Part shown: one piece after another, positions 1-64,000 of the stretch
How the letters are laid out: the number at the start of each line of letters is the position of its first letter
Position numbering within the stretch: position 1 is the stretch's first letter
Source: Raillietiella orientalis
Lineage: Eukaryota
Direction: 5' to 3'
DNA: 64,000 bases
Assembly (NCBI GenBank): GCA_036172245.1
Contig: JAYWIR010000007.1
Coordinates: forward strand, 868,001 to 932,000
The notes under the pieces: generated by a model
What the model was told of the DNA's origin: nothing
The model's input: the letters and a program-made list of their open reading frames with translations, nothing else
Database searches by the model: none
Made by a program: the position numbers and the translations under genes

Positions 1-329
1 GGGGTGGGCGGCGTGCGTGTGCGAGCCGAATGCCCGCTCGCCCCCGCGGTGCGCCTGCGCCATCGGCACCGCCTTTTCGCTATGGTCCGCGGAGGGAAAA
101 CCTGAGCATGCGCGCAGCAGGAAGGCGTGACGTGTTTTGTACAGCGTCCCGTTCGCTCTGGAGCAGGGAGCACAGGCGCGGAGCGGTCGCGCGGACGGCG
201 GGCGACTTCGACCTGATGTCGGGGTGCGCGCGCCCCAACTCAGGTAGCGTAACCGCAACTCAGACTCGTTGATTCGGGCCGCACCTAGAAATGCGTCGCA
301 AATGAGTGCATTCCACGCAAAGCAGTGGA

Positions 330-1540
330 TTCGGTCGTCGCTCAGTGCTCATGTCTAAGCGCGTCCTGGGGCCTGTCGTGGATCCCACGTTGCGTTGGTA
401 GCGCACCGTCGTCATCTACGTGGTACCGGTCCGGCACCGCCACTCACATTCGCCTGTCGTCATATCCTCCGTGGAACGTCACACGTCAGTGCGGCGACCA
501 CTTGCTTTAGCATTTCGAAGTCAAGCCCTCGTCGATTGTTGACCTCGTTCGTACCCTCTACAAGTGTGTCCGTTCACTCCAGATGCAGGAGTGGTGGAGT
601 CAGAAAGCCGTGAGTAGCAGCCTGAGGGGCATCATGATGCACACGCCGATGGAGAAGAGAACCGCCGACCTCGAGGAGCAGCAGTTTGCTGAGCTCCTGA
701 CGAAGACGGACTCCTGGAAGCGCCTTAGCAGGCGCATGATGGGCAGCATGGTATGCGCGCCACACCTCCGCGGCTTCATGCTGATGGCGCAGAGCGGCCC
801 TCTCTCGGGGGGGGGAGGGCATTCGCTGCCTCTGACGCAGACGGACGCCTGGAAGCGCCTTAGCAGGCGCGTGATGGGCAGCATGGTATGCGCGCCACAC
901 CTCCGCGGCTTCATGCTGATGGCGCAGAGCGGTTCTCTCTCGGGGGGGGAGGGCATTCGCTGCCTCTGACGCAGACGGACGCCTGGAAGCGCCTTAGCAG
1001 GCGCGTGATGGGCAGCATGGTATGCGCGCCACACCTCCGCGGCTTCATGCTGATGGCGCAGAGCGGTTCTCTCTCGGGGGGGGAGGGCATTCGCTGCCTC
1101 TGACGCAGACGGACGCCTGGAAGCGCCTTAGCAGGCGCGTGATGGGCAGCATGGTATGCGCGCCACACCTCCGCGGCTTCATGCTGATGGCGCAGAGCGG
1201 TTCTCTCTCGGGGGGGGAGGGCATTCGCTGCCTCTGACGCAGACGGACGCCTGGAAGCGCCTTAGCAGGCGCGTGATGGGCAGCATGGTATGCGCGCCAC
1301 ACCTCCGCGGCTTCATCTTCATGCTGATGGCGCAGAGCGGTTCTCTCTCGGGGGGGGAGGGCATTCGCTGCCTCTGATGCAGACGGACGCCTGGAAGCGC
1401 CTTAGCAGGCGCGTGATGGGCAGCATGGTATGCGAGTCACGCCTCCGCAGCTTCATGCTGATGGCGCAGAGCGATGCTCTCTCCAGGGAGCGGCGTTTTC
1501 TGCACACAACGAGGATGGGTATGTGAACACACTGTAGGCA
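330..1540 (+). mobile_element. Decayed L1/Tx1-like LINE ORF2 C-terminal (zf-RVT-like) fragment carrying a tandem expansion
   Basis: Translation ...TDSWKRLSRRMMGSMVCESRLRSFMLMAQSDALSRERRFLH..*THC fits the W-x-R...RLRSF...AL...R...CxxC layout of zf-RVT. Boundaries approximate. Confidence 0.5.
697..1482. repeat. Tandem repeat, 134-bp unit, about 5.8 copies
   Basis: Unit CTGACGCAGACGGACGCCTGGAAGCGCC... starts at 697, 832, 966, 1100, 1234 and 1374 (periods 135/134/134/134/140). Central units are essentially identical. Confidence 0.97.
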
Positions 1541-1625
1541 TCTCCGTGCGTCCAGGATGTTCACAGAAAGAATGCCCATCTGGGGGAAGGTGGAGTGGTC
1601 ATCGTGTCTGCACGCCAGCACAACT

Positions 1626-2038
1626 CTTCGGAGATTCGAGGGCGCCGCCGAGGTGGTTCGCGTTGCGCGCAACGCAGACTCGGGTGCGATCGCGCAGGGA
1701 GACGGCGTTCGCATCCACGAAGTCTCTCTGCCATGGTGCGACGCTCCGGCATCCGAAACCCGTCGCTTCGTTTGCTTCTTCCTGCGTTTGCCCCCCAGCA
1801 CGGCAGCTGCTGTGGCGGTGCGGGGGCCCCGAAACCGTCGCGGGATGGCAATCGGACGTTTCCGATGGCGCCGGCTCCGGTTGGCGCGCGATGGCCTTGA
1901 ACGGGTTGGTGGTGTTTCTCACTGCGGGCGTCGCCAGTTCCGTAGCGAAGCATCCCAACGCTACGGCACAGCCTTGCATGCGTGCTTGCATGTCCGCCCA
2001 GCATACGGACCGCACTGCCAGAGGAAGCAGGACGACGC
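1626..2038 (-). repeat. Left arm of a ~413-bp near-identical inverted duplication (partner 4521-4934); probable LINE ORF1 zinc-knuckle fragment
   Basis: Reverse complement of 4521-4934 with few substitutions. Contains a frameshifted CFLCGS..HM..DC-like knuckle on the minus strand. Confidence 0.9.
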
Positions 2039-2380
2039 ACTGCGAAACAAAAGTAGTGTGGCAAGTAGTAATCTGGAACAGCATCACAAACGTCAGCAAA
2101 AGTCGAGAAAAGTACGTTCGACCCTGCCAAGGCTTCTTCAGGCAGCAGAAGATTACAGGTGATGATGTTTACGGGTTCTGCCTCGGTTTGCGAAGAAAGG
2201 GGCAGACCTTGTGACGTCATTATCCGAAATCTTTATCGCACGACTGCTGCAGAGGGATGACGGGAAAGCTCCGCGCTTGCACGTGGAAAACACGCGCTAA
2301 GAAGGGGCAGTGCAGCACAGGACAGCTGGTGGGTTGGCGCATAGGTGTGTCATCCTTTGCTTAGGCGACCGGAGAGCGGA

Positions 2381-3720
2381 GTTGCCACCCGTCACACTGG
2401 GGCGTTTATTTTGAACAAAAAGAAACTTGAGAATGGTGGGACACGTTGTCCCACCCTTCTCAAGTGCCTGGCAAGCCAGCAGCCTGTGGGGTTAGCGGTA
2501 CGCTGACCAATGAGATTCACCTTGGCAGCAGGAGGGCGGGGGGGGGGGGAACAAAAAGGAAAATAAAACTTAAATGAAAATACTATGGAAATACTATGAA
2601 GCGCCGGGAAGGGATCACAGTTCGCTGAAGGGAGTCTTCTGCATCCTTTGCAGAATGCCAGCAAGATCCATCTGCATAGCACCCAAGTGGGACCATCCGG
2701 CTGGTATCCGCAGAAAGCGAACTGGACGACATCCCTCTTTCTTCCTCTGTCGGCTTCTCTCCAGGCCACCACAATTTCGCAAATATAGCAAAGAGCTGCT
2801 AAGGCTGCGGCTCGCGGTAGGGCATTCCGCATGAAAAAGAATCGCGAAACGCCCTGGGGTTGGCAACCGGAATCTGCATGGTCGTACCAAAACGCTTGCA
2901 TAGGGGCCGGGGGCAACACAGTCCACAAGCAGTGCGGGAGGGATTCCCATTCCGCGCTTCGGCGACAGTCCGGGATCACGCTCCCCAGCGTCCAGTTATG
3001 TCGGCGGGCGTTGAAGGGGAAGACCCCAATGCAACAACAGAAGTGACGAATCCTTCCACTTCAGTGGGAGGGTGCTGCTGTCTACGTACTCTGGGGGTCA
3101 CTTCAAATCTTCGCTGTGAATACACAGCAGCCCGTCCGCATGGAAGGACACTTGGGATTGCAGCGTCGGTCAGCTGCTCCATGGTCTAGCCATCCTTTTC
3201 CTCCTGCTTGCACTCTCGCAGGAGACCTCTCATCTCGCCGGTTGGATACTGCCAGTTTCCTGCCTTAGGGAGAGCGGCGTTACGGCAAGGGAGGTCAGCT
3301 CCTCGCACTCGCTCATGCTGGAGCTCTCCAGGATCTTCCGCAACGAGCAGCCGAGATCTCAGGCAGTTCCACCTCTCCGAGCTCCGCTCGTTCAACTTCC
3401 AGCTGTATCCTGTAGCCAGGTGCTACAGCTGGTGGGACAGCAGGACATCCAGCCATTCTCCTTCGCCAAGGTGACCATCCTTCCAAGGTTTCCGCGCTTT
3501 CTCAGCTTGCGGTCTCGGAACAAAAGATGAGACCTACGTGGCTGGCGAGGAGGCGTGCGGGAACGCACCAGGGGGATACCCCCTGGTCTCCGATTCTTCT
3601 CTGCGATGACCGACGTTGCCCATCTCAGTTGTATCTCCATGGAGAGTGGGGCAGGAAACCCGTTGGCGCAAAAGAGCAATTTTCAATAGAGTGGCAGGTA
3701 CCATGCTGAAGAGAGCTGGG
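2381..3720 (-). mobile_element. 5'-truncated Tx1-like LINE: ORF2 C-terminus plus 3' UTR
   Basis: Minus ORF 2392-2979 has CRRSAEWESLPH...RNALPRAAALAALCYICEIVVAW, homologous to the other copies. Terminal AATAAA plus hairpin at 2381-2410. Confidence 0.85.
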
Positions 3721-4520
3721 GCTCTAGCGGATGGCTAATGGCAGTTGTTCGCGAGTGGTGCGCGATTCGCCAGTAGGCTCTCAGTCCTACTGCCTGTCGA
3801 GCAACTTGTGCCGTTGGTAGGCACGCCTGGAGAGCTGTGATACACCTGGTCGCCGCTCCAGTTCCCACAAATTCCCCAGCCTTCCCTTTGGGACGCTGCC
3901 GTCTGGCCAGGGCATCGAGAGCAGCGCTCTCACACTCCCTTCGTCTGACTGCTGGACTTCCAGGCGAACTCATGTGGATCACACGCCCAACCTGTCCACC
4001 CGATCGCGGAAAATGCGTTAGCCCTACTGAAGGAAGGCATTTCTTGTCAGAAGCAAGACAGCTTCTTGAAAGAAAACGAAACTCTGCTGCTTGATGTTTT
4101 TCTCGCTGCCGCACGACGGTCTTCACGGCGTGGCGGCTCCAACAAAGGCGTGGCGGCACTGATGCCTGGCTGGCTGCGTGGCAGAGTGCGTGACAGCGCT
4201 TCAACGAACCCCCACGTTTTTCTCCGGCTAGAGCGACTCGTTCTTTCCATGGAACGAGCTTTGTGGGTGGGTGCAGCGGCCAGTTGGCGTGCCAACTGGC
4301 CGCATAGCAGCTTGGCGTTGCCCGCGCTCTCTCAGGGAAACTCCCACCCTGTCAGCAGGCTGCTGCACTCTCCCTCAGGGAGCAGGGCAGCGCCTCTGCT
4401 AGGGCTGTGGCGGCAGCCCCGGTCCTTTGCAGTGGCTTCTTCAGGAAGACGGACGGAATGCAGGCGCCTGCATAGCGAGCCACGCTACTAGTTAGAACTC
4501 GACTGGACGCCTACAGGGAC

Positions 4521-4934
4521 GCGTCGTCCTGCTTCCTCTGGCAGTGCGGTCCGTATGCTGGGCGGACATGCAAGCACGCATGCAAGGCTGTGCCGTAGCG
4601 TTGGGATGCTTCGCTACGGAACTGGCGACGCCCGCAGTGAGAAACACCACCAACCCGTTCAAGGCCATCGCGCGCCAACCGGAGCCGGCGCCATCGGAAA
4701 CGTCCGATTGCCATCCGGCGACGGTTTCGGTGCCCCCGCACCGCCACAGCAGCTGCCGTGCTGGGGGGCAAACGCAGGAAGAAGCAAACGAAGCGACGGG
4801 TTTCGGATGCCGGAGCGTCGCACCATGGCAGCGAGACTTCGTGGATGCGAACGCCGTCTCCCTGCGCGATCGCACCCGAGTCTGCGTTGCGCGCAACGCG
4901 AACCGCCTCGGCGGCTCCCTCGAATCTCCGAAGA
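4521..4934 (+). repeat. Right arm of the ~413-bp inverted duplication (partner 1626-2038)
   Basis: GCGTCGTCCTGCTTCCTCTGG...CGAATCTCCGAAGA is the reverse complement of 1626-2038. Confidence 0.9.
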
Positions 4935-5199
4935 ATGGGTATCTGGCGAAAGGATGCGAGCACGGTTGTGCCGGAGCGTTCATGAAAAAAAAAAATCACA
5001 TGCAGATAAAAAATAAAAATAAAAAAACAGGAACGTGGCTGCTTGCGGTTCAGAAAAAAGAGAAACAAAGAGGAGGAAAACAAACAACCTGGGAGGGCTC
5101 TCCGAAACTCGCAGGGCAAAGAAGAAATTGTTTGCAGCATTGAGTCAGCTAGTAGGGGGATGGACACATAAATTACGGGTGGGTGGGAATGGAGACACC

Positions 5200-7900
5200 G
5201 GGGATTGCTGCCACACTTCTAAATCCTTCTTGAGGTGTTGGGGATCTCCTTGATGACTTCCGGTATCATCGAAACAAAAAATCAGACACATTTCCACGAC
5301 ATTTCTGGATACACATTTTGTTTTCTTCGCATCCACACAGTAGTACACATGATGGAAATTCTTTTCTTTGAACACTCAGCTTTGGAATTTACGCGATTTC
5401 TTCACAGTCCTGTTGTTGGAAATGGCAACGATCATTGCAAAGACACCTAAAGGTGTATGAATTATTGGGGACACCGCTGCAATGGATAGTCAATCACCCT
5501 CGTTTCAATCCACTCCAGCGCATCCATGTAGTAACCGGACCTCAAGTTTCAACAACATTTTTTTCCAATCTAAAGAATACATCCTTACTCAAGTGCTCAA
5601 TGCTTTCGCAGTTCCTTTCTCCAGCGGCTACAAAGATACGTAGGACACGATAGAGATGCAGAAATGGCAAACAAGAAATGATTGGGAACTCATGACACGC
5701 TTTATGAAAGCACATATGAGCTTTCTGTTCCAATGTCAAGAAAGTGTTACAAACATTCGAAGAGTACGTTTCGCCCATTCTCTTGAAAGCATGCAAGCAC
5801 ATGATGCTTCATGAAATGGTATATAATTTAGAACGGAACCGACGGAGAGAACTGCATCTATCTGAAGTTCGAACAATACCTCCTCTTCATCAGAAGCGGT
5901 AATAATTTTACGTTTTCGTGGGAAAGGTGCGCTCATGAAAATTGGCGAGTGCCCGAGAAGGAATCGCGTTATCTGCACAGCTTAGAGGATCATTAACATC
6001 AGCACAGAAAACCACCAGTGAGTGTACAACAGTGAACCCTTTTTGCAGGAATAGGACGGGCGATAGCGCCTTGTATATGACGGGATGGATTCCGAAACTC
6101 AAGAATTTCTCGATTCCTCATACGGCAGTGTGCTCCTTGAGCTTCCAGCCTCGGTGTCAAACCATGCATCAAATGCCTCAAAAAAGCAATTGGTGCCAAG
6201 GGCTGCCAAGCGTTCTCGTTTCAGTATCCACTGATGTGAAGCACTCGCAGCTTCTAAAAGAAGGATGAGCTGATCTCCTAAAAAATGCCAGCCGTGCTCA
6301 CGGAAAACTTGCACAAATTTATGTCTACGTTTGTGTTTTGCATTCCAGTCGCTGGTGCGATGCATGTGCTATGTGAAAAGGTAGAATTCCCTTCTGTATT
6401 TCGACGAGAAACATGAGGAACCGATGCTCGTCGAAAGAAAGAAGGTAAGGACGCGTCTTGATTCAGTTCCTGGCTTTTCAATGTTTGGCATGCTGCATGT
6501 CGCAATCCTGTTGTGCCCACATTATGGCAGCCTTCATTTTGTTGCAGGATTCATACTATTCTCTTGTGCCATGTACCATTCATACGATTCTCTCATGCCA
6601 GATAGGTTTGGAAAATCCTTGCAAACAAATGCTCGACATCTGCTCGACTATCTTCGTCACAGGTTGACGTAGCAACTGAATTCGGTCCCGCATTTGTGGT
6701 GCGAAAACGTCTCGGTTCACCGACAAGGCAACCGTAATTTCTCTTCTCCTCGAAACCGTAATTCCTGTTCCTTCGAATCTCCTCGGAAGCATTCGATTAA
6801 GCAAATTCGATTCATGTTTTCCATCACTTGCTATGCTCTGAAGCAGAAACAAACTGTCGTCCTTCTCGCCATGAAGGAGCAAGCCGTCTCATCTCGAATG
6901 TGTGGAACATGCTGCAAATGTCAGTAGTCGTGCAGTTTAGGTTGGGCATCAATAGGAAACAAGAGGATATGGTTTACCTCGGGCCTGGATCAACCCGCTT
7001 GCCCCAGTGCTGCCCTTCCTCAAAAACTCAAGGGACAGCAATCGACCGGAAAAGTGAGAAGTAACCTGCCTCATTGGAGGCAAGAAAAAACTTTTCAAAG
7101 CGTGGACAACTCGGCAGCCAGCGGACGCTGCGACCCTGAGTGTCCTGCCAAAAGGACTTGTACGCTGGGGCGAGGTGCTCGCGATACCTCCGGAGGAGGT
7201 GAAGTGGTCCCCAGCGTGTTGGGACAGTGGCACCCTTCCCCTCAAGTAGCAGGAAATGGCGTTGCTGTTGTTGCATGGAAGAATCCCATGCGGAGCACTC
7301 CTCTCTCACTGGACACGGGGGAGTGTGGATGCCAACTACGGAAGTTGCGGGGAGAAGAAGACCTTCCCTCACTCATTAATTGACTGTGTTGCTCTCCGAA
7401 CCCTTTGGAATCGACTATCGTTGATCCTTAAAATCCCAGTAGCGACCCCAAGAACATTTTCATGGAGTTTAGGTTGGGCATCAGTTGGGAACAAGAGGAT
7501 ATGGTTTACCTCGGATGCGAATCCAAGAAACACCTGTTCCAAAAAATTCGGATATCACTGACTGTTCGGACTCCTAATGGTCAAGGTGAATTCGATGGCA
7601 ATGGATTCAGTTCACAGCTTCAGAAGAGACAATGTCCAGTGCAATAGAATGGTAAGTGACATTTATGCTAATATTGACAACAGCAACATGCTGGAACCGA
7701 CGTTCGATTCAGTAATCGACAACTTAATGTCTAGCGGATGCACCTCATTAATCCGTGGAGCAATGATTCCAAGGAAACGAAAGCTCGAAGAAACACTGTG
7801 CCATGTGAACACTGTGACATAAGAATGTCAAGGTTGCCGGGATACACTTATGGCAACGAACGGTATAACCAGGTGTTCTACCACATCATTGTGAATTTGC
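5200..7900. other. Unidentified decayed coding-like block, lower in GC than the flanks, interrupted by a LINE fragment
   Basis: Broken ORF pieces, including an F-box-like stretch (5736-5978 minus, VLNYIPFHEASCACMLSREW) and a CxGC motif near 7825 (+). No confident family assignment. Confidence 0.3.
6983..7465 (+). mobile_element. Internal Tx1-like ORF2 zf-RVT fragment flanked by a 49-bp direct repeat
   Basis: PLK*QEMALLLLHGRIPCGALLSHWTRGSVDANYGSCGEKKTFPHSLIDCVALRTLW matches the other copies. Repeats at 6934-6982 and 7466-7514. Confidence 0.85.
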
Positions 7901-8230
7901 CTGACCTTTATTATTATTTTAATAATAAATGCCCCGCCAAAAAACGTGTGGAAAACCTGGCCTCCCTCCCCAGCTCGGAATTGCGCCGAAGTCGGCAGGT
8001 CATCGACAAGGAGCGGATGCTGATCGGATTCCTCAGGGAAGAGCTGCTGACACGGCCCTGCAATGTTTCTCCGGGGACTCAGGATCGACTGGAGACCGTG
8101 CTCAAAGGCAATTTGCATGGAAACCTCTTCCCCATATTAGACCTCCAGAATCTCATTGGGGTATTTGCTGCCGTCCCCAAGATCTGCGCCGACAGCGACT
8201 CCAGGTGAGCTCGCGCCCAACCCCTTCTGA

Positions 8231-10500
8231 TTGACACCCGGTCACGCCAGGGCATTCATTAATAAAATAAACATACATGCATGCGGCAGGAAGTTTAATT
8301 TTGCCACGTTGCTGATAACTACGAGAAGGAACCTGCCGGGAACTGGCACGCAAGCCAGCGGCATTCGCCTCGGCAGCACAGGGAAAGGGGAGACAAACAA
8401 AAAGAAAGATAAAAGAAAGATAAAACAAAAAAAATACAAAAAATTTAGGGTGGGGTGGGCGTTCGGAAAGGGATCACTCCATGCTGGCAGGTGTCCTCTG
8501 CATCCTTGTAAGGATGCCGGCAGGTTCTCATTTCAAGAATCCCAGATGAGGCCATCTTGACGCTGTCCTCATGAAGAGGACAGCAAAATAGATGACGTTC
8601 CTGTCGTTCCGGCTACTGGCGTTGCTCCATACAGCCACGTTCCCGAGCAGGTAGCAGAGCGCTGCTAGGGATGCGGCCGGCGTGAGGGCGTCGCGCAGGA
8701 AGACGCACTTTACAACGTCTCTGGCGTTGCCACCAGGGGTTCCAAGGGTAGTGGCAGAGCGTCCCCGAAGGAGCCGGAAGGCCAGAGCCCGCATTGGAGG
8801 CTTTGTGGTTAAGGCTTCCGCGTGTGGTACCATGCGTCGTGGGTTCGAATACTCCGGCAGAAACTGACGCCACTGCGTCGTTGGATTCCGAGTTTCTCCT
8901 GCAATGGCGCTGGTTGGCCGAGACATTCGGGAGTGGCACTGGTGGTCGTTTAAGCCGTTGGCCCATGATGAAGGCCGGAACAATGGGAGTCGACCTTCGG
9001 GTCCTTCCAGGAATCAAGGGGTGGGGAGTTCCCCCTCCGGTCGCACAACGGAGAGCGGACCCCCCACACCGGGGAGACCCCTCCGGTTTCAAGATGGAGC
9101 AGGAGCCTTCACAGGCACCTCTCCAGCTGTTCAAAGGTGCGGAACTCCCATATTGCGGGGGGGGACCCTCCGAGTCAGCAAGCGAAAGCGATTCCCCTGC
9201 GGGAAGCTACAGCGCCCCTTCTGAATTTCGGAAGCGTCCCTTCGGGATTCTCTTCAGAGGAGTGAACAGGAGCGGTTCCCTTGCGGGTTCCCTCCGGAGA
9301 AGAAATTCCTACTAGCGGATCCTTTCCGGGTTTCCTTCGGAGATGAAATGGAGAGGACCACCCCCCTTCTGGGGTGCTCCCTCCTGAGAGAATGAGGAAG
9401 GAGATTCTCTTCGGAGACAATCCAGGGTGGGAGATGCGACCCCCCCTGAAGGAGGATCCCTACGCAAGCGTAAGAGTAATGGACTCCGAGCCTTCCTGAA
9501 TTCATAGGGCGGAACATTTTGAGGTACCCCCTATTTTGAAGAATGAGCCCACTAGAAGGTGCGAGAGGGACTTTCACTCCCCGCACCTTGCACAGTTCGG
9601 GTCCACCCCTTCCCCCGTGTACAGTGATGCCGGCAGGCGTTGCACGGGAGGTCCCAGTGCAGAAGCATCTTTGCCGACTCGTGCCACTTTGAGGGGAGGA
9701 TACGGATGTTCATGAGCGCCAGGGACCACTGCAGTTCTTCCTCCGGAATATCCAGTAGCACACCCCGGAGAAAAAGTTATGAGGTCGAGCACTCGGGATC
9801 ACAGCGTCGGTGAGATGACCCGTCGTTCACTCGCCCAGTCCTCTTCTTCTTCCGGAGATTTCCACAGTAACCCCTCCCATTTTGCCGCGAGGTTGCTGTC
9901 TATGTGTTTCCTGAGGGAGGGCAGCGCGGCGTCGAGGGAGGTTCTGCTTGCGCATGCACTTTTCACAGGATCTTCCAGGATCTCCCGCAGTTGTTGCGCG
10001 CGTACAGGAAATGTTCCGCACATGGCTCCTGGATCCTCTCCCACGTACGAACGGTTTCCTGCAACCAGGCACTTCCGTTCGCGGGGCGGCACGAGATCCA
10101 TCCGTTGTTCCTGGCCAGCATGGCCACCTGCTGAAGGTGCAGTCCGCAGTGGATGAGGCGGCGTGGAGGGCGCGCAAGGAAGGACGCGAGTTCCACGCTG
10201 CCGGTGGCTTGCTGGACAAGAATAATGCAGGTTGGCACCAGGTGGGTGCTCCATAGGGTTATCACGAGGGAAAGTGTCCGAGACTGGAGCTGCAGCTCCA
10301 TTCGCTCCAGCGAGGAGGTCAGGAGGTCTATGCCGACATCCCGACGCGGAGCACACATGCCCTTCAGGCGGACTCGGCGCCTCCCTTTGCCCCAGAGGAC
10401 GATCCAGACGTCTTTTGTCCACTTTCTAATGTTGCATGGCAATGGGGAAAACCCTTCTTCTGCGTGCACCGTCGCGACCCTCCTTTTCGCTGGAACCTAA
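8231..10500 (-). mobile_element. 5'-truncated Tx1-like LINE, split by an insertion at ~8790-9545
   Basis: ILPSKWHESAKMLLHWDLPCNACRHH (9552-9761) continues into RDALTPAASLAALCYLLG...RWPHLG (8528-8760). Family 3' terminus at 8231-8260. Confidence 0.85.
8790..9545 (+). mobile_element. Putative tRNA-headed SINE-like insertion
   Basis: A-box-like GTGGTTAAGG and B-box-like GGGTTCGAATAC near the 5' end. Related sequence at ~20030-20370 (+) and at 15660-15760/16600-16680 (-). Imperfect flanking duplication GAGCCC..AGG. Confidence 0.5.
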
Positions 10501-11009
10501 GGTGACTTCCGGAACGCGTCCAGAAGGCAGGAACGACTCTATCCCGGCAGTTGGGCTCGACGCTTTAACTCCAACCATTTTCAGGATCGGTTGCTTCGTC
10601 AGGTGAGTCTTTGCCGACACTCCTTAGCGGACTCCGACTTCCATGGCCACCGTCCTGCTGCCCATAACAACCAACACGTTTTATGGAATGTGATGGGCGT
10701 CGCATCAAGCGCCGTAACCCAACGTTTGCTTCGTCGAAAAGGGCCAGTCCTGCTTACCCAAATGGGTCCACTGGGCACTCGTGGATCCGAGCTTCAGCTT
10801 TCAAGCAAGCCGGACTTCTCAATCATTTCAAGTTTGAGAATAGAACGAGGTCATTCCGGCCCCAAGGCCTCGAACCATCCACTTTACCTGATGAGACTCC
10901 GTTCTTTTGCCACTTCGGCGTGCTCCAGCTGTCCCGAAGGAAACTTTGGAGGGAATCAGCAGCTACCAGATGGTTTGATTCGTCTTTAGCCCCTACACTC
11001 AGAGCTCTC

Positions 11010-12190
11010 ACGACCAGTTTGCACGTTCGGATCGCTGCGGACCCCCACCGGAGTGTCCTCCTCTGGCTTCGTCCTGTCCAGGTAAGGGTCTACCATCTTT
11101 GAGACAAGGATATGCTGCAGCACGCTGACGTCCAAGCTGACCAGCCTGATAGCCACCCGTGGGCTGAGGGGCGGCGCGAATGAGATCGCCTTCAGCCCCG
11201 CCGGGGCGAATTCGAAGCTGTGCATCATCTTTCGCCAGGAGGAGATTGTGGACCACATGATTGTAACGAATATGTTCCAGCTTTCCGACCGGCGGAAGAT
11301 TCTGCTCGCGAGCGACCTCTAGGAAGAGGTAGCCAAGGTACCGGAGTACGATATCGCTAGCCAGAAAACCGAAGTGAAGCTGGGAAGGAAGATCAGTACT
11401 TTCGAGTTTCAGATTGGTGTGCCTTCCCAGCACGTGGTTCGGAGACCTCGACGAGGTGTGCCACCTAGGAGACACCATCAGAGCCTTAGGGAGGGAAGGG
11501 GGATTGAAGATTCTGAAGATACAGTGGCAGTTCTGAAGATACGCTGGTGTCCTGAGGACACGAGTCCCATGCCATTTTAAGGGGAGGGTGGAGGTCTTCA
11601 TCAGCATCGGAGGCCACTTCAGTTGTTCCTGCGCAACTTCCAGCAGCTCGCCCCAGCGCAAAAGTCCAATAGGGGTGGTAATCCGGGCCGCAGTATCACA
11701 TAGAATCCCCGTTTTCCATTCCCCGATCTTTTTCTCCGTACCGGAGATTTTAGCGACCACTTCCCATGCCGCCGCAGTGTTGCTGTCCAGATGGTTTCCG
11801 AGGGAAGACAGCACTGCAGCGGGGGGAGTTCTTCCTGCCCACGCTCTTCTTGTGGGGTTCTCCAGGACCTCCCGAAGCGTTAGGCGGTCATTGCGCGCAA
11901 ACAGCTGCCTTCGCTGTTGTTTGGCGCGCTGCTCGTTGCTCCTCGCCCATGAGTATACGGTTTGCTCTAGCCAGGCGGATCCGTTAACTGGGCGACAGGA
12001 GAGCAAGCCCACATTGTTCCTCATCAGATTGGCCACTCTCTGCAGCTGCAAACCGCCGTGGCAGACTTGGCGGCGACGACGGAGCTCAAGAAAGGCGGAT
12101 CGCGCTCGCAGACTGGAACGATCTGAAAAGATCGGTCCGCAAGTTCTGCTGCCGGTTCCCCTTGCACGTGCTCCCCCGCGGCTTCGGCGA
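11010..12190 (-). mobile_element. LINE ORF2 fragments (RT thumb LRYLGY piece and pre-zf-RVT region)
   Basis: ORF 11008-12051 is homologous to the 9700-10200 region (HLDSNxAAxWE, LPLKWH), with an RT motif-7-like LRYLG near 11335. Confidence 0.7.
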
Positions 12191-12790
12191 TGCCACCCGG
12201 GTTCACCGGGACGTTTATTAAAAATTCTTCATCCGTCAGTACAGAATGTGGTACAAGGCCCCACTAACGGCCACGCAATACCGGACCTGCTGGGACACCG
12301 GGACGCAGACCGGTGTGAACTCTCCTCGGCAGTGGAAGGGGATGGGGGAGAAAACAAAAATAAAATAAAATTCAGAAAAAAAAAACAAAAAGAGTTTGGA
12401 GGGCCGGGAAGGGATCACATTCCACTACGGGGAGGGCCCATTCTTTGCAGGATGCCCTAGAGGTCTTTCTTCATTCTTCCCAGCTGGGGCCATCCTGTAG
12501 CTCTCTGCAGGAAGCGAACAGCATACTGGATGACGTCCGTCACGTTGCAATCTTCATCTTCGGCATCACTCCAGGCCGCCACAATTCCACGGATGCAGCA
12601 AAGTGCTGCCAAGGCTGCGGCTGGACTGAGGGCGTCCCGCACAAAGAGAAGACTGTAAACGTCTCTGGGATTGCCACCAACCGGTATCCCACGCGGCTTC
12701 GGCAAAGGCGTGGCCAACAGCAGAGCGTTTCTGTAGGCTTGCATATTCTCCCGATGCCCGGACGTCCAGCATCTTGCGCAGTGCAAGGCG
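12191..12790 (-). mobile_element. Tx1-like LINE 3' end
   Basis: CARC...RDVYSLLFVRDALSPAAALAALCCIRGIVAAW...GWPQLG followed by the complete structured 3' UTR. Confidence 0.88.
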
Positions 12791-12799
12791 AAGGCCGAG

Positions 12800-13745
12800 C
12801 GCCAGGTCTGGCAGTCTGGAGCGGCTTGTCTGCTCGACGACCAGGGTCCGGAATGCTCGACCGCGGCCGAAGTTCATCGCCTCTTGAAGAGTTAATACTC
12901 CTCGTTGTATGCAAGGTAGCCGACGAAACACAGTCTCTCCGAGCTGCTTCTGCCGGCCAATGCCCTTGCTGTCGACGAGGAGGAACGCGCGACTTTGGAT
13001 TTGCCCTTCACGGTGGAAGAAGTGTCTTCCGCAATAGCGGGCCTGAAGAAGCGAAAGGCGCCAGATGAGGATTGCCTGCCTGCGTAGTTCTTCCAGTGCT
13101 TGCGGCGGAACTCATCCCCCTGGTGCTCAGCCTTGCCACGCTGATGAGAGAGACGGGCAATGTCCCCGCCCCGTTTCACTAGCAAGGGTGCGTCTCCTGC
13201 CGAAAGGCGGAGACTTGCGCCAATTAAGCAACTGGCGTCCGATCACCTTGGTGATTTCGGACGTCAAGTTGTTCTCCAAGCTCTGGGTCGCGCGCCTAGG
13301 CAGGATCGGGGAATTCGTGGTAAGTCCGGAGCAGTCCTACGCCGTTCCCGGACGGTCCATGGAGGCGAACCTGTTCTTCGCGCGCACGTGGCTCGAGCTA
13401 CAGCGACGCGTCGCGCACCAAAGCCAGGCAGCCGCAACGACGGCTGCCACGGCGAGACGTGGCTGCATAGAGCCAGAGGGAACGCCGGGTGCCTCGGCGG
13501 TCGCGGTCGATCTCCACAGGGCGTTCCACTGTGTCAACCAGGAACTCCTCCTAGAGCTCTTGGAACGTCTCGGTCTCCCGGTGCACCTCGTGGCCTATTT
13601 GAGCGCATGCTGGCTCCACGCGCTCATCTCCATCTGTTTCAGCGGCTGCCACGTGTACGGAGTGCCGGTGAGGCGGGGCATCAGGCCGGGTGACAGTTTA
13701 AGCCCGTTGCTCTTCAGCATCTTTTTTGAGTTGGTGTTGAGGCGT
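12800..13745 (+). mobile_element. L1/Tx1-clade reverse transcriptase fragment (inactive)
   Basis: KAPDED, LLPKGGDLRQLSNWRPITL, EQSYAVPGRS, DLHRAFHCV, RRGIRPGDSLSPLLF. Frameshifted, and truncated before YADD. Confidence 0.92.
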
Positions 13746-15189
13746 TGTTTATTACGACATTCTTGTTACGTTTGTACCTTATATAAAGGTTAGCTTTATA
13801 ATATGATTATAAAGTTCAATTTTACAGAGGTTTCAAATGTCGTTGAATACACAGCTGTTGTTGGAGGAGCGTGAAAAGAGGGTTAGTGCATTAAAATAGC
13901 ACTTAGAGGGACGTTAGCACCTGAATAGCTTCTGCTGTTGGAGATGCGGAAGAGCCGTCCAAACGGATGTCATCTGCTGGTGGACCTACACTGTGATGGG
14001 GAAGGACTGCTGTTTGTATTTGGGATATAGGGCATAGCTGTCCTTGTGTTTGGTACATATTCTCATGGCGAAGGTTTCTTTCGAGGTTTTCTGCTGAATA
14101 CGAAGATGGGTTGGGAGTTGAGATATGGTTGATGTATATGTCCCGGGAAAATTTTATAATTTCCGTACATAGATGCCTAGAGATCGCGGCAATTGTTCTT
14201 TGAGGGATTGAGAGCAATTTTAGGAGCTTATCATTTTCGGGATCCCATGAGCCGAGCTCACCAATTACAAATGCTTGGTTGCTGGTGCGCAAGCCTTGAT
14301 TCTTGAGGGCGGTCTCGATCTGTGCGTACTTCAGGATTTTGGTTTCTCTTGCACGCTGTAGAGATGATACACGATTTTCAGATGAGATCACAACGTCAAT
14401 GATGACAGCTGTGGACGCATTCTGTAAAAATATGTCGGGGCGAAGAGTGGAGTTTAACACGTCTACTCGGCGATCCTTCTGGTCAGCGGACCATCGAGGG
14501 GAGAGGATCTTGAACAAGGTGTCGACAACAACGTTATGTCGTTGGGTGATCATTGTTCCGAGATAAACTGGACAGTGACGCAGGACATGCGCCAAGGTTT
14601 CTTTTACGTAACCACATCTTCGGCATTGCTGAATTTCACTAGGCGTTTTCCGATTTCCGTTGAGGGAGAAGCAGTTCAAACGGGCACGGTGTATAAAACG
14701 CCGGTCTGCGAAGCGGAATCCATCACTTGGAGGCAGGAATGACATGGGGGCTTCGTGGAGGGCTGCACATTCTATTATCCCACCTTGGTCTGGCTTGGCT
14801 AGAATTGATAGGCGTTTTTGCTCTCTAAAGAGAGCACGCATCGTTCGTGCTACTTGTCGCCGCTGCGGAAAGGAGAGGATTTTGGGGTTTCCATGTTCGG
14901 GGAAGGATAAAGAGAGCGTAGCAGAATTCCACGTTATGGAAAGGTGCTTCGTAGCTTCCCGTAATGTGGACCACATCGTGCGGGGATCACCACTTGGGCG
15001 GTCTAAGGGGGACGAACAGCATCCATTGAGGAACCTAGTGAACAGAAGCAGGTTTGGCGGCACGTGAGCCTTCCTACGTACGGCGTCGGAAAGGGAGGAG
15101 GAGGGATCAGTCACATGGGAATGAGGACACGTTAGTAGCTTGAACGCAGAGTCAGCAATCATTGCTCGTGCTTCTTCGACAAGAAGCAT
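13746..15189 (-). mobile_element. RLE-type non-LTR retrotransposon 3' half (Utopia/NeSL-like)
   Basis: 428-aa open frame: DSAFKLLT, KPDQG, RFADRRFIHRARLN, CRRCGYVKETLAHVLRHC, RHN, LRPDI...IDV...K..KY, GELGSWDPEN, SRDIY. AATAAA near 13748-13753 on the minus strand. Confidence 0.9.
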
Positions 15190-15763
15190 TATGCATGTAG
15201 TGGCATGTAATTTGGTAGTGATTATTAATGGGGAAGAGGTTTAATATGGGTTGGATAGGGTGGGGTTACGAGATGGTTTGTTTATTGGGTGATTTATAGA
15301 AAAATTTTCAATGTTTATGTAGTATTAATTGAATTGTTAGGGAATGGGTTGATTTAACGAGCAATGGGATGTGAGTGGAATATAGTGTAAAGGGAATGTT
15401 AACGGATTAGAAAAATTTTGTTATAGTAATGTTTAGTTATGGATTTATTTGCAGAGTAAGTTTGATAGTTATATATTTTACTTTAATGTGTATTGGAGGA
15501 TGTGATTGGGTAAAGTCATCCATCACGAATACTTCCGTATAGGTATTCGAAACTGCCTCTCCATGCGTGCAAGTTTTTCGCTCTGGTCCTGCGTAGAGGC
15601 GTCCCATGCGAAGCTCGCCTTCACCGCTGGACCCGGAACAGGGTGGATCCAACTGCGCCAGGAACACCTCGTGAAACCAGGAAAGGAATCCGGAGAAAGG
15701 AGTCCGTAACTCTCACGCCTGGGAGGAATTTCCGAAGGCAACCCTCGTCCTGTCTGTTTCCTA

Positions 15764-16570
15764 TTTCCACCCGGGCACGCCGGAGCGTTCATTGAAATTT
15801 AAGGTTAACTCGCAACTTGTGGAGGAGTACGTGTTCCTGCCACACCCCGTTTGTCCACGGACCTGCCGGATCGCCGGTGCGCAGACCGACGGGGCTTCCC
15901 TCGGCAGCGGAGGGGGAGGAGAGGAAACAAAAGGAAAAAGAAAGAGTGAATACAAATAAATAAAAACCTCTGGAAAAGATCATTGCCCATTGAAAAGAGC
16001 CCTCTGCATCCTTTCCAGCATACCGGCTAAATCCGTCCGAATAGGAGGTCCAGGTGTGGTCATCTGGGCGCTATCTGAAGAAAATCAACTGCACGAAATC
16101 CCTTTCGTTCCTTCCTCCGTCAGCTTCGCTCCAGGCCGCCTCAATCCAGGGGATGCAGCAAAGCGCTGCTAGGGCTGCGGCTGGCTGCAGGGCGTCTTGC
16201 ACGAAGAGGGGCTGCAAAACGTCCCTGGGAGTGCCGACCGGGATCGGGAGGGTCGATTCGAAACGTTCCCTTAGGGCCGGAAGGCAACACAGTCCACAAG
16301 CAGGTGCAGGAGGGGGATTCCCATTCGCCATACCTGAGACAGTCCGGGCTCGTCGTCCTCAGCGTCCGGCGGTGTTGGCGAGCAGTGGAAGTGGTTGCCG
16401 AGTCACAGGCAGTTCCATCTCTCGCTTCCCATCTCGTGGATCTCCGCCCACGCACTGTTTCCTCCAGCCAGGCGCTCGAGTTGGCGGGTCAGCAGGCCAT
16501 CCAGCCGTTCTCCTTCGTCCAGGTAGCCATGCGTCCGAGAAGACCTCATCTTCTCACCTTTCGTCCGGAG
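15764..16570 (-). mobile_element. Tx1-like LINE 3' end
   Basis: RDVLQPLFVQDALQPAAALAALCCIPWIEAAW plus the structured UTR. Terminus AATGAACGCTCCGG-CGTGC-CCGGGTGGAAA. Confidence 0.85.
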
Positions 16571-16739
16571 CACGAAAGGTAGGAGGAGAGCTCTTTCATA
16601 CGGGATACTGGCTGGCTGGTTGTCTCCGAAGGGAACCTCTTCCTTATTCTCTCCGGAGGGAACCCCCGGAGTGGACCGCTGCATAGGAATGTCGCAAGAC
16701 GCCTCTTCGTGCGTGATGCGCTTACACCAGTCGCGCGCG

Positions 16740-17163
16740 CGTGTCAGCTCTACGCGGGGCGACGGTAGGCTGGCAAGTCACATGGAAGAAAAGAAAATGG
16801 AAGGGGCCGCCATCCACTGCGCAAAAATCCTCGTGAGGATCGCCGCAAGATGTCCCAGCCTGGGAGACAAACGCACTGAACTTGCTAGCATCCCGAACGG
16901 GGCAGTGGGCAGAGACCCTTCCCCAGTCTTCCTTTCCCTCCCTCTTTCGAAAAAACTCTCCCGTCCTTTTTGGTTTATGCTTTGGTTCATCCCTTTCCCT
17001 TCGCTGCTGATGCCGACCTCGCCGGTCCGCGCAGGGGAAACTTGATAGGTCCCATTTTTTTTTCCCCTCCCTTTTTTAGGGTATGGTGGGACGGAAGTTC
17101 TGACACTAGAAAAATGCAGATGTATTATCCTTATAATGAATGCCTCCGCAGACCCGGGAGAAA
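16740..17163 (+). mobile_element. Degenerate Tx1-like LINE 3' end
   Basis: AAIHCAKILVRIAARCPSLG..ELASI matches the family C-terminus. Terminus AATGAATGCCTCCGCAGACCCGGGAGAAA. Confidence 0.7.
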
Positions 17164-17740
17164 GACGTCTTGGCACGCTCACTTCCGGGTGTCTCCCTGT
17201 GCCTTCCCGCTTGCTGGAGGCTTTGGTCGGGAGCTCAGCTTCCCTCCATGAAGGGGACCGAAAGGCAACAGACGGGAGAGAAACGGTGAGCAGTTGCAGA
17301 GAATGGAGGAACCGGTCATCCGAGGCGCCTCGTCTGCATCCTGCGGGCGGTGCGAAAGGCGCCTCCTCCTCCGCTCGTCCCTTGGGAACAGAGCGATTCG
17401 TCAAACCCCTCACCGCTCAGGGAGCGAGGCTAACCACGCGCGGTCTTTCGCCGCGCCTCCTGTGCGTACCGAGAAGCCGTGGTCTTCCTGCCGCGATGCG
17501 GGGCTGTGGTCACGGACGGCAGCCGAAGGTCAGTCATGGGTAACACCGCGGTTCAGAAGATCCGCCGGGGTGTCTTCAGGACAGAGCGGCGAGGTGTTTC
17601 CGGATGCCCCGGAGGGCACTGAGAAACGGATGCGGGCGAGGGGTTGTTTCTGCATTTCCGCACTGGGAGGCGAACCTTTCCTTTCTCTTCCCCCCGGTAG
17701 TGTCGGCGCTGAAAAGTCTCGGTGCACGGAGGGAACTCAC

Positions 17741-17836
17741 CGTCAGCAGGCGGAGTGGTTTCCGATGTGACGGCACGGAAGACACGTTTGGATGGGTGCC
17801 GCGTTGGCGCCCGCGGGTTCAAATCCCACCTGGCGA
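17741..17836 (+). pseudogene. tRNA-like sequence (pseudo-tRNA or SINE head)
   Basis: A-box AGGCGGAGTGG, B-box GGGTTCAAATCCC and pairing ends CGTCAG/CTGGCG. The anticodon arm is not canonical. Confidence 0.45.
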
Positions 17837-17857
17837 AGGATCGGCGCCGAGAATGGG

Positions 17858-19700
17858 TTTAACACCCAAACACTCCGGGACGTTTATTTATTAAAAATAA
17901 AACTTGGACGTCAGTGGCAACATGCGTGATGCTGCCACGTCACAAAATATACAGAAAGAACCTGCCTAGAACCGTCGCGCAGGCCAGCGAGGTTCGCCAC
18001 GGCAGCATAGAGTAACGGGAGACAAACAAAAAGAAAAATAAAACAAAAAAATACCAAAAATTAAGGGTGAGATGGAGGTTCGGTAAGCGATCACCGCGTG
18101 CTGGCGGGTGTCCTCGGCATCTTTGTGAGGATGTCGGCAGGTTCCCATTTCAAGAGTCCCAGGTGGGGCCATCTTGACGCTGTCTTCACGAAGAGGATAG
18201 CAGAATAGATGGCGTCCCTGTCGTCCTGGGCTCCTCTGGCGTAGCTCCATGCAGCCACGATGCAGCCGCGTAGGCAGCAAAGTGCTGCTAAGGATGCGGC
18301 CGGCGTGAGGGCGTCACGACAGAATAGGCGCGTCAAAACGTCTCTGGGGTTGCCCTCGGGGATCCACAGGGACGCGAGGAAGCGTTCCCACATGGAGCAG
18401 AGGGCAACACAGCACACTAGGAGGTGCGGGAAGGACTCTCTCTCGCCGCACCTGCCGCAGTTCGGGTTTACACTCCCCTGCATCCTGCAAAGGATGGTCC
18501 CCTCCTCCAGCGGACTGTGATCCCTTCCCGGCCCTCCGAAGTGGTTCTTTTTTTCTTTTCTTCTTATTTTTATTTTTGTTCTCTCCCCATTCCCCTCCGC
18601 TGCCGAGGAGAGTCGCGCCGGTCTGCGCGCCGCCGACTTGGCAGACCCTGTGGTTTCCCACCCGGGTGCGCCGGGGCGTTTATTTCTAAACTATCGGGGA
18701 ACTCTGTTCCCGTACAAAGAACACAGAAAAACGAAGGGAGGGCTCCCTGACACGCAGGTCGGTGAATGCGAAAGTCCGGAACGGGAGGGAGGGGACCACA
18801 AATACAATAAAAAAATATAAATAAAAATATGGGGGCAGGCCCTATTGTATTGGCCGTCGCGGGGCCTAGTGCCGCTTACATATAGAGTTTTTAATAAACG
18901 CCCCGGCTGACCGGGTGACACACATTCTCCTGGGTCCAATGGTGTCGGCGGGCGTTGTACGGGAGGTCCCAGTGCAACAGCAGGGTCGCCGATTCCTTCC
19001 TCTTTAAGGGGAGGGTAACACTGTTACAACACGCTAGGTACCACTATACCTCCTCCCGAGGAATTTGTAGTAACTCTCTTCAGCGTAGTAAGTCCTTTTG
19101 GTGGGACACTCGGGGTCGCGGCATCCGCGAGCTCCTGAGTTGTCCACGCATTTAGATGTTTTTTCCAGCTCTCTATCACGGAGGTCACTTCCTACCTCTC
19201 TGGCAGTTGGCTGTCCATTGCTTCCCTTAAGGAGGGCAGCACAAGGGCCAGAGGAGTGAACCAAACCCACAGCAGATTCCTGGTGTTCCCCAGGAACTCC
19301 CTCAGAGGCTGACGAGCGTATCTGCTGTTCCGTAGGCAAATGCACTCGGCCTCGCCCGTGCCGTTGATTTTCCCCCATGCGAAAACGGGACTCTTGCAGC
19401 TAGACCGTCCAGATAGAGGGGAGGGTGGAGATCCAGGGGTTCTTCTGCACAAAGGCAATCACGTGTCGGACTGCGGACAGAGAGGATCCAGGCTCTGCTC
19501 GGTGGCCGCGACAACCAAGGTCAGTCCTTCGCAGCCGGTTGTCTGTTTGGCGAGAATTCTTGTCGGAGCGCAAAAAGGTGCAGTTCAGAGCTTCGCCACG
19601 AGAGTCAAAGTTCTTTATTGGAGCTTCCACTCCAAGAGCACCAGCGTCAGGAGGCACAGGCCACCATCCCTACGCGGAACACAGAGGTCTTTTAAACGGA
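17858..19700 (-). mobile_element. 5'-truncated Tx1-like LINE hosting two nested 3'-end insertions
   Basis: ORF 18091-18483 (CGRCGERESFPHLLVCC...RWPHLG) resumes at 18922 with LLHWDLPYNARRHHWTQ. Confidence 0.88.
18481..18921 (+). mobile_element. Nested Tx1-like 3'-UTR insertion with ~11-bp TSD; itself contains a minus-strand 3'-UTR copy at ~18653-18833
   Basis: Outer TSD ACACTCCCCTG (18470-18480) / ACATTCTCCTG (18922-18932). Inner TSD GGCAGACCCTGT (18640-18651) / GGCAGGCCCTAT (18834-18845). Confidence 0.82.
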
Positions 19701-20369
19701 CTCTTCACCTCCCCAGTTGCCGGTGTTGCGAAGGTCTCCTCCCTTCGGATAGCCACGCACTCCTGCGGATCGGCACGAGTCGGGAACATTCCCTTGTTTG
19801 CAGATCAGGGTGCGCAATCGGTGCACCAGGGGGACGAGTTCTGCCGCAAAGCACCGGCAAAACTCCGCGGGCAGGCCGTCCCCGACTGGTGCCTCCGCGG
19901 AAGAGTCGATGCCGAAAATTTGTGGGTGCGTCGGAGGGAGGGAGGGGGGAGGTTCGATTCGTTCCCCCCTCAGAATGACGCTGGTTGGCCTGTAGGCTTC
20001 GCGTATAGCACTGACGGAAGTCCCTGTTGACTGGCCGGAACACACCGGGGTCGTTCCAGGAGTCACGGAGTACCGACTTCCTACGAGGTTTCCCTCCGGT
20101 TGTGAAAATGGAACCGTGCCATGGAACTCGTTGATACCATCCTCGGTGGGTTGTCTCCTCCAGAGTGTCAGAAGCACGCTGCATCCTTCGGGGAGCACCC
20201 TTCAGGGAAATTGGGAAGCGTCCCTTAAAGAGACATGAGGAATGGCTTACCGGGAGGGGTCTCCGAATACAAGCGGGGTGAGGGTCCTCTTCTAAGCATG
20301 ATAGGGACGGACTCCTTCCTCCGGAGCCTTCCTGGATTCATGAGTCCGGGATACCTCTATGAATTGAAG

Positions 20370-22050
20370 TTACTCGTACCGTCGACTTGCATGGACAGTG
20401 GTCAATGTTGAGACTTGTGCGCCGTTCCGTCCTACAGCTAAATTCCTGACCTCATCTGGTTTCTCTGGCCTCTGTCCCCACCTCCTTTCAAACCCCCGCT
20501 GTTTTCCTTCTGGTTTCCTTTCAGGAAAAAGAGAAGCGCTCCCAGAAAGTTTATTTTTTCTGGTGGAAAAGGAGCTGGCAAAAAGGGCATTTCCCGGGTT
20601 GCTGCCTTCTGGAAGGCGGGCTTTACTGGTCCGTAGGTCCGCTGCGCACCGTGCCCTGCACAAAGGAAGGCGAGCGTGATCGCGAGCCACGAGGACGTGT
20701 CTGTGGCGACGAATAGTGTCCCGCTCCCCGGTTCATCTCGATAAGAGAGAGCAAAGAGTTGCAGGGGATCGCGCCGAGAATTCCCGGCGCTGAGAATCGA
20801 AGGGAGCTGAGATTCACCGGTGGGGACCTTGCAGAGGACAACCTCGAAGGCAAGTTCCGGACGTGCTCTCGTAACTGCCCTCGGCGTTTCGTTTCACCGA
20901 AATTTCGCCCGGTTTTGCGCGCACGAAAAAGATGAAGTCTCCTTCTCGAGGGAGAGGAAACTGAAACCTGGATCAACTTCTCCGCCGCATCGGATGAGCA
21001 ACAAGAGACCTGAGATAGTTTCTGAGTCCAAATGCTGAACGTAAGCGGACACCGATTGCCGGAAGAAAGGATTTGATCTTTTCCTCCTGTAATGCCTACA
21101 CGCATACGGATTGACGAAGCAGAAACGGCAAGCTCCCAAACGTGCGCTTGGGGGACCTTGAGAAAGGGCGGCGAAGAGATCTCCCAGTCCAAGAGCGCTC
21201 CTCTTTGCCGTGGCAAAGGAGCGCCTCGTCGGCGAGGGTGTTGAGGATGCGTGAGGATGCGTGGCCGGTTCCATCACAAGTGATGAGGAAGCGGCGAAGG
21301 ACGGCGCGGGAAGAGGACCTGTCCATCGTTCCGCCTCCGAAGCCTCTGAGGTGACTCGGGGATTCCCCAGCTCACGTGGCCCCAACGGCGTCTCCAGGCT
21401 GAAACCCCCTTCTATCCCTCTTCTCGCCCTCCTTCCGACCATACCTACCGGGAAAGGAAAGGAACTGCGCTCGTGGATACTAGGGCGTGGTTGCAGCCAC
21501 CTTTTCCGCAGCACCTGCAGCCGCGCCTCTGCGATTCGTAAGCTCGATGCAACACCGAGAAAATGTCGCAATATTCGTGCATCGACTCCCGGTTATCGCC
21601 TTCCAAGTGGTTGATAGGGAGCGCTGATTAGCGTGTCCGCGAGAGATTCCCCTCCTTGAAAAGAGAGACCGGTTTTCACGATCTGCAACCATTTGGTTTC
21701 CTGGGAGCTCGACCTTCCCCCCCTTCCCCTGTGCATGCAAATTGTACAACACCAAGCCGGTTCGGAGGACTCGGGTTGTTTGGTACTTCCTGCATCGACG
21801 ACCTCAGATCATGATTGCGACGGACGAGGGACTCGGCACTTTCCATTTTCATGAGGAATGTGCAAGAGTGATGTGGCCAACTGTTTTTTTCCTGCCCTCG
21901 AGACCTTTTTAAAATAAAAAAATTGAAATAGAAATGGCGATCTTGCCGACCCGGTAAAAATGCTTGATTTTCCTCACCAACGGACCCAGCAGCCTCCCTT
22001 TTCAGTTGCGTGCAAACCTCAGAGTGTTCCGATGAAAAGCGCACAGCGCA
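20370..22050 (-). mobile_element. Decayed L1/Tx1-like RT region
   Basis: LKREAAGSVGEENQAFLPGRQ (RT QxxFxPGR motif) and downstream thumb-like pieces, with many frameshifts. Confidence 0.55.
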
Positions 22051-23081
22051 TGTACACGCAGCATTTGTACTCCAAGACCAGCTAGTAATACATTTTATTA
22101 TCCAGAAAAAAGAAAAAAGAGAAAAAAAGGGAGGGAGGGGGGATCATTCGAAAATTTCGGAGAATGAAATGCGAGCTGAACGTTGGTAACACTTGCTCCG
22201 AATATTGATTATTCACGGGTACTTTTAGGCTTACTATTACTGTCCACGTGCCAGGAAGTGTGAAGTTTCCCTCCGGTCCGTGTTCCTTCGATTCGCATGA
22301 ATACCTGTGAACGTCATCAATATTCCGATTTGAGTAATAGTTCCCTGCGAGTGTTAACTACGTAGGTGGTGAAGCATTGGGGTGCTGAGATTTAAGGGGA
22401 CCCGCTTACGGAAGCTCACCTCGTGCATCAGGTTCGAAAGAGCATCTACCTCCAGCAAGAGCAGGGGGGAGGGGAAAGGGGGGAGGGGAAACCAAAAGGG
22501 AGAAAGAAAAAAAAAAAACCATTAGAGGGTAATCGGGAAATCATATCATTCGAGAGGACCGACTGTGACCCGTGAAGCAGATAAAGTAAACAGGTGAATC
22601 GTGCGGTTTTCGAGTGTTTAATCACTTGAGACACTTCTCTTAACGCGGCTCAGCATGAGCCCACCTCTGATCTCCACAGCAGGTGCATCTCGCCGCAAAG
22701 TGCAAACATCCGAAGGATGTAGCGGCAGCAACAAATAGTGAGTTCGAAGTTTGCATGGAAACGTTTCTCTCTTACAAGTTCGGGACAATAAGTGATGACG
22801 GATGGGATCTCGCTCACCCGACGGTGAAAAGGATTGATATGTGAAAGTGCAATCGGATTTTATAAAAAAAAATTCCAGGTGTGAAACAATTTCCCCCACC
22901 CTTCCCTCTTCTTCACCCCCCCCCCTCCGCTTACGCACCTACCCACCCCCTTCCCGAATATGATGCGGCGAGCACACGTCATGCGAGGAATCTTCAGAAA
23001 TGGCAGCCGCATTTTTTTTTTTTTTTTTTTCCATATAAAAGGTGAAGGGTTAGTAGCGGCAGAAATTTGTGGATTCGCAGG

Positions 23082-24347
23082 ATGGCGAGCGTGAGGAAGA
23101 GCATGAAAAAGTTGCTTTCTTTGAAGACGAGTGCCCGGAAATACAGGCTGGACCACCCGTCGGAAGGATCCGCGGATCCGAAGCGTTCGCGATCTTGGAA
23201 TCCCTTCGAGGCGGGATGCCAGGAACGCAGCCAAGAGAGCGCTCACAGCCCCTCAAGCCAAGACCCGCGGACGGACTGCGGCCCATTCAGCGTGGCGGGC
23301 GGCCGCGCCGCCCCCCCTCTCAGCACCACGGGAAACCTGGAATGCGCGATCAAAGCCGATCCCAAAGGCGGGACTCGAACGGACGTGAGGGAGAAAGGTG
23401 AGCAGCCACCACCTTCCACCTCCCATCTGGGGATTCTGATCACGCTGTTCGCCGCGCTGTCGTACTCGTTCTACTCCGTGTCCGTGAAAAAACTGGTCCA
23501 CTTTTCCCCGCTGGCGCTGGGATTCTACCGTGGACTGCTGTGCTTCGTCCCGGCGGGAGCAGTGGCCATTTGCAGGAAGCAAGACCTGTTTCCAAAAGAA
23601 TTCAGGAAGCACCTGATCGCCAGGAGCGTTCTGGGACTTCTGGGTTTGGTCTGCGGCTTGATCGCCCTTCAGATCCTCCCTCTGGAAGAGTCGAGCGTGA
23701 TCCGCTACTCGTACCCCGTGTTCACTGTCATCATAGCTCGGATCGTGTTGAAAGAGTCCTTTGGTGTTGTGAACGTCGTCGTGGTGATTTTAGGCATGGG
23801 AGGCGTGATCTTGGCCGCCAAGCCTCCTTTACTGTTTGGTAATTATCAGAGCAGCTTATCCACAGGCGATCATGTGAAAGGAATTCTCTGCAGCTTGGGG
23901 GATTCCCTCACCTATGGTATCGTCATTGTGATACTTAGACATCTGAAAGCGCTGGACCCATCGGTCGTCATGTTGGCGTACGACTTCACGAACGCCTTTG
24001 TGCTGGGCATCGCATCTCTCTCGATGAAGGTTTGGAAGATGCCTCAAGACTTGTTCGAACTGGGGTGGATCGTGCTGATGGGCGTCGGATCGTTCGGCGG
24101 CCAGTTCTGCTCCTCGCTTGCATGCCGCTACGAAGAATCATCCATCGTTGCCATAACGCAAACGAGCGACATTGTTTTCACGTACATATGGAGCATCCTC
24201 ATTTTCCGGGAAACCTTCAGTTATATAAGTGCCCTCGGGGGAGCACTGATTCTTTTAGCAGTGGTTCTGCTGAACATAAAAAAGTGGCTGCAAGCAAGGT
24301 CCGCTTCGTCTAAAATGAACCCGTTACTTAAGTGGATGATTACTTAA
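23082..24347 (+). CDS. SLC35G1: Solute carrier family 35 member G-like (EamA/DMT transporter), single coding exon
   Basis: Intact 421-aa ORF from ATG 23082 with about 10 hydrophobic segments in two EamA repeats (LIARSVLG, YSYPVFTVIIARIVLKE, AKPPLLFG, GQFC, TSDIVF). AATAAA at 24404. The start codon and exact paralogue are uncertain. Confidence 0.9.
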   Translation: MASVRKSMKKLLSLKTSARKYRLDHPSEGSADPKRSRSWNPFEAGCQERSQESAHSPSSQDPRTDCGPFSVAGGRAAPPLSTTGNLECAIKADPKGGTRTDVREKGEQPPPSTSHLGILITLFAALSYSFYSVSVKKLVHFSPLALGFYRGLLCFVPAGAVAICRKQDLFPKEFRKHLIARSVLGLLGLVCGLIALQILPLEESSVIRYSYPVFTVIIARIVLKESFGVVNVVVVILGMGGVILAAKPPLLFGNYQSSLSTGDHVKGILCSLGDSLTYGIVIVILRHLKALDPSVVMLAYDFTNAFVLGIASLSMKVWKMPQDLFELGWIVLMGVGSFGGQFCSSLACRYEESSIVAITQTSDIVFTYIWSILIFRETFSYISALGGALILLAVVLLNIKKWLQARSASSKMNPLLKWMIT

Positions 24348-24677
24348 GCCGACGAAAATTGTTCTCCTGCTGAGTAAGCAGCAGTCATTGGTGACATTGA
24401 AGAAATAAAATCAACAGGCGTTGACCTCACCGCGTGTATCTATGCATCTGTCCGTGCGTGCATTCTCCATTCTGAACAGCCGATTCTTAAGTGCGGATGC
24501 TCTGGCTTTCGATTTTCGAGGAGGTTGCCTTCGATCTTTCCAAGAAACGAGGTATTCTCTTGATTAGAAATGGATCCGCCAGCATGAAAATGACCCAGAG
24601 GTCGGAGTGAAGCCTGCGAATTTCGCAGACAAAAAAAAAAAAAAGCCTTCCCGACTTCCTAGACCACCCACACGTGC

Positions 24678-24680
<3 letters not shown>

Positions 24681-24770
<90 letters not shown>
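24681..24770. repeat. (GT)45 microsatellite
   Basis: Perfect dinucleotide run read directly from the sequence. Confidence 0.99.
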
Positions 24771-24771
<1 letters not shown>

Positions 24772-25849
24772 GGGTGGGGAGGATGAGATTTCTTGCGGAA
24801 CTCTTTTATTCGGAGCAAACAAGGAACCATGACGGCCGCCACCTTGTGCAAGCTGTCTCAGCATGGCAAAGAGGAAAAAGTAGATCTTTGCGCCGCTGGT
24901 TTCCCATAATCAACCACCACCACCCCATCTTGGGATTGAGAGAGAGCTCGCCATCAACATGGCTGGCAAGTGAGCACATTATTGTGAGCCAACACACAGA
25001 GCACTTTGTGGCGCCTCCTTTCTCTCATGAACTCCAGTTGCATGCTTGGATAAACTAGGGAATCCAAGTGAATTGATGATCGTCCAGCTGCAGCGTCGGC
25101 AGATGTTTCAGCATCCACCTTGGAACTGCAACTAAAAACAGAGATGTAGGTTTCCATGATGGTTGCAAAGTGGAAAACCTATGGGTTGTTTTTGGCTTTG
25201 CTGTTGTTTCCAGCACAGGAGGTAACGAGTGAGTAAAAACGAAACTCTCATGAAACCGTTCGTTAGTCATTGGGTCTTCGGACATCTTCCCTGGTGCGGA
25301 ACGAAATACCTGCTGATTAGGAAAGGTTTCTTGGCTTCGCCCCGTTTTGTATCCTCGACCCTGGTCACTGCCTCCTGGACTACGCGTGCAATAGGCTACG
25401 TGACTTCCACGCAGCCTATTGCATACCTCAGCGCCAAAGGTGTGACGTCCCCTGCCGTACGCTACCCGTGTGGTAGGTTCGCCTGCCGTTCTTGTCTCCA
25501 TCCGCCCGCTCTCAGATCCGAGCGCGCTGTTGGCACTCTCAAACTGGTCCTCCCGCCCTTTGCGCTGCCGCCTTCACAAGCTGACGTCGCGTTCGCTCTT
25601 CCCGAACCTTTGCTTCTTCAGCAGGAGCGCTTTCCGGCACACGCCTGTGAGGATCGTCCACTCGGATGAGACTTTTGTCTCACCCGTGACTTGTCGTCAA
25701 TGTTCCTCGATTCGTGTCCACGCAACAGGGAAAACCGCCTAGACTCTCCCGATTGGCGTCGACTCTTCCGGCTCCGTCTGGTGCCGAGCGTACATCCGGA
25801 TGCACCAGGACTCAACCAGGATCCCCTTCTAAGCTGATCTGAAAAGATC

Positions 25850-27200
25850 AACCGGAAGTTTTGTACTGCCAGATCGCTTCTTCGCATCCTTGGGCCTTTG
25901 ATGGGTGTTTTCAGAGGAGTGGTCACCGGGGGGAATAGGGAGAAACTGGAATTCGCTTTCTGAGGGTGTGAAGCTGTGGAAGGAACGCATCATTTCGAAC
26001 TTGGAGGTTCCATGAAACTCCTTATTCTGAAGCACACAGGCATGGAGCTCTACTACTAACATCTACTCTTTTGGAGTTTTGGTTGTATGTCTTATGGAAG
26101 GTGCCGTTCATGATGAAATGTGGGATTCTCCGCCTTTGGGTCATTTTACCTACCCAGTCCTCTAGACAGGGCCGTTGCTGCTTATCGTGCTGCGTATCCC
26201 AACAGACTCATCCTATGCATATTTTGGGGATGGTGGATGTTAGCAAACACACACTTCTCTTCTCGGCTCCTGTCGAGTTTCAGCGTTGTTCAAGTGTTCT
26301 CGCCTTCGCTTTTGAGATTTCAGATTTCTGGGGCTCTTACAACAGGTGCTTTCATGAAAGTCAGAACAGTGAGCTCTGGAGGAATAATGGGGAAGCCGTT
26401 CCATCCTGTCCCTTATTGACAGGGCGAGATCCTTTCACGCAATGGTTGAGAATGCGAATCTTCACCAGCCACACCTGTTGCGCAAGAAGTCTGCGCGATT
26501 CCTGGTAAGTGTTCCCTGTACTGAAAGCGCGTTCAGTCGTGCCGAATGGACGAACTGGTAGTCGGTGAATTCCAAAAGTGCTCCAACAAATGGGAAGTGG
26601 CTCGGTGGGCGCGATCATCGAGCCCATCTGCCTGCTTATCTACAAGAGAATGCCGTACTTATCTGTTCTGGGTTGCACGCAAGCTGAAGGCACATTGTGC
26701 GTCTAGCGCTTAGTTTGAAGGTCAATCCCTCCACATATATCTTGGATCTTTGTCTTTGAAGGTCACGGTTATCTGCATCCGACCAAAATTTTCTCTGACC
26801 CTGCTTTCCTTGTGTTCCTCATGTCGGCTTTCCGAACCCTCAGTCCCTGAGGATAGGAGCTTCCCTATCTTCCTTCGTAGGCGATGTCTGAATTCTTTTT
26901 CTGTTACCCCCGTACGTAGAACCTGTGGATCGGACCCGGAAAAGTCAGCAGCCTGAAGCAGCAGGTTTCGATCATGGAGCAGTCCTCTGGCCAGTCGAAG
27001 AGACTACGGCATTCCTCTGGTCGGTCGGCGTACAAGTATTCATCTGTCGAGCTTCTCGGAAAATTCAGGCACTTATTGATCCAACTACCTGATGTTATGT
27101 TAGAGGGTTCACTACTCCGCAGGACAAGGATGGGAAGGAAGGAAGCTTTCGTGGGATTTAACTTCAGCCACGGTGAAAGTCTGCAAGCTAAAACTCTCAA
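25850..27200 (-). mobile_element. Second, more decayed Utopia/NeSL-like RLE retrotransposon relic
   Basis: WLKLNPTKA, KCLNFPRSSTDEYLY, CFRLLTFP (compare AFKLLT at ~15140) and ILNHC occur in the expected order across frameshifts. Confidence 0.6.
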
Positions 27201-27249
27201 TACGTACCACGAATTTTTCCATGATGACCATGTTGCATGAAAAAACGAA

Positions 27250-29950
27250 CGAAGAAAAAATCAAACCGAAGGGCGTTTTGAAAATCTCGTTAGAAAGATA
27301 CTTCAACACTCAACGCAAACGATGCAGAGTTGACACTGAACGAGCCGAGAGGGTGATCTCTAAAGGAGCTGCTCTTGATCTTTACACAAATCTCTTCATG
27401 AAACCCGTTTCCTTTTCGGGGGAGTAGAAAACGGACAGGTCAAGTCTCGCCAACACATCACATTGGTTTTCCTCTTGTGATCCTTTATGGCTTATGAAAC
27501 CTTGTGATGTGTAGACTTTCTGCAGGATATTTTCACTACATTTTACACGAGCCTTGCCTTGATGCATAATATGGGTTCTATGAGACCTCATGAGGTTCTG
27601 CAGAAGATTTCCCATCCTTTCGAGCACTGCTTCCTCATTACAGGCCTTTTTTGACCATTCGAATAGCCTGCCCTTCCTCCTCCTCTCGAATTCATTGAAA
27701 GATGGCAGTTGCACTCACATCACAGGTCTAGATCAGCCTAGATTAGCTGCTGACTCAGAATGTTCACATTATATCTCCGCAAAGTCTCAAAATAGTCATT
27801 TCTCTTCTTGACTACGGTACCTGCAATCTCCTACTTGCTTACTATTACTCCGTAACACTATTCACATGTTTCCAATCGTAAAAGGGCTCTGTTCCTCGTC
27901 AATAAAGGAGTATCCTTTTTCTTGGCCAAGAGAAATTTCCGTCCGATAACTCTGAGCTTTTTGAAAGTATCCCTTAACCACCTTCAAATGCAATTCTCTG
28001 GAAACTGTTGTTTCAACTCATCTACAATGGTCCGAACGTCCGAACATCTTATGACCGAATGGACTGAATGAGATAAGCTGGAACCCATTTATGTAATCCA
28101 TTCCATCTTTCCTCCGAAATATCTGAAGTCTGCTATCGCCTTCACAGGAAACCCTCAATGCAGTTTATTCAAGTTATTTGAGGGAACTGCTGCTTTTACT
28201 AGCATACTTCCCCTTTGGACACTAAATGTTGTCAGAGTCTGCTTGGTTTGTTTCTAGCATGGTTCATGGAACGCGAAGCTGTGTGCAATATTAGCATTTT
28301 ACTCTATACACGAAGCTAGTTAGGGAAGGCGTATAGCGAAGACTTCTCAAGTAGGGACAACTGCTCATCCGTGATGCTCCTTGCATGCATGATGGAAATC
28401 CGTCTCCGGGATTATTAATAGCTCTGTAGACCCTTAAGCAACTGTGTCATCTGAACGCAAGACGGTTTTATACTTTCCACGCATCTTAGTGACCATTTAG
28501 CATTCTGTAGATTTTATGCTAACTGATTGCCAATACAATGACTAGACTTCAAACGATTTGGTTCCTGAACTATGACTTTTCTAACATTTCGGAATCCTCT
28601 AAAGTCTCAAAGAATGCACTATTGTGACAGTTGCAGAGTAGCTGATTAGTTAGTTCTCTTTAAGCTTCCTCTTCTTTCTTATCAACAGTTTCAGCAGATA
28701 CAAAGTGAGAAATATTATCATTTCGATATTCGCGAAATGATCGATTCCCTCCAGAGTAAAATTGCCCTACAGGAATGGCTTTGCTGTCTTGCTAACTTCC
28801 ATTGACGTTTACGCAAAAACTGCTTGGGGAAATCAGAAGGCGAAATTTCAGAGATTACGTGATCACTGGATCCTGATGGCATTTTCTTTTTTTTTCCTCC
28901 AAAGCTCGAAAATTCAAATAAAGATGCATGCCCAACCATCTGAAAAGGTAGACTTTCTAAAGAAATCTAGTTGCAATTGTGAAGATGCTTTTCAGAAATT
29001 ATTGAAGTTCTTCAGCAAATAGGGCTGGCAAAAGTTTATTATTTACGGTCCAATGAACACAAAATATGATCATTTGCATAGTAAAGACACGTTCTTGATC
29101 CAAACTATCTCGAGAGGGGTTTTTTCTTTGCTTTTAAACAAAATTCATTCTTCTTTGCTTAAACTTATCTGTTTTCTTCTGTCGATGGTTGATTTAGCTT
29201 TTTCTCATCCATAGATGATGTATTCGTTTCTTGGCTCCATGCTCTCCATGCTTAACGAGCCAAACCGATTCATCTGTTCATCTTAGCTCACGTTTTTTGC
29301 TTTAGCACTCACCTTACTCCCTCTTTTCGGGAACATCTATGTTTTTAACTAATAGATGAGCTTCCTGTATTCTTAAAAATTATGACAAACTGTACCACAA
29401 ATGTTAAGAATGAATCTGAATCCACAAAAGCTTCTTAAATGGCCTCAAAGATAGAAAATCTCAAAGCAAATATTACCATCCCGAAAATTGAACCTAAATT
29501 CTGAAATTGTCATTGGAAGGAAGATTAAAATATTAATAGAAAGGAGAGAGATTCTTTAGATTCTTAGCCTTCTTCTCTGAGGAACTCACACAGAAGACTC
29601 TCCTTAAAGCAATAATTTTCATCATAGCCTTCTTTACCACTTTTGCTATAGGCCTGCTACAAGCTTGGCAGATGGTGAAAAAATCTGCTATTTTGAATGA
29701 TGTGGATACGGCAGAGTTTGTTCATTATACTCAATACCTTTGGGCTTCTCCACTCCACTCTCCATGCATTCCTTCGTTTCTATCATGGTTCCAGTATGTG
29801 TTCCAACGGCGAAGTTTTGAAGAGAGAAGTGATTGAAGGGACGAATCCAAGGGAACGAAAAATTTTGGAGTAATTTTGGAGTTGTTTAAGTTCTTTTACG
29901 TTAGCGACAGGTGCTATCGAATTACTTGGCGGAACTCTTTTCAACTGAAA
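27250..29950 (-). mobile_element. Old AT-rich L1-like ORF2 relic (APE-linker-RT)
   Basis: Degenerate motifs in collinear order: VANVKELKQLQNYSKIFRSL (APE start), WLVKHGEHGAK (linker), KMPSGSSD, FPVKAIADFRYFG. Confidence 0.45.
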
Positions 29951-30576
29951 TGCAAGAAATAATGCAATTTATTTTCATGTTTTTGTGAATTCTTTTTCGT
30001 TCTTCGAAATAGCAGATGTGTGAGCTGCACGTGATGATGGTTTCCCTCAATAATCCCTTCAAGCAATGTTCCCTAAGTTGCCTCGTGAGGACCTCTTCTC
30101 GCGGACTCGCCGCATCTTCATCTTCATCCATTAATGAGAACAGCTGGCAACCCGCAAGTCTTCGGGAGATGCCGGTGCGGCCTCGTCCGATTTTCGCTAC
30201 GCATCGCGCCGGTCACGTGCGGTCGTCCTCTGCTCTCTGTGTTTGTGGTTCAGATGCCACAGGCATCCGGTGAATCCTTGTTTTGTGCACTGCCGTATCG
30301 ATTAAAAGATGCGGAAAGCTTTCTGCGTCTTTGATCCGAAATGTTTTGGTTGTCTTCGGAAATGAAAGTTTCGATTAAGTTTAAGTAACGTAAGAAATCG
30401 ACGTGTTCCCATTGACGTTGTATTTGCAAACATTATTGAAATGCCAGACGAAAGCTATAAGTGAAGTGTGTGTTTCGTAGATGACATTGCTACGGCATAC
30501 TTCTGGTGCAGCAGTAGCAGACCTCCGTATTGCTCTCAGATGCAGATGAGAAAAAACCGTCTAGCCAGGGCTCTGA

Positions 30577-32077
<1,501 letters not shown>

Positions 32078-32151
32078 ATATACAAAATGACTTCCAAAGT
32101 TTATACATTATTCTCTGATTATTATTGGAATTGATAAACACCTATGTTAAT

Positions 32152-35100
32152 TTATATATCACAATTCTTGCTGTGTTCCATTTCTTTTTCAAGAACTTTC
32201 TTAAAATCAGAAAGACTCTTTTCTAAACTCAAACAAAATCCTTTAGATCCAGGAAGAAGAGGAAAATCAGGAATTTCTAACTCTAATTCCCATATTTCAA
32301 TTTTTATTTGGATATGATAAGTACTTACCACCATTGTTCATTTCATATTGGCATTTAGTCCCATCTTCAGATCTTGCAGATAATTCGACATACGATTGTG
32401 ATCTCTTCAAAAAACTAACGTGGTTTGCACATTTAGTAACCAGTTTACTTGCACAAAATGAATTTCATACCAGTTTGCATAGGCAGCTAAATGGTTTTTC
32501 ACTTCCTCTTTGAAAATTTCTGGCGGATTCAACATAATAGCAGTCATTGCTTGTGCCATTCTTACTACAACCATCTCATTATACATACGAGAATTCTCTT
32601 GTTGTAGCTGATGACCTTTGAGTTTTGCTAGACCAGCCTCATTATAGTAAGGTTCACTGCACAGAATTAGCCCTGCACAACATTCGATAACCTTCAAGGT
32701 TCAAATTATTAATCGAAAATATTGATGTGCACCTTGTATTGATATTAGTAACTGAAGGAGGCTGGAATTTTCAGTCCATACTTCTGATCCTCTTCCATCC
32801 CATGTACCTAACAAGCTCACACAAACCATTCCTTGAGTATAAAGATTTGGATTAAGACGATCTGAACAATAATTCAAGTAATGACAATGTGGTGGACTTT
32901 GAGGATAATCTTCAGGAAAATGAAAATCAAAAAAGAACAATCCATCCTCATAAGGGGTTTTTGATGGTCCAATGATCATAGCAGAATAAAGATCCTTGAA
33001 AAACATGAATATAAAATAATGCAACAGTTGCATACCATACGATCTTCACAAGCTTTAACGATGATTCCATTAGGCAGAGATGTCTTTAGCAATTCAATCT
33101 CCCTCCTAACAGCATTTATAAATTCCTTTGTACAAGGAGGATGTGGGTGCGTTTTAAATTTGTGAGATTCTGGCATACTATCAATAATTTGAAATGCTAA
33201 AATCCTTCAGTTAGCAGTTAATGGTAAAAGAACACTTACGCTGAGTAGGAACAAAAACACCATTTAAATCTTTAACACCTACAGGGCTGGTTATTGCTTT
33301 TGAGATTTCCGACAATCGACTTTTTCTACAAGTTGTGTTGAAAACCTCCGAAAATTCTGGATCACTGCAAAATCTTCTCATTATGGCATCTTCGATGTTT
33401 TGAACATATTTTTTCAGTACAGCAAACACTTTCTGAGATAAATCGCTGATCCCATTTCCTCGGCTATCTTGGTCAGGATTTTGATCACTTTCAAAAGATA
33501 TACTATCTGTTTTTTGTGTTGACTTTTCAACATTCGCACGTGAACTACTGTGAACTGTAGAATTTAAAGAACTTTCCTCGTTATTCAATAACTTAAATAA
33601 CTGGCGTAAAAGACGATGAGTGTTTTTTTTCCCTTTGCTAACATGATTGGCAAATCCCTCAAATTGGTTGTTATCAAAAAAAGCAATGCCTAGGAGATCA
33701 CTTATGTTCCTGAAAAATTTTGTAGCAGTTAAACAAAATACTGCAAATGCTGAGGCATAATTCTAGTAATACGGTCATGTGCATCGAGACAAGAAAGCAA
33801 TACAGCAATAGAGAAAAACTATGGGTTAGCATGTTCAGGAAAAGATCAATTGTGACTACATGTACACATATGAGATTAATACAAGTTTCTTTTTTCTGCA
33901 TTAGAAAAGTGATGGTCACATTCAGAACACAGATTTAACAAAATCTGAGTAAATCAAGCATACAATAATAAGTCTTCACTGTGTTACCTGCACTGTTTTA
34001 GTAGATCTATTATTTTTTTCATATACAAAAACAGATCTTTAATAATGACATCGAATTTTGATTCCATGTCAGCAAGGCTCGACTCAACACTATGGAAGAT
34101 TGGAGCTACAGCTTTAAGCACCATATTCTCATCAACTGTGCTAAAACAAAATTGCTTTCAAAAGTCTCAGATGATAACTAATCATGATCCTTCATGATTC
34201 CATAATTCATTAATTTTACTGAATCAAAGCAGATACATTACCTTTGAATACCTGGAACCGAGCAAATAGACTCAGTGATATATGAATTATTGGTGACATC
34301 ACTATCATCCCATAATTCACCTTTATCAGAATCATATTCACCTATTTTATAAAGCTCTTGTGGATGACAATAGGAAATCTGATCAGATGCCCACCATACT
34401 TCAATCTGTCATAATAGAGAAAAAATTAATTCACTTGAATTAATTTTTCATGGTCATGGTTCATTTTAAATTTTAATAAACGAAATGCATAAACACCTGT
34501 CCTGAAGTGTGAAGATCAATTACTTGACCTACATTGCAACTTGGATCTGAAGATTCGAAATTTCCTATTCTCGTGACTACTGTACCAGCTCTAAATACGA
34601 TATCAGGATGATCTTTAATGTCGTAAACGCTCATTTCTTCTTCTTTGAGAAATAAAGGTCTGAATTACAAAAACAGGAAGTTACAAACTGAAAAATACTG
34701 AAAAAACAAAACAAAGTGACCGTACTGGTTAAAAAATTTCATCCTTCTTTATGAGACCTTTGCTTTAAAAAGTTTCATAAGGAGATATTCTCCCAAAGGA
34801 TTTTCGTATTACCTGATGCCTATATCAACAGCATAAGAACTGGTAAGAATCTGATTCAAAACAGGTGTCTTGGGGGTTAAAAATTATGCACTTACAAGTG
34901 CGTTGAAAAGTTTAGAAGCAAAAACGCAAACAGCTTCATATAATTTCAACACTGCCTTAAAATAATTGCGCAATTAATGAATTTCATTGAAATTGAGTAT
35001 CATCTTATGAAAAGTGCATGTGAGGATAATGGATAGATCCCAAAATTGGGCAAAACTTGAAAACAGTTCCACTAAATGCACACATGTACTAAAAATAGGT

Positions 35101-38100
35101 GCATAAATCACCAAATGAAACATAACTAAATTTACTTTTAACTGACATGCATAGTTTTCTCAATGTGCACACAACCTGGAGACCCAAAGGAATTGGGTTA
35201 ATTCGCTCGGACATAACTTCGGATAATATTGCATTCTACTCAAGACATTTCAATCTATTAAACTAATTTGACAAAAAATAAATTTACTTTCGGAATTGGA
35301 ATTTCATTTAATTTCATTTTCATAAACCAAAACATCTGATCCTACTGCTTCTTCCCCAAAACATATGTTGATATAATGCTATATCAATCTTATATTGCAT
35401 ATACAGCATATCCTCAAGGGACACATTATTAATTTTACATTGATAATATGTTCACGGTTTATTTTCAAACTGAGGCCATTAAATGCATGCAGATTCTTAC
35501 CGAGGATTCTTTTCATCATCATATGCTTGGTACCACGAGACTACTGCAGTTCTTTCCTTATAATTTACTTTCTGAACTACTCCATACTGTTGTTTCATAA
35601 CTGTTACCCTATTGTCTTCAACAAAATCTCCTGGGAAAAACTGATGTTCGTCAACATGGCTAATAGGAAGTAACTCAACAGAATTTATGTTTTCCTCGAT
35701 TGTGCCATCCTATAATACAATGAGAAGTTGGAATACAAGCCAGTTTCTACAGATGCTTCTTTCATTAAATAAAAAAGGTGAAGAGCGCGTTGAATTATTA
35801 GATATTATTAGATAATTTCCGTCAATCGCTATCACATAGAAAGCTATGCTAGGATGGTCTTTACATTTAATCTAAATAAATGTGGTCATAAGTGGTCTAC
35901 TAAAATGGCTGATAATGATGTGCAAAGCTAAAGAAATGTAACCACAGCTTTCAAAGAAAAAGTGCATAATTACATACTTGCCAAATGACTTTCACTTTTG
36001 ACTGCGTGAATATTGTTTCTACTACAACTCTTTCACCAACTGCATAGTTATGCAACACTGGGGCTTCCGATTCTAATTTTGGTGATTCTCTTTTCACAGT
36101 AAGCTTTTTAACAGGTAAGTGTGATCCCTTATTCTTACTTCCTGAAATTTATTCAAAAATTCATTCTGCAATAAAGCAACAAAGACAAACCTTACTTTGA
36201 GTTCTCAATGATTTCAAAGGTTTACTTTTTGTTTGTAAGGGACTTTTATCGACCTTGGACTTTGGATCTTTGTTTTTTTGGTTTCCGTGCTCACTGTCGA
36301 TTTCAAAAACTTCGCCTATCGTGTGGCATATTTCTAGGAGAAAAAGCCTACATTATTTAATGAGGCACATGTAAACTGAAAACCATCTATGATATCAGTG
36401 GAGATGATCTTAAGTTGACTGTTAATGTGAATTAGTGATTGAATTAAAAAGAAACCTTGGTTTTTGTTTGTTGAGTCCTCCAAAGTTGTTGTTGAAGAAT
36501 CAGCATTAGCAGTGAGATTCAACCTGACAGTTTCTTTCCACTGATCTAATGTCACTATTGTATCAGAACCTCCAATAACATAAAAATTCTTATCTCCTAT
36601 CTGTAGTGTATTATATTCAAAGTAGTTCAAAAGTTTTACCCTAGTCATGTTGATTATATGGGACCAAATGAGAAAACACATACTTTTGAAAATCATCAAA
36701 TCCTAAAACAGTAGGAAGCTGTTGCACACATGAGATCTCTTGATTATCAGTAGAAGCCTGTGAATGCCATTTAACTGCAATCTGATCGACTTTTATTTCT
36801 TCTATAATCACTTGAAATAATTTGGTTGCTTTAGCATGCCTTAGGTCTTTAGAACGATTTATCCAATGAGCATTTTTAAAACACTTAAATGGTCCGACTA
36901 ATTCTTGCCCTGGGTGGAATGCACGCCCAAAACTTGAATTCTAAAAATCAAAATCAAACTATACAGCGCTGAAAATCAAAATCAAAACTGCATTAGAATC
37001 AACAATAAACTAATATCTACGAAATTCATATCCATCGACAAATAATCTATGAAGAAAGAGAGAGAGATGGAAGAGAAAACTTTTGTACTACCACTACTTT
37101 TTATCATTTCTTTCCTACATCTCGCATGTAGAAATATTAAGCTTTTTCATTATTCCATATTACATGTACTAGAATGCTTCCATTAAACTGATTTTTTATC
37201 TCAAGTTTAGATAATTAAGTTAGTTTTTTATTCATTATGATACCTATGAATATAAAGACATGATTCTTATAAATACAAGAGTTGTGAAAACCAATGAGAA
37301 CTTCCAAATCGCACTGAGTTTCATGGCTAAGATCCCTTAACAAAAAGTTAAAAACAAAATAAAGTGCACAATACCTTCACTCGCTTATCCTTCACATCAG
37401 TCAAGCCATCAGCATAATCCTCTTGTAAAATGCACTTGGACCCATTTGCAAATGACAATACCAATTTTCGTTCCATGTTAACCACAACACCAACCCAAGA
37501 ATCTTTCAAGTATGCAGCATATTCTCCAATATTCTAAAACAGTTTCCCAAAATTCTAAAAGTGTAGTTGCTTGAAAAGCAGACTTTTAAAGATGCTAATT
37601 AGACTCAGTGTTCAATCATGTAAAAATTAAATTAATACCACATTCTACAATTTTTTTGCATTAGCAGTGTTATGTTTAGTACTTATTGCAAAGAGTGCAG
37701 CAAACCTAATGCACTAAAAATATAACGTATTAAATTTTAAAAAAATCCGTTTAATACTGAAATTGTACAAAACTCTTACCAATAGTTGTAGAGCTTTACT
37801 GGATACATTACAAATCACAAATGGAGTTCCATATATTTTAATAGTGGCTTCAACATTGACTGCTTTACATATACCTTGTTGAGTTTTTGGTGAAATCCTT
37901 CTCACTACATCACCTGGCATTAATGCTCTATCAGCTAAATTAATCTATTTAAACAATAACATTAGAAGACTGTTCATGTTTAAAAAACGAGCTCAACTGA
38001 ATGGCATTATGATACAAATTTCTTATCTTTCTACATATGACCATCAATAATTGTCCTAATTAAAACACATGAAAAACCTACCATTTTGCAAATACATTCA

Positions 38101-39083
38101 CTGAAACTGTTATAACAATAATGAACTCGAAATTCATAAAGGAAACTCAAATTCATTTAAATAAAAAGTGATAACAAGACTAACAAGGAATGTATTTAGA
38201 AAGTATACAATGCTGCACTGAGATACAAAGTGTTTAGAAGATGGATCATAAATCAAAGTACAAACAGCTTACGACAGAACAAACAGAACAAATTTAATTT
38301 TAGATTCTAATTACCTAAAATTTTATCATCAATGCTTTTGATCTAAAATTCATAAGAAATCATGTAAAAATAGTATGAAAGCCAAAATACTTTGAAAAAG
38401 TATTTTGGCTTTCATAACTAATTACAGAAACACTTTGAAAAAGTTGTGTTTTTGTAATAAGAAAGAAACAGACCAGATGGAAACTAAATGATGTAGCACA
38501 AGATAAACAACAATAATCTTCAAAGCTTACTTTATGGTATAAGTGTTCTCACTTGATTAAGATGCTACTCTCAGATAACAGCACACATTTCACATGATGT
38601 AAATCATACTGAAGTGTGGAACAAAAATATCAAAGCTTTCCATAAAAGTGCATTAGAGAACACATGAAAGTATTCTACAATTTCACAGCTACACACATGA
38701 ATAATTATGATCAATCCCTATTTGATGCTTACTAAATAAATTAATGTAATGATAAATGCATATGAAATAAGAACACATGCATAATCATCAATGTGAGCAG
38801 ATTACATGGAAATTCACATCACTTTAAAAGAATCCTATATTTTCTGTTCAAACAAGTTGGAAAAATTCTTTTTAACCTTTTTTTCATTAATAATTTCCTC
38901 TTCTCCACGAGGATGCCAAGAGACTTTAACAAATCCTTTTCTTATATGGCAGTTTTCATAGTCACTATCTTCATCTGAAGACTCATCTACCACATTTTCT
39001 GAAACAATGCCAACTTCAATATCTCCATTTTTCTTTATTCTGTACACTTCATCTCCATGATAAAAAAGAGGATCTTCTTCCAT
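32152..39083 (-). CDS. UBE2O: E2/E3 hybrid ubiquitin-conjugating enzyme UBE2O, multi-exon
   Basis: Exons encode [43 protein letters not shown], the UBC domain [27 protein letters not shown]...[20 protein letters not shown], then EPYYNEAG and [12 protein letters not shown]. Not every internal junction was resolved; an acceptor near 39145 implies an upstream non-coding exon. Confidence 0.95.
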
Positions 39084-42000
39084 CGCGTTTTGAAATTAAA
39101 TAAAACATCAGATCACAGCATGTCATAAAACAAGCTTAATTTTGCTGAAAAGAAAAAAATTGATTAAAATACATACAAATTATAAGGAAGTATCAATTAT
39201 ATTATATCTCTCATTAAATCCATTGATCAAATCACCAAGACTTTCTTGAGAGTAAAAGAAACATGAACATACAGAACTGATGTGTTTCTTTTAAACATAA
39301 AATCTGTGCAATGCAGCAAAATTCTGTTCATAAAAAAACATTATGATGCTTCCTAAATTCAACTTATTGAAACAAATCATAAACCAATATCCACTGATTT
39401 CATACACAATAATTAAATATCCTTTAAATACTACAAAACTCATGATTCCCAATATTTAAATGGATTCTTCATTTCTTCAATCAATGCACATGGCATAAAA
39501 GTAACACATGGTAAAAAGTACCTGACTTTGAAGAATCTGTTATAAATTTAGTTGAATTACAACCTGGATGCTGCTCAAAAATTCTACAGAAAAAGTATTC
39601 AGTTGAAGACAAGAAAAGATACAAATGAAAAACTAAACAAGTTCATAACCCAAACAAGCAAAATGAAGAAACTTATATAGGAAGCACGCATTGTGTGGAA
39701 GAAATATCAGCAATGGAGAGCAATGACCTTCCATCACTTGGGCATGAAGGTGAACACTAACATGGAGAATTGAACGGTTTCATAGTAGTTTTGTCCTCAT
39801 CAACTATGGATTCAGTATAGGCTTAATTCACCAACAGCATTCTGACATTAGAGCCACACACTACTTGTCCATTACATAATTTATTCTACATGGTGGACAG
39901 GAATCAAACAAAAACTACATTTGTATTCTAATCAACAACTTATTTATTTGACTATACGTCTAATATGGTCATCAAAGATATTCTATGCATGAATACTTTT
40001 ATGGGCAAATTTGGATGCAGTAATACATGGAACAAATCTACCTAGGAACACTGATCCAAAAAAATGCTAACAATGTACACTACCTTTTTAGCAACTAAAA
40101 CAATGAAATTAATACTATTAGAACTGCACTGGTACTTTTTTACGGTACCGGTGCAACTGAGAAAGTTGACACGAATGGCCACAATGCAGCAATGCAATGC
40201 AAAATGATTTCGACTGCGATTCTTGGAATTTATGAATTTTCCATCTACACAACCTGTCTCAAAAACCGAATGTGGGAATGAAGGGCAATAGTTAGCTCTG
40301 ATCAGTGGTTGCGACACAAGTAAATTCAACCGTTTTTCGAGGCCTTCTTTACTAAACACAGACTTAGCATCGATTAACACTTTGTACAAAACTTCCCTTA
40401 GTCTCTAAAAATTCAGTAGGTTTTATTTTCTAACCGATCCGAAGTTATTGCAAGGAAAACACAAATACGTTAAGGGACTGTCATTTTTATCATGAACTTA
40501 ACAAATGCCTCCTAAGATCCTATACAACTACTTACATGAAACTGGTCACTGAATCCGGGTTATCAAAAGAAACGAGCTCCACCAAGGAGAGAAAAGACAA
40601 AAATCTTATGCAAACCTCGATCAAATGCACTTCCCAGCTGGCACTTATGTACTTCGAATAACAAGCAATTACGATGGCACAAATATCCTAATAGGTTGGC
40701 CTAAAGCGGTTAAAAAATTCAGACATCACAATTTCGACAGTCCAGTGAGCGCTGCCTGCATGTCCTTCCATTAATTTCATTAATTCTCGAGCACGATTCG
40801 ACATGAAATCCGCAGAATAAATAAATGAATAAAAAATTCAGGGGCAGATAGCAAAGCAAACCCACGAAATGCGAATTGGAATACGTTTCTGTGAATACCA
40901 GTTTTCAGTAATTGTGTCAAAATAACTTTTCGTGGTCCACGAAATTTCCTAGGAATTTGTGAATCTGGTGAAAGCGGGATCTAATCGAAGTTTGATTTGA
41001 TTTTGATTTTGATTTTCGTGCATCCATTGCTTTTGATTTTCGTGCATCCATTGCATGTGCACTTTGACCTGCCAATCCTGAAGCTCGGAACGCATGCAGA
41101 TCGTACCTCTCTCCTTGTACAACGTAATCCCTAAGCTGCCTGACAGAAACTGTTTTCATGTACACGTGAACACAAAAACCAAGCACACATGGATGATGTA
41201 CACATGACAGTCAGAAGGATCAGAGATAACAGAGACTGCAGAAAGTCAAGAATTTCACTTCGATTGCAAAACAGCAACGCTGAAGGACCTCCGGAAAACA
41301 TAGTCGAGTAAATAACACCACTTGTGTCACAACTAATTGTTAATTTTAAGTTTATTCCAATGAACATTATACGTCTGACCGGTAAGAATGAAGTTCCACA
41401 AAGCTAAAACCTCTAATAATTGTCCATGCAACGGAGGGACTTTTCCAAATAATACTTCCTTTCTAAGCAATACGAGCATACATTAGCAGAAAATGAATAG
41501 TAACACAAACATGCAATTTTAGAATTTTCTGTCTAGCTTTTCTGTCTGTAATTTTCTGTCCTTGTTAGTAAGAATAACCACTTTAGACCTTGCGAGTTGT
41601 TAGAAATTCAAAGTTCAGATTTTGTCAATCTAGCTATGTTGAAAGTTCAGTTGCAAGAGATAATGTCAGGATTCTTCTGCAAAAAACTAATACAATAAAA
41701 CCAAATGTTGGTCGATTTTTTTCTTCTTTTAATTAATCTGTCAAGCGAGCATGGAATGAATCCAAATAGTCTTTCTATGCATTCCCCGAACTTTCTTTAA
41801 TCGGGTTGACTTTCATTCCTGAACTGAGATGATGCACAAAAGTAATCCTAATAATATGGGTTGAGTCAGTCTTATTAGTCAGCTATTCTGGAGATATTTT
41901 GTATATTTCAATGTTTGTAGTGTAGTGAAACTCATAGCATGCATATGTTTCACATACCTTAGAAAGGTGCATACGTCCTTTAAGGCTCTAAATGAAAGCG

Positions 42001-42949
42001 ATGGGTTTGTTCTGTTTCATGAAGAATCTGGACAAAGTAAAGCAAAATATTTTTTAATGTGCACGAAAAAACAAGCTTTCTAACTTGAAAATAGAGATAA
42101 TGCTTGCCACGAACAAAGAACTAAATTCCCAAAGTAAAAGCACTCACATGCTTTCAGGATATACTAGAATAAAAACACCGAAGGTATCAGAAAATGAAGC
42201 ATTAAAAAAAAAAGGAAATAAAGCATCGAAAGTGATTTTTGAATTAAGATGCCTTGTTTGTGTTTTTTATAGAAAATACACTGAAGGTTCAAGGTTGCCA
42301 GTTGCAGAGAGTAAGAATGATGCTTTTTTTAAGAGTCGGATAATGGAAGCTTAAAATCAAATGTAAGTAAATGCTGTCTAAGTTTTTAGTGAGTATAAAA
42401 TAACTAGAAATTGCAACAAGTTTATTTTTAGATGTTGACATCGTTTATACCTTCACGTAGTGAACAAGATAACGTGGAAAATCAAAACTTGGTGCCTCAG
42501 CAGAGATATGAAAAAGATGAACCATCCTTGCTTTTACGTGGAATAACAATTAATAGTGCGAGTCAAAATGCGTACGGGATGTTTGGCATTTGCGCCAGGC
42601 GTTAATGCTTTGTAAGCTTCCGTTTCTGAGTACTTTAGTTAAAGCGAAAAATCTATGGCCTTTTTACAAGCCAAAAATTGTTGCATTTTCAGGCAACAAA
42701 AAGGGGAATGAATGGCTGATATTTGAAGGATGATCGCCAAAGAAACACTTTCTCTATGTATAAGCAAATGCATAGAGGATTACCTATAAATGCTGTACTG
42801 GCTTGAAACAATTTGCAAAGCATTTCAATAATTTTAGCTTGAGTTTGGGCTTCGCAGGAAACACTGTGGTCAAGTTTCATAATTAGATCTTGCGCCACGT
42901 GCCCACATGCAAGTCATCGAGCATTACAACCACGGGACGGTTTGGATTT

Positions 42950-45050
42950 TATTAATCGATCCGGCCACATTTGCATGAAAGGAAAAGAACTGGAAGGATT
43001 CACGAGTGTAAGCGAAACGAGGTGGACTCTGGACCCCGTTTTTCAAGGAGGAAACGAGTGCGCGCCCGCATTACTCAAGCCTCCCAGCAGCATCCATAGA
43101 CATCGCGAGAGCAAGTGGAATCGATTGCGATTACGTGTTGTTACAGAGGGCCAACTTGCGCTATCATGCAGACATGCCGGATACCGAGGCGATGGGATGG
43201 GGGAGAGTTTTTCAGACTTCTCCTTGAAGATAGCAGAGTTCTGCTGTCAGTGTATCGACCGCTTTTCGGAAAGTCTTTGGGAATGGCGAAGATCACTGCA
43301 GCTGCGATATGGAACACATAGGGGAGGCGATCTCCGTGGCACCACTCTTGTGGCATGGAAGTTTGCACGATAAAACTGGACCAGGTACAATAGGCTCTTC
43401 GAAAAATGAAGAGAGAAGAGTGTGAAAGTGTGCATGTGCTCCAGCTGGCCATAGCTAGTGATGTTCTTCGGTGCTCTCTGCACTGATACACTCTAAGCCG
43501 CTTCTTCTTGAGTAAGTGGGCCTTAGCATTCACAGTACACGATTGTATGCTTCCACCTTGAATATCTTGTGGAAGGATGCGTCTCCTCCGTCCTCCAGTG
43601 CGGCACCCGTGGAACGGTTTCAAAGGTTTCCTCGCCCTTCGTGTGAAGTGGACGACTGGCCGCGATGACTGATGGTAACCCCGCAGTAACCAGGAGGGGA
43701 CTCGCAACAGGAAGGAGATTATGCCGAGGATGGTACTCCAGCTTCACGCCTTTCTATCCTTCTACCTCTTCCTTCTCCTCCAGCACAAGAATCTTATGAG
43801 CCGTATCAGAAACTATCTGTTGGATAGTAATCCGAATTTGAGTTCCACTCTAAAGGACACATCCTTTACAGTACACGATAAGCGAGATACACGCTTTTGT
43901 TGGAACGTAAAGCGAGAAGCGGCAGCAAAGGAAAGCAATCCATTCTGTCTGTCGCCGGCATCTTCAGAAGACTATGGAGACGAGTAGCTGATGGACATAG
44001 GCTCTCCAGCTGCTGCTGCTACCGCTCGGTATGGCAATATTCAGTTCAGAGGGTGGGTGACTCCTTGCCAGTTCTCAAAAGTACTGGAAGCTTGCTCGAG
44101 ATTGTTTACCCTCTGTAGTGCTCCATGCGCATGAACCTCGTAATGCAATCCCCTGACAACACTGGCATTGCATCCCTGTCGGGAAGCGAGTCGACCGTAG
44201 CTACCTTTCTCAAAGAACAAAGCACTTACAAGAAAGCTCGAGGCTACGACGCTCGTGCATGTTGTGGGTGAGTGTTCTCTTCGAAGTCTTTTACCTGGTG
44301 CGCTGGTCTGCAAGGTAACCACGTTGGTGGAAGACGGGAAGCTGTAAAACCAAAGACTTCGCTCTGATCTCTTCTAGGGAGACGAACCTCACAGCTTCCT
44401 GTCGCCGGCCATGGAGCGAATTCGAAGCTGCGATATAAGGTAAGCAGCTGCTGCTAAGGTGACCGGCTCGTGCCGAATAAAATGCCCTGCAAGTGGAATC
44501 GATTCGTGAGCTGCAGTGCGCCTCGCATCTGGAATGTTTTCCGGCTTTCCGACAACACTCGTGCCTTTCGGTGTGATCTCGAGTGAGTGGTAACGACCCG
44601 TTCCACAAGACTGCACGTCTGCTTGAGAATGGAACGGTCACCTTCCTGCGATCCTGCAAGCTGAACCCTCCGCGTTTCCTGAACGCCAAGCGGTCTGCAT
44701 CGGGACTGAACCGTAGTCGAAAAGAGACAACGGTCTTTTCCCATGCATGTACGTGCGATGGCTTCCGTTGAACAGTGGTTTCGAGGGCCAAAGGGCTATA
44801 GGGGACGGAGAATCAGGTGTGGCATGCAGTTTCTGCTCAATGACCTTGATCGACCGCTTTCGTATATCGAAGATGGTGAGAACACCAATGCTGGCGAGCT
44901 ACGGAGAGCACGGCGCTCAACTTCCTCCATGCACCGGTGAAGACTTGATAGAAAGGTCCGACGACTTACCACACAAATATAGCTTAGATTAATGGAGTGA
45001 CATAATAACAAACTGAAATAAAATGGTATAGTAAGAAGATGCCCCAGTTG
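42950..45050 (-). mobile_element. Highly decayed non-LTR RT relic
   Basis: Remnants TGR...ITPKG...KPEN and SRQGC across frameshifts. Clade not determinable. Confidence 0.45.
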
Positions 45051-46678
45051 GTTACCTACCACTGAGCAGGGAGTGCCTTCACACGAAAATCCCTCTACTA
45101 TGAGTGATCCATTCTATCCCCCATCAATAGTGTTCTTGGGTTCCATTTCTGTTCTTCGGTTTTAACGCTAGGGGTAGCATTAAGTGGAACCTCATTACGA
45201 ACAGGAAATGCGGTTGAAAGACGGTTTCGTGGAATAAGTTTTGATCAGTAAGGATTCATTTCATCATCCTTACTGATCAAAACAGAAAGAACAGAAATCT
45301 CACGGGATGATTACTCGTTGCAATCACCAAACACACACCAGACAAATCAGAGCCCGCGTTCCATTAGTAACTAAAAATAACTAGAAATGAGAATCTCTAA
45401 GAAGACCATTACTCGGTTAAACTCGGAAGTATACCTCATGAAGCATCAATCTTTCTTAATGAGACAGAGCTCGGAATCTGACGCCTACATATCTCTGCTG
45501 CATGAGTCCACTGGATGTTTACGTTTGGGGAAATCTTGACTTCTTATTGAGAACAAAATGTTCCATGGAGCTAACTCTGTTTCGAGTCTTGTTTGCTTAA
45601 AGCGAGCTCGAAAACAGGTCAATGACGCAACAACTAATTTCAGGAACAGTGACTTTAATTGATTCCCCTTTCAGAAGTTTTTTTTTTACCTATCCCATAT
45701 TTTACAGCAGTTCTGACCACATGCCTGTGGGAAATGATGCTACCTCAACGATTTTTCGAACTCCATTGTGCGAAATTCACATAGCGTATGCGATACATTA
45801 GCTGTACGGAAGCTGCTTAATTAATGATAGAAACCGAAAACCATGAATTCTTCTCTTCCTCACCCAAGAGTCTCGAGAAGCCACGAGGACTGAAGATGCA
45901 GTCTACCTATCCCCTTTTTACTCAGCAATCCTGCTTACTGAATCTTCCTCCTTCTTCCCTAGTGAAGCACTGAGATGAGAGTATTTCTCTCTACCTTCTT
46001 TTAGGCATTTCCTTAGCATCAGTGCATCAAAATCTCCATGTTTCAGAGTTGAAACCCATAATTTTTTTTTTCCTTCTCCTTTTCCCTTCTCCTAATCTCC
46101 ATTACTGTATCTTTCTGTTTCTGCTTTTGATCGCTATTTGCTTTTGAAATTTTCCTGTAAAAGGAAAATTCGGACCACGAACGGTGTTCTTGTCTCCACA
46201 AACTTTCTGCACGAGAAAAATATTTTTCCGGATGTCGCAAGTGTTGCAGGACCTTTCGTTTAGCGATGCAATTTCTGTGGAGCATCGGTTTCGAGCATGG
46301 CTTACGATCCGCCTGGAAGCCTTCTTTCATGCCAAATGACGAAATGATTCTCGAAAGCCTTCGCGAGTCATCGATCGCTATGAATTCCAGAGAGCAAACC
46401 TCGGGGCAAATTGGGTGGCTACGTGCAACTTAGGCAGAGGCAGTAACATTGACGACACTGATGTCGCAGTGCCGATTGAGGGATGCGGATGCTGAAAGCG
46501 CGCTTGATGCGCTAATGAGCACACTGGATAACTGGAGAATCGGAGTCTGAGAGATTCGAGGAAGGATGGAAGATTTCAAGCGGGAAGGTTTCAGGGAAAG
46601 GAAGGCACTCCATCCTCGTTCAAAGATGCGATTCGACTCCCGAGGTGCGGCGCGATGGAGCGGAAACGCGAGCTCCCT

Positions 46679-46749
46679 ATTGGCCAAGAGCCTCCGCGTT
46701 ACTGTTCGGTCGGTGCTCGTTCAATCTGCGTTCCCCTCCGATATAAATA
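46679..46749 (+). promoter_or_regulatory. Histone H2B promoter: inverted CCAAT and TATA box
   Basis: ATTGG at about 46679-46683 and TATAAATA at 46742-46749, about 110 bp upstream of the ATG. Confidence 0.7.
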
Positions 46750-46856
46750 GCTTCCGCCGAATCTCCGACTCGCCGAGTTGCTGAGTGCGGTGTGGTGCGG
46801 CGAACGTGTGCTTCTCTCCTCGTGGAAAGTGCGTAGCAGAGGTGTGGAAGAGTACG

Positions 46857-47231
46857 ATGGCTCCCAAGTCGGGAAGTGGGAAGGCGGTGAAGAAGGCTGG
46901 TAAAGCTCAGAAAAACATCACGAAAGGAGACAAGAAGAAGAAGCGGAAGAGGAAGGAAAGTTACGCGATCTACATCTACAAAGTGCTGAAGCAGGTGCAC
47001 CCGGACACGGGCATCTCGAGCAAGGCCATGTCGATCATGAACAGTTTCGTGAACGACATATTCGAGCGCATCGCTGCGGAGGCGTCCCGCCTGTCGCACT
47101 ACAACAAGCGCACCACCATCACCAGCCGAGAGGTGCAGACGGCGGTGCGCCTGCTGCTGCCTGGGGAACTGGCCAAGCACGCCGTCTCGGAAGGCACGAA
47201 AGCGGTCACCAAGTACACGAGCTCCAAGTGA
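46857..47231 (+). CDS. H2B: Histone H2B, replication-dependent type
   Basis: Intronless [55 protein letters not shown]...AVTKYTSSK. Confidence 0.99.
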
Positions 47232-47285
47232 GCACCGTGCGGTTGCTGTCGCCCGCGGCCCACCTTGCCCTACCAAAACCACCAA

Positions 47286-47326
47286 GGCCCTTTTTAGGGC
47301 CACCTTCGTGCTTCTGAAAGGGAGAT
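47286..47326 (+). terminator. Histone 3' stem-loop and purine-rich downstream element
   Basis: GGCCCT-TTTT-AGGGCC at 47286-47301, flanked by CCAA/ACC, with AAAGGGAGAT about 16 nt downstream. Confidence 0.93.
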
Positions 47327-47540
47327 CGATGAAGCCGCGCATGCGCGCCCCGTGGAGGGTTGCGGGAGTGCATGCGGACGTTGCCGCCCTCCGTCAGGAG
47401 GAGCCCTGCCTCATCGTTCTCCAGAATGCCCAAGGTCAAGAGTTTACACGACGTTCCCTTGGGGAACGGCTCCAGGTCCACCGAACTATTGAGGAACTGA
47501 TAACTAACGAGAGTGGTTACTGCGGAAGCGGTGGGATGTT

Positions 47541-49155
47541 TTTCTCATCTGGTGAAGCCGAGGTGTTTATACAAAATGAGCACATGTATCTTATAATACA
47601 TCTACGATTGTCCTACATGGTAGGGACATAGGTATCGGCTGTCTATTTTATCCTGGGAGGGAGGGCTGGGATACAAGCGGGAAAGGACACTAATGGAAGT
47701 GAGGATAAATAGTACATGAATAAGTTACCGCGGGAGGGGGAAGATACAGGTCCTTATGCAGTGGTATATTCCCGCCATTTCGTCCTTGCTGTTTGATGAA
47801 AGAGAAGACCATCGAAAGGATCTCCCCGCAGAAGGGGGAAGGCCATACTCTAAGCTGGTTGCTTCTTACGCTGGAGTTCTTGCAGCGCTCTCGACCGGAC
47901 CACGGAGGAAGCGGAGAACTGCAATCAGCTCTGCTACAGGGAGCTCGTTGCACTGGAAAGAGTCGGATATTCTTGATATGCTTGGTACAGTCGGAGGGGA
48001 GAGAGATGGCATGGACCAAGTGCTTCCATCCTCGCCGAACTCCCGAGCATTCAAGGAGCACGTGCGGCGGAGTCTCTTTTTCGCCGCAGCGGCTACAGTG
48101 CGGGGATCCACGTTTTCCTGAGTCATGGTGCTTCCTGGAATTGCTGGGTGGGCCTCAATGTAGGAAGAGGAGCGTATTGGTACGCAGCCTCAGCAGGAAC
48201 GTCCAGCGTCGAGACAGGAGGGACAGAAATTTGCAAAGTTAGGCTCACGCTGCCTCCTAGTCACTGCCGCTCCTTCCCTGCTTCCAGAAAGTTGCCAGCG
48301 GGGTGTTGCGGAACTTATCCCAAATTTGGGATCTCCCATGATTCCATCCAGTTGTTTTCTACCGATTGACCTTGGAGAGCCAGGAAAGCTTGCGTGAGCT
48401 CCTTCCAGAATAAGCCACATGTTCAAAGATTTCTGGCGCCCTGCAGTTCAGCAGCCCGCATAACCGTGAGTAGGTAGCCGGGGCACCTCGACAGAGTGCT
48501 CGTCCACAGGGAAGCCAGTCCTTGGCTGCCTGCCGTGCGTTTCAGAATTTCTTTTGCCGGCTGACACCAATGTTCCTTCCAGTGGAGGGCACAGATGTAC
48601 AGCCGGCGGAATAAAAGTTCTATCTTAAGGGCGCTCAACGTTTTAACGCCTAGTTCGGCATTTCTGTTAGAGAACAGATGTCTTTGAGTCGCACTCGGGA
48701 TCTGGCCCCTACCCACAGTAACTTTTTCGAGAGAAGTTTTTCTCTGAGTCGGGCATGCGCGGGAGAAATGGAAACAAAAATTAGGGGACCGAGGGGGGAG
48801 GCGGCAAAGGTGTTCCATAAGAAGGCCCGCTTCGAAAGCGGAAGACAGCCTCGCATGAATCGGACCGGCTCCATCTCCGTCTGGTCGAGATGTTCGGACC
48901 AGACATTCTCGATCGAGAAGTTCCCCAGAGGAACCCCTAGGTATTTAAGGTGTTTAGCCACCGGAATACCCAGGCGATCCTTGTCCCAAAGCCCAGCCCA
49001 TGAAGAGTCAGCCCGAATGACCGCGGACTTCTGCCTATTGAGCACCATGCCCATCCCCTCACGAATGAGGTCGAAAAAAGATTTGAGCTTCGCCGCAGGC
49101 GTGGACTGCGGTAGGAAAAGTAGCAGGTCGTCGGCCTATGCCGCTACCGGCGGCA
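47541..49155 (-). mobile_element. Tx1-like LINE ORF2 3' half with inactivated YADD
   Basis: A*ADDLLLFL (TAG at the Tyr position), VLNRQKS, LKYLGVPL, LSKRAFLWNTF. Degenerate family terminus at 47541-47572. Confidence 0.85.
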
Positions 49156-49925
49156 ATGCCACCCGGATACGCCGGGACGTTTATTCAAACTCTTCCATGG
49201 TCAATACAATACGTGGTACAAGGCCCTACTAACGGCCAACATTTCTCCGGACCTGACGGGACACCGGTACGCAGACCAGCGTGACTCTCCTCGTCAGTGG
49301 AAGGGGGAAAAAACAAAAAAAATAAAAATAAAACAATAACCGAAAAAAAAAAAAGTTTTTTGAGGGAGGGGAAGGGATCACTGACCACTGGAAGGAGGGT
49401 CCATCCTTCGCAGGATGCCCTCGAGGTCCTCCTTTAATCCACCAAGCTGGGGCCATCCGGCAGCTCTCACCATGAAGCGAACAGCATACGGGATGACGTC
49501 CCTCTCGTTACGAACATCTTCGTCGTGGGCATCACTCCAAGCCGCCACGATGCCTCGGATGCAGCAAAGTGCTGCAAGGGCTACGGCTGGCTGCAGGGCG
49601 TCCCGCACGAAGAGGAGCCGGAAAACGTCTCTGAGCGCTCTGCCCACGGGGAGCCCGAGGGTCGTCCCAAGACGTTCCCAAAGGTGTTGGAGGGCAGCAC
49701 AATCAACAAGAAGATGGGGGAGCGATTCCTGCTCCCCGCACCTGGCACATTCAGGCTTTACTCTCCCCCGCGTCCAGTGGAAGCAGCGTGCGTTGCATGG
49801 TAGGCCCCGATGCAACAGCAACAGCGCCGACTCTTGCCACTTCAGAGGGAGAATCCTGGATCCATTCAACACTGGGGGCCACTTCAGGTCATCCGTCTGG
49901 ATACCGAGCAGCTCGCCCCGGCGGC
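49156..49925 (-). mobile_element. Tx1-like LINE 3' end (best preserved zf-RVT copy)
   Basis: ORF 49378-49872 LPLKWQESALLLLHRGLPCNARC...CARCGEQESLPHLLVDC, followed by the full structured UTR. Confidence 0.9.
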
Positions 49926-49929
49926 GTGA

Positions 49930-50480
49930 AAGTGCAGGAGGACAAGGACTCTACGGTGAGCCTATAAACCTTCAGCAGGAGCGCAAAGTACAGACTGAAG
50001 AGCAACGGCTGACGCTATCACCTTGCCTTACCCTCTTTCTAATTGGTGCGCCGTACACGTGGCGGCCTCTGAAAAAGGTGTTAGTTAATGCGTGCAGCTC
50101 CAAGACGCGCGCAATTAGTTAGATAGCGAGGATGGAAGGCCAAGCTCTAGGAGGAGTTTCTGGTCGACGCAGTCGAACCAACCAACCAACTTTTTGCAAA
50201 TCCAACAAGAACGCAAAGCTTCCAAAACTTGTTCCCCCGCTATGAGCAACCTTAGCGGTAGCAGATTCGGCCGCGGCACGTGGCCAGAGGAAGCCTGAGC
50301 CGCGAATCTTATGGATTCTTTGAGGACGAAGTCGCGAATCCTCAGGAAAGGTTGATGGCCGTGTAACGGACTGGAATCAAGGCGGTGCTCCAGCCTTGTC
50401 TGCAACTATGTTGCGCCCCTGGTCGGGTCTGACGGAAGCGCGAAATTCCCTTTCTTCTCAGGAATGACCGGAGGATTAAG
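49930..50480 (-). mobile_element. Tx1-like RT fragment
   Basis: FDCVDQKLLLELGLP and RVRQGDS, homologous to 13500-13740. Confidence 0.75.
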
Positions 50481-50849
50481 TCTCTTCGCGTGCACTCCGC
50501 GTGCTCCTATGGAATGTTGACGGTCGTGCAGACGATGCCGAGAGGTGTGCGATCGCTGACTCCATCAGAAGTTGCCATGATGCACTCCTACAGGAGATGA
50601 GCAGAGTCCCCTGCGCAGGTGATTGACGATATCGAGAACTGCGGAGGAGCGTCAAAGACAAATGCGGGTGCACACACTTTGCGAGGTCGCATTTCCCCTC
50701 GAACCGGACACACGGCAGGAGTCGCGGGGTGGCGTTTCAACGGGGAGGTCACGTAGACCAGCTAGTGCTCCCCAGCAATCCGACTGCATCGACCTCGCCG
50801 TGACAGGGTCTCCCAACTCGACCGACAGGGGATGGATTTTCCTGAGTTA

Positions 50850-51478
50850 CTCAGACGGCACTGGCAGGATGCAGAGTGCATCTCACGTCGTAGTGGGGGA
50901 CTTCAACGTAGGTTTGCTTTCAAATGACTCACTCCTCCAGGGCCTGCTCTCGAAAGCCAAGGGCTCCGTAGAGCGGCGCACACACCACCAACTTGTTGAC
51001 AGACGAATTCAAATCCATCGACCACGTGTTCCTAGTATTATTAGCTGTGTTCGCGGGTGGGTCGGCAAGGATGAATACTGTCCAACTGGTCGGATGACTC
51101 CAGGACGCAGGAATGGCAGGGATGCCATCCACTGGATGCGAATTTTCGTACGAAACATCTCCAGGTGGTCCCACCTGGGCGCAAACAGGACTCAGCTCTC
51201 TAGGATCCTAAACAGGATCTAGAGGACCAATCCATGCGCAGTGTGATCCTTTCCCCGCCCTCCCCACTCCCAGACCTTTGTGCCCTCCCTACCTTTCACC
51301 TTTTGTTTGTTTTTTTGTTCCTTTATTCCTCCCCTCGCGCGTTGGTTGGACCTCGCCGGTTTTTGCTCCGGCAGCTAGCTTGCTCTTGTGGAGTGGTGAG
51401 CCCTTGGGTTCACCACAAGAAATTAGAATGCACTTTTATTTTGTATAAATAAATGCCCCGGCAAATCCGGCTGATAAA
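50850..51478 (+). mobile_element. LINE APE remnant joined to a Tx1-like 3' end
   Basis: VVVGDFN endonuclease motif, then RDAIHWMRIFVRNISRWSHLG. Terminus AATAAATGCCCCGG-CAAAT-CCGGCTGATAAA. Confidence 0.75.
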
Positions 51479-54094
51479 GTCCAGGACGGAGCTGGATCTT
51501 CGTGGTATGTTTTTCTCTTTGGATTCTACGCACGTGAATTTGTGCGCCCAAGAGAATCGATTTAATTTTTAATCTTTTGAGCAAAATGAATGGTTTACAG
51601 CCAGAAATAGTGTTAACTGACGGAACAAAAAATCTCGAGAACTTTCGGTTTGTTATGGAAAATTTGCAAGTAAGGGGAACAGTCCGTTTTCCAAGTCTTC
51701 TACTTTTGAAGGTTACACTGATGTGATTGTGGTGTTCTAAGCCTCTTATAGGCGCCTTGTTTCATAAATGTTTATGCTCACGGAAAATTAAATAGCAAAC
51801 GCGTCGAAGGCCGCTAATGAGGAAAATTAGAAATTGGCACGCTTGACTTTCTACAAATTGAAAATCTTTACGAATTGAGTAAATTCTGCATGTCCGAGTA
51901 AGGCTTGCGTAGAAAATCAAGTTATCAGGAGAAAGCTTGCAATTGAAGGCAGTCCACACCATTAAAGCGTGCAGATTAGTGGCCTTCATCGATGCATACG
52001 TGCATTATCAGATGTGAATACCTTCATCAATTTTTAAACATTTAATGCTTAGCGTTAAAATTCTTTTCCCTTCCTGTTTGCCACTTTGCTATAACACTTA
52101 ATGTGACATGTATGGTATGGCATTGTTAGATGCCAAAAGATTCTTCGGATCAGTTTTTCATAAACTGAATGTGTGTCTAGATCTGTGTATGTCATCGTAC
52201 ATCAGTTCAGGAAGTTAATTCTGTGACAGATTGTTTATTCTCAAAATGACAAAGGTAACTTTGAGAAAAAGCACTATTTAAAAAAATTGAGTGGCCAAGA
52301 AGCATAAAAACAATTGATAGACAGCAATAAACATGAGTTGTTTACACAAAGCCGCAAACTAATGATGTTGGATACCAATAAGGACTGATAATTTGTACTT
52401 TTTATTTTTTGCAGGTAAACAAAAAGAGCATCAGTCTGATTTGAAAGCATTACTTCCATTAATGCCAGCAGAAAAGAGGAAAAATCTAAATGCGGAAAGA
52501 ATTCTTTGAAAATAAAACTGATGTGAAGGAAACTACTACCAATGTAAAGAGTAGCAATTCCCAGAGAACACTGCATTATTGTGTCAAAAAGAAATCAAAT
52601 TGTGAACAGCAAAAAATCAAAATACACAAGAATTCCATGAACAAAAGATCTAATGGTGCATCTAATAGGGACAAAAAAATGAAAGTCAAAAGTGAGTAAT
52701 GTGTGCATGTGGATCTTTATTATGTTGAGATAAGTAGGAGATTGCCTTGATGATCAGTCTCAGCATGACAGTATCTCCAGATTATCTCCAGGATTGCAAA
52801 ACCATGAGTTTCAAGCATGTAATGTGACAGTTGCTATCAATGAATGTGAAAATATGCCAGAGTTGAAAGCCAGAAATCAAAGGCAACAGCTGAAGCAAAC
52901 AGCACATGGGAATACATGTCCTGCCTTGTCCAAAAGTCGTCAAAAAAAGAGATTAAAAAAAGAGCTTGTGAATGTTCTAGAGGAACCACAGATATGGTTT
53001 AATGGGAGCAATTTACATTCAATAGTGGGATATGCATGTTAATCAATTTGTCAGTTTTCACTTGTGCTTGCAGAATTTGTATTTTACTTTAGAAATTACT
53101 ATAAGAATTTTTGTAAGCAGATGGACTGCATGAATAATAAAATGAACAGTTTACATATACATTTAGTAGGCTACCTGCAGATGCAATTATTTAAAGATTT
53201 TCTGTTTTCAACTTGCATCTTGTACAAGGAATCCTGAAAGACAACTTTTTGTGCACTCTGCCATTAAGTTGGTACTTTTCTCAAACTTATATTTAAGAGT
53301 ATGCTCTTTACAGTGTTTGCTAGTATGCACACAAGTAAATCCACTTATAGTTTAAAATATTTGGGGGAAGAAGAAATAGATAGATGTCAAAATGTGGAAA
53401 TCTATTGAAAGCATTCCAGATCATTTGAAAAAACAAGTTTGTAAAAACCTGTCATATTTTTATGATGAACTTCAAGGGTGAAGCGATTCTGGTTATAGTC
53501 TGCATGTTTCCAAAAGAAAACCAACAAGAAATTTGGTTCCAAAAGCAATTTTGGTAAGGAGTACGTCAGCATTAATGTTTAGGCAAGCTATGTGTGAAAT
53601 TTTCTGGATGTTTTCCAACATGGAGCATTTAGAGCTTAACAATAAATTACAATGAAGTGAAAATGGGAATATAGTCTTTCAATTTATACTCTGATGAATG
53701 ACAACCAGCTTTCAGAAACAAAATTTAATCATTTATAACCTTGCCAATAAAAAGTCAAAAATAAAAGTAACAATTAAAACTTGCTAGAGAATAGTGTTCT
53801 CTTTCATATAACTGTCTACCTGCCCACTGCTCACAGCAAAAAAATATTTATCTAACCAAAAACAGGTTTGTGATCCTTTGTTACCCTTTTGTTCCCCTGA
53901 CCTGATTCCAAAGACTCTTCACATTTCCCAAGTTTAAGGATAAGTTGAAAACTCGCCGATTTGAAATGATGATGTTCGGAAGAATGTGACAAAAGGAATA
54001 AATCAATGAAAAAGTTTTGCATGTTTCTTAAGCTTATGAACAGTATGGTAAGTCTTTGGTTCATTGTTGATTTTTATGTAAGAAATGGTATTTC

Positions 54095-56282
54095 TTACAT
54101 CAAGAATTTATATATGAAATGCAGGTGTGCATCTTCCATTGTTCTGAACTATAATAAAAAGAAACAGAAAACTGTATACATGCATATATTCATCTTAAAC
54201 AATTTCAAATAAGAATTTCAGTTTAGATATATATCTCCTAATTCTGGAGATAGGAAGGAAACCACAAAAATACAGTTAAAACACATGCCTTCTGGATCAC
54301 ACAAAAAAGCACTGCTTGATCCAAAATTTCCTAGTTTTAAATTTGCCTTGAATCCTTATTTCCAATAAGCAATTTTTCATGCCTGTTCAACAGAATTTTT
54401 GTAATAGTACTCAATTAGAATGGTTCAAAATTGGATGCCTTATTCAAGATATCTTGGCTATAGGATCTAATGGCTATAAAATCATCAATAAAACAATAAT
54501 CACTCCATTAAATATACCTCATTGTTCAGAATTGACAGATTATGATGTGGTTCAATCAGATGCATGCATAATAATGAAGACAATTTAAACAAAGATCTTG
54601 CTGACTTCTTATGCCTTGTGAATACCTCCAAAACCCCTAAATTATTATATGCTTCTGCATGGTTGCTATCACATCCAATTGCAAGTCTAAAACACCACTT
54701 GGCTGTATCCCAGTCACCAAGACTCTACATACCAAAATGAATGAGAAATGGTTTCATCATGCACTTACAGTTGCAATATGCCCAATGTTATACCAAACAT
54801 CAGCACAATTTGATTCTGTAGCCAAGTCGATTGCTTGTTGCATATAAAACCAAAACAAATGATATTGACGAGCGTAAAAAAGACACAACCCTAGATTATT
54901 AAACACTTCTGCAGTTTGGATACCCATTTGCATTAGTCTTCTAACAATATTTTTGCTTTGTGTTGATAGGAATTTACAAACCTACTTACTTGAAAAAATT
55001 GAAGGCTATTTCAGGTCGATTTTCATTGAAATGGAATTTTCCAAGATAGAAAATTGCTTCAGGATGCATTGCATCATAGTGTAAAATAGTTTTGTAAGCA
55101 GCTAAACTCAACTCAGTGTGATTAAGCTTTTCATGCAATCTTTCAAAAAACAAGACTTCTTCATCAAATAGTTACATTTACTTGATCACCTGGATATTGA
55201 ATAATGAAGACCTACATCTTCTGGAAAGTTACTTAAGCCTTTATGATAGGTGTTTAATGCAGCATATGGTTGTTTTAAAAGTACATATGTGTTCCCAAGA
55301 TAAACAAATACTTGAGGCATTTTCTGAAGCTGCAATGATGCTTTTAATTGTTTTTGTGAATCTCTTAGTAAACCAAACCGATAGTAACATTTTGCAAGTT
55401 GCATTTTCCACCACCAGTTTTGTGAATTCGCAATGAAATCTGCTTGTACAGCCAATTCAAGTGCCTTTTTATGCAAAATTAATTTGGATCATACAGTAAC
55501 TTATACTTAACTTTACTAATATCTTTCTTATAATAATAATAGTAATGGAAGAATACTTTAATGACTCCAAGTGTAAACTCAGGTTTTTGTACACCTATAT
55601 TTCCTTTTTTTTCATGATATACAGTTTTAAATTCCTCTGGAATCGAGGAATCATCCAAACACCAACTTTTGTTGGATAATGAAAGTTTTCTATTCATCAA
55701 TAAGTATAGTCACTTCAAAAATATCGAAGCAGAAAAAAAAAAAAAATGAAAGGTCTATAATGCTGGCATTTGGGTGAAGAAAGCATGCATATCTCTAAGT
55801 TTATAATACCCTTTCTGGTTCTACAGTGCACTATTATTGATTCGATCGTGAAAAGGTAAACTGGGAGGTGCAAAAGTGCTTTCCAAATAAAATTTTCACC
55901 TCTCTGATTGTAAAATGGAATCACTGGCTGTAGTTTCATCAATCAGGCATGCACTATGTCTTGCTGTGTTTGACATGCCCTCATACATGTTACTTCTGGC
56001 TAATACTTCATCTATGGTCAGATCCTCAACATATGCTAATTCAGAACGGGCCTTTATTTTTAAAATTGCTGTTCCCTGATACAAACAGATTGCTGATCAC
56101 TTACACACAAAAAAAAATGTATTCTAATTTAACAGATATGAAACGAAAATCTATTTCAACTACAATTCAACAATTAGAATATTTACTAATGAAAATTCTG
56201 TTTCTTGCTTCTCAAGCAAAGCGATCGATGCTCCATGCTGGTGCCTTCTGAATAGCATTAAACTGAAGCAGCAAGGATCCAT
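54095..56282 (-). CDS. TTC8: Tetratricopeptide repeat protein 8 (BBSome subunit BBS8), divergent, multi-exon; 3' end approximate
   Basis: MDPCCFSLMLFRRH start; ALELA...NWWWKMQLAKCYYRFGLLR; RPEIAFNFF|RLMQMGIQTAEVFNNLGLCLFYARQY; ADVWYNIGHIA; NHAEAYNNLGVLE. Confidence 0.88.
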
Positions 56283-59200
56283 CACAATAGTGATAACACA
56301 GTCTTACTTCTACTACTGCTTGTATTGTATGCTTCTGGTATTAGAACACTCTACTGGGTATGTACATACAGCGACTAGGCGCTTGTTTATCGCAAATCAA
56401 AGTTCCCTTAAAACCAGTTACGATAGTTACCTTCTTTGTTCGGTGGGATTGCCTGCCAACTTGAAAACAAACTCAAAATGTAGCGTAATGATTCCAAGTC
56501 GAAATACTCAAGAGTATACAAGCCTCAACCCAATCAAGCAAATATTTATTCTCAACTTCAAGTTGCAATACTCTTCCAAGATAATTTAAAAAACTTCAAT
56601 GCCGGCATCAAATATCAGCATTTCTGACTTTGCCATATAAACAAACAATGTTGCCATTCTCTTTGCGCTGTCACCAATGCAGCACACATTCAAACACAAA
56701 TTGTGGACTAGTTTTGCGACGACTGTTGGAAAAAAGCCTTAACTTTGGAACCTGTTACTGAATTGCAAATATATTGGCATGCTCTTGATGAAATACAAGG
56801 AACACGAAAGGTACGATGCAGGCAAAAGTTGGATCAAAAAGCATCATCCTCCAAAGCAAATAGTTTTCAATAGCAAGATCCTCTACAATCAGCAATGTCC
56901 TTTTTTTTCTTGAGAAACTCTCATAAAAATAAACTGAAACCAAATGTGGAATCAAGGCAATTAAGGAAACAGAAAAATATGAATTTTTAAGCAAACTAAA
57001 CGAAAGCACGGGATTTTTTTACCCTTTGCTGACAACATTATGCGATAAAAGGATTATACCTCTGAGGATATCATCACTAGGTTTAAACATACCGTTGAAC
57101 AAATTAAATTATTTGATAGATCATCAAGTGACTAATATTTTACATCAGGGAAATGAGAACAGACAAAAGTTCTTACGAACGTTTGGTAATTGTGCTTCAC
57201 CGACGCCTATGCTTCAGTTATGTTTGTTGATAAACCCTGAAAATATTTTGCAGCATACATATTGTTATTTCTTATCAGAAAATTCCCCACACTGCGAATT
57301 TAAATGATTTCGCTTGTGGTAGTTTATTTTTGAATCCAGACCACATTCAACTGGCATCCTAATAACCAGAGGAATAGGTAAAGGTTTTGCAAAAACTTTT
57401 ATTTGCTCTTGGCAATGCATTTTTCCAAGCTGAATAAGGTGTACCAAATGGTGGTCTTTCATATACTTTTTTTGTTTCACGAGTTGTACACAAATTTTGT
57501 TCTTATAGAACAAATCAAGCATTGAAATACAGCACTGATTAAAAGCTACGTGCTCGGATTAAGGAAAGCAGAGATTTATCAATCAGTTTGTCAACCTGAA
57601 ATCAGATGCTGTGCATGCTGGAGATTCATAGAATGAGATTTTCAAAAACCTTGAATTAAAATTCAGAGGAAGAAGCGATTTCGTTGGTTTTGGTGACCAA
57701 AAATATTCCGATTCACTTGATAGCTTTTAGTACAGACGATCCCCTCCCCCCATAACTGATACAAATATTTTTAACATCTAATTTCCATGAAGATGCAGCT
57801 GATCTAGAGAAATAGTAAACACTTCAAGTAGTGCAACAGAAACATCAAGTCACATCATTGTCGATAGCATCTAAAACTATTTATGCGCAAATGGATAAGA
57901 AAATATTTCTTGAAAGATTTCTCTAGCTGAAAAGTTTTAGAACGTAATTAACGCATCTAGAATATTGGAACAGAATGGAGTTAAAAAGAAATCAAGTCTT
58001 ACTTTTGAAAAAGAGAAACAAACCTTGTAGAAAACATTAAGCAAAACTTTTATATAAGATTTTCAGAACTGTTTTGGAAATTGTTTTGAATTCATAATAT
58101 GGTACCTTTTGTTTGGTTGCGAATCGTTTCCCAGTATCTCTGAAAACAAAGTAAAAAGAAAAAAAAGGAAAGAAAAAAAATGTATTCTTATTTTTTATTT
58201 CGTGTTATCCTCTGAAAGCAGCTTTAAGAATTAAGGCATATCCTTGCAGTCGAGTGCGAAGGCCTCTTTCGACAGAACATAATATTTGACTTCACATCCT
58301 CGGGAAAGAAGCTTCCTTTGCACCAGATACAGCGATTCCCTCCTATTTGAGCAATTTCGTTTGTTGAAATAAAAGGTGTTTCAATGAGTGCATTCTCCTC
58401 GATAGGTGGCGACTCAAATAAAAGTTGGTGTTTTCTTACCTTTCTACTTTCGTAACACACCATGGATGTGGAAGGACCTATGTGAATGTCTAATCCTGGT
58501 TTCTACACGATTCCTATTGCTTAGGATGCCGGTATGTCACAGTGCAATGCTTGCAGTCTTCAATGGAAACAGACTTACAAGTAGAGTTGAATTCGGTATC
58601 CTATCAAATGCTCCGACGAAGCAGTCTCTTCGTACACTCCCTTTTCTAAACCTAAGGCACTATGGATCGCTTTTTGGTACACCACTTGGGAATTCGGTCA
58701 TTGGTTTATCTCAGGAACCTCCGTCTTATTATAAGTTTTCTGTGAACATTTTCTACTCTCGATAGTAAGCCTCTGAGAGATGACCTGGAGTGTCACTGAC
58801 TGATGAGGCTGTCCGCTGGGAATTCATGTTTAACCTTAACCTCTTTTGGGGGAGAGAGTACTCTGCAGAAGATGCAGACTGGTCCCCCTCCTCCAAAACA
58901 AAAGCCTGTGATTTGGAAAATGCAACACATTTTCTGTGAAATATTTCTCCATGCTCTTCACGTTGAAAAATTTCCAACAGTAAATTCTTATCAAGGTACG
59001 CCCTTAAATGAACTCAAAAGGAGTGCTCTTTATAGTTGCAATAATTAGATATGGACTCTGATACAGGCTTGAAATTCGTAGAGGTGATACTGCTCACAAC
59101 GGGAACTACAATCGAAATGTATTGATAAAACGAAATATAAGGCACTCTTTCACCAGCAACAAAAGTGACGGCGATTTTATAATTTAATCTATGAGCTACT

Positions 59201-59973
59201 GAATCATGAAGACGGATTGAGCAAAGCTGAATTCATCTTATCTGACCTTCATATCACTTTTTTGGCCACCCGATTTAATATCCATCGGTAGAGCAGGTTT
59301 TCAGAAAATAATTTGCAACGCCAAATTGATTTGCAGGTGCTTTCCCAAGGATAAATATCTTTTCCGCTTACGCTGCCTTGTTTTTTTTTTTTTTTCCTTT
59401 TTTCAGATCAAATGAAGATAAAACAATCTTGAGAGGCTTGTGTTTTATTATTTCCTTAACACTTAACTCAAAAAATCTGAGAACTTGCAAATTCTTCATG
59501 CACTCAACTTCACATGAGAAACTGCCCATGCTCTAAGTGACTCTACGTGTTCGTCTAATCAAACGCTTAACGGCTTACGATTTATTTAACTGGACCTTGT
59601 GTACATGTCTTTCATTACTGGTATCACAGAACATTTGCGTCAAAAAATCTGGATCTTGAAACAAGTTCAATTTTGGATGTGCAATTACATACATCACTTT
59701 CATGTCGTGAACTACTTGGTTGCACGAAATAATCTACACTTTGTATTCATAAATCAATAAAAGAAACCACATGTTAACTTGGATTGCTACAAAGTATTCT
59801 TATTCTGTAACATATTTTGTCCATTTTAGAACATTCTTGGCCTTTGACTTCAGTTATGATGATATTTTCCTTTTAAAAGTGTCTTGATTTCAGTGGGCAA
59901 AATTCTTTGTCACATGCCTTCAATCAGCTATTCCATATACAAAAGTGATACTTATTTCCTTTCCTTAAAACAA

Positions 59974-63669
<3,696 letters not shown>

Positions 63670-64000
63670 TTAAAAAGAGTCCAAAGCTGCATGCTTATCA
63701 AAACTCTTGAAGCAAACGTCTATTTGCTATTTTTCTATTTCCATATACTTTATTATGCTTTATTACGTAAATGAAAAAGCAGATAAGCTTTGAACACAAA
63801 ACAAAATGCTTCTAGCTGTAAAGAATATTATACATTTATCGAATAATTCATACTATAGTTTAATTTAACTTTTCTTGATTATACGTCTCTTGAGTTTACA
63901 GTAGATACCTAACCCTGCATGCAATACATCCAAAACTACAAATGGAAAAGACTAAGACACAATAAAGTTAAAATAGCCAATTGTAACTTTACATAGATAG

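Follow-up and report, generated by a model that had tools for sequence, protein, structure and literature searches.

Hairpin-ended or tail-less LINEs of the L1 clade have already been published (PMC3747384). In the available part of that survey, L1 families without a 3' repeat account for 9 of 233 in flowering plants and 5 of 15 in green algae (Ohshima 2013), and the stringent plant and green-algal LINEs described there (monocot 1a lineage, L1-1_CR) combine, like the lineage reported here, L1-clade membership with a conserved 3' hairpin. The monocot LINEs have a covarying stem with a conserved flank and loop, whereas the present elements combine an invariant stem with a variable loop; a poly(A) terminus is found in L1-1_CR but not in the present hairpin LINEs. 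For the fixed 4-nt spacing and the hairpin-only inserts described below, the available text of PMC3747384 gives no counterpart in plant or algal LINEs. The L2-clade elements UnaL2, ZfL2-1 and ZfL2-2 share the recognition of a 3' stem-loop by ORF2p, putative in our lineage, but they belong to another clade and draw their specificity from loop identity (PMC4176376), whereas one stem is common to many families here. UnaL2 ends in TGTAA repeats (PMC3747384), unlike the present elements, which have no terminal repeat.

Tx1-clade LINEs (Tx1 in Tx1D, Tx1-Mar, Tx1-8_Crp and Keno; Kojima 2015, PMC4494074) have the same APE-RT-zinc-finger ORF2 and, likewise, family-specific targets that include other transposons. 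Here, however, the targets are coding motifs of sister LINEs and a tRNA-like-headed repeat, and the SINEU passengers of crocodilian Tx1 carry poly(A) tails, unlike our lineage (PMC4494074). R2Bm carries out TPRT with a template held in place by a protein-bound structure in the 3' UTR and does not need 3' homology (PMC10499050, PMC11194090); we propose the same here, although R2 cuts with an RLE nuclease and has only one target, in rDNA, unlike this APE-type lineage. Zepp of Coccomyxa also forms GC-rich nested LINE clusters (PMC3446292), but it has a poly(A) end (PMC3747384, Table 3), and it occupies one cluster per chromosome, whereas many dispersed families, each with its own sites, are found here. 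A stringent-to-relaxed transition is put forward as a hypothesis in PMC3747384 and PMC4176376. Our literature search, which was thin on subscription papers and Repbase Reports, returned no paper describing this terminus or inserts of the hairpin alone. The hairpin-only inserts are new here, and the start that they suggest, with the enzyme gripping the hairpin, would be a known LINE strategy in unusually exact form.

The terminal module in the window and the genome

The window analyzed is a 64,000-nt stretch of a Raillietiella orientalis contig (JAYWIR010000007.1, positions 868,001 to 932,000). The motif AATRAAYGYYCCGG, at one mismatch or fewer, matched 11 times in this 64-kb window against 0.30 expected, a count reached by none of 100 shuffles. 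Across the 210-Mb genome, the full motif matched exactly at 1,850 places, compared with none for the reversed control, and 1,728 of these matches continued as NN-A-W. The motif forms the 3' terminus of LINEs from an L1/Tx1-group radiation, and the complete module, AATAAA-YGY-stem-loop-TG-NNAA, spans 30 nt. The shared terminal hairpin proposed in a preliminary description of the window is thus real and genome-wide, but it belongs to many families, not to one. An Rfam scan of the window returned a 28S rRNA fragment only and nothing at the motif. We ruled out a role as a common landing site, because the target duplications start after the motif and empty-site copies lack it.

All 13 diverged 3' ends listed in that description were recovered, each to within a few bases. 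The stem is decayed at 2382..2410 (−), and the module is strongly decayed at 4955..4984 (−) and decayed at 7924..7954 (+), 17135..17164 (+) and 47542..47571 (−). The 7924 module lies 3' of an ORF2 C-terminal fragment (6980-7420), and the 47542 module lies 3' of an ORF2 zinc-finger region (47975-48166). One stem change was detected at 51448..51477 (+) and an AATGAA variant at 15764..15793 (−). The copy with its module at 8231..8260 (−) ends in TCAA and has a candidate duplication, TCAGAAGGGG, at 8221-8230 and 9215-9224.

Several copies sit inside relatives. The module at 12190..12219 (−) terminates a 5'-truncated copy of ~500 bp (to ~12691), which lies antisense in a sister ORF2 near codon 300 between 12-bp duplications (12177-12188 and 12692-12703). 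The interrupted host element is represented by the ORF2 fragment at 12686..13742 (+), which contains RVT_1 and corresponds to aa 296-648 of family A. The RT at 12800-13745, previously taken as that of the element itself, therefore belongs to this + strand host, split by the − strand copy at 12191; this RT is nevertheless ~80% identical to hairpin-ended family A. We rejected twin priming (5' inversion) as an origin for the RT found on the + strand at 13047, because the ORF runs on across the 12191 copy and a duplication is present. The copy ending at 49156..49185 (−) lies in sense in a sister ORF2 near codon 664, and that ending at 18893..18921 (+) lies antisense in another near codon 1074, with a short family-A-type copy (module at 18655..18684, −) antisense in its own 3' UTR. 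The terminal ACAC of the 18893 copy (18918-18921) is followed by ACATTCTCCTG (18922-18932), matching ACACTCCCCTG (18470-18480) in 9 of 11 bases; as had been observed, a decayed duplication adjoins the end at 18921 directly, with no A tail.

Clade placement, stem and polyadenylation signal

The elements are 5.7-5.9 kb long and encode ORF1 upstream of an ORF2 of 1,190-1,200 aa, which has the N-terminal APE, the RT and the C-terminal Cys/His finger of the L1 group in the wide sense. Exo_endo_phos and RVT_1 domains were detected in ORF2, together with a zf-RVT match below the curated cut-off (E 6.8e-5). In a PDB search, L1 ORF2p scored E 1e-43 versus E 1e-16 for R2. Vertebrate YTX2-labelled proteins gave the top scores among named sequences (178-201 bits versus 152.6 for human L1), and the closest proteins were the JGI fragments P0012, P0113 and P0137. 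In a 26-row IQ-TREE analysis, which held no L1 reference row and whose anchors were named by automatic annotation only, the lineage fell in a 24-row group with Tx1-labelled proteins (96/94 versus two long-branched outgroups). As to Tx1 in the narrow sense, the vertebrate YTX2 clade (97/87) did not include the lineage, which sat on a long branch (1.87) within an open polytomy. A 128-row FastTree, from which 33 reference rows had been dropped beforehand after a motif-based cut failed, placed pseudoscorpion and soft-tick proteins adjacent with weak support, a placement that IQ-TREE did not keep. Domain, PDB and tree evidence agree with the earlier assignment of the RT to the L1/Tx1 group in the wide sense.

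A conserved 3' stem-loop adjoins the end, as in stringent-type LINEs, where conservation refers to its sequence. Folded in the UTR context, the core pairs form with a median probability of 0.84, but roughly one in ten of 177 ends adopts another fold. Since the stem sequence is invariant, no covariation backs the fold. Variant stems among 45 non-canonical ends show mostly C>T and G>A changes, and the 47 genome-wide copies with changes at both bases of the outer pair are spread over many loop types; a search for covariation, run on 220 ends and on the outer pair across the genome, returned decay-type changes only. The copy said to use G-U pairs (17858; module at 17859..17888, −) does read CCCGG/TTGGG, but TTGGG fits ordinary C>T decay, is probably just that and gives no evidence of covariation; the G-U argument for a structured end is weak. 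Separately, the flank of this module resembles the tRNA-like-headed repeat by eye.

AATAAA or AATGAA precedes the first terminal A by 21-23 nt, with a T-rich stretch upstream, and AATAAA is held at this cleavage distance across UTRs that are otherwise unalignable.

Element ends, A tails and hairpin-only inserts

The elements stop 4 nt after CCGGGTG, with NNAA, and a target duplication of 11-17 bp (mode 14) follows; the duplicated staggered cut is 13-15 bp. Among 197 ends, 75 exact duplications of 11-20 nt were found at offsets 0-40. Of these, 43 start at offsets 3-5, including 29 at offset 4, compared with 2 of 31 in a control shifted by 60 nt (196 ends). The marks of TPRT, target duplication and 5' truncation, are present: 48 exact duplications of 11-17 bp occur among the 197 ends, and the inserts range from 51 bp to ~6 kb.

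Integrated copies carry no poly(A) tail, as first described: runs of at least six A's occur in only 7 of the 1,850 matches, at six loci. One of these, L208, has a clear non-target run of 15 A's, the empty-site copy there reading AG-CACCGAGCTGT; L210 has one extra A, and the other four lack a reliable duplication. A single extra A absent from the target is present at L200 as well as at L210, and at L244 the A run belongs to the target. In 51 duplication-defined copies, the last two element bases are AA in 45, while neither AA before the nick nor AAAA opening the duplication was seen in any target. The terminal AA is thus derived from the element, and the targets are not A-rich. The GCAT family ends in T instead of A, and this T is absent from the target in two copies. 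Neither the poly(A) tail nor the A-rich duplication start of relaxed mammalian-type L1 was found.

Twenty candidate sites, chosen by eye, were inspected for inserts of the hairpin alone. Four failed; the other 16 contain inserts of 23-28 bp with duplications of 12-14 bp, each insert starting 0-4 nt before the G of the stem. The sites match at 11-12 of 12 bases in 14 of the 20 and at 10 of 12 in two more. Truncation points pile up at the stem base and truncation within the stem looks rare: in the GCGTAC-loop class, 30 of 32 copies with an altered 5' arm keep the upstream signal and only one seems, by eye, to be cut in the arm. The hairpin-only inserts suggest that the hairpin acts in the template. 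The pile-up at the stem base argues against a role for the hairpin in 3'-end processing or transcript stability only, with reverse transcription starting on a stub of very few A's in the manner of relaxed L1. The overlap of the module with the polyadenylation signal and the absence of covariation would suit such a role, but the A-rich start required for A/T pairing is missing from the targets (AAAA in 0 of 51), and we consider it very improbable.

The preliminary description proposed that the RNA is untailed, or is trimmed to NNAA, for example by exonucleases halting at a protein-protected hairpin, with reverse transcription from the physical end; on this view, the hairpin-only inserts would derive from a 25-nt fragment protected from nucleases. 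Its factual basis stands, in that the copies are tail-less and their end is fixed to the hairpin. The scarcity of A runs, the very sharp end, the footprint-like size of the hairpin-only inserts and the single A on GCAT ends are all in its favor. However, trimming should give a wider spread of A lengths than is seen, and the conserved AATAAA spacing of 21-23 nt and the 15-A run absent from its target favor a polyadenylated RNA with reverse transcription starting 1-2 A's into the tail. We therefore regard an untailed or trimmed template as rather unlikely.

Target choice and the start of reverse transcription

The families insert at their own sites, often within sister LINEs. The targets are rich in GC, and each family has its own preference on either side of the nick (logos drawn from seven empty-site copies for GCAT and three for TCAA), and the first 4-6 duplicated bases are family-specific. 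Within families, a single codon takes 11 of 25 ends in family A, 9 of 24 in F3 and seven in family C; the lineage thereby shows target preference by Kojima's measure, more than 20% of flanks of one type. At the family B site, eight ends fall into five host clusters, and these loci are not independent, as L066, L069, L074 and L076 share flanks of ~9 kb and L071 and L077 share 6-7 kb. The endonuclease lacks ~20 residues, and its model superposes on L1-EN with Z 25.2 and an rmsd of 2.4 Å over 214 residues. As a possible partner SINE, one tRNA-like-headed repeat was examined and showed no hairpin end in its aligned part.

Family-specific opening bases could also arise if read-through RNA extending into the donor flank annealed to the nicked strand, which would fix the end and hand target choice from parent to daughter. 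Consistent with this, the 3' junction of L241 carries the family base, T, against C in the empty-site copy, mismatches between the two halves of a duplication tend to fall at positions 1-2 (9 of 25, p=0.016), and 3' homology sharpens the precision of R2Bm (PMC10499050). Family preference, however, also reaches 5' of the nick: among F3 empty-site copies, all 11 have G at -4 and 8 of the 11 have it at -1, and those of family A have C at -4 in 7 of 9. The F3 G's cannot be paired by a 3' RNA extension and were therefore counted for protein read-out of the target. Wobble pairing does not accommodate the common target deviations, which are A to G at +5 and C to T at +6, and there is no surplus of duplications beginning further downstream, as 3' transductions would produce. 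We judge templating by read-through RNA improbable.

On balance, we lean towards a reading in which ORF2p, bound to the hairpin, begins reverse transcription a set distance away and does not rely on poly(A)/T pairing. Pol II RNA would be cleaved and polyadenylated 21-23 nt after AAUAAA, ORF2p would bind the GC hairpin (stringent recognition), and the endonuclease would nick the family-specific site. The hairpin would then set the template, and the cDNA would begin a fixed distance away, 1-2 A's into the tail, with no pairing between poly(A) and a T tract at its start. Release from the hairpin may often abort synthesis at its 5' base, leaving the hairpin-only inserts of 23-28 bp. There are precedents in the binding of a stem-loop by L2 ORF2 (PMC4176376) and in priming by R2Bm without 3' homology (PMC10499050). 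Against this reading, the 15-A copy is single and could reflect slippage on TAAA, the tail would have to begin later in GCAT, which ends in T, and the mismatches at positions 1-2 could also be explained by a templated RNA extension.

More tentatively, and somewhat short of an even chance, one invariant hairpin may serve as the molecular ruler of ORF2p, placing the cDNA start at the poly(A) junction without primer-template pairing. The 25-nt hairpin would then be the whole cis signal, abortive copies would become fixed, and endonucleases without the minor-groove hairpin loop would each read a family-specific target of 10-12 bp, often a conserved catalytic motif of a sister LINE, in the manner of homing endonucleases.

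With its intact ORF2s, its candidate cis signal of ~25 nt, its base-exact start and several natural target specificities borne by one scaffold, this lineage makes it testable how the L1 group selects its RNA and starts its copies outside mammals. It could also yield a short RNA tag for site-directed insertion by an APE-type LINE.

Extent and carriers of the hairpin terminus

All 13 ends named in the preliminary description were present in the window, in which a 14-base core gave 11 matches with at most one mismatch, compared with 0.30 expected from shuffles. Throughout the 210 Mb genome, AATRAAYGYCCCGG-N4-8-CCGGGTG matched exactly 1,850 times, and the reversed control gave 0. The motif is a real feature and is much larger in extent than the window implies. 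NN-A-W continued 1,728 of the 1,850 matches, while six or more A's occurred within five bases in only 7 (6 loci), which bears out the reported lack of a poly(A) tail in the copies.

The window RT fragment, used as a query, returned 150 scored matches out of 5,210 candidates. In 20 regions retrieved around long open frames, the elements measured 5.7-5.9 kb and encoded ORF1 and an ORF2 of ~1,200 residues with endonuclease and RT domains; the motif lay 200-330 bases past the ORF2 stop in each element. The best solved relative of ORF2 was human L1 ORF2p (E 1e-43; R2, 1e-16). The RT first cited at 12800-13745 exists, but on the + strand and in a sister element split by the 12191(-) copy, which is flanked there by a 12-bp duplication. 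ORF2 identity among three young families was 68-69%, and UTR clustering of 169 ends yielded 12 groups and 60 singletons, indicating a radiation of families with one common terminal module and not the single family originally proposed. Three YTX2-labelled vertebrate proteins scored 178-201 bits and an alligator one 145, compared with 152.6 for human L1. The tree, which had no L1 row, nevertheless put the lineage outside the vertebrate Tx1 clade, as a long branch of an open L1/Tx1 polytomy. The closest sequences were three unnamed fragments.

Full-length copies of several families (L064, L068, L225, L221) carried CGGACGTG or GGACGTG within ~20 bases of the 5' end, which resembles an internal promoter element, putatively a DPE. 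Elsewhere in the window, a 445-aa ORF (13903-15240, - strand) encoded a CCHC finger together with an RLE-like motif; it had no Pfam match and may be of the R2/NeSL/Utopia type. A 28S rRNA fragment (RF02543, model 675-1444; 10424-11134, - strand) lay between LINE pieces, and we also detected a 134-bp tandem repeat (697-1483). Two 414-bp segments separated by 2.5 kb (1625-2038 and 4521-4934) formed an inverted pair with 99% complementarity. By eye, we assigned candidate host genes for an EamA-like transporter (23046-24347, +), an FtsJ-like methyltransferase (31589-32077, +) and a DHX8-like DEAH helicase (59974-61137, -), as well as a candidate histone H2B-like ORF (about 46900-47300, +).

Position of the 3' end and the possible tail of the RNA

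We collected 197 distinct ends, most by patterns requiring the motif, with 120 loci also requiring NNAW and ~20 picked for long ORFs. Of the 75 exact duplications found in an unbiased scan of offsets 0-40, 43 had their start at offsets 3-5 (29 of them exactly at offset 4); in the shifted control the figure was 2 of 31. The duplications spanned 11-17 bp (mode 14). A clear empty-site copy was available for 51 copies; in these, the last two element bases were AA in 45, AT in 5 and AG in 1, and none of the targets had AA ahead of the nick or AAAA past it. The flanks averaged 57% GC. The offsets, the element-derived AA and the non-A-rich targets indicated that the element ends four bases past CCGGGTG regardless of target, and that priming does without the pairing of poly(A) to a T tract that mammalian L1 uses.

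The full signal accompanied 1,728 hairpin ends genome-wide, against 150 ends lacking its first A, many of them truncations. The first terminal A lay 21-23 nt past the hexamer, downstream of a T-rich stretch; cleavage usually occurs 10-30 nt after a polyadenylation signal. TGTA occurred in 82 of 197 upstream stretches compared with 6 in the GC-rich flanks, a weak control. Locus L208 ended in T and 15 A's followed by CACCGAGCTGT, whereas AG-CACCGAGCTGT stood in the empty-site copy located 1.9 kb upstream; two other loci had one extra A each (L200, L210). Three points therefore favour a tail on the element RNA, as judged from sequence: the conserved signal, the canonical hexamer distance and the 15-A run. 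Against a tail count the fact that only one A run is clear and the GCAT-ending family, whose copies end in T, and an untailed or trimmed RNA might, with rather low probability, account for the ends.

The hairpin and its shortest inserts

As previously noted, the stem is kept while the loop varies: the stem sequence was invariant, and the loop, 4-6 bases long, occurred in at least 40 forms. Variant stems were mostly C>T and G>A, and the 47 copies in which both members of the outer pair had changed were scattered, largely T...A. These decay-type changes gave no covariation, and the G-U copy at 17858, earlier described as using G-U pairs, is best read as decay. Folded in UTR context, 177 ends had a median pairing probability of 0.84; about a tenth folded otherwise.

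Stronger evidence for the hairpin, new here, comes from hairpin-only inserts. Hairpins in which AATAAA lacks its first A numbered 150 genome-wide; among the 100 matches listed, ~37 had no trace of the signal when read by eye. We retrieved and inspected 20 such sites (L248-L267): 16 were 23-28 bp inserts consisting of the hairpin and NNAA (or NNAT), with 12-14 bp duplications, and 4 were not hairpin-only inserts. The duplication directly ahead of the stem matched 11-12 of 12 bases in 14 of the 20 and 10/12 in 2. Examples lie on contigs C2 (2838365-2838395), C18 (1414532-1414562) and C25 (2722983-2723013). Many inserts were in C-rich targets and of the GCGTAC-loop class. Among 32 copies of this class with an altered 5' arm, counted by a pattern that skips targets with C at the tested place, 30 retained the upstream signal; of the other two, one resembled a mutated hairpin-only insert and one seemed cut inside the arm. 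The signal-less search gave at least 11 hairpin-only-looking matches of this class versus that one apparent arm cut.

Duplication-defined inserts of 30-110 bp numbered only 3 among the 197 ends, and by a rough estimate the four bases at the 5' foot of the stem have a 20-30x higher density of truncations than the 80 bases beyond them. Synthesis would thus tend to cross the hairpin and then halt at its base, as would be expected if a protein holds or protects the hairpin; a hairpin serving in processing only is very improbable.

Target choice and relation to known elements

The first duplicated bases were specific to each family. A relative's ORF2 lay within 60 bases of the junction in 69/197 flanks (53 antisense), and 47 ends fell in seven sites of at least three, whereas simulations gave 0.89 on average and 10 at most. 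Targets included ORF2 codon 66-68 (11 ends, 10 host clusters), the RT motif AVDLxKAFD (9 ends, 9 host clusters) and the endonuclease motif GDFN (8 ends in 5 clusters, several of them duplicated blocks). One main host was itself a hairpin-ended family. Insertions into sister ORF2s recurred at codons of about 60, 68, 98, 159, 300, 492, 577 and 1053, with window cases at 12190, 18893 and 49156. The TCAA-ending family inserted antisense at one site of a diverged tRNA-like-headed repeat (head GGTTCGAATCC, body >600 bp), found in the window at about 19870-20340 (+) and at L188, L195, L201, L203, L211, L218, L219 and L223; ARAGORN found no tRNA in it. Family B formed head-to-tail tandems by insertion at its own 5' junction, with the 9-bp duplication ATTTCAATC (L067, L068, L072). 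The window's repeat islands (1-26000, 43000-52000) had 43-64% GC compared with 29-39% in the background (28000-42000, 52000-64000), matching the GC-rich target preference.

Such specificity could arise if read-through RNA annealed to the target. Mismatches leaned to positions 1-2 (9/25, p=0.016, with an edge effect also acting at position 1), leaving some room for RNA extension, and the F3 family had G at -4 in 11/11 empty-site copies, a preference reaching 5' of the nick that points to protein read-out. We regard annealing as unlikely.

The endonuclease was short, with 44 residues between GDFN and the following catalytic Asp, compared with 53-73 in 181 references. The gap overlies the YTW...RLD stretch; in L1-EN, selectivity and activity are set by the minor-groove hairpin contained in this stretch (PMC1950540). 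The predicted model (pLDDT 92.7) had just one 3-residue strand in the gap region and superposed on L1-EN with an overall fit of Z 25.2. About 20 residues were missing around ORF2 186-201 (L062, L067, L070), over the minor-groove hairpin region, and every family seen shared the shortening, even a divergent one (L070/L080).

The exact end, duplication, element-derived AA, non-A-rich target, hairpin-only inserts and family targets are directly supported. A joint reading that we somewhat favour is that the RNA would be cleaved and polyadenylated downstream of AAUAAA, ORF2p would bind the hairpin, and cDNA synthesis would begin at a set distance, 1-2 A's into the tail, often aborting at the stem base. 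L2 ORF2 is described as binding a 3' stem-loop (PMC4176376), and R2Bm as using a bound UTR structure to prime in the absence of homology (PMC10499050, PMC11194090); the hairpin-ended lineage appears to operate like such stringent LINEs. SART1 is also stringent, yet its poly(A) is needed and copied (PMC7265360, in part). The consulted text of PMC3747384 reports a conserved 3' hairpin in an L1-clade monocot lineage and no 3' repeat in 9/233 plant and 5/15 algal L1 families. Tx1 families targeting other transposons (PMC4494074) and nested Zepp clusters (PMC3446292) were already known, and the accessible part of a tick study lists L1/Tx1 elements without detail (PMC12914980). The papers listed by our literature searches included none that describes this terminus or inserts of the hairpin alone. 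The feature is real, exact and genome-wide. It amounts to a variation on stringent 3'-end recognition within an L1-group lineage of an animal and does not define a new kind of element.

What the first reader, a model, noticed from the sequence alone, without database searches (positions are those of the whole stretch)
12191..12420. Covarying multi-helix RNA element in the LINE 3' UTR
Seen in sense orientation across copies: GUGAUCCCUUCCC at the ORF2 stop, then a U-rich tract. Helix P1 is CUGCCG/CGGCAG at 8330 and 15860 but CUGACG/CGUCAG at 49250 (compensatory change). A purine-rich bulge (GAGGAGAG) leads to helix P2, with variable paired arms (ACACCGG/CCGGUGU, GCUGGC/GCCAGU, CGUCGGU/ACCGGCG) and a conserved YUGCG loop. 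A third hairpin has unrelated sequence but the same position (2426-2464, ~17915-17938, ~51385-51420). Inference: structure is selected over sequence, as expected for an ORF2p-binding or processing signal; possibly an undescribed cis-RNA motif.
Basis: partly seen in the sequence, partly recalled or inferred. Interest (0 to 1): 0.7.

Follow-up and report, generated by a model that had tools for sequence, protein, structure and literature searches.

The report
Folded, poly(A)-less tail of a LINE
The flagged stretch is the folded RNA tail of an L1-like jumping gene, most likely the handle its own copying enzyme grips; such signals are known, but this one ends without a poly(A) run and may contain two small RNA knots.

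Summary
Window 12191-12418 (minus strand) is the 3' UTR of a 5'-truncated (~500 bp) L1-clade LINE copy, bounded by a 16-17 bp target-site duplication. The superfamily has at least 1,466 intact tail ends in this genome.

Across 322 tails (17 groups of three or more copies):
- P2 (6 bp, loop CUGCGN) is best supported, but only its closing pair approaches phylogeny-aware significance (E 0.05 or <0.025 in one test, 0.78 in another).
- P1 has one compensatory lineage and is absent from 7 of 17 groups, including the three young intact families sampled.
- The long third hairpin is missing in this copy's clade, replaced by a candidate 4+4 bp pseudoknot.
One covarying pair hints at a mini-pseudoknot there.

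No Rfam or ribozyme match. Best reading: a stringent-type ORF2p recognition and start-site signal (inferred, not shown). The scan already reported these hairpins, the pseudoknot ideas and insertion into kin LINEs on other DNA of this genome. Added here: tree-level tests, no CpG excess, and a pseudo-triloop reading of the loop.

The parts
12687..12703 (-). 5' copy of the 16-17 bp target-site duplication (one mismatch); host LINE ORF2 reads on as PRGFGKGVANS on the + strand
12415..12686 (-). C-terminal remnant of the element's ORF2 (5'-truncated copy, one in-frame stop), ending at the TGA inside the stop-codon motif
   Evidence: translation; zf-RVT hit on the sister copy at 49381-49950
12406..12418 (-). 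conserved GUGAUCCCUUCCC motif spanning the ORF2 stop
12350..12394 (-). U-rich tract, followed by a C-rich linker
12327..12332 (-). P1 5' arm
12315..12326 (-). purine-rich internal-loop strand (11 nt in nearly all groups; 12 here through a 1-nt insertion)
12297..12314 (-). P2 hairpin: arms 12314-12309 and 12302-12297, hexaloop CUGCGU 12308-12303 (candidate pseudo-triloop, C1-G5)
12287..12292 (-). P1 3' arm, mutated in this copy (CAGCAG instead of CGGCAG)
12248..12272 (-). clade-specific candidate H-type pseudoknot (GGCC 12272-69 with GGCC 12260-57; GUGG 12264-61 with CCAC 12251-48) in place of the long P3 hairpin of other groups
12214..12219 (-). AAUAAA
12194..12213 (-). terminal module: 5-bp hairpin P4 (12210-12206 with 12200-12196); candidate 2-3 bp pairing of the bases after AAUAAA with the P4 loop
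12189..12193 (-). 3' end of the element (3-5 nt after the module), no poly(A)
12172..12188 (-). 3' copy of the target-site duplication; the copy sits antisense in the EN-RT linker (about codon 306) of a related LINE ORF2
49157..49381 (-). sister tail of the same group, carrying the compensatory P1 pair
15765..15910 (-). related tail (core 15859-15910, terminal module 15768-15793)
8232..8477 (-). related tail (core 8329-8379, terminal module 8235-8260)
17860..18092 (-). related tail (core 17958-18008, terminal module 17863-17888)
18517..18648 (+). related tail (core 18597-18648), interrupted directly after by an antisense family-B tail
51243..51476 (+). diverged tail (core 51335-51386, terminal module 51448-51473, own TSD)
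2383..2618 (-). decayed related tail (core 2480-2531, terminal module 2386-2410)

Best explanation
The stretch is the cis-acting 3' tail of an L1-clade LINE superfamily with stringent-type template recognition.

Shown: the element identity; a fixed 3' end 3-5 nt after a terminal hairpin, without poly(A); insertion with 11-17 bp duplications; conservation of P2, a third structured domain and the terminal module across lineages.

Inferred: the RNA is cut by the host polyadenylation machinery about 23 nt after AAUAAA, usually after an A. ORF2p then binds the CUGCGN hairpin and the terminal module and starts reverse transcription at the base of the A-tail, copying 0-2 A. P1 and the P3 hairpin or pseudoknot are accessory, lineage-variable scaffold.
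For: - Full-length relatives have ORF1 with CCHC knuckles and a ~1,200-aa EN-RT-CCHC ORF2. The best PDB match is human L1 ORF2p, E 1e-46, versus R2 at 1e-14.
- 1,466 exact terminal modules genome-wide, 0 for the reversed control.
- A run of 6 or more A follows in 3 of 322 tails.
- Duplications of 11 nt or more in 64 of 217 copies versus 16 of 217 controls; most start 3-5 nt after the module.
- P2 is kept in 16 of 17 groups. Loop U2 and G5 are 15/15 and C1 14/15, while position 6 varies. The closing pair is C-G, U-A or G-C and ranks first in both tree-null tests.
- P3 region z is -2.6 to -4.4 in 13 of 13 groups outside the flagged clade.
- No CpG excess in these copies (0.054 versus 0.052).
- Precedent: ZfL2 stem-loops bound by ORF2 (PMC4176376); conserved hairpin with compensatory changes in monocot L1 (PMC3472496).
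Against: - No binding, probing or expression data.
- Tree-null significance is weak: E=0.05 and <0.025 on 78 rows, E=0.78 on 269 copies; no other proposed pair came close.
- P4 shows no double change in 44 group representatives.
- A U-C closing mismatch sits in 8 of 69 parsed copies of the flagged clade and in the flagged copy, and group 16 lacks the P2 loop, so P2 is not strictly required.
- The loop is shared by families whose ORF2s are only 67-69% identical, unlike ZfL2, where the loop gives family specificity.
- Consensus core domains fold only modestly better than shuffles (z +1.3 to -1.9).
Confidence: 0.68

Rival explanations
1. The module mainly serves host-side 3'-end formation and RNA stability or export (AAUAAA, U-rich tract, hairpins bound by host proteins). 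ORF2p primes through 1-2 nt of target microhomology without specific tail binding.
For: AAUAAA lies about 23 nt before the end and the ends fall on A-containing 3-5-mers. The loop is the same across diverged ORF2s, as expected for a slowly evolving host partner. Several duplications share 1-2 nt with the element end.
Against: It does not explain why poly(A) is almost never copied (3 of 322) or why the start point is fixed relative to the hairpin.
Confidence: 0.15
2. Much of the stem 'covariation' is mutational: fold-back or template-switch events during reverse transcription repair or extend inverted repeats, and shared descent does the rest. Only short sequence motifs are selected.
For: Single copies carry new perfect 15-19 bp inverted repeats at P3 or P4 (L010, L114, L042, L154; read). 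Tree-null E-values are weak. The flagged copy's folding z is 0.16.
Against: It cannot account for the invariant loop, the fixed 11-nt spacer, or linked changes between positions that are not arms of a simple hairpin (terminal C-G/U-A/A-U). P3 keeps its position and a 3-5 nt loop in 13 groups.
Confidence: 0.1
3. The tail contains or adjoins an undescribed self-cleaving ribozyme that releases the poly(A)-less 3' end from read-through transcripts of nested arrays.
For: Precise end without poly(A); elements sit in nested and tandem arrays. Ribozymes occur in other non-LTR elements (PMC8501958 abstract; PMC3185411 listing).
Against: No ribozyme family in Rfam scans at E<=5 (window) or E<=10 (10 tails). 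No hammerhead or twister motif in 17 group consensuses; HDV-like 7-mers occur in 11 of 17, but the P2 loop does not match and the fold was not built. Nothing element-encoded lies 3' of the end. The ribozymes in those two papers are at 5' ends. AAUAAA offers a simpler cut.
Confidence: 0.05

Closest known systems
Stringent-type 3' tail stem-loops of L2-clade LINEs (zebrafish ZfL2-1/ZfL2-2, eel UnaL2; PMC4176376, abstract and Discussion read)
   Same: Conserved 3' UTR hairpin with exchangeable stem and constrained loop, near a fixed 3' end.
   Different: L1 clade, not L2. Three to four domains over ~150 nt instead of one hairpin. No terminal microsatellite. The loop is shared across families rather than family-specific. 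Binding is untested here.
Stringent L1-clade lineage of monocots (LINE1-1_ZM with its SINEs) and Chlamydomonas L1-1_CR (PMC3472496, PMC3747384; passages read)
   Same: L1-clade element with a 3' hairpin showing compensatory changes and conserved loop bases.
   Different: Different loop (UCU there). L1-1_CR ends in poly(A). No SINE partner was looked for here.
Vertebrate R2 3' UTR pseudoknot-hinge-stem (PMC11601368, passages read)
   Same: A pseudoknot, a linker and a terminal stem within the last ~65 nt position the template for TPRT; the flagged clade has a candidate pseudoknot, linker and terminal stem within ~80 nt.
   Different: R2 is an RLE-type element without AAUAAA. No sequence likeness was tested. 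The pseudoknots here are unproven.
Pseudo-triloop of hepatitis B virus epsilon (loop CUGUGC; PMC1636360, passages read)
   Same: Hexaloop with C1 and G5 fixed and position 6 free, capping a stem proposed to be read by a reverse transcriptase; CUGCGN fits that pattern.
   Different: Analogy only. There is no C1-G5 double change here, so base-specific reading explains the data equally well. No priming bulge.
3'-terminal acceptor pseudoknot of valyl tRNA-like structures (PMC7749636, passages read)
   Same: 3 bp plus 5 bp stems just before a short unpaired 3' end in a poly(A)-less RNA template.
   Different: Only 2 of 3 pairs hold here (68.9% of cells). No T-arm, anticodon arm or CCA.

Membership tests
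L1-clade non-LTR retrotransposon | ORF1 plus ORF2 with APE endonuclease, RT and C-terminal CCHC | tested here: met
   Intact relatives L101-L120; Pfam Exo_endo_phos and RVT_1, weak zf-RVT; best solved relative is human L1 ORF2p. The flagged group's C-terminus is only 35-40% identical to these families, so it is linked by the shared tail and a zf-RVT hit.
L1-clade non-LTR retrotransposon | 5' truncation and target-site duplication | tested here: met
Tx1 group | RT tree placement with Tx1L | not tested
   No named Tx1 references were obtained; best protein hits are 21-32% identical and mostly unnamed. The label Tx1 is recalled or taken from scan notes.
Tx1 group | target-site specificity | tested here: met
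   Groups 21, 19 and 15 land at fixed ORF2 codons; the flagged group is looser, 4 of 12 mapped flanks at one codon.
Stringent-type LINE 3' tail | conserved 3' stem-loop with compensatory changes | tested here: met
   tree-null support borderline
Stringent-type LINE 3' tail | tail required for retrotransposition and bound by the cognate ORF2p | not testable with these tools
   needs assays
Stringent-type LINE 3' tail | ends in a short tandem repeat or poly(A), as in UnaL2, SART1, L1-1_CR | tested here: not met
   3 of 322 with six or more A; no repeat in group end consensus
Stringent-type LINE 3' tail | tail shared with a partner SINE | not tested
   tail-only insertions of 200-300 bp exist but were not examined for a SINE head
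Self-cleaving ribozymes (HDV-like, hammerhead, twister) | match to family model or catalytic-core motifs | tested here: not met
   Rfam; recalled motif patterns (crude; HDV-like 7-mers present but not in the P2 loop)
Pseudo-triloop hairpin | hexaloop with a 1-5 cross-loop pair and free position 6 | tested here: inconclusive
   C1 14/15 (U in the other), G5 15/15, position 6 U8 C4 A2 G1; 235 of 260 copies C-G or U-G; no double change
H-type pseudoknot, flagged clade | both stems supported by covariation | tested here: inconclusive
   Stem 2 pair: 57 U-A, 11 C-G, 5 other of 73 parsed (76 copies), 4 parsimony switches; stem 1 invariant
H-type pseudoknot, terminal | both stems supported by covariation | tested here: inconclusive
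   One pair C-G/U-A/A-U (265 of 293 copies pair), tree-null E=18; third pair holds in 21 of 44; P4 has no double change; group 29 breaks the pair in 6 of 6

The most novel reading that the evidence does not exclude
An L1-clade superfamily has replaced poly(A) priming by a folded 3' terminus: a 2-3 bp plus 5 bp mini-pseudoknot (shaped like viral tRNA-like acceptor ends) and a pseudo-triloop hairpin (like HBV epsilon), with a second pseudoknot in one clade. Together they act as a ruler that fixes the start of reverse transcription. The signal is shared across diverged, differently targeted families, so their enzymes could copy each other's RNA or any cargo carrying this tail.
Probability: 0.2. 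Interest if true: 0.62.

Novelty: new variant of a known kind. Interest (0 to 1): 0.33.

Why it matters
Human L1 recognises poly(A), and structured-tail recognition in the L1 clade is documented, in the papers I read, only for a monocot and an algal lineage. A young, intact, site-preferring L1-clade family with a defined ~150-nt tail and a precise end would allow a direct test of how stringent recognition works in an L1-type enzyme, and might serve as an RNA-templated insertion tool. As a class of feature it is expected for LINEs, and this scan has noted it many times in this genome.

Tried and rejected
- Pairing of the U-tract end with the purine-rich strand (pseudoknot with P1): own-partner advantage p=0.33 over 15 groups (one group's strand was out of register and left so). 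Not supported.
- Pairing of that strand with the bases after P1: p=0.82 over 13 groups. Rejected; it fails in the flagged group.
- Kissing of the P2 loop with the P4 loop: p=0.14. Not supported.
- P2 loop with the bases after AAUAAA: p=0.0004 in the group permutation but a tiny effect, no tree-null signal, and it competes with the terminal pairing. Not adopted.
- LTR reading (TG...CA ends): rejected; the duplication flanks the whole truncated element and the motif overlaps the ORF2 stop.
- Rfam: no relevant hit.
- CpG decay as the source of C-G to U-A switches: no CpG excess.
- Metagenome scan for the terminal pattern: 9 loci, none with the U-tract or P2 upstream; chance or unrelated.
- Protein search: no relative above 32% identity; only the best 8,000 candidates were scored.
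- RNA runs: no RNA holder listed; no evidence either way.
- Scan look-up by sequence: nothing.
- Literature searches listed no paper describing this tail. The library lacks most subscription papers and Repbase entries; supplements of PMC3472496, which hold its hairpin figures, were not read.

Full report
What it is. The flagged stretch lies on the minus strand in a G+C-rich pile of LINE fragments. It is the 3' UTR of a ~500-bp 5'-truncated insertion, read from 12686 down to about 12191. It is bounded by a 16-17 bp duplication with one mismatch (12703-12687 and 12188-12172) and sits antisense in the EN-RT linker of another LINE's ORF2, whose frame resumes across it. Relatives with intact ~1,200-aa ORF2 and a zinc-knuckle ORF1 exist in this genome. 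Pfam gives APE endonuclease and RT, and the best solved relative is human L1 ORF2p. The closest database proteins are 21-32% identical. Tx1 membership was not tested by a tree.

Sample. I collected 322 distinct tails from the window and from genome loci. They came from targeted searches (top hits of eight tail queries, RT hits, and 70 position-ordered pattern hits), so this is not a random sample. They form 17 groups of three or more copies (275 copies) and 41 small groups. An exact terminal pattern occurs 1,466 times genome-wide with 0 for the reversed control; a variant pattern gives 1,520.

Anatomy. Stop-codon motif, U-rich tract, C-rich linker, P1 5' arm, an 11-nt purine-rich strand, P2 with hexaloop, 3-4 nt, P1 3' arm, a third domain, a short U-rich run, AAUAAA, a 5-bp terminal hairpin P4, and 3-5 nt. 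A covariance model from 24 copies outside the window recovers 8 window copies at E<=0.026.

P2. It is kept in 16 of 17 groups. In 24 natural copies (the one closest to each of 23 subgroup consensuses, plus one extra from the compensatory P1 lineage), 94% of cells pair, 5 of 6 pairs have double changes, and RNAalifold predicts only this helix. Own-partner arms beat swapped arms (p<0.0001, 16 groups). The closing pair is C-G, U-A or G-C. In my R-scape-like tests it ranked first both times. It gave E=0.05 and E<0.025 under two nulls on 78 rows (15 of 93 clusters dropped for wrong or duplicate anchors; 40 null sets each), but E=0.78 on 269 copies (100 null sets). Against strictness: U-C closes the loop in 8 of 69 parsed copies of the flagged clade and in the flagged copy.

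The P2 loop. Across 15 groups the loop has U2 and G5 invariant, C1 in 14, and position 6 free. That is the pattern of a pseudo-triloop as described for HBV epsilon (PMC1636360, passages), but there is no double change to prove the C1-G5 pair.

P1. The consensus pairs fully in 9 of 17 groups, has a central mismatch in group 29, and is absent in 7, including the three young families with intact ORF2 that I sampled. The own-partner test gives p=0.005, driven by extensions and divergent groups. In the flagged copy one arm is mutated, and the tail folds no better than shuffles (z=0.16).

Third domain. In 13 groups the region holds a long hairpin of different sequence, with z from -2.6 to -4.4. In the flagged clade (groups 28-31) z is -0.2 to +0.6. 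There, a 24-25-nt motif can form a 4+4 bp H-type pseudoknot. Its second stem shows 57 U-A, 11 C-G and 5 other among 73 parsed of 76 copies, with 4 parsimony switches. Template switching between lineages could make these fewer than four independent events, and the first stem never varies. An earlier scan note blamed CpG decay, but CpG sites mutate no faster than other C/G sites in these copies (382/7124 versus 1175/22621). Single copies with newly extended perfect inverted repeats (L010, L114, L042, L154) show that fold-back mutation does act on these hairpins, which weakens P3 as proof of selection.

P4 pairs in 95.5% of cells in 44 group representatives but has no double change. The base after AAUAAA covaries with the second loop base: C-G 172, U-A 51, A-U 25, U-G 17 and 28 non-pairing of 293 copies. 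On the group tree this is about two lineage-level switches (C-G to U-A to A-U) and one lineage that breaks the pair. By my hand tally of the first 100 position-ordered hits (whose pattern excludes some mismatches), 90 can pair and all 9 A-type hits carry U. The neighbouring pairs hold in 34 and 21 of 44, and the tree-null E is 18. A 2-3 bp plus 5 bp pseudoknot, like the 3/5 stems of viral valyl tRNA-like ends (PMC7749636, passages), is possible but unproven.

The 3' end. Six or more A follow the module in 3 of 322 tails. Duplications of 11 nt or more were found in 64 of 217 copies against 16 controls (13 nt or more: 41 against 7), and most begin 3-5 nt after the module. The end lies about 23 nt after AAUAAA, typically after an A.

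Mechanism. Shown: element type, fixed end, conserved domains. Inferred: host cleavage after AAUAAA, then ORF2p binding to P2 and the terminal module and initiation at the base of the A-tail. Precedents are ZfL2 (PMC4176376, abstract and Discussion), monocot L1 (PMC3472496 and PMC3747384, passages) and the R2 pseudoknot-hinge-stem (PMC11601368, passages). One difference: the loop is shared by families with 67-69% identical ORF2, so it may not give family specificity and a host partner remains possible. A ribozyme is unlikely; the cases I saw are at 5' ends (PMC8501958 abstract; PMC3185411 listing).

Context. 76 of 218 downstream flanks map to LINE ORFs of one reference family. Several groups use fixed codons; the flagged group is looser (4 of 12 mapped flanks at codon ~306).

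Novelty. The scan has reported these hairpins, the pseudoknot ideas and kin targeting on other pieces of this genome. Six literature searches listed no description of this tail, within a library that lacks most subscription papers. Verdict: real, a variant of a known kind of LINE signal, interest 0.33.

Noticed in passing
L101-L120, L121-L190; window 12172-12703: Families insert at fixed codons inside related LINE ORF2s: group 19 sense at the GDFN codons (6 of 10, plus 3 tandem repeats at the same site), group 21 antisense near codon 73 (12 of 22), group 15 antisense at codon 64 (4 of 5), group 31 at codons 497 and 1079 (3 each). Some of these copies may be segmental duplicates.
   Followed up: partly
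L010, L114:7840-8176, L042:687-1022, L154:5876-6211: Copy-specific perfect inverted repeats of 15-19 bp at P3 or P4, suggesting fold-back during reverse transcription.
   Followed up: partly
window 10424-11134 (-): Decayed 28S rRNA fragment inside the LINE pile (Rfam 295 bits).
   Followed up: no
window ~46900-47326 (+): Histone H2B-like coding sequence (recognised from the translation; no Pfam hit in the frame tested) followed by a histone 3' stem-loop match (E 0.001, below the gathering score).
   Followed up: no
window 13903-15240 (-): 445-aa frame resembling the C-terminus (CCHC plus restriction-like nuclease) of an R2/NeSL-type element; label from memory, no Pfam hit.
   Followed up: no
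window 23046-24347 (+): G+C-rich uninterrupted EamA-family transporter frame among the LINE fragments.
   Followed up: no
L231-L250 (group 4): In this lineage P2 lengthens to about 11 bp and in two subgroups the loop reads as a C(UUCG)G tetraloop; the same lineage carries the A-U terminal pair.
   Followed up: partly
L141, L143, L151, L087: Tail-only insertions of 200-230 bp with their own duplications; not checked for a SINE head.
   Followed up: no
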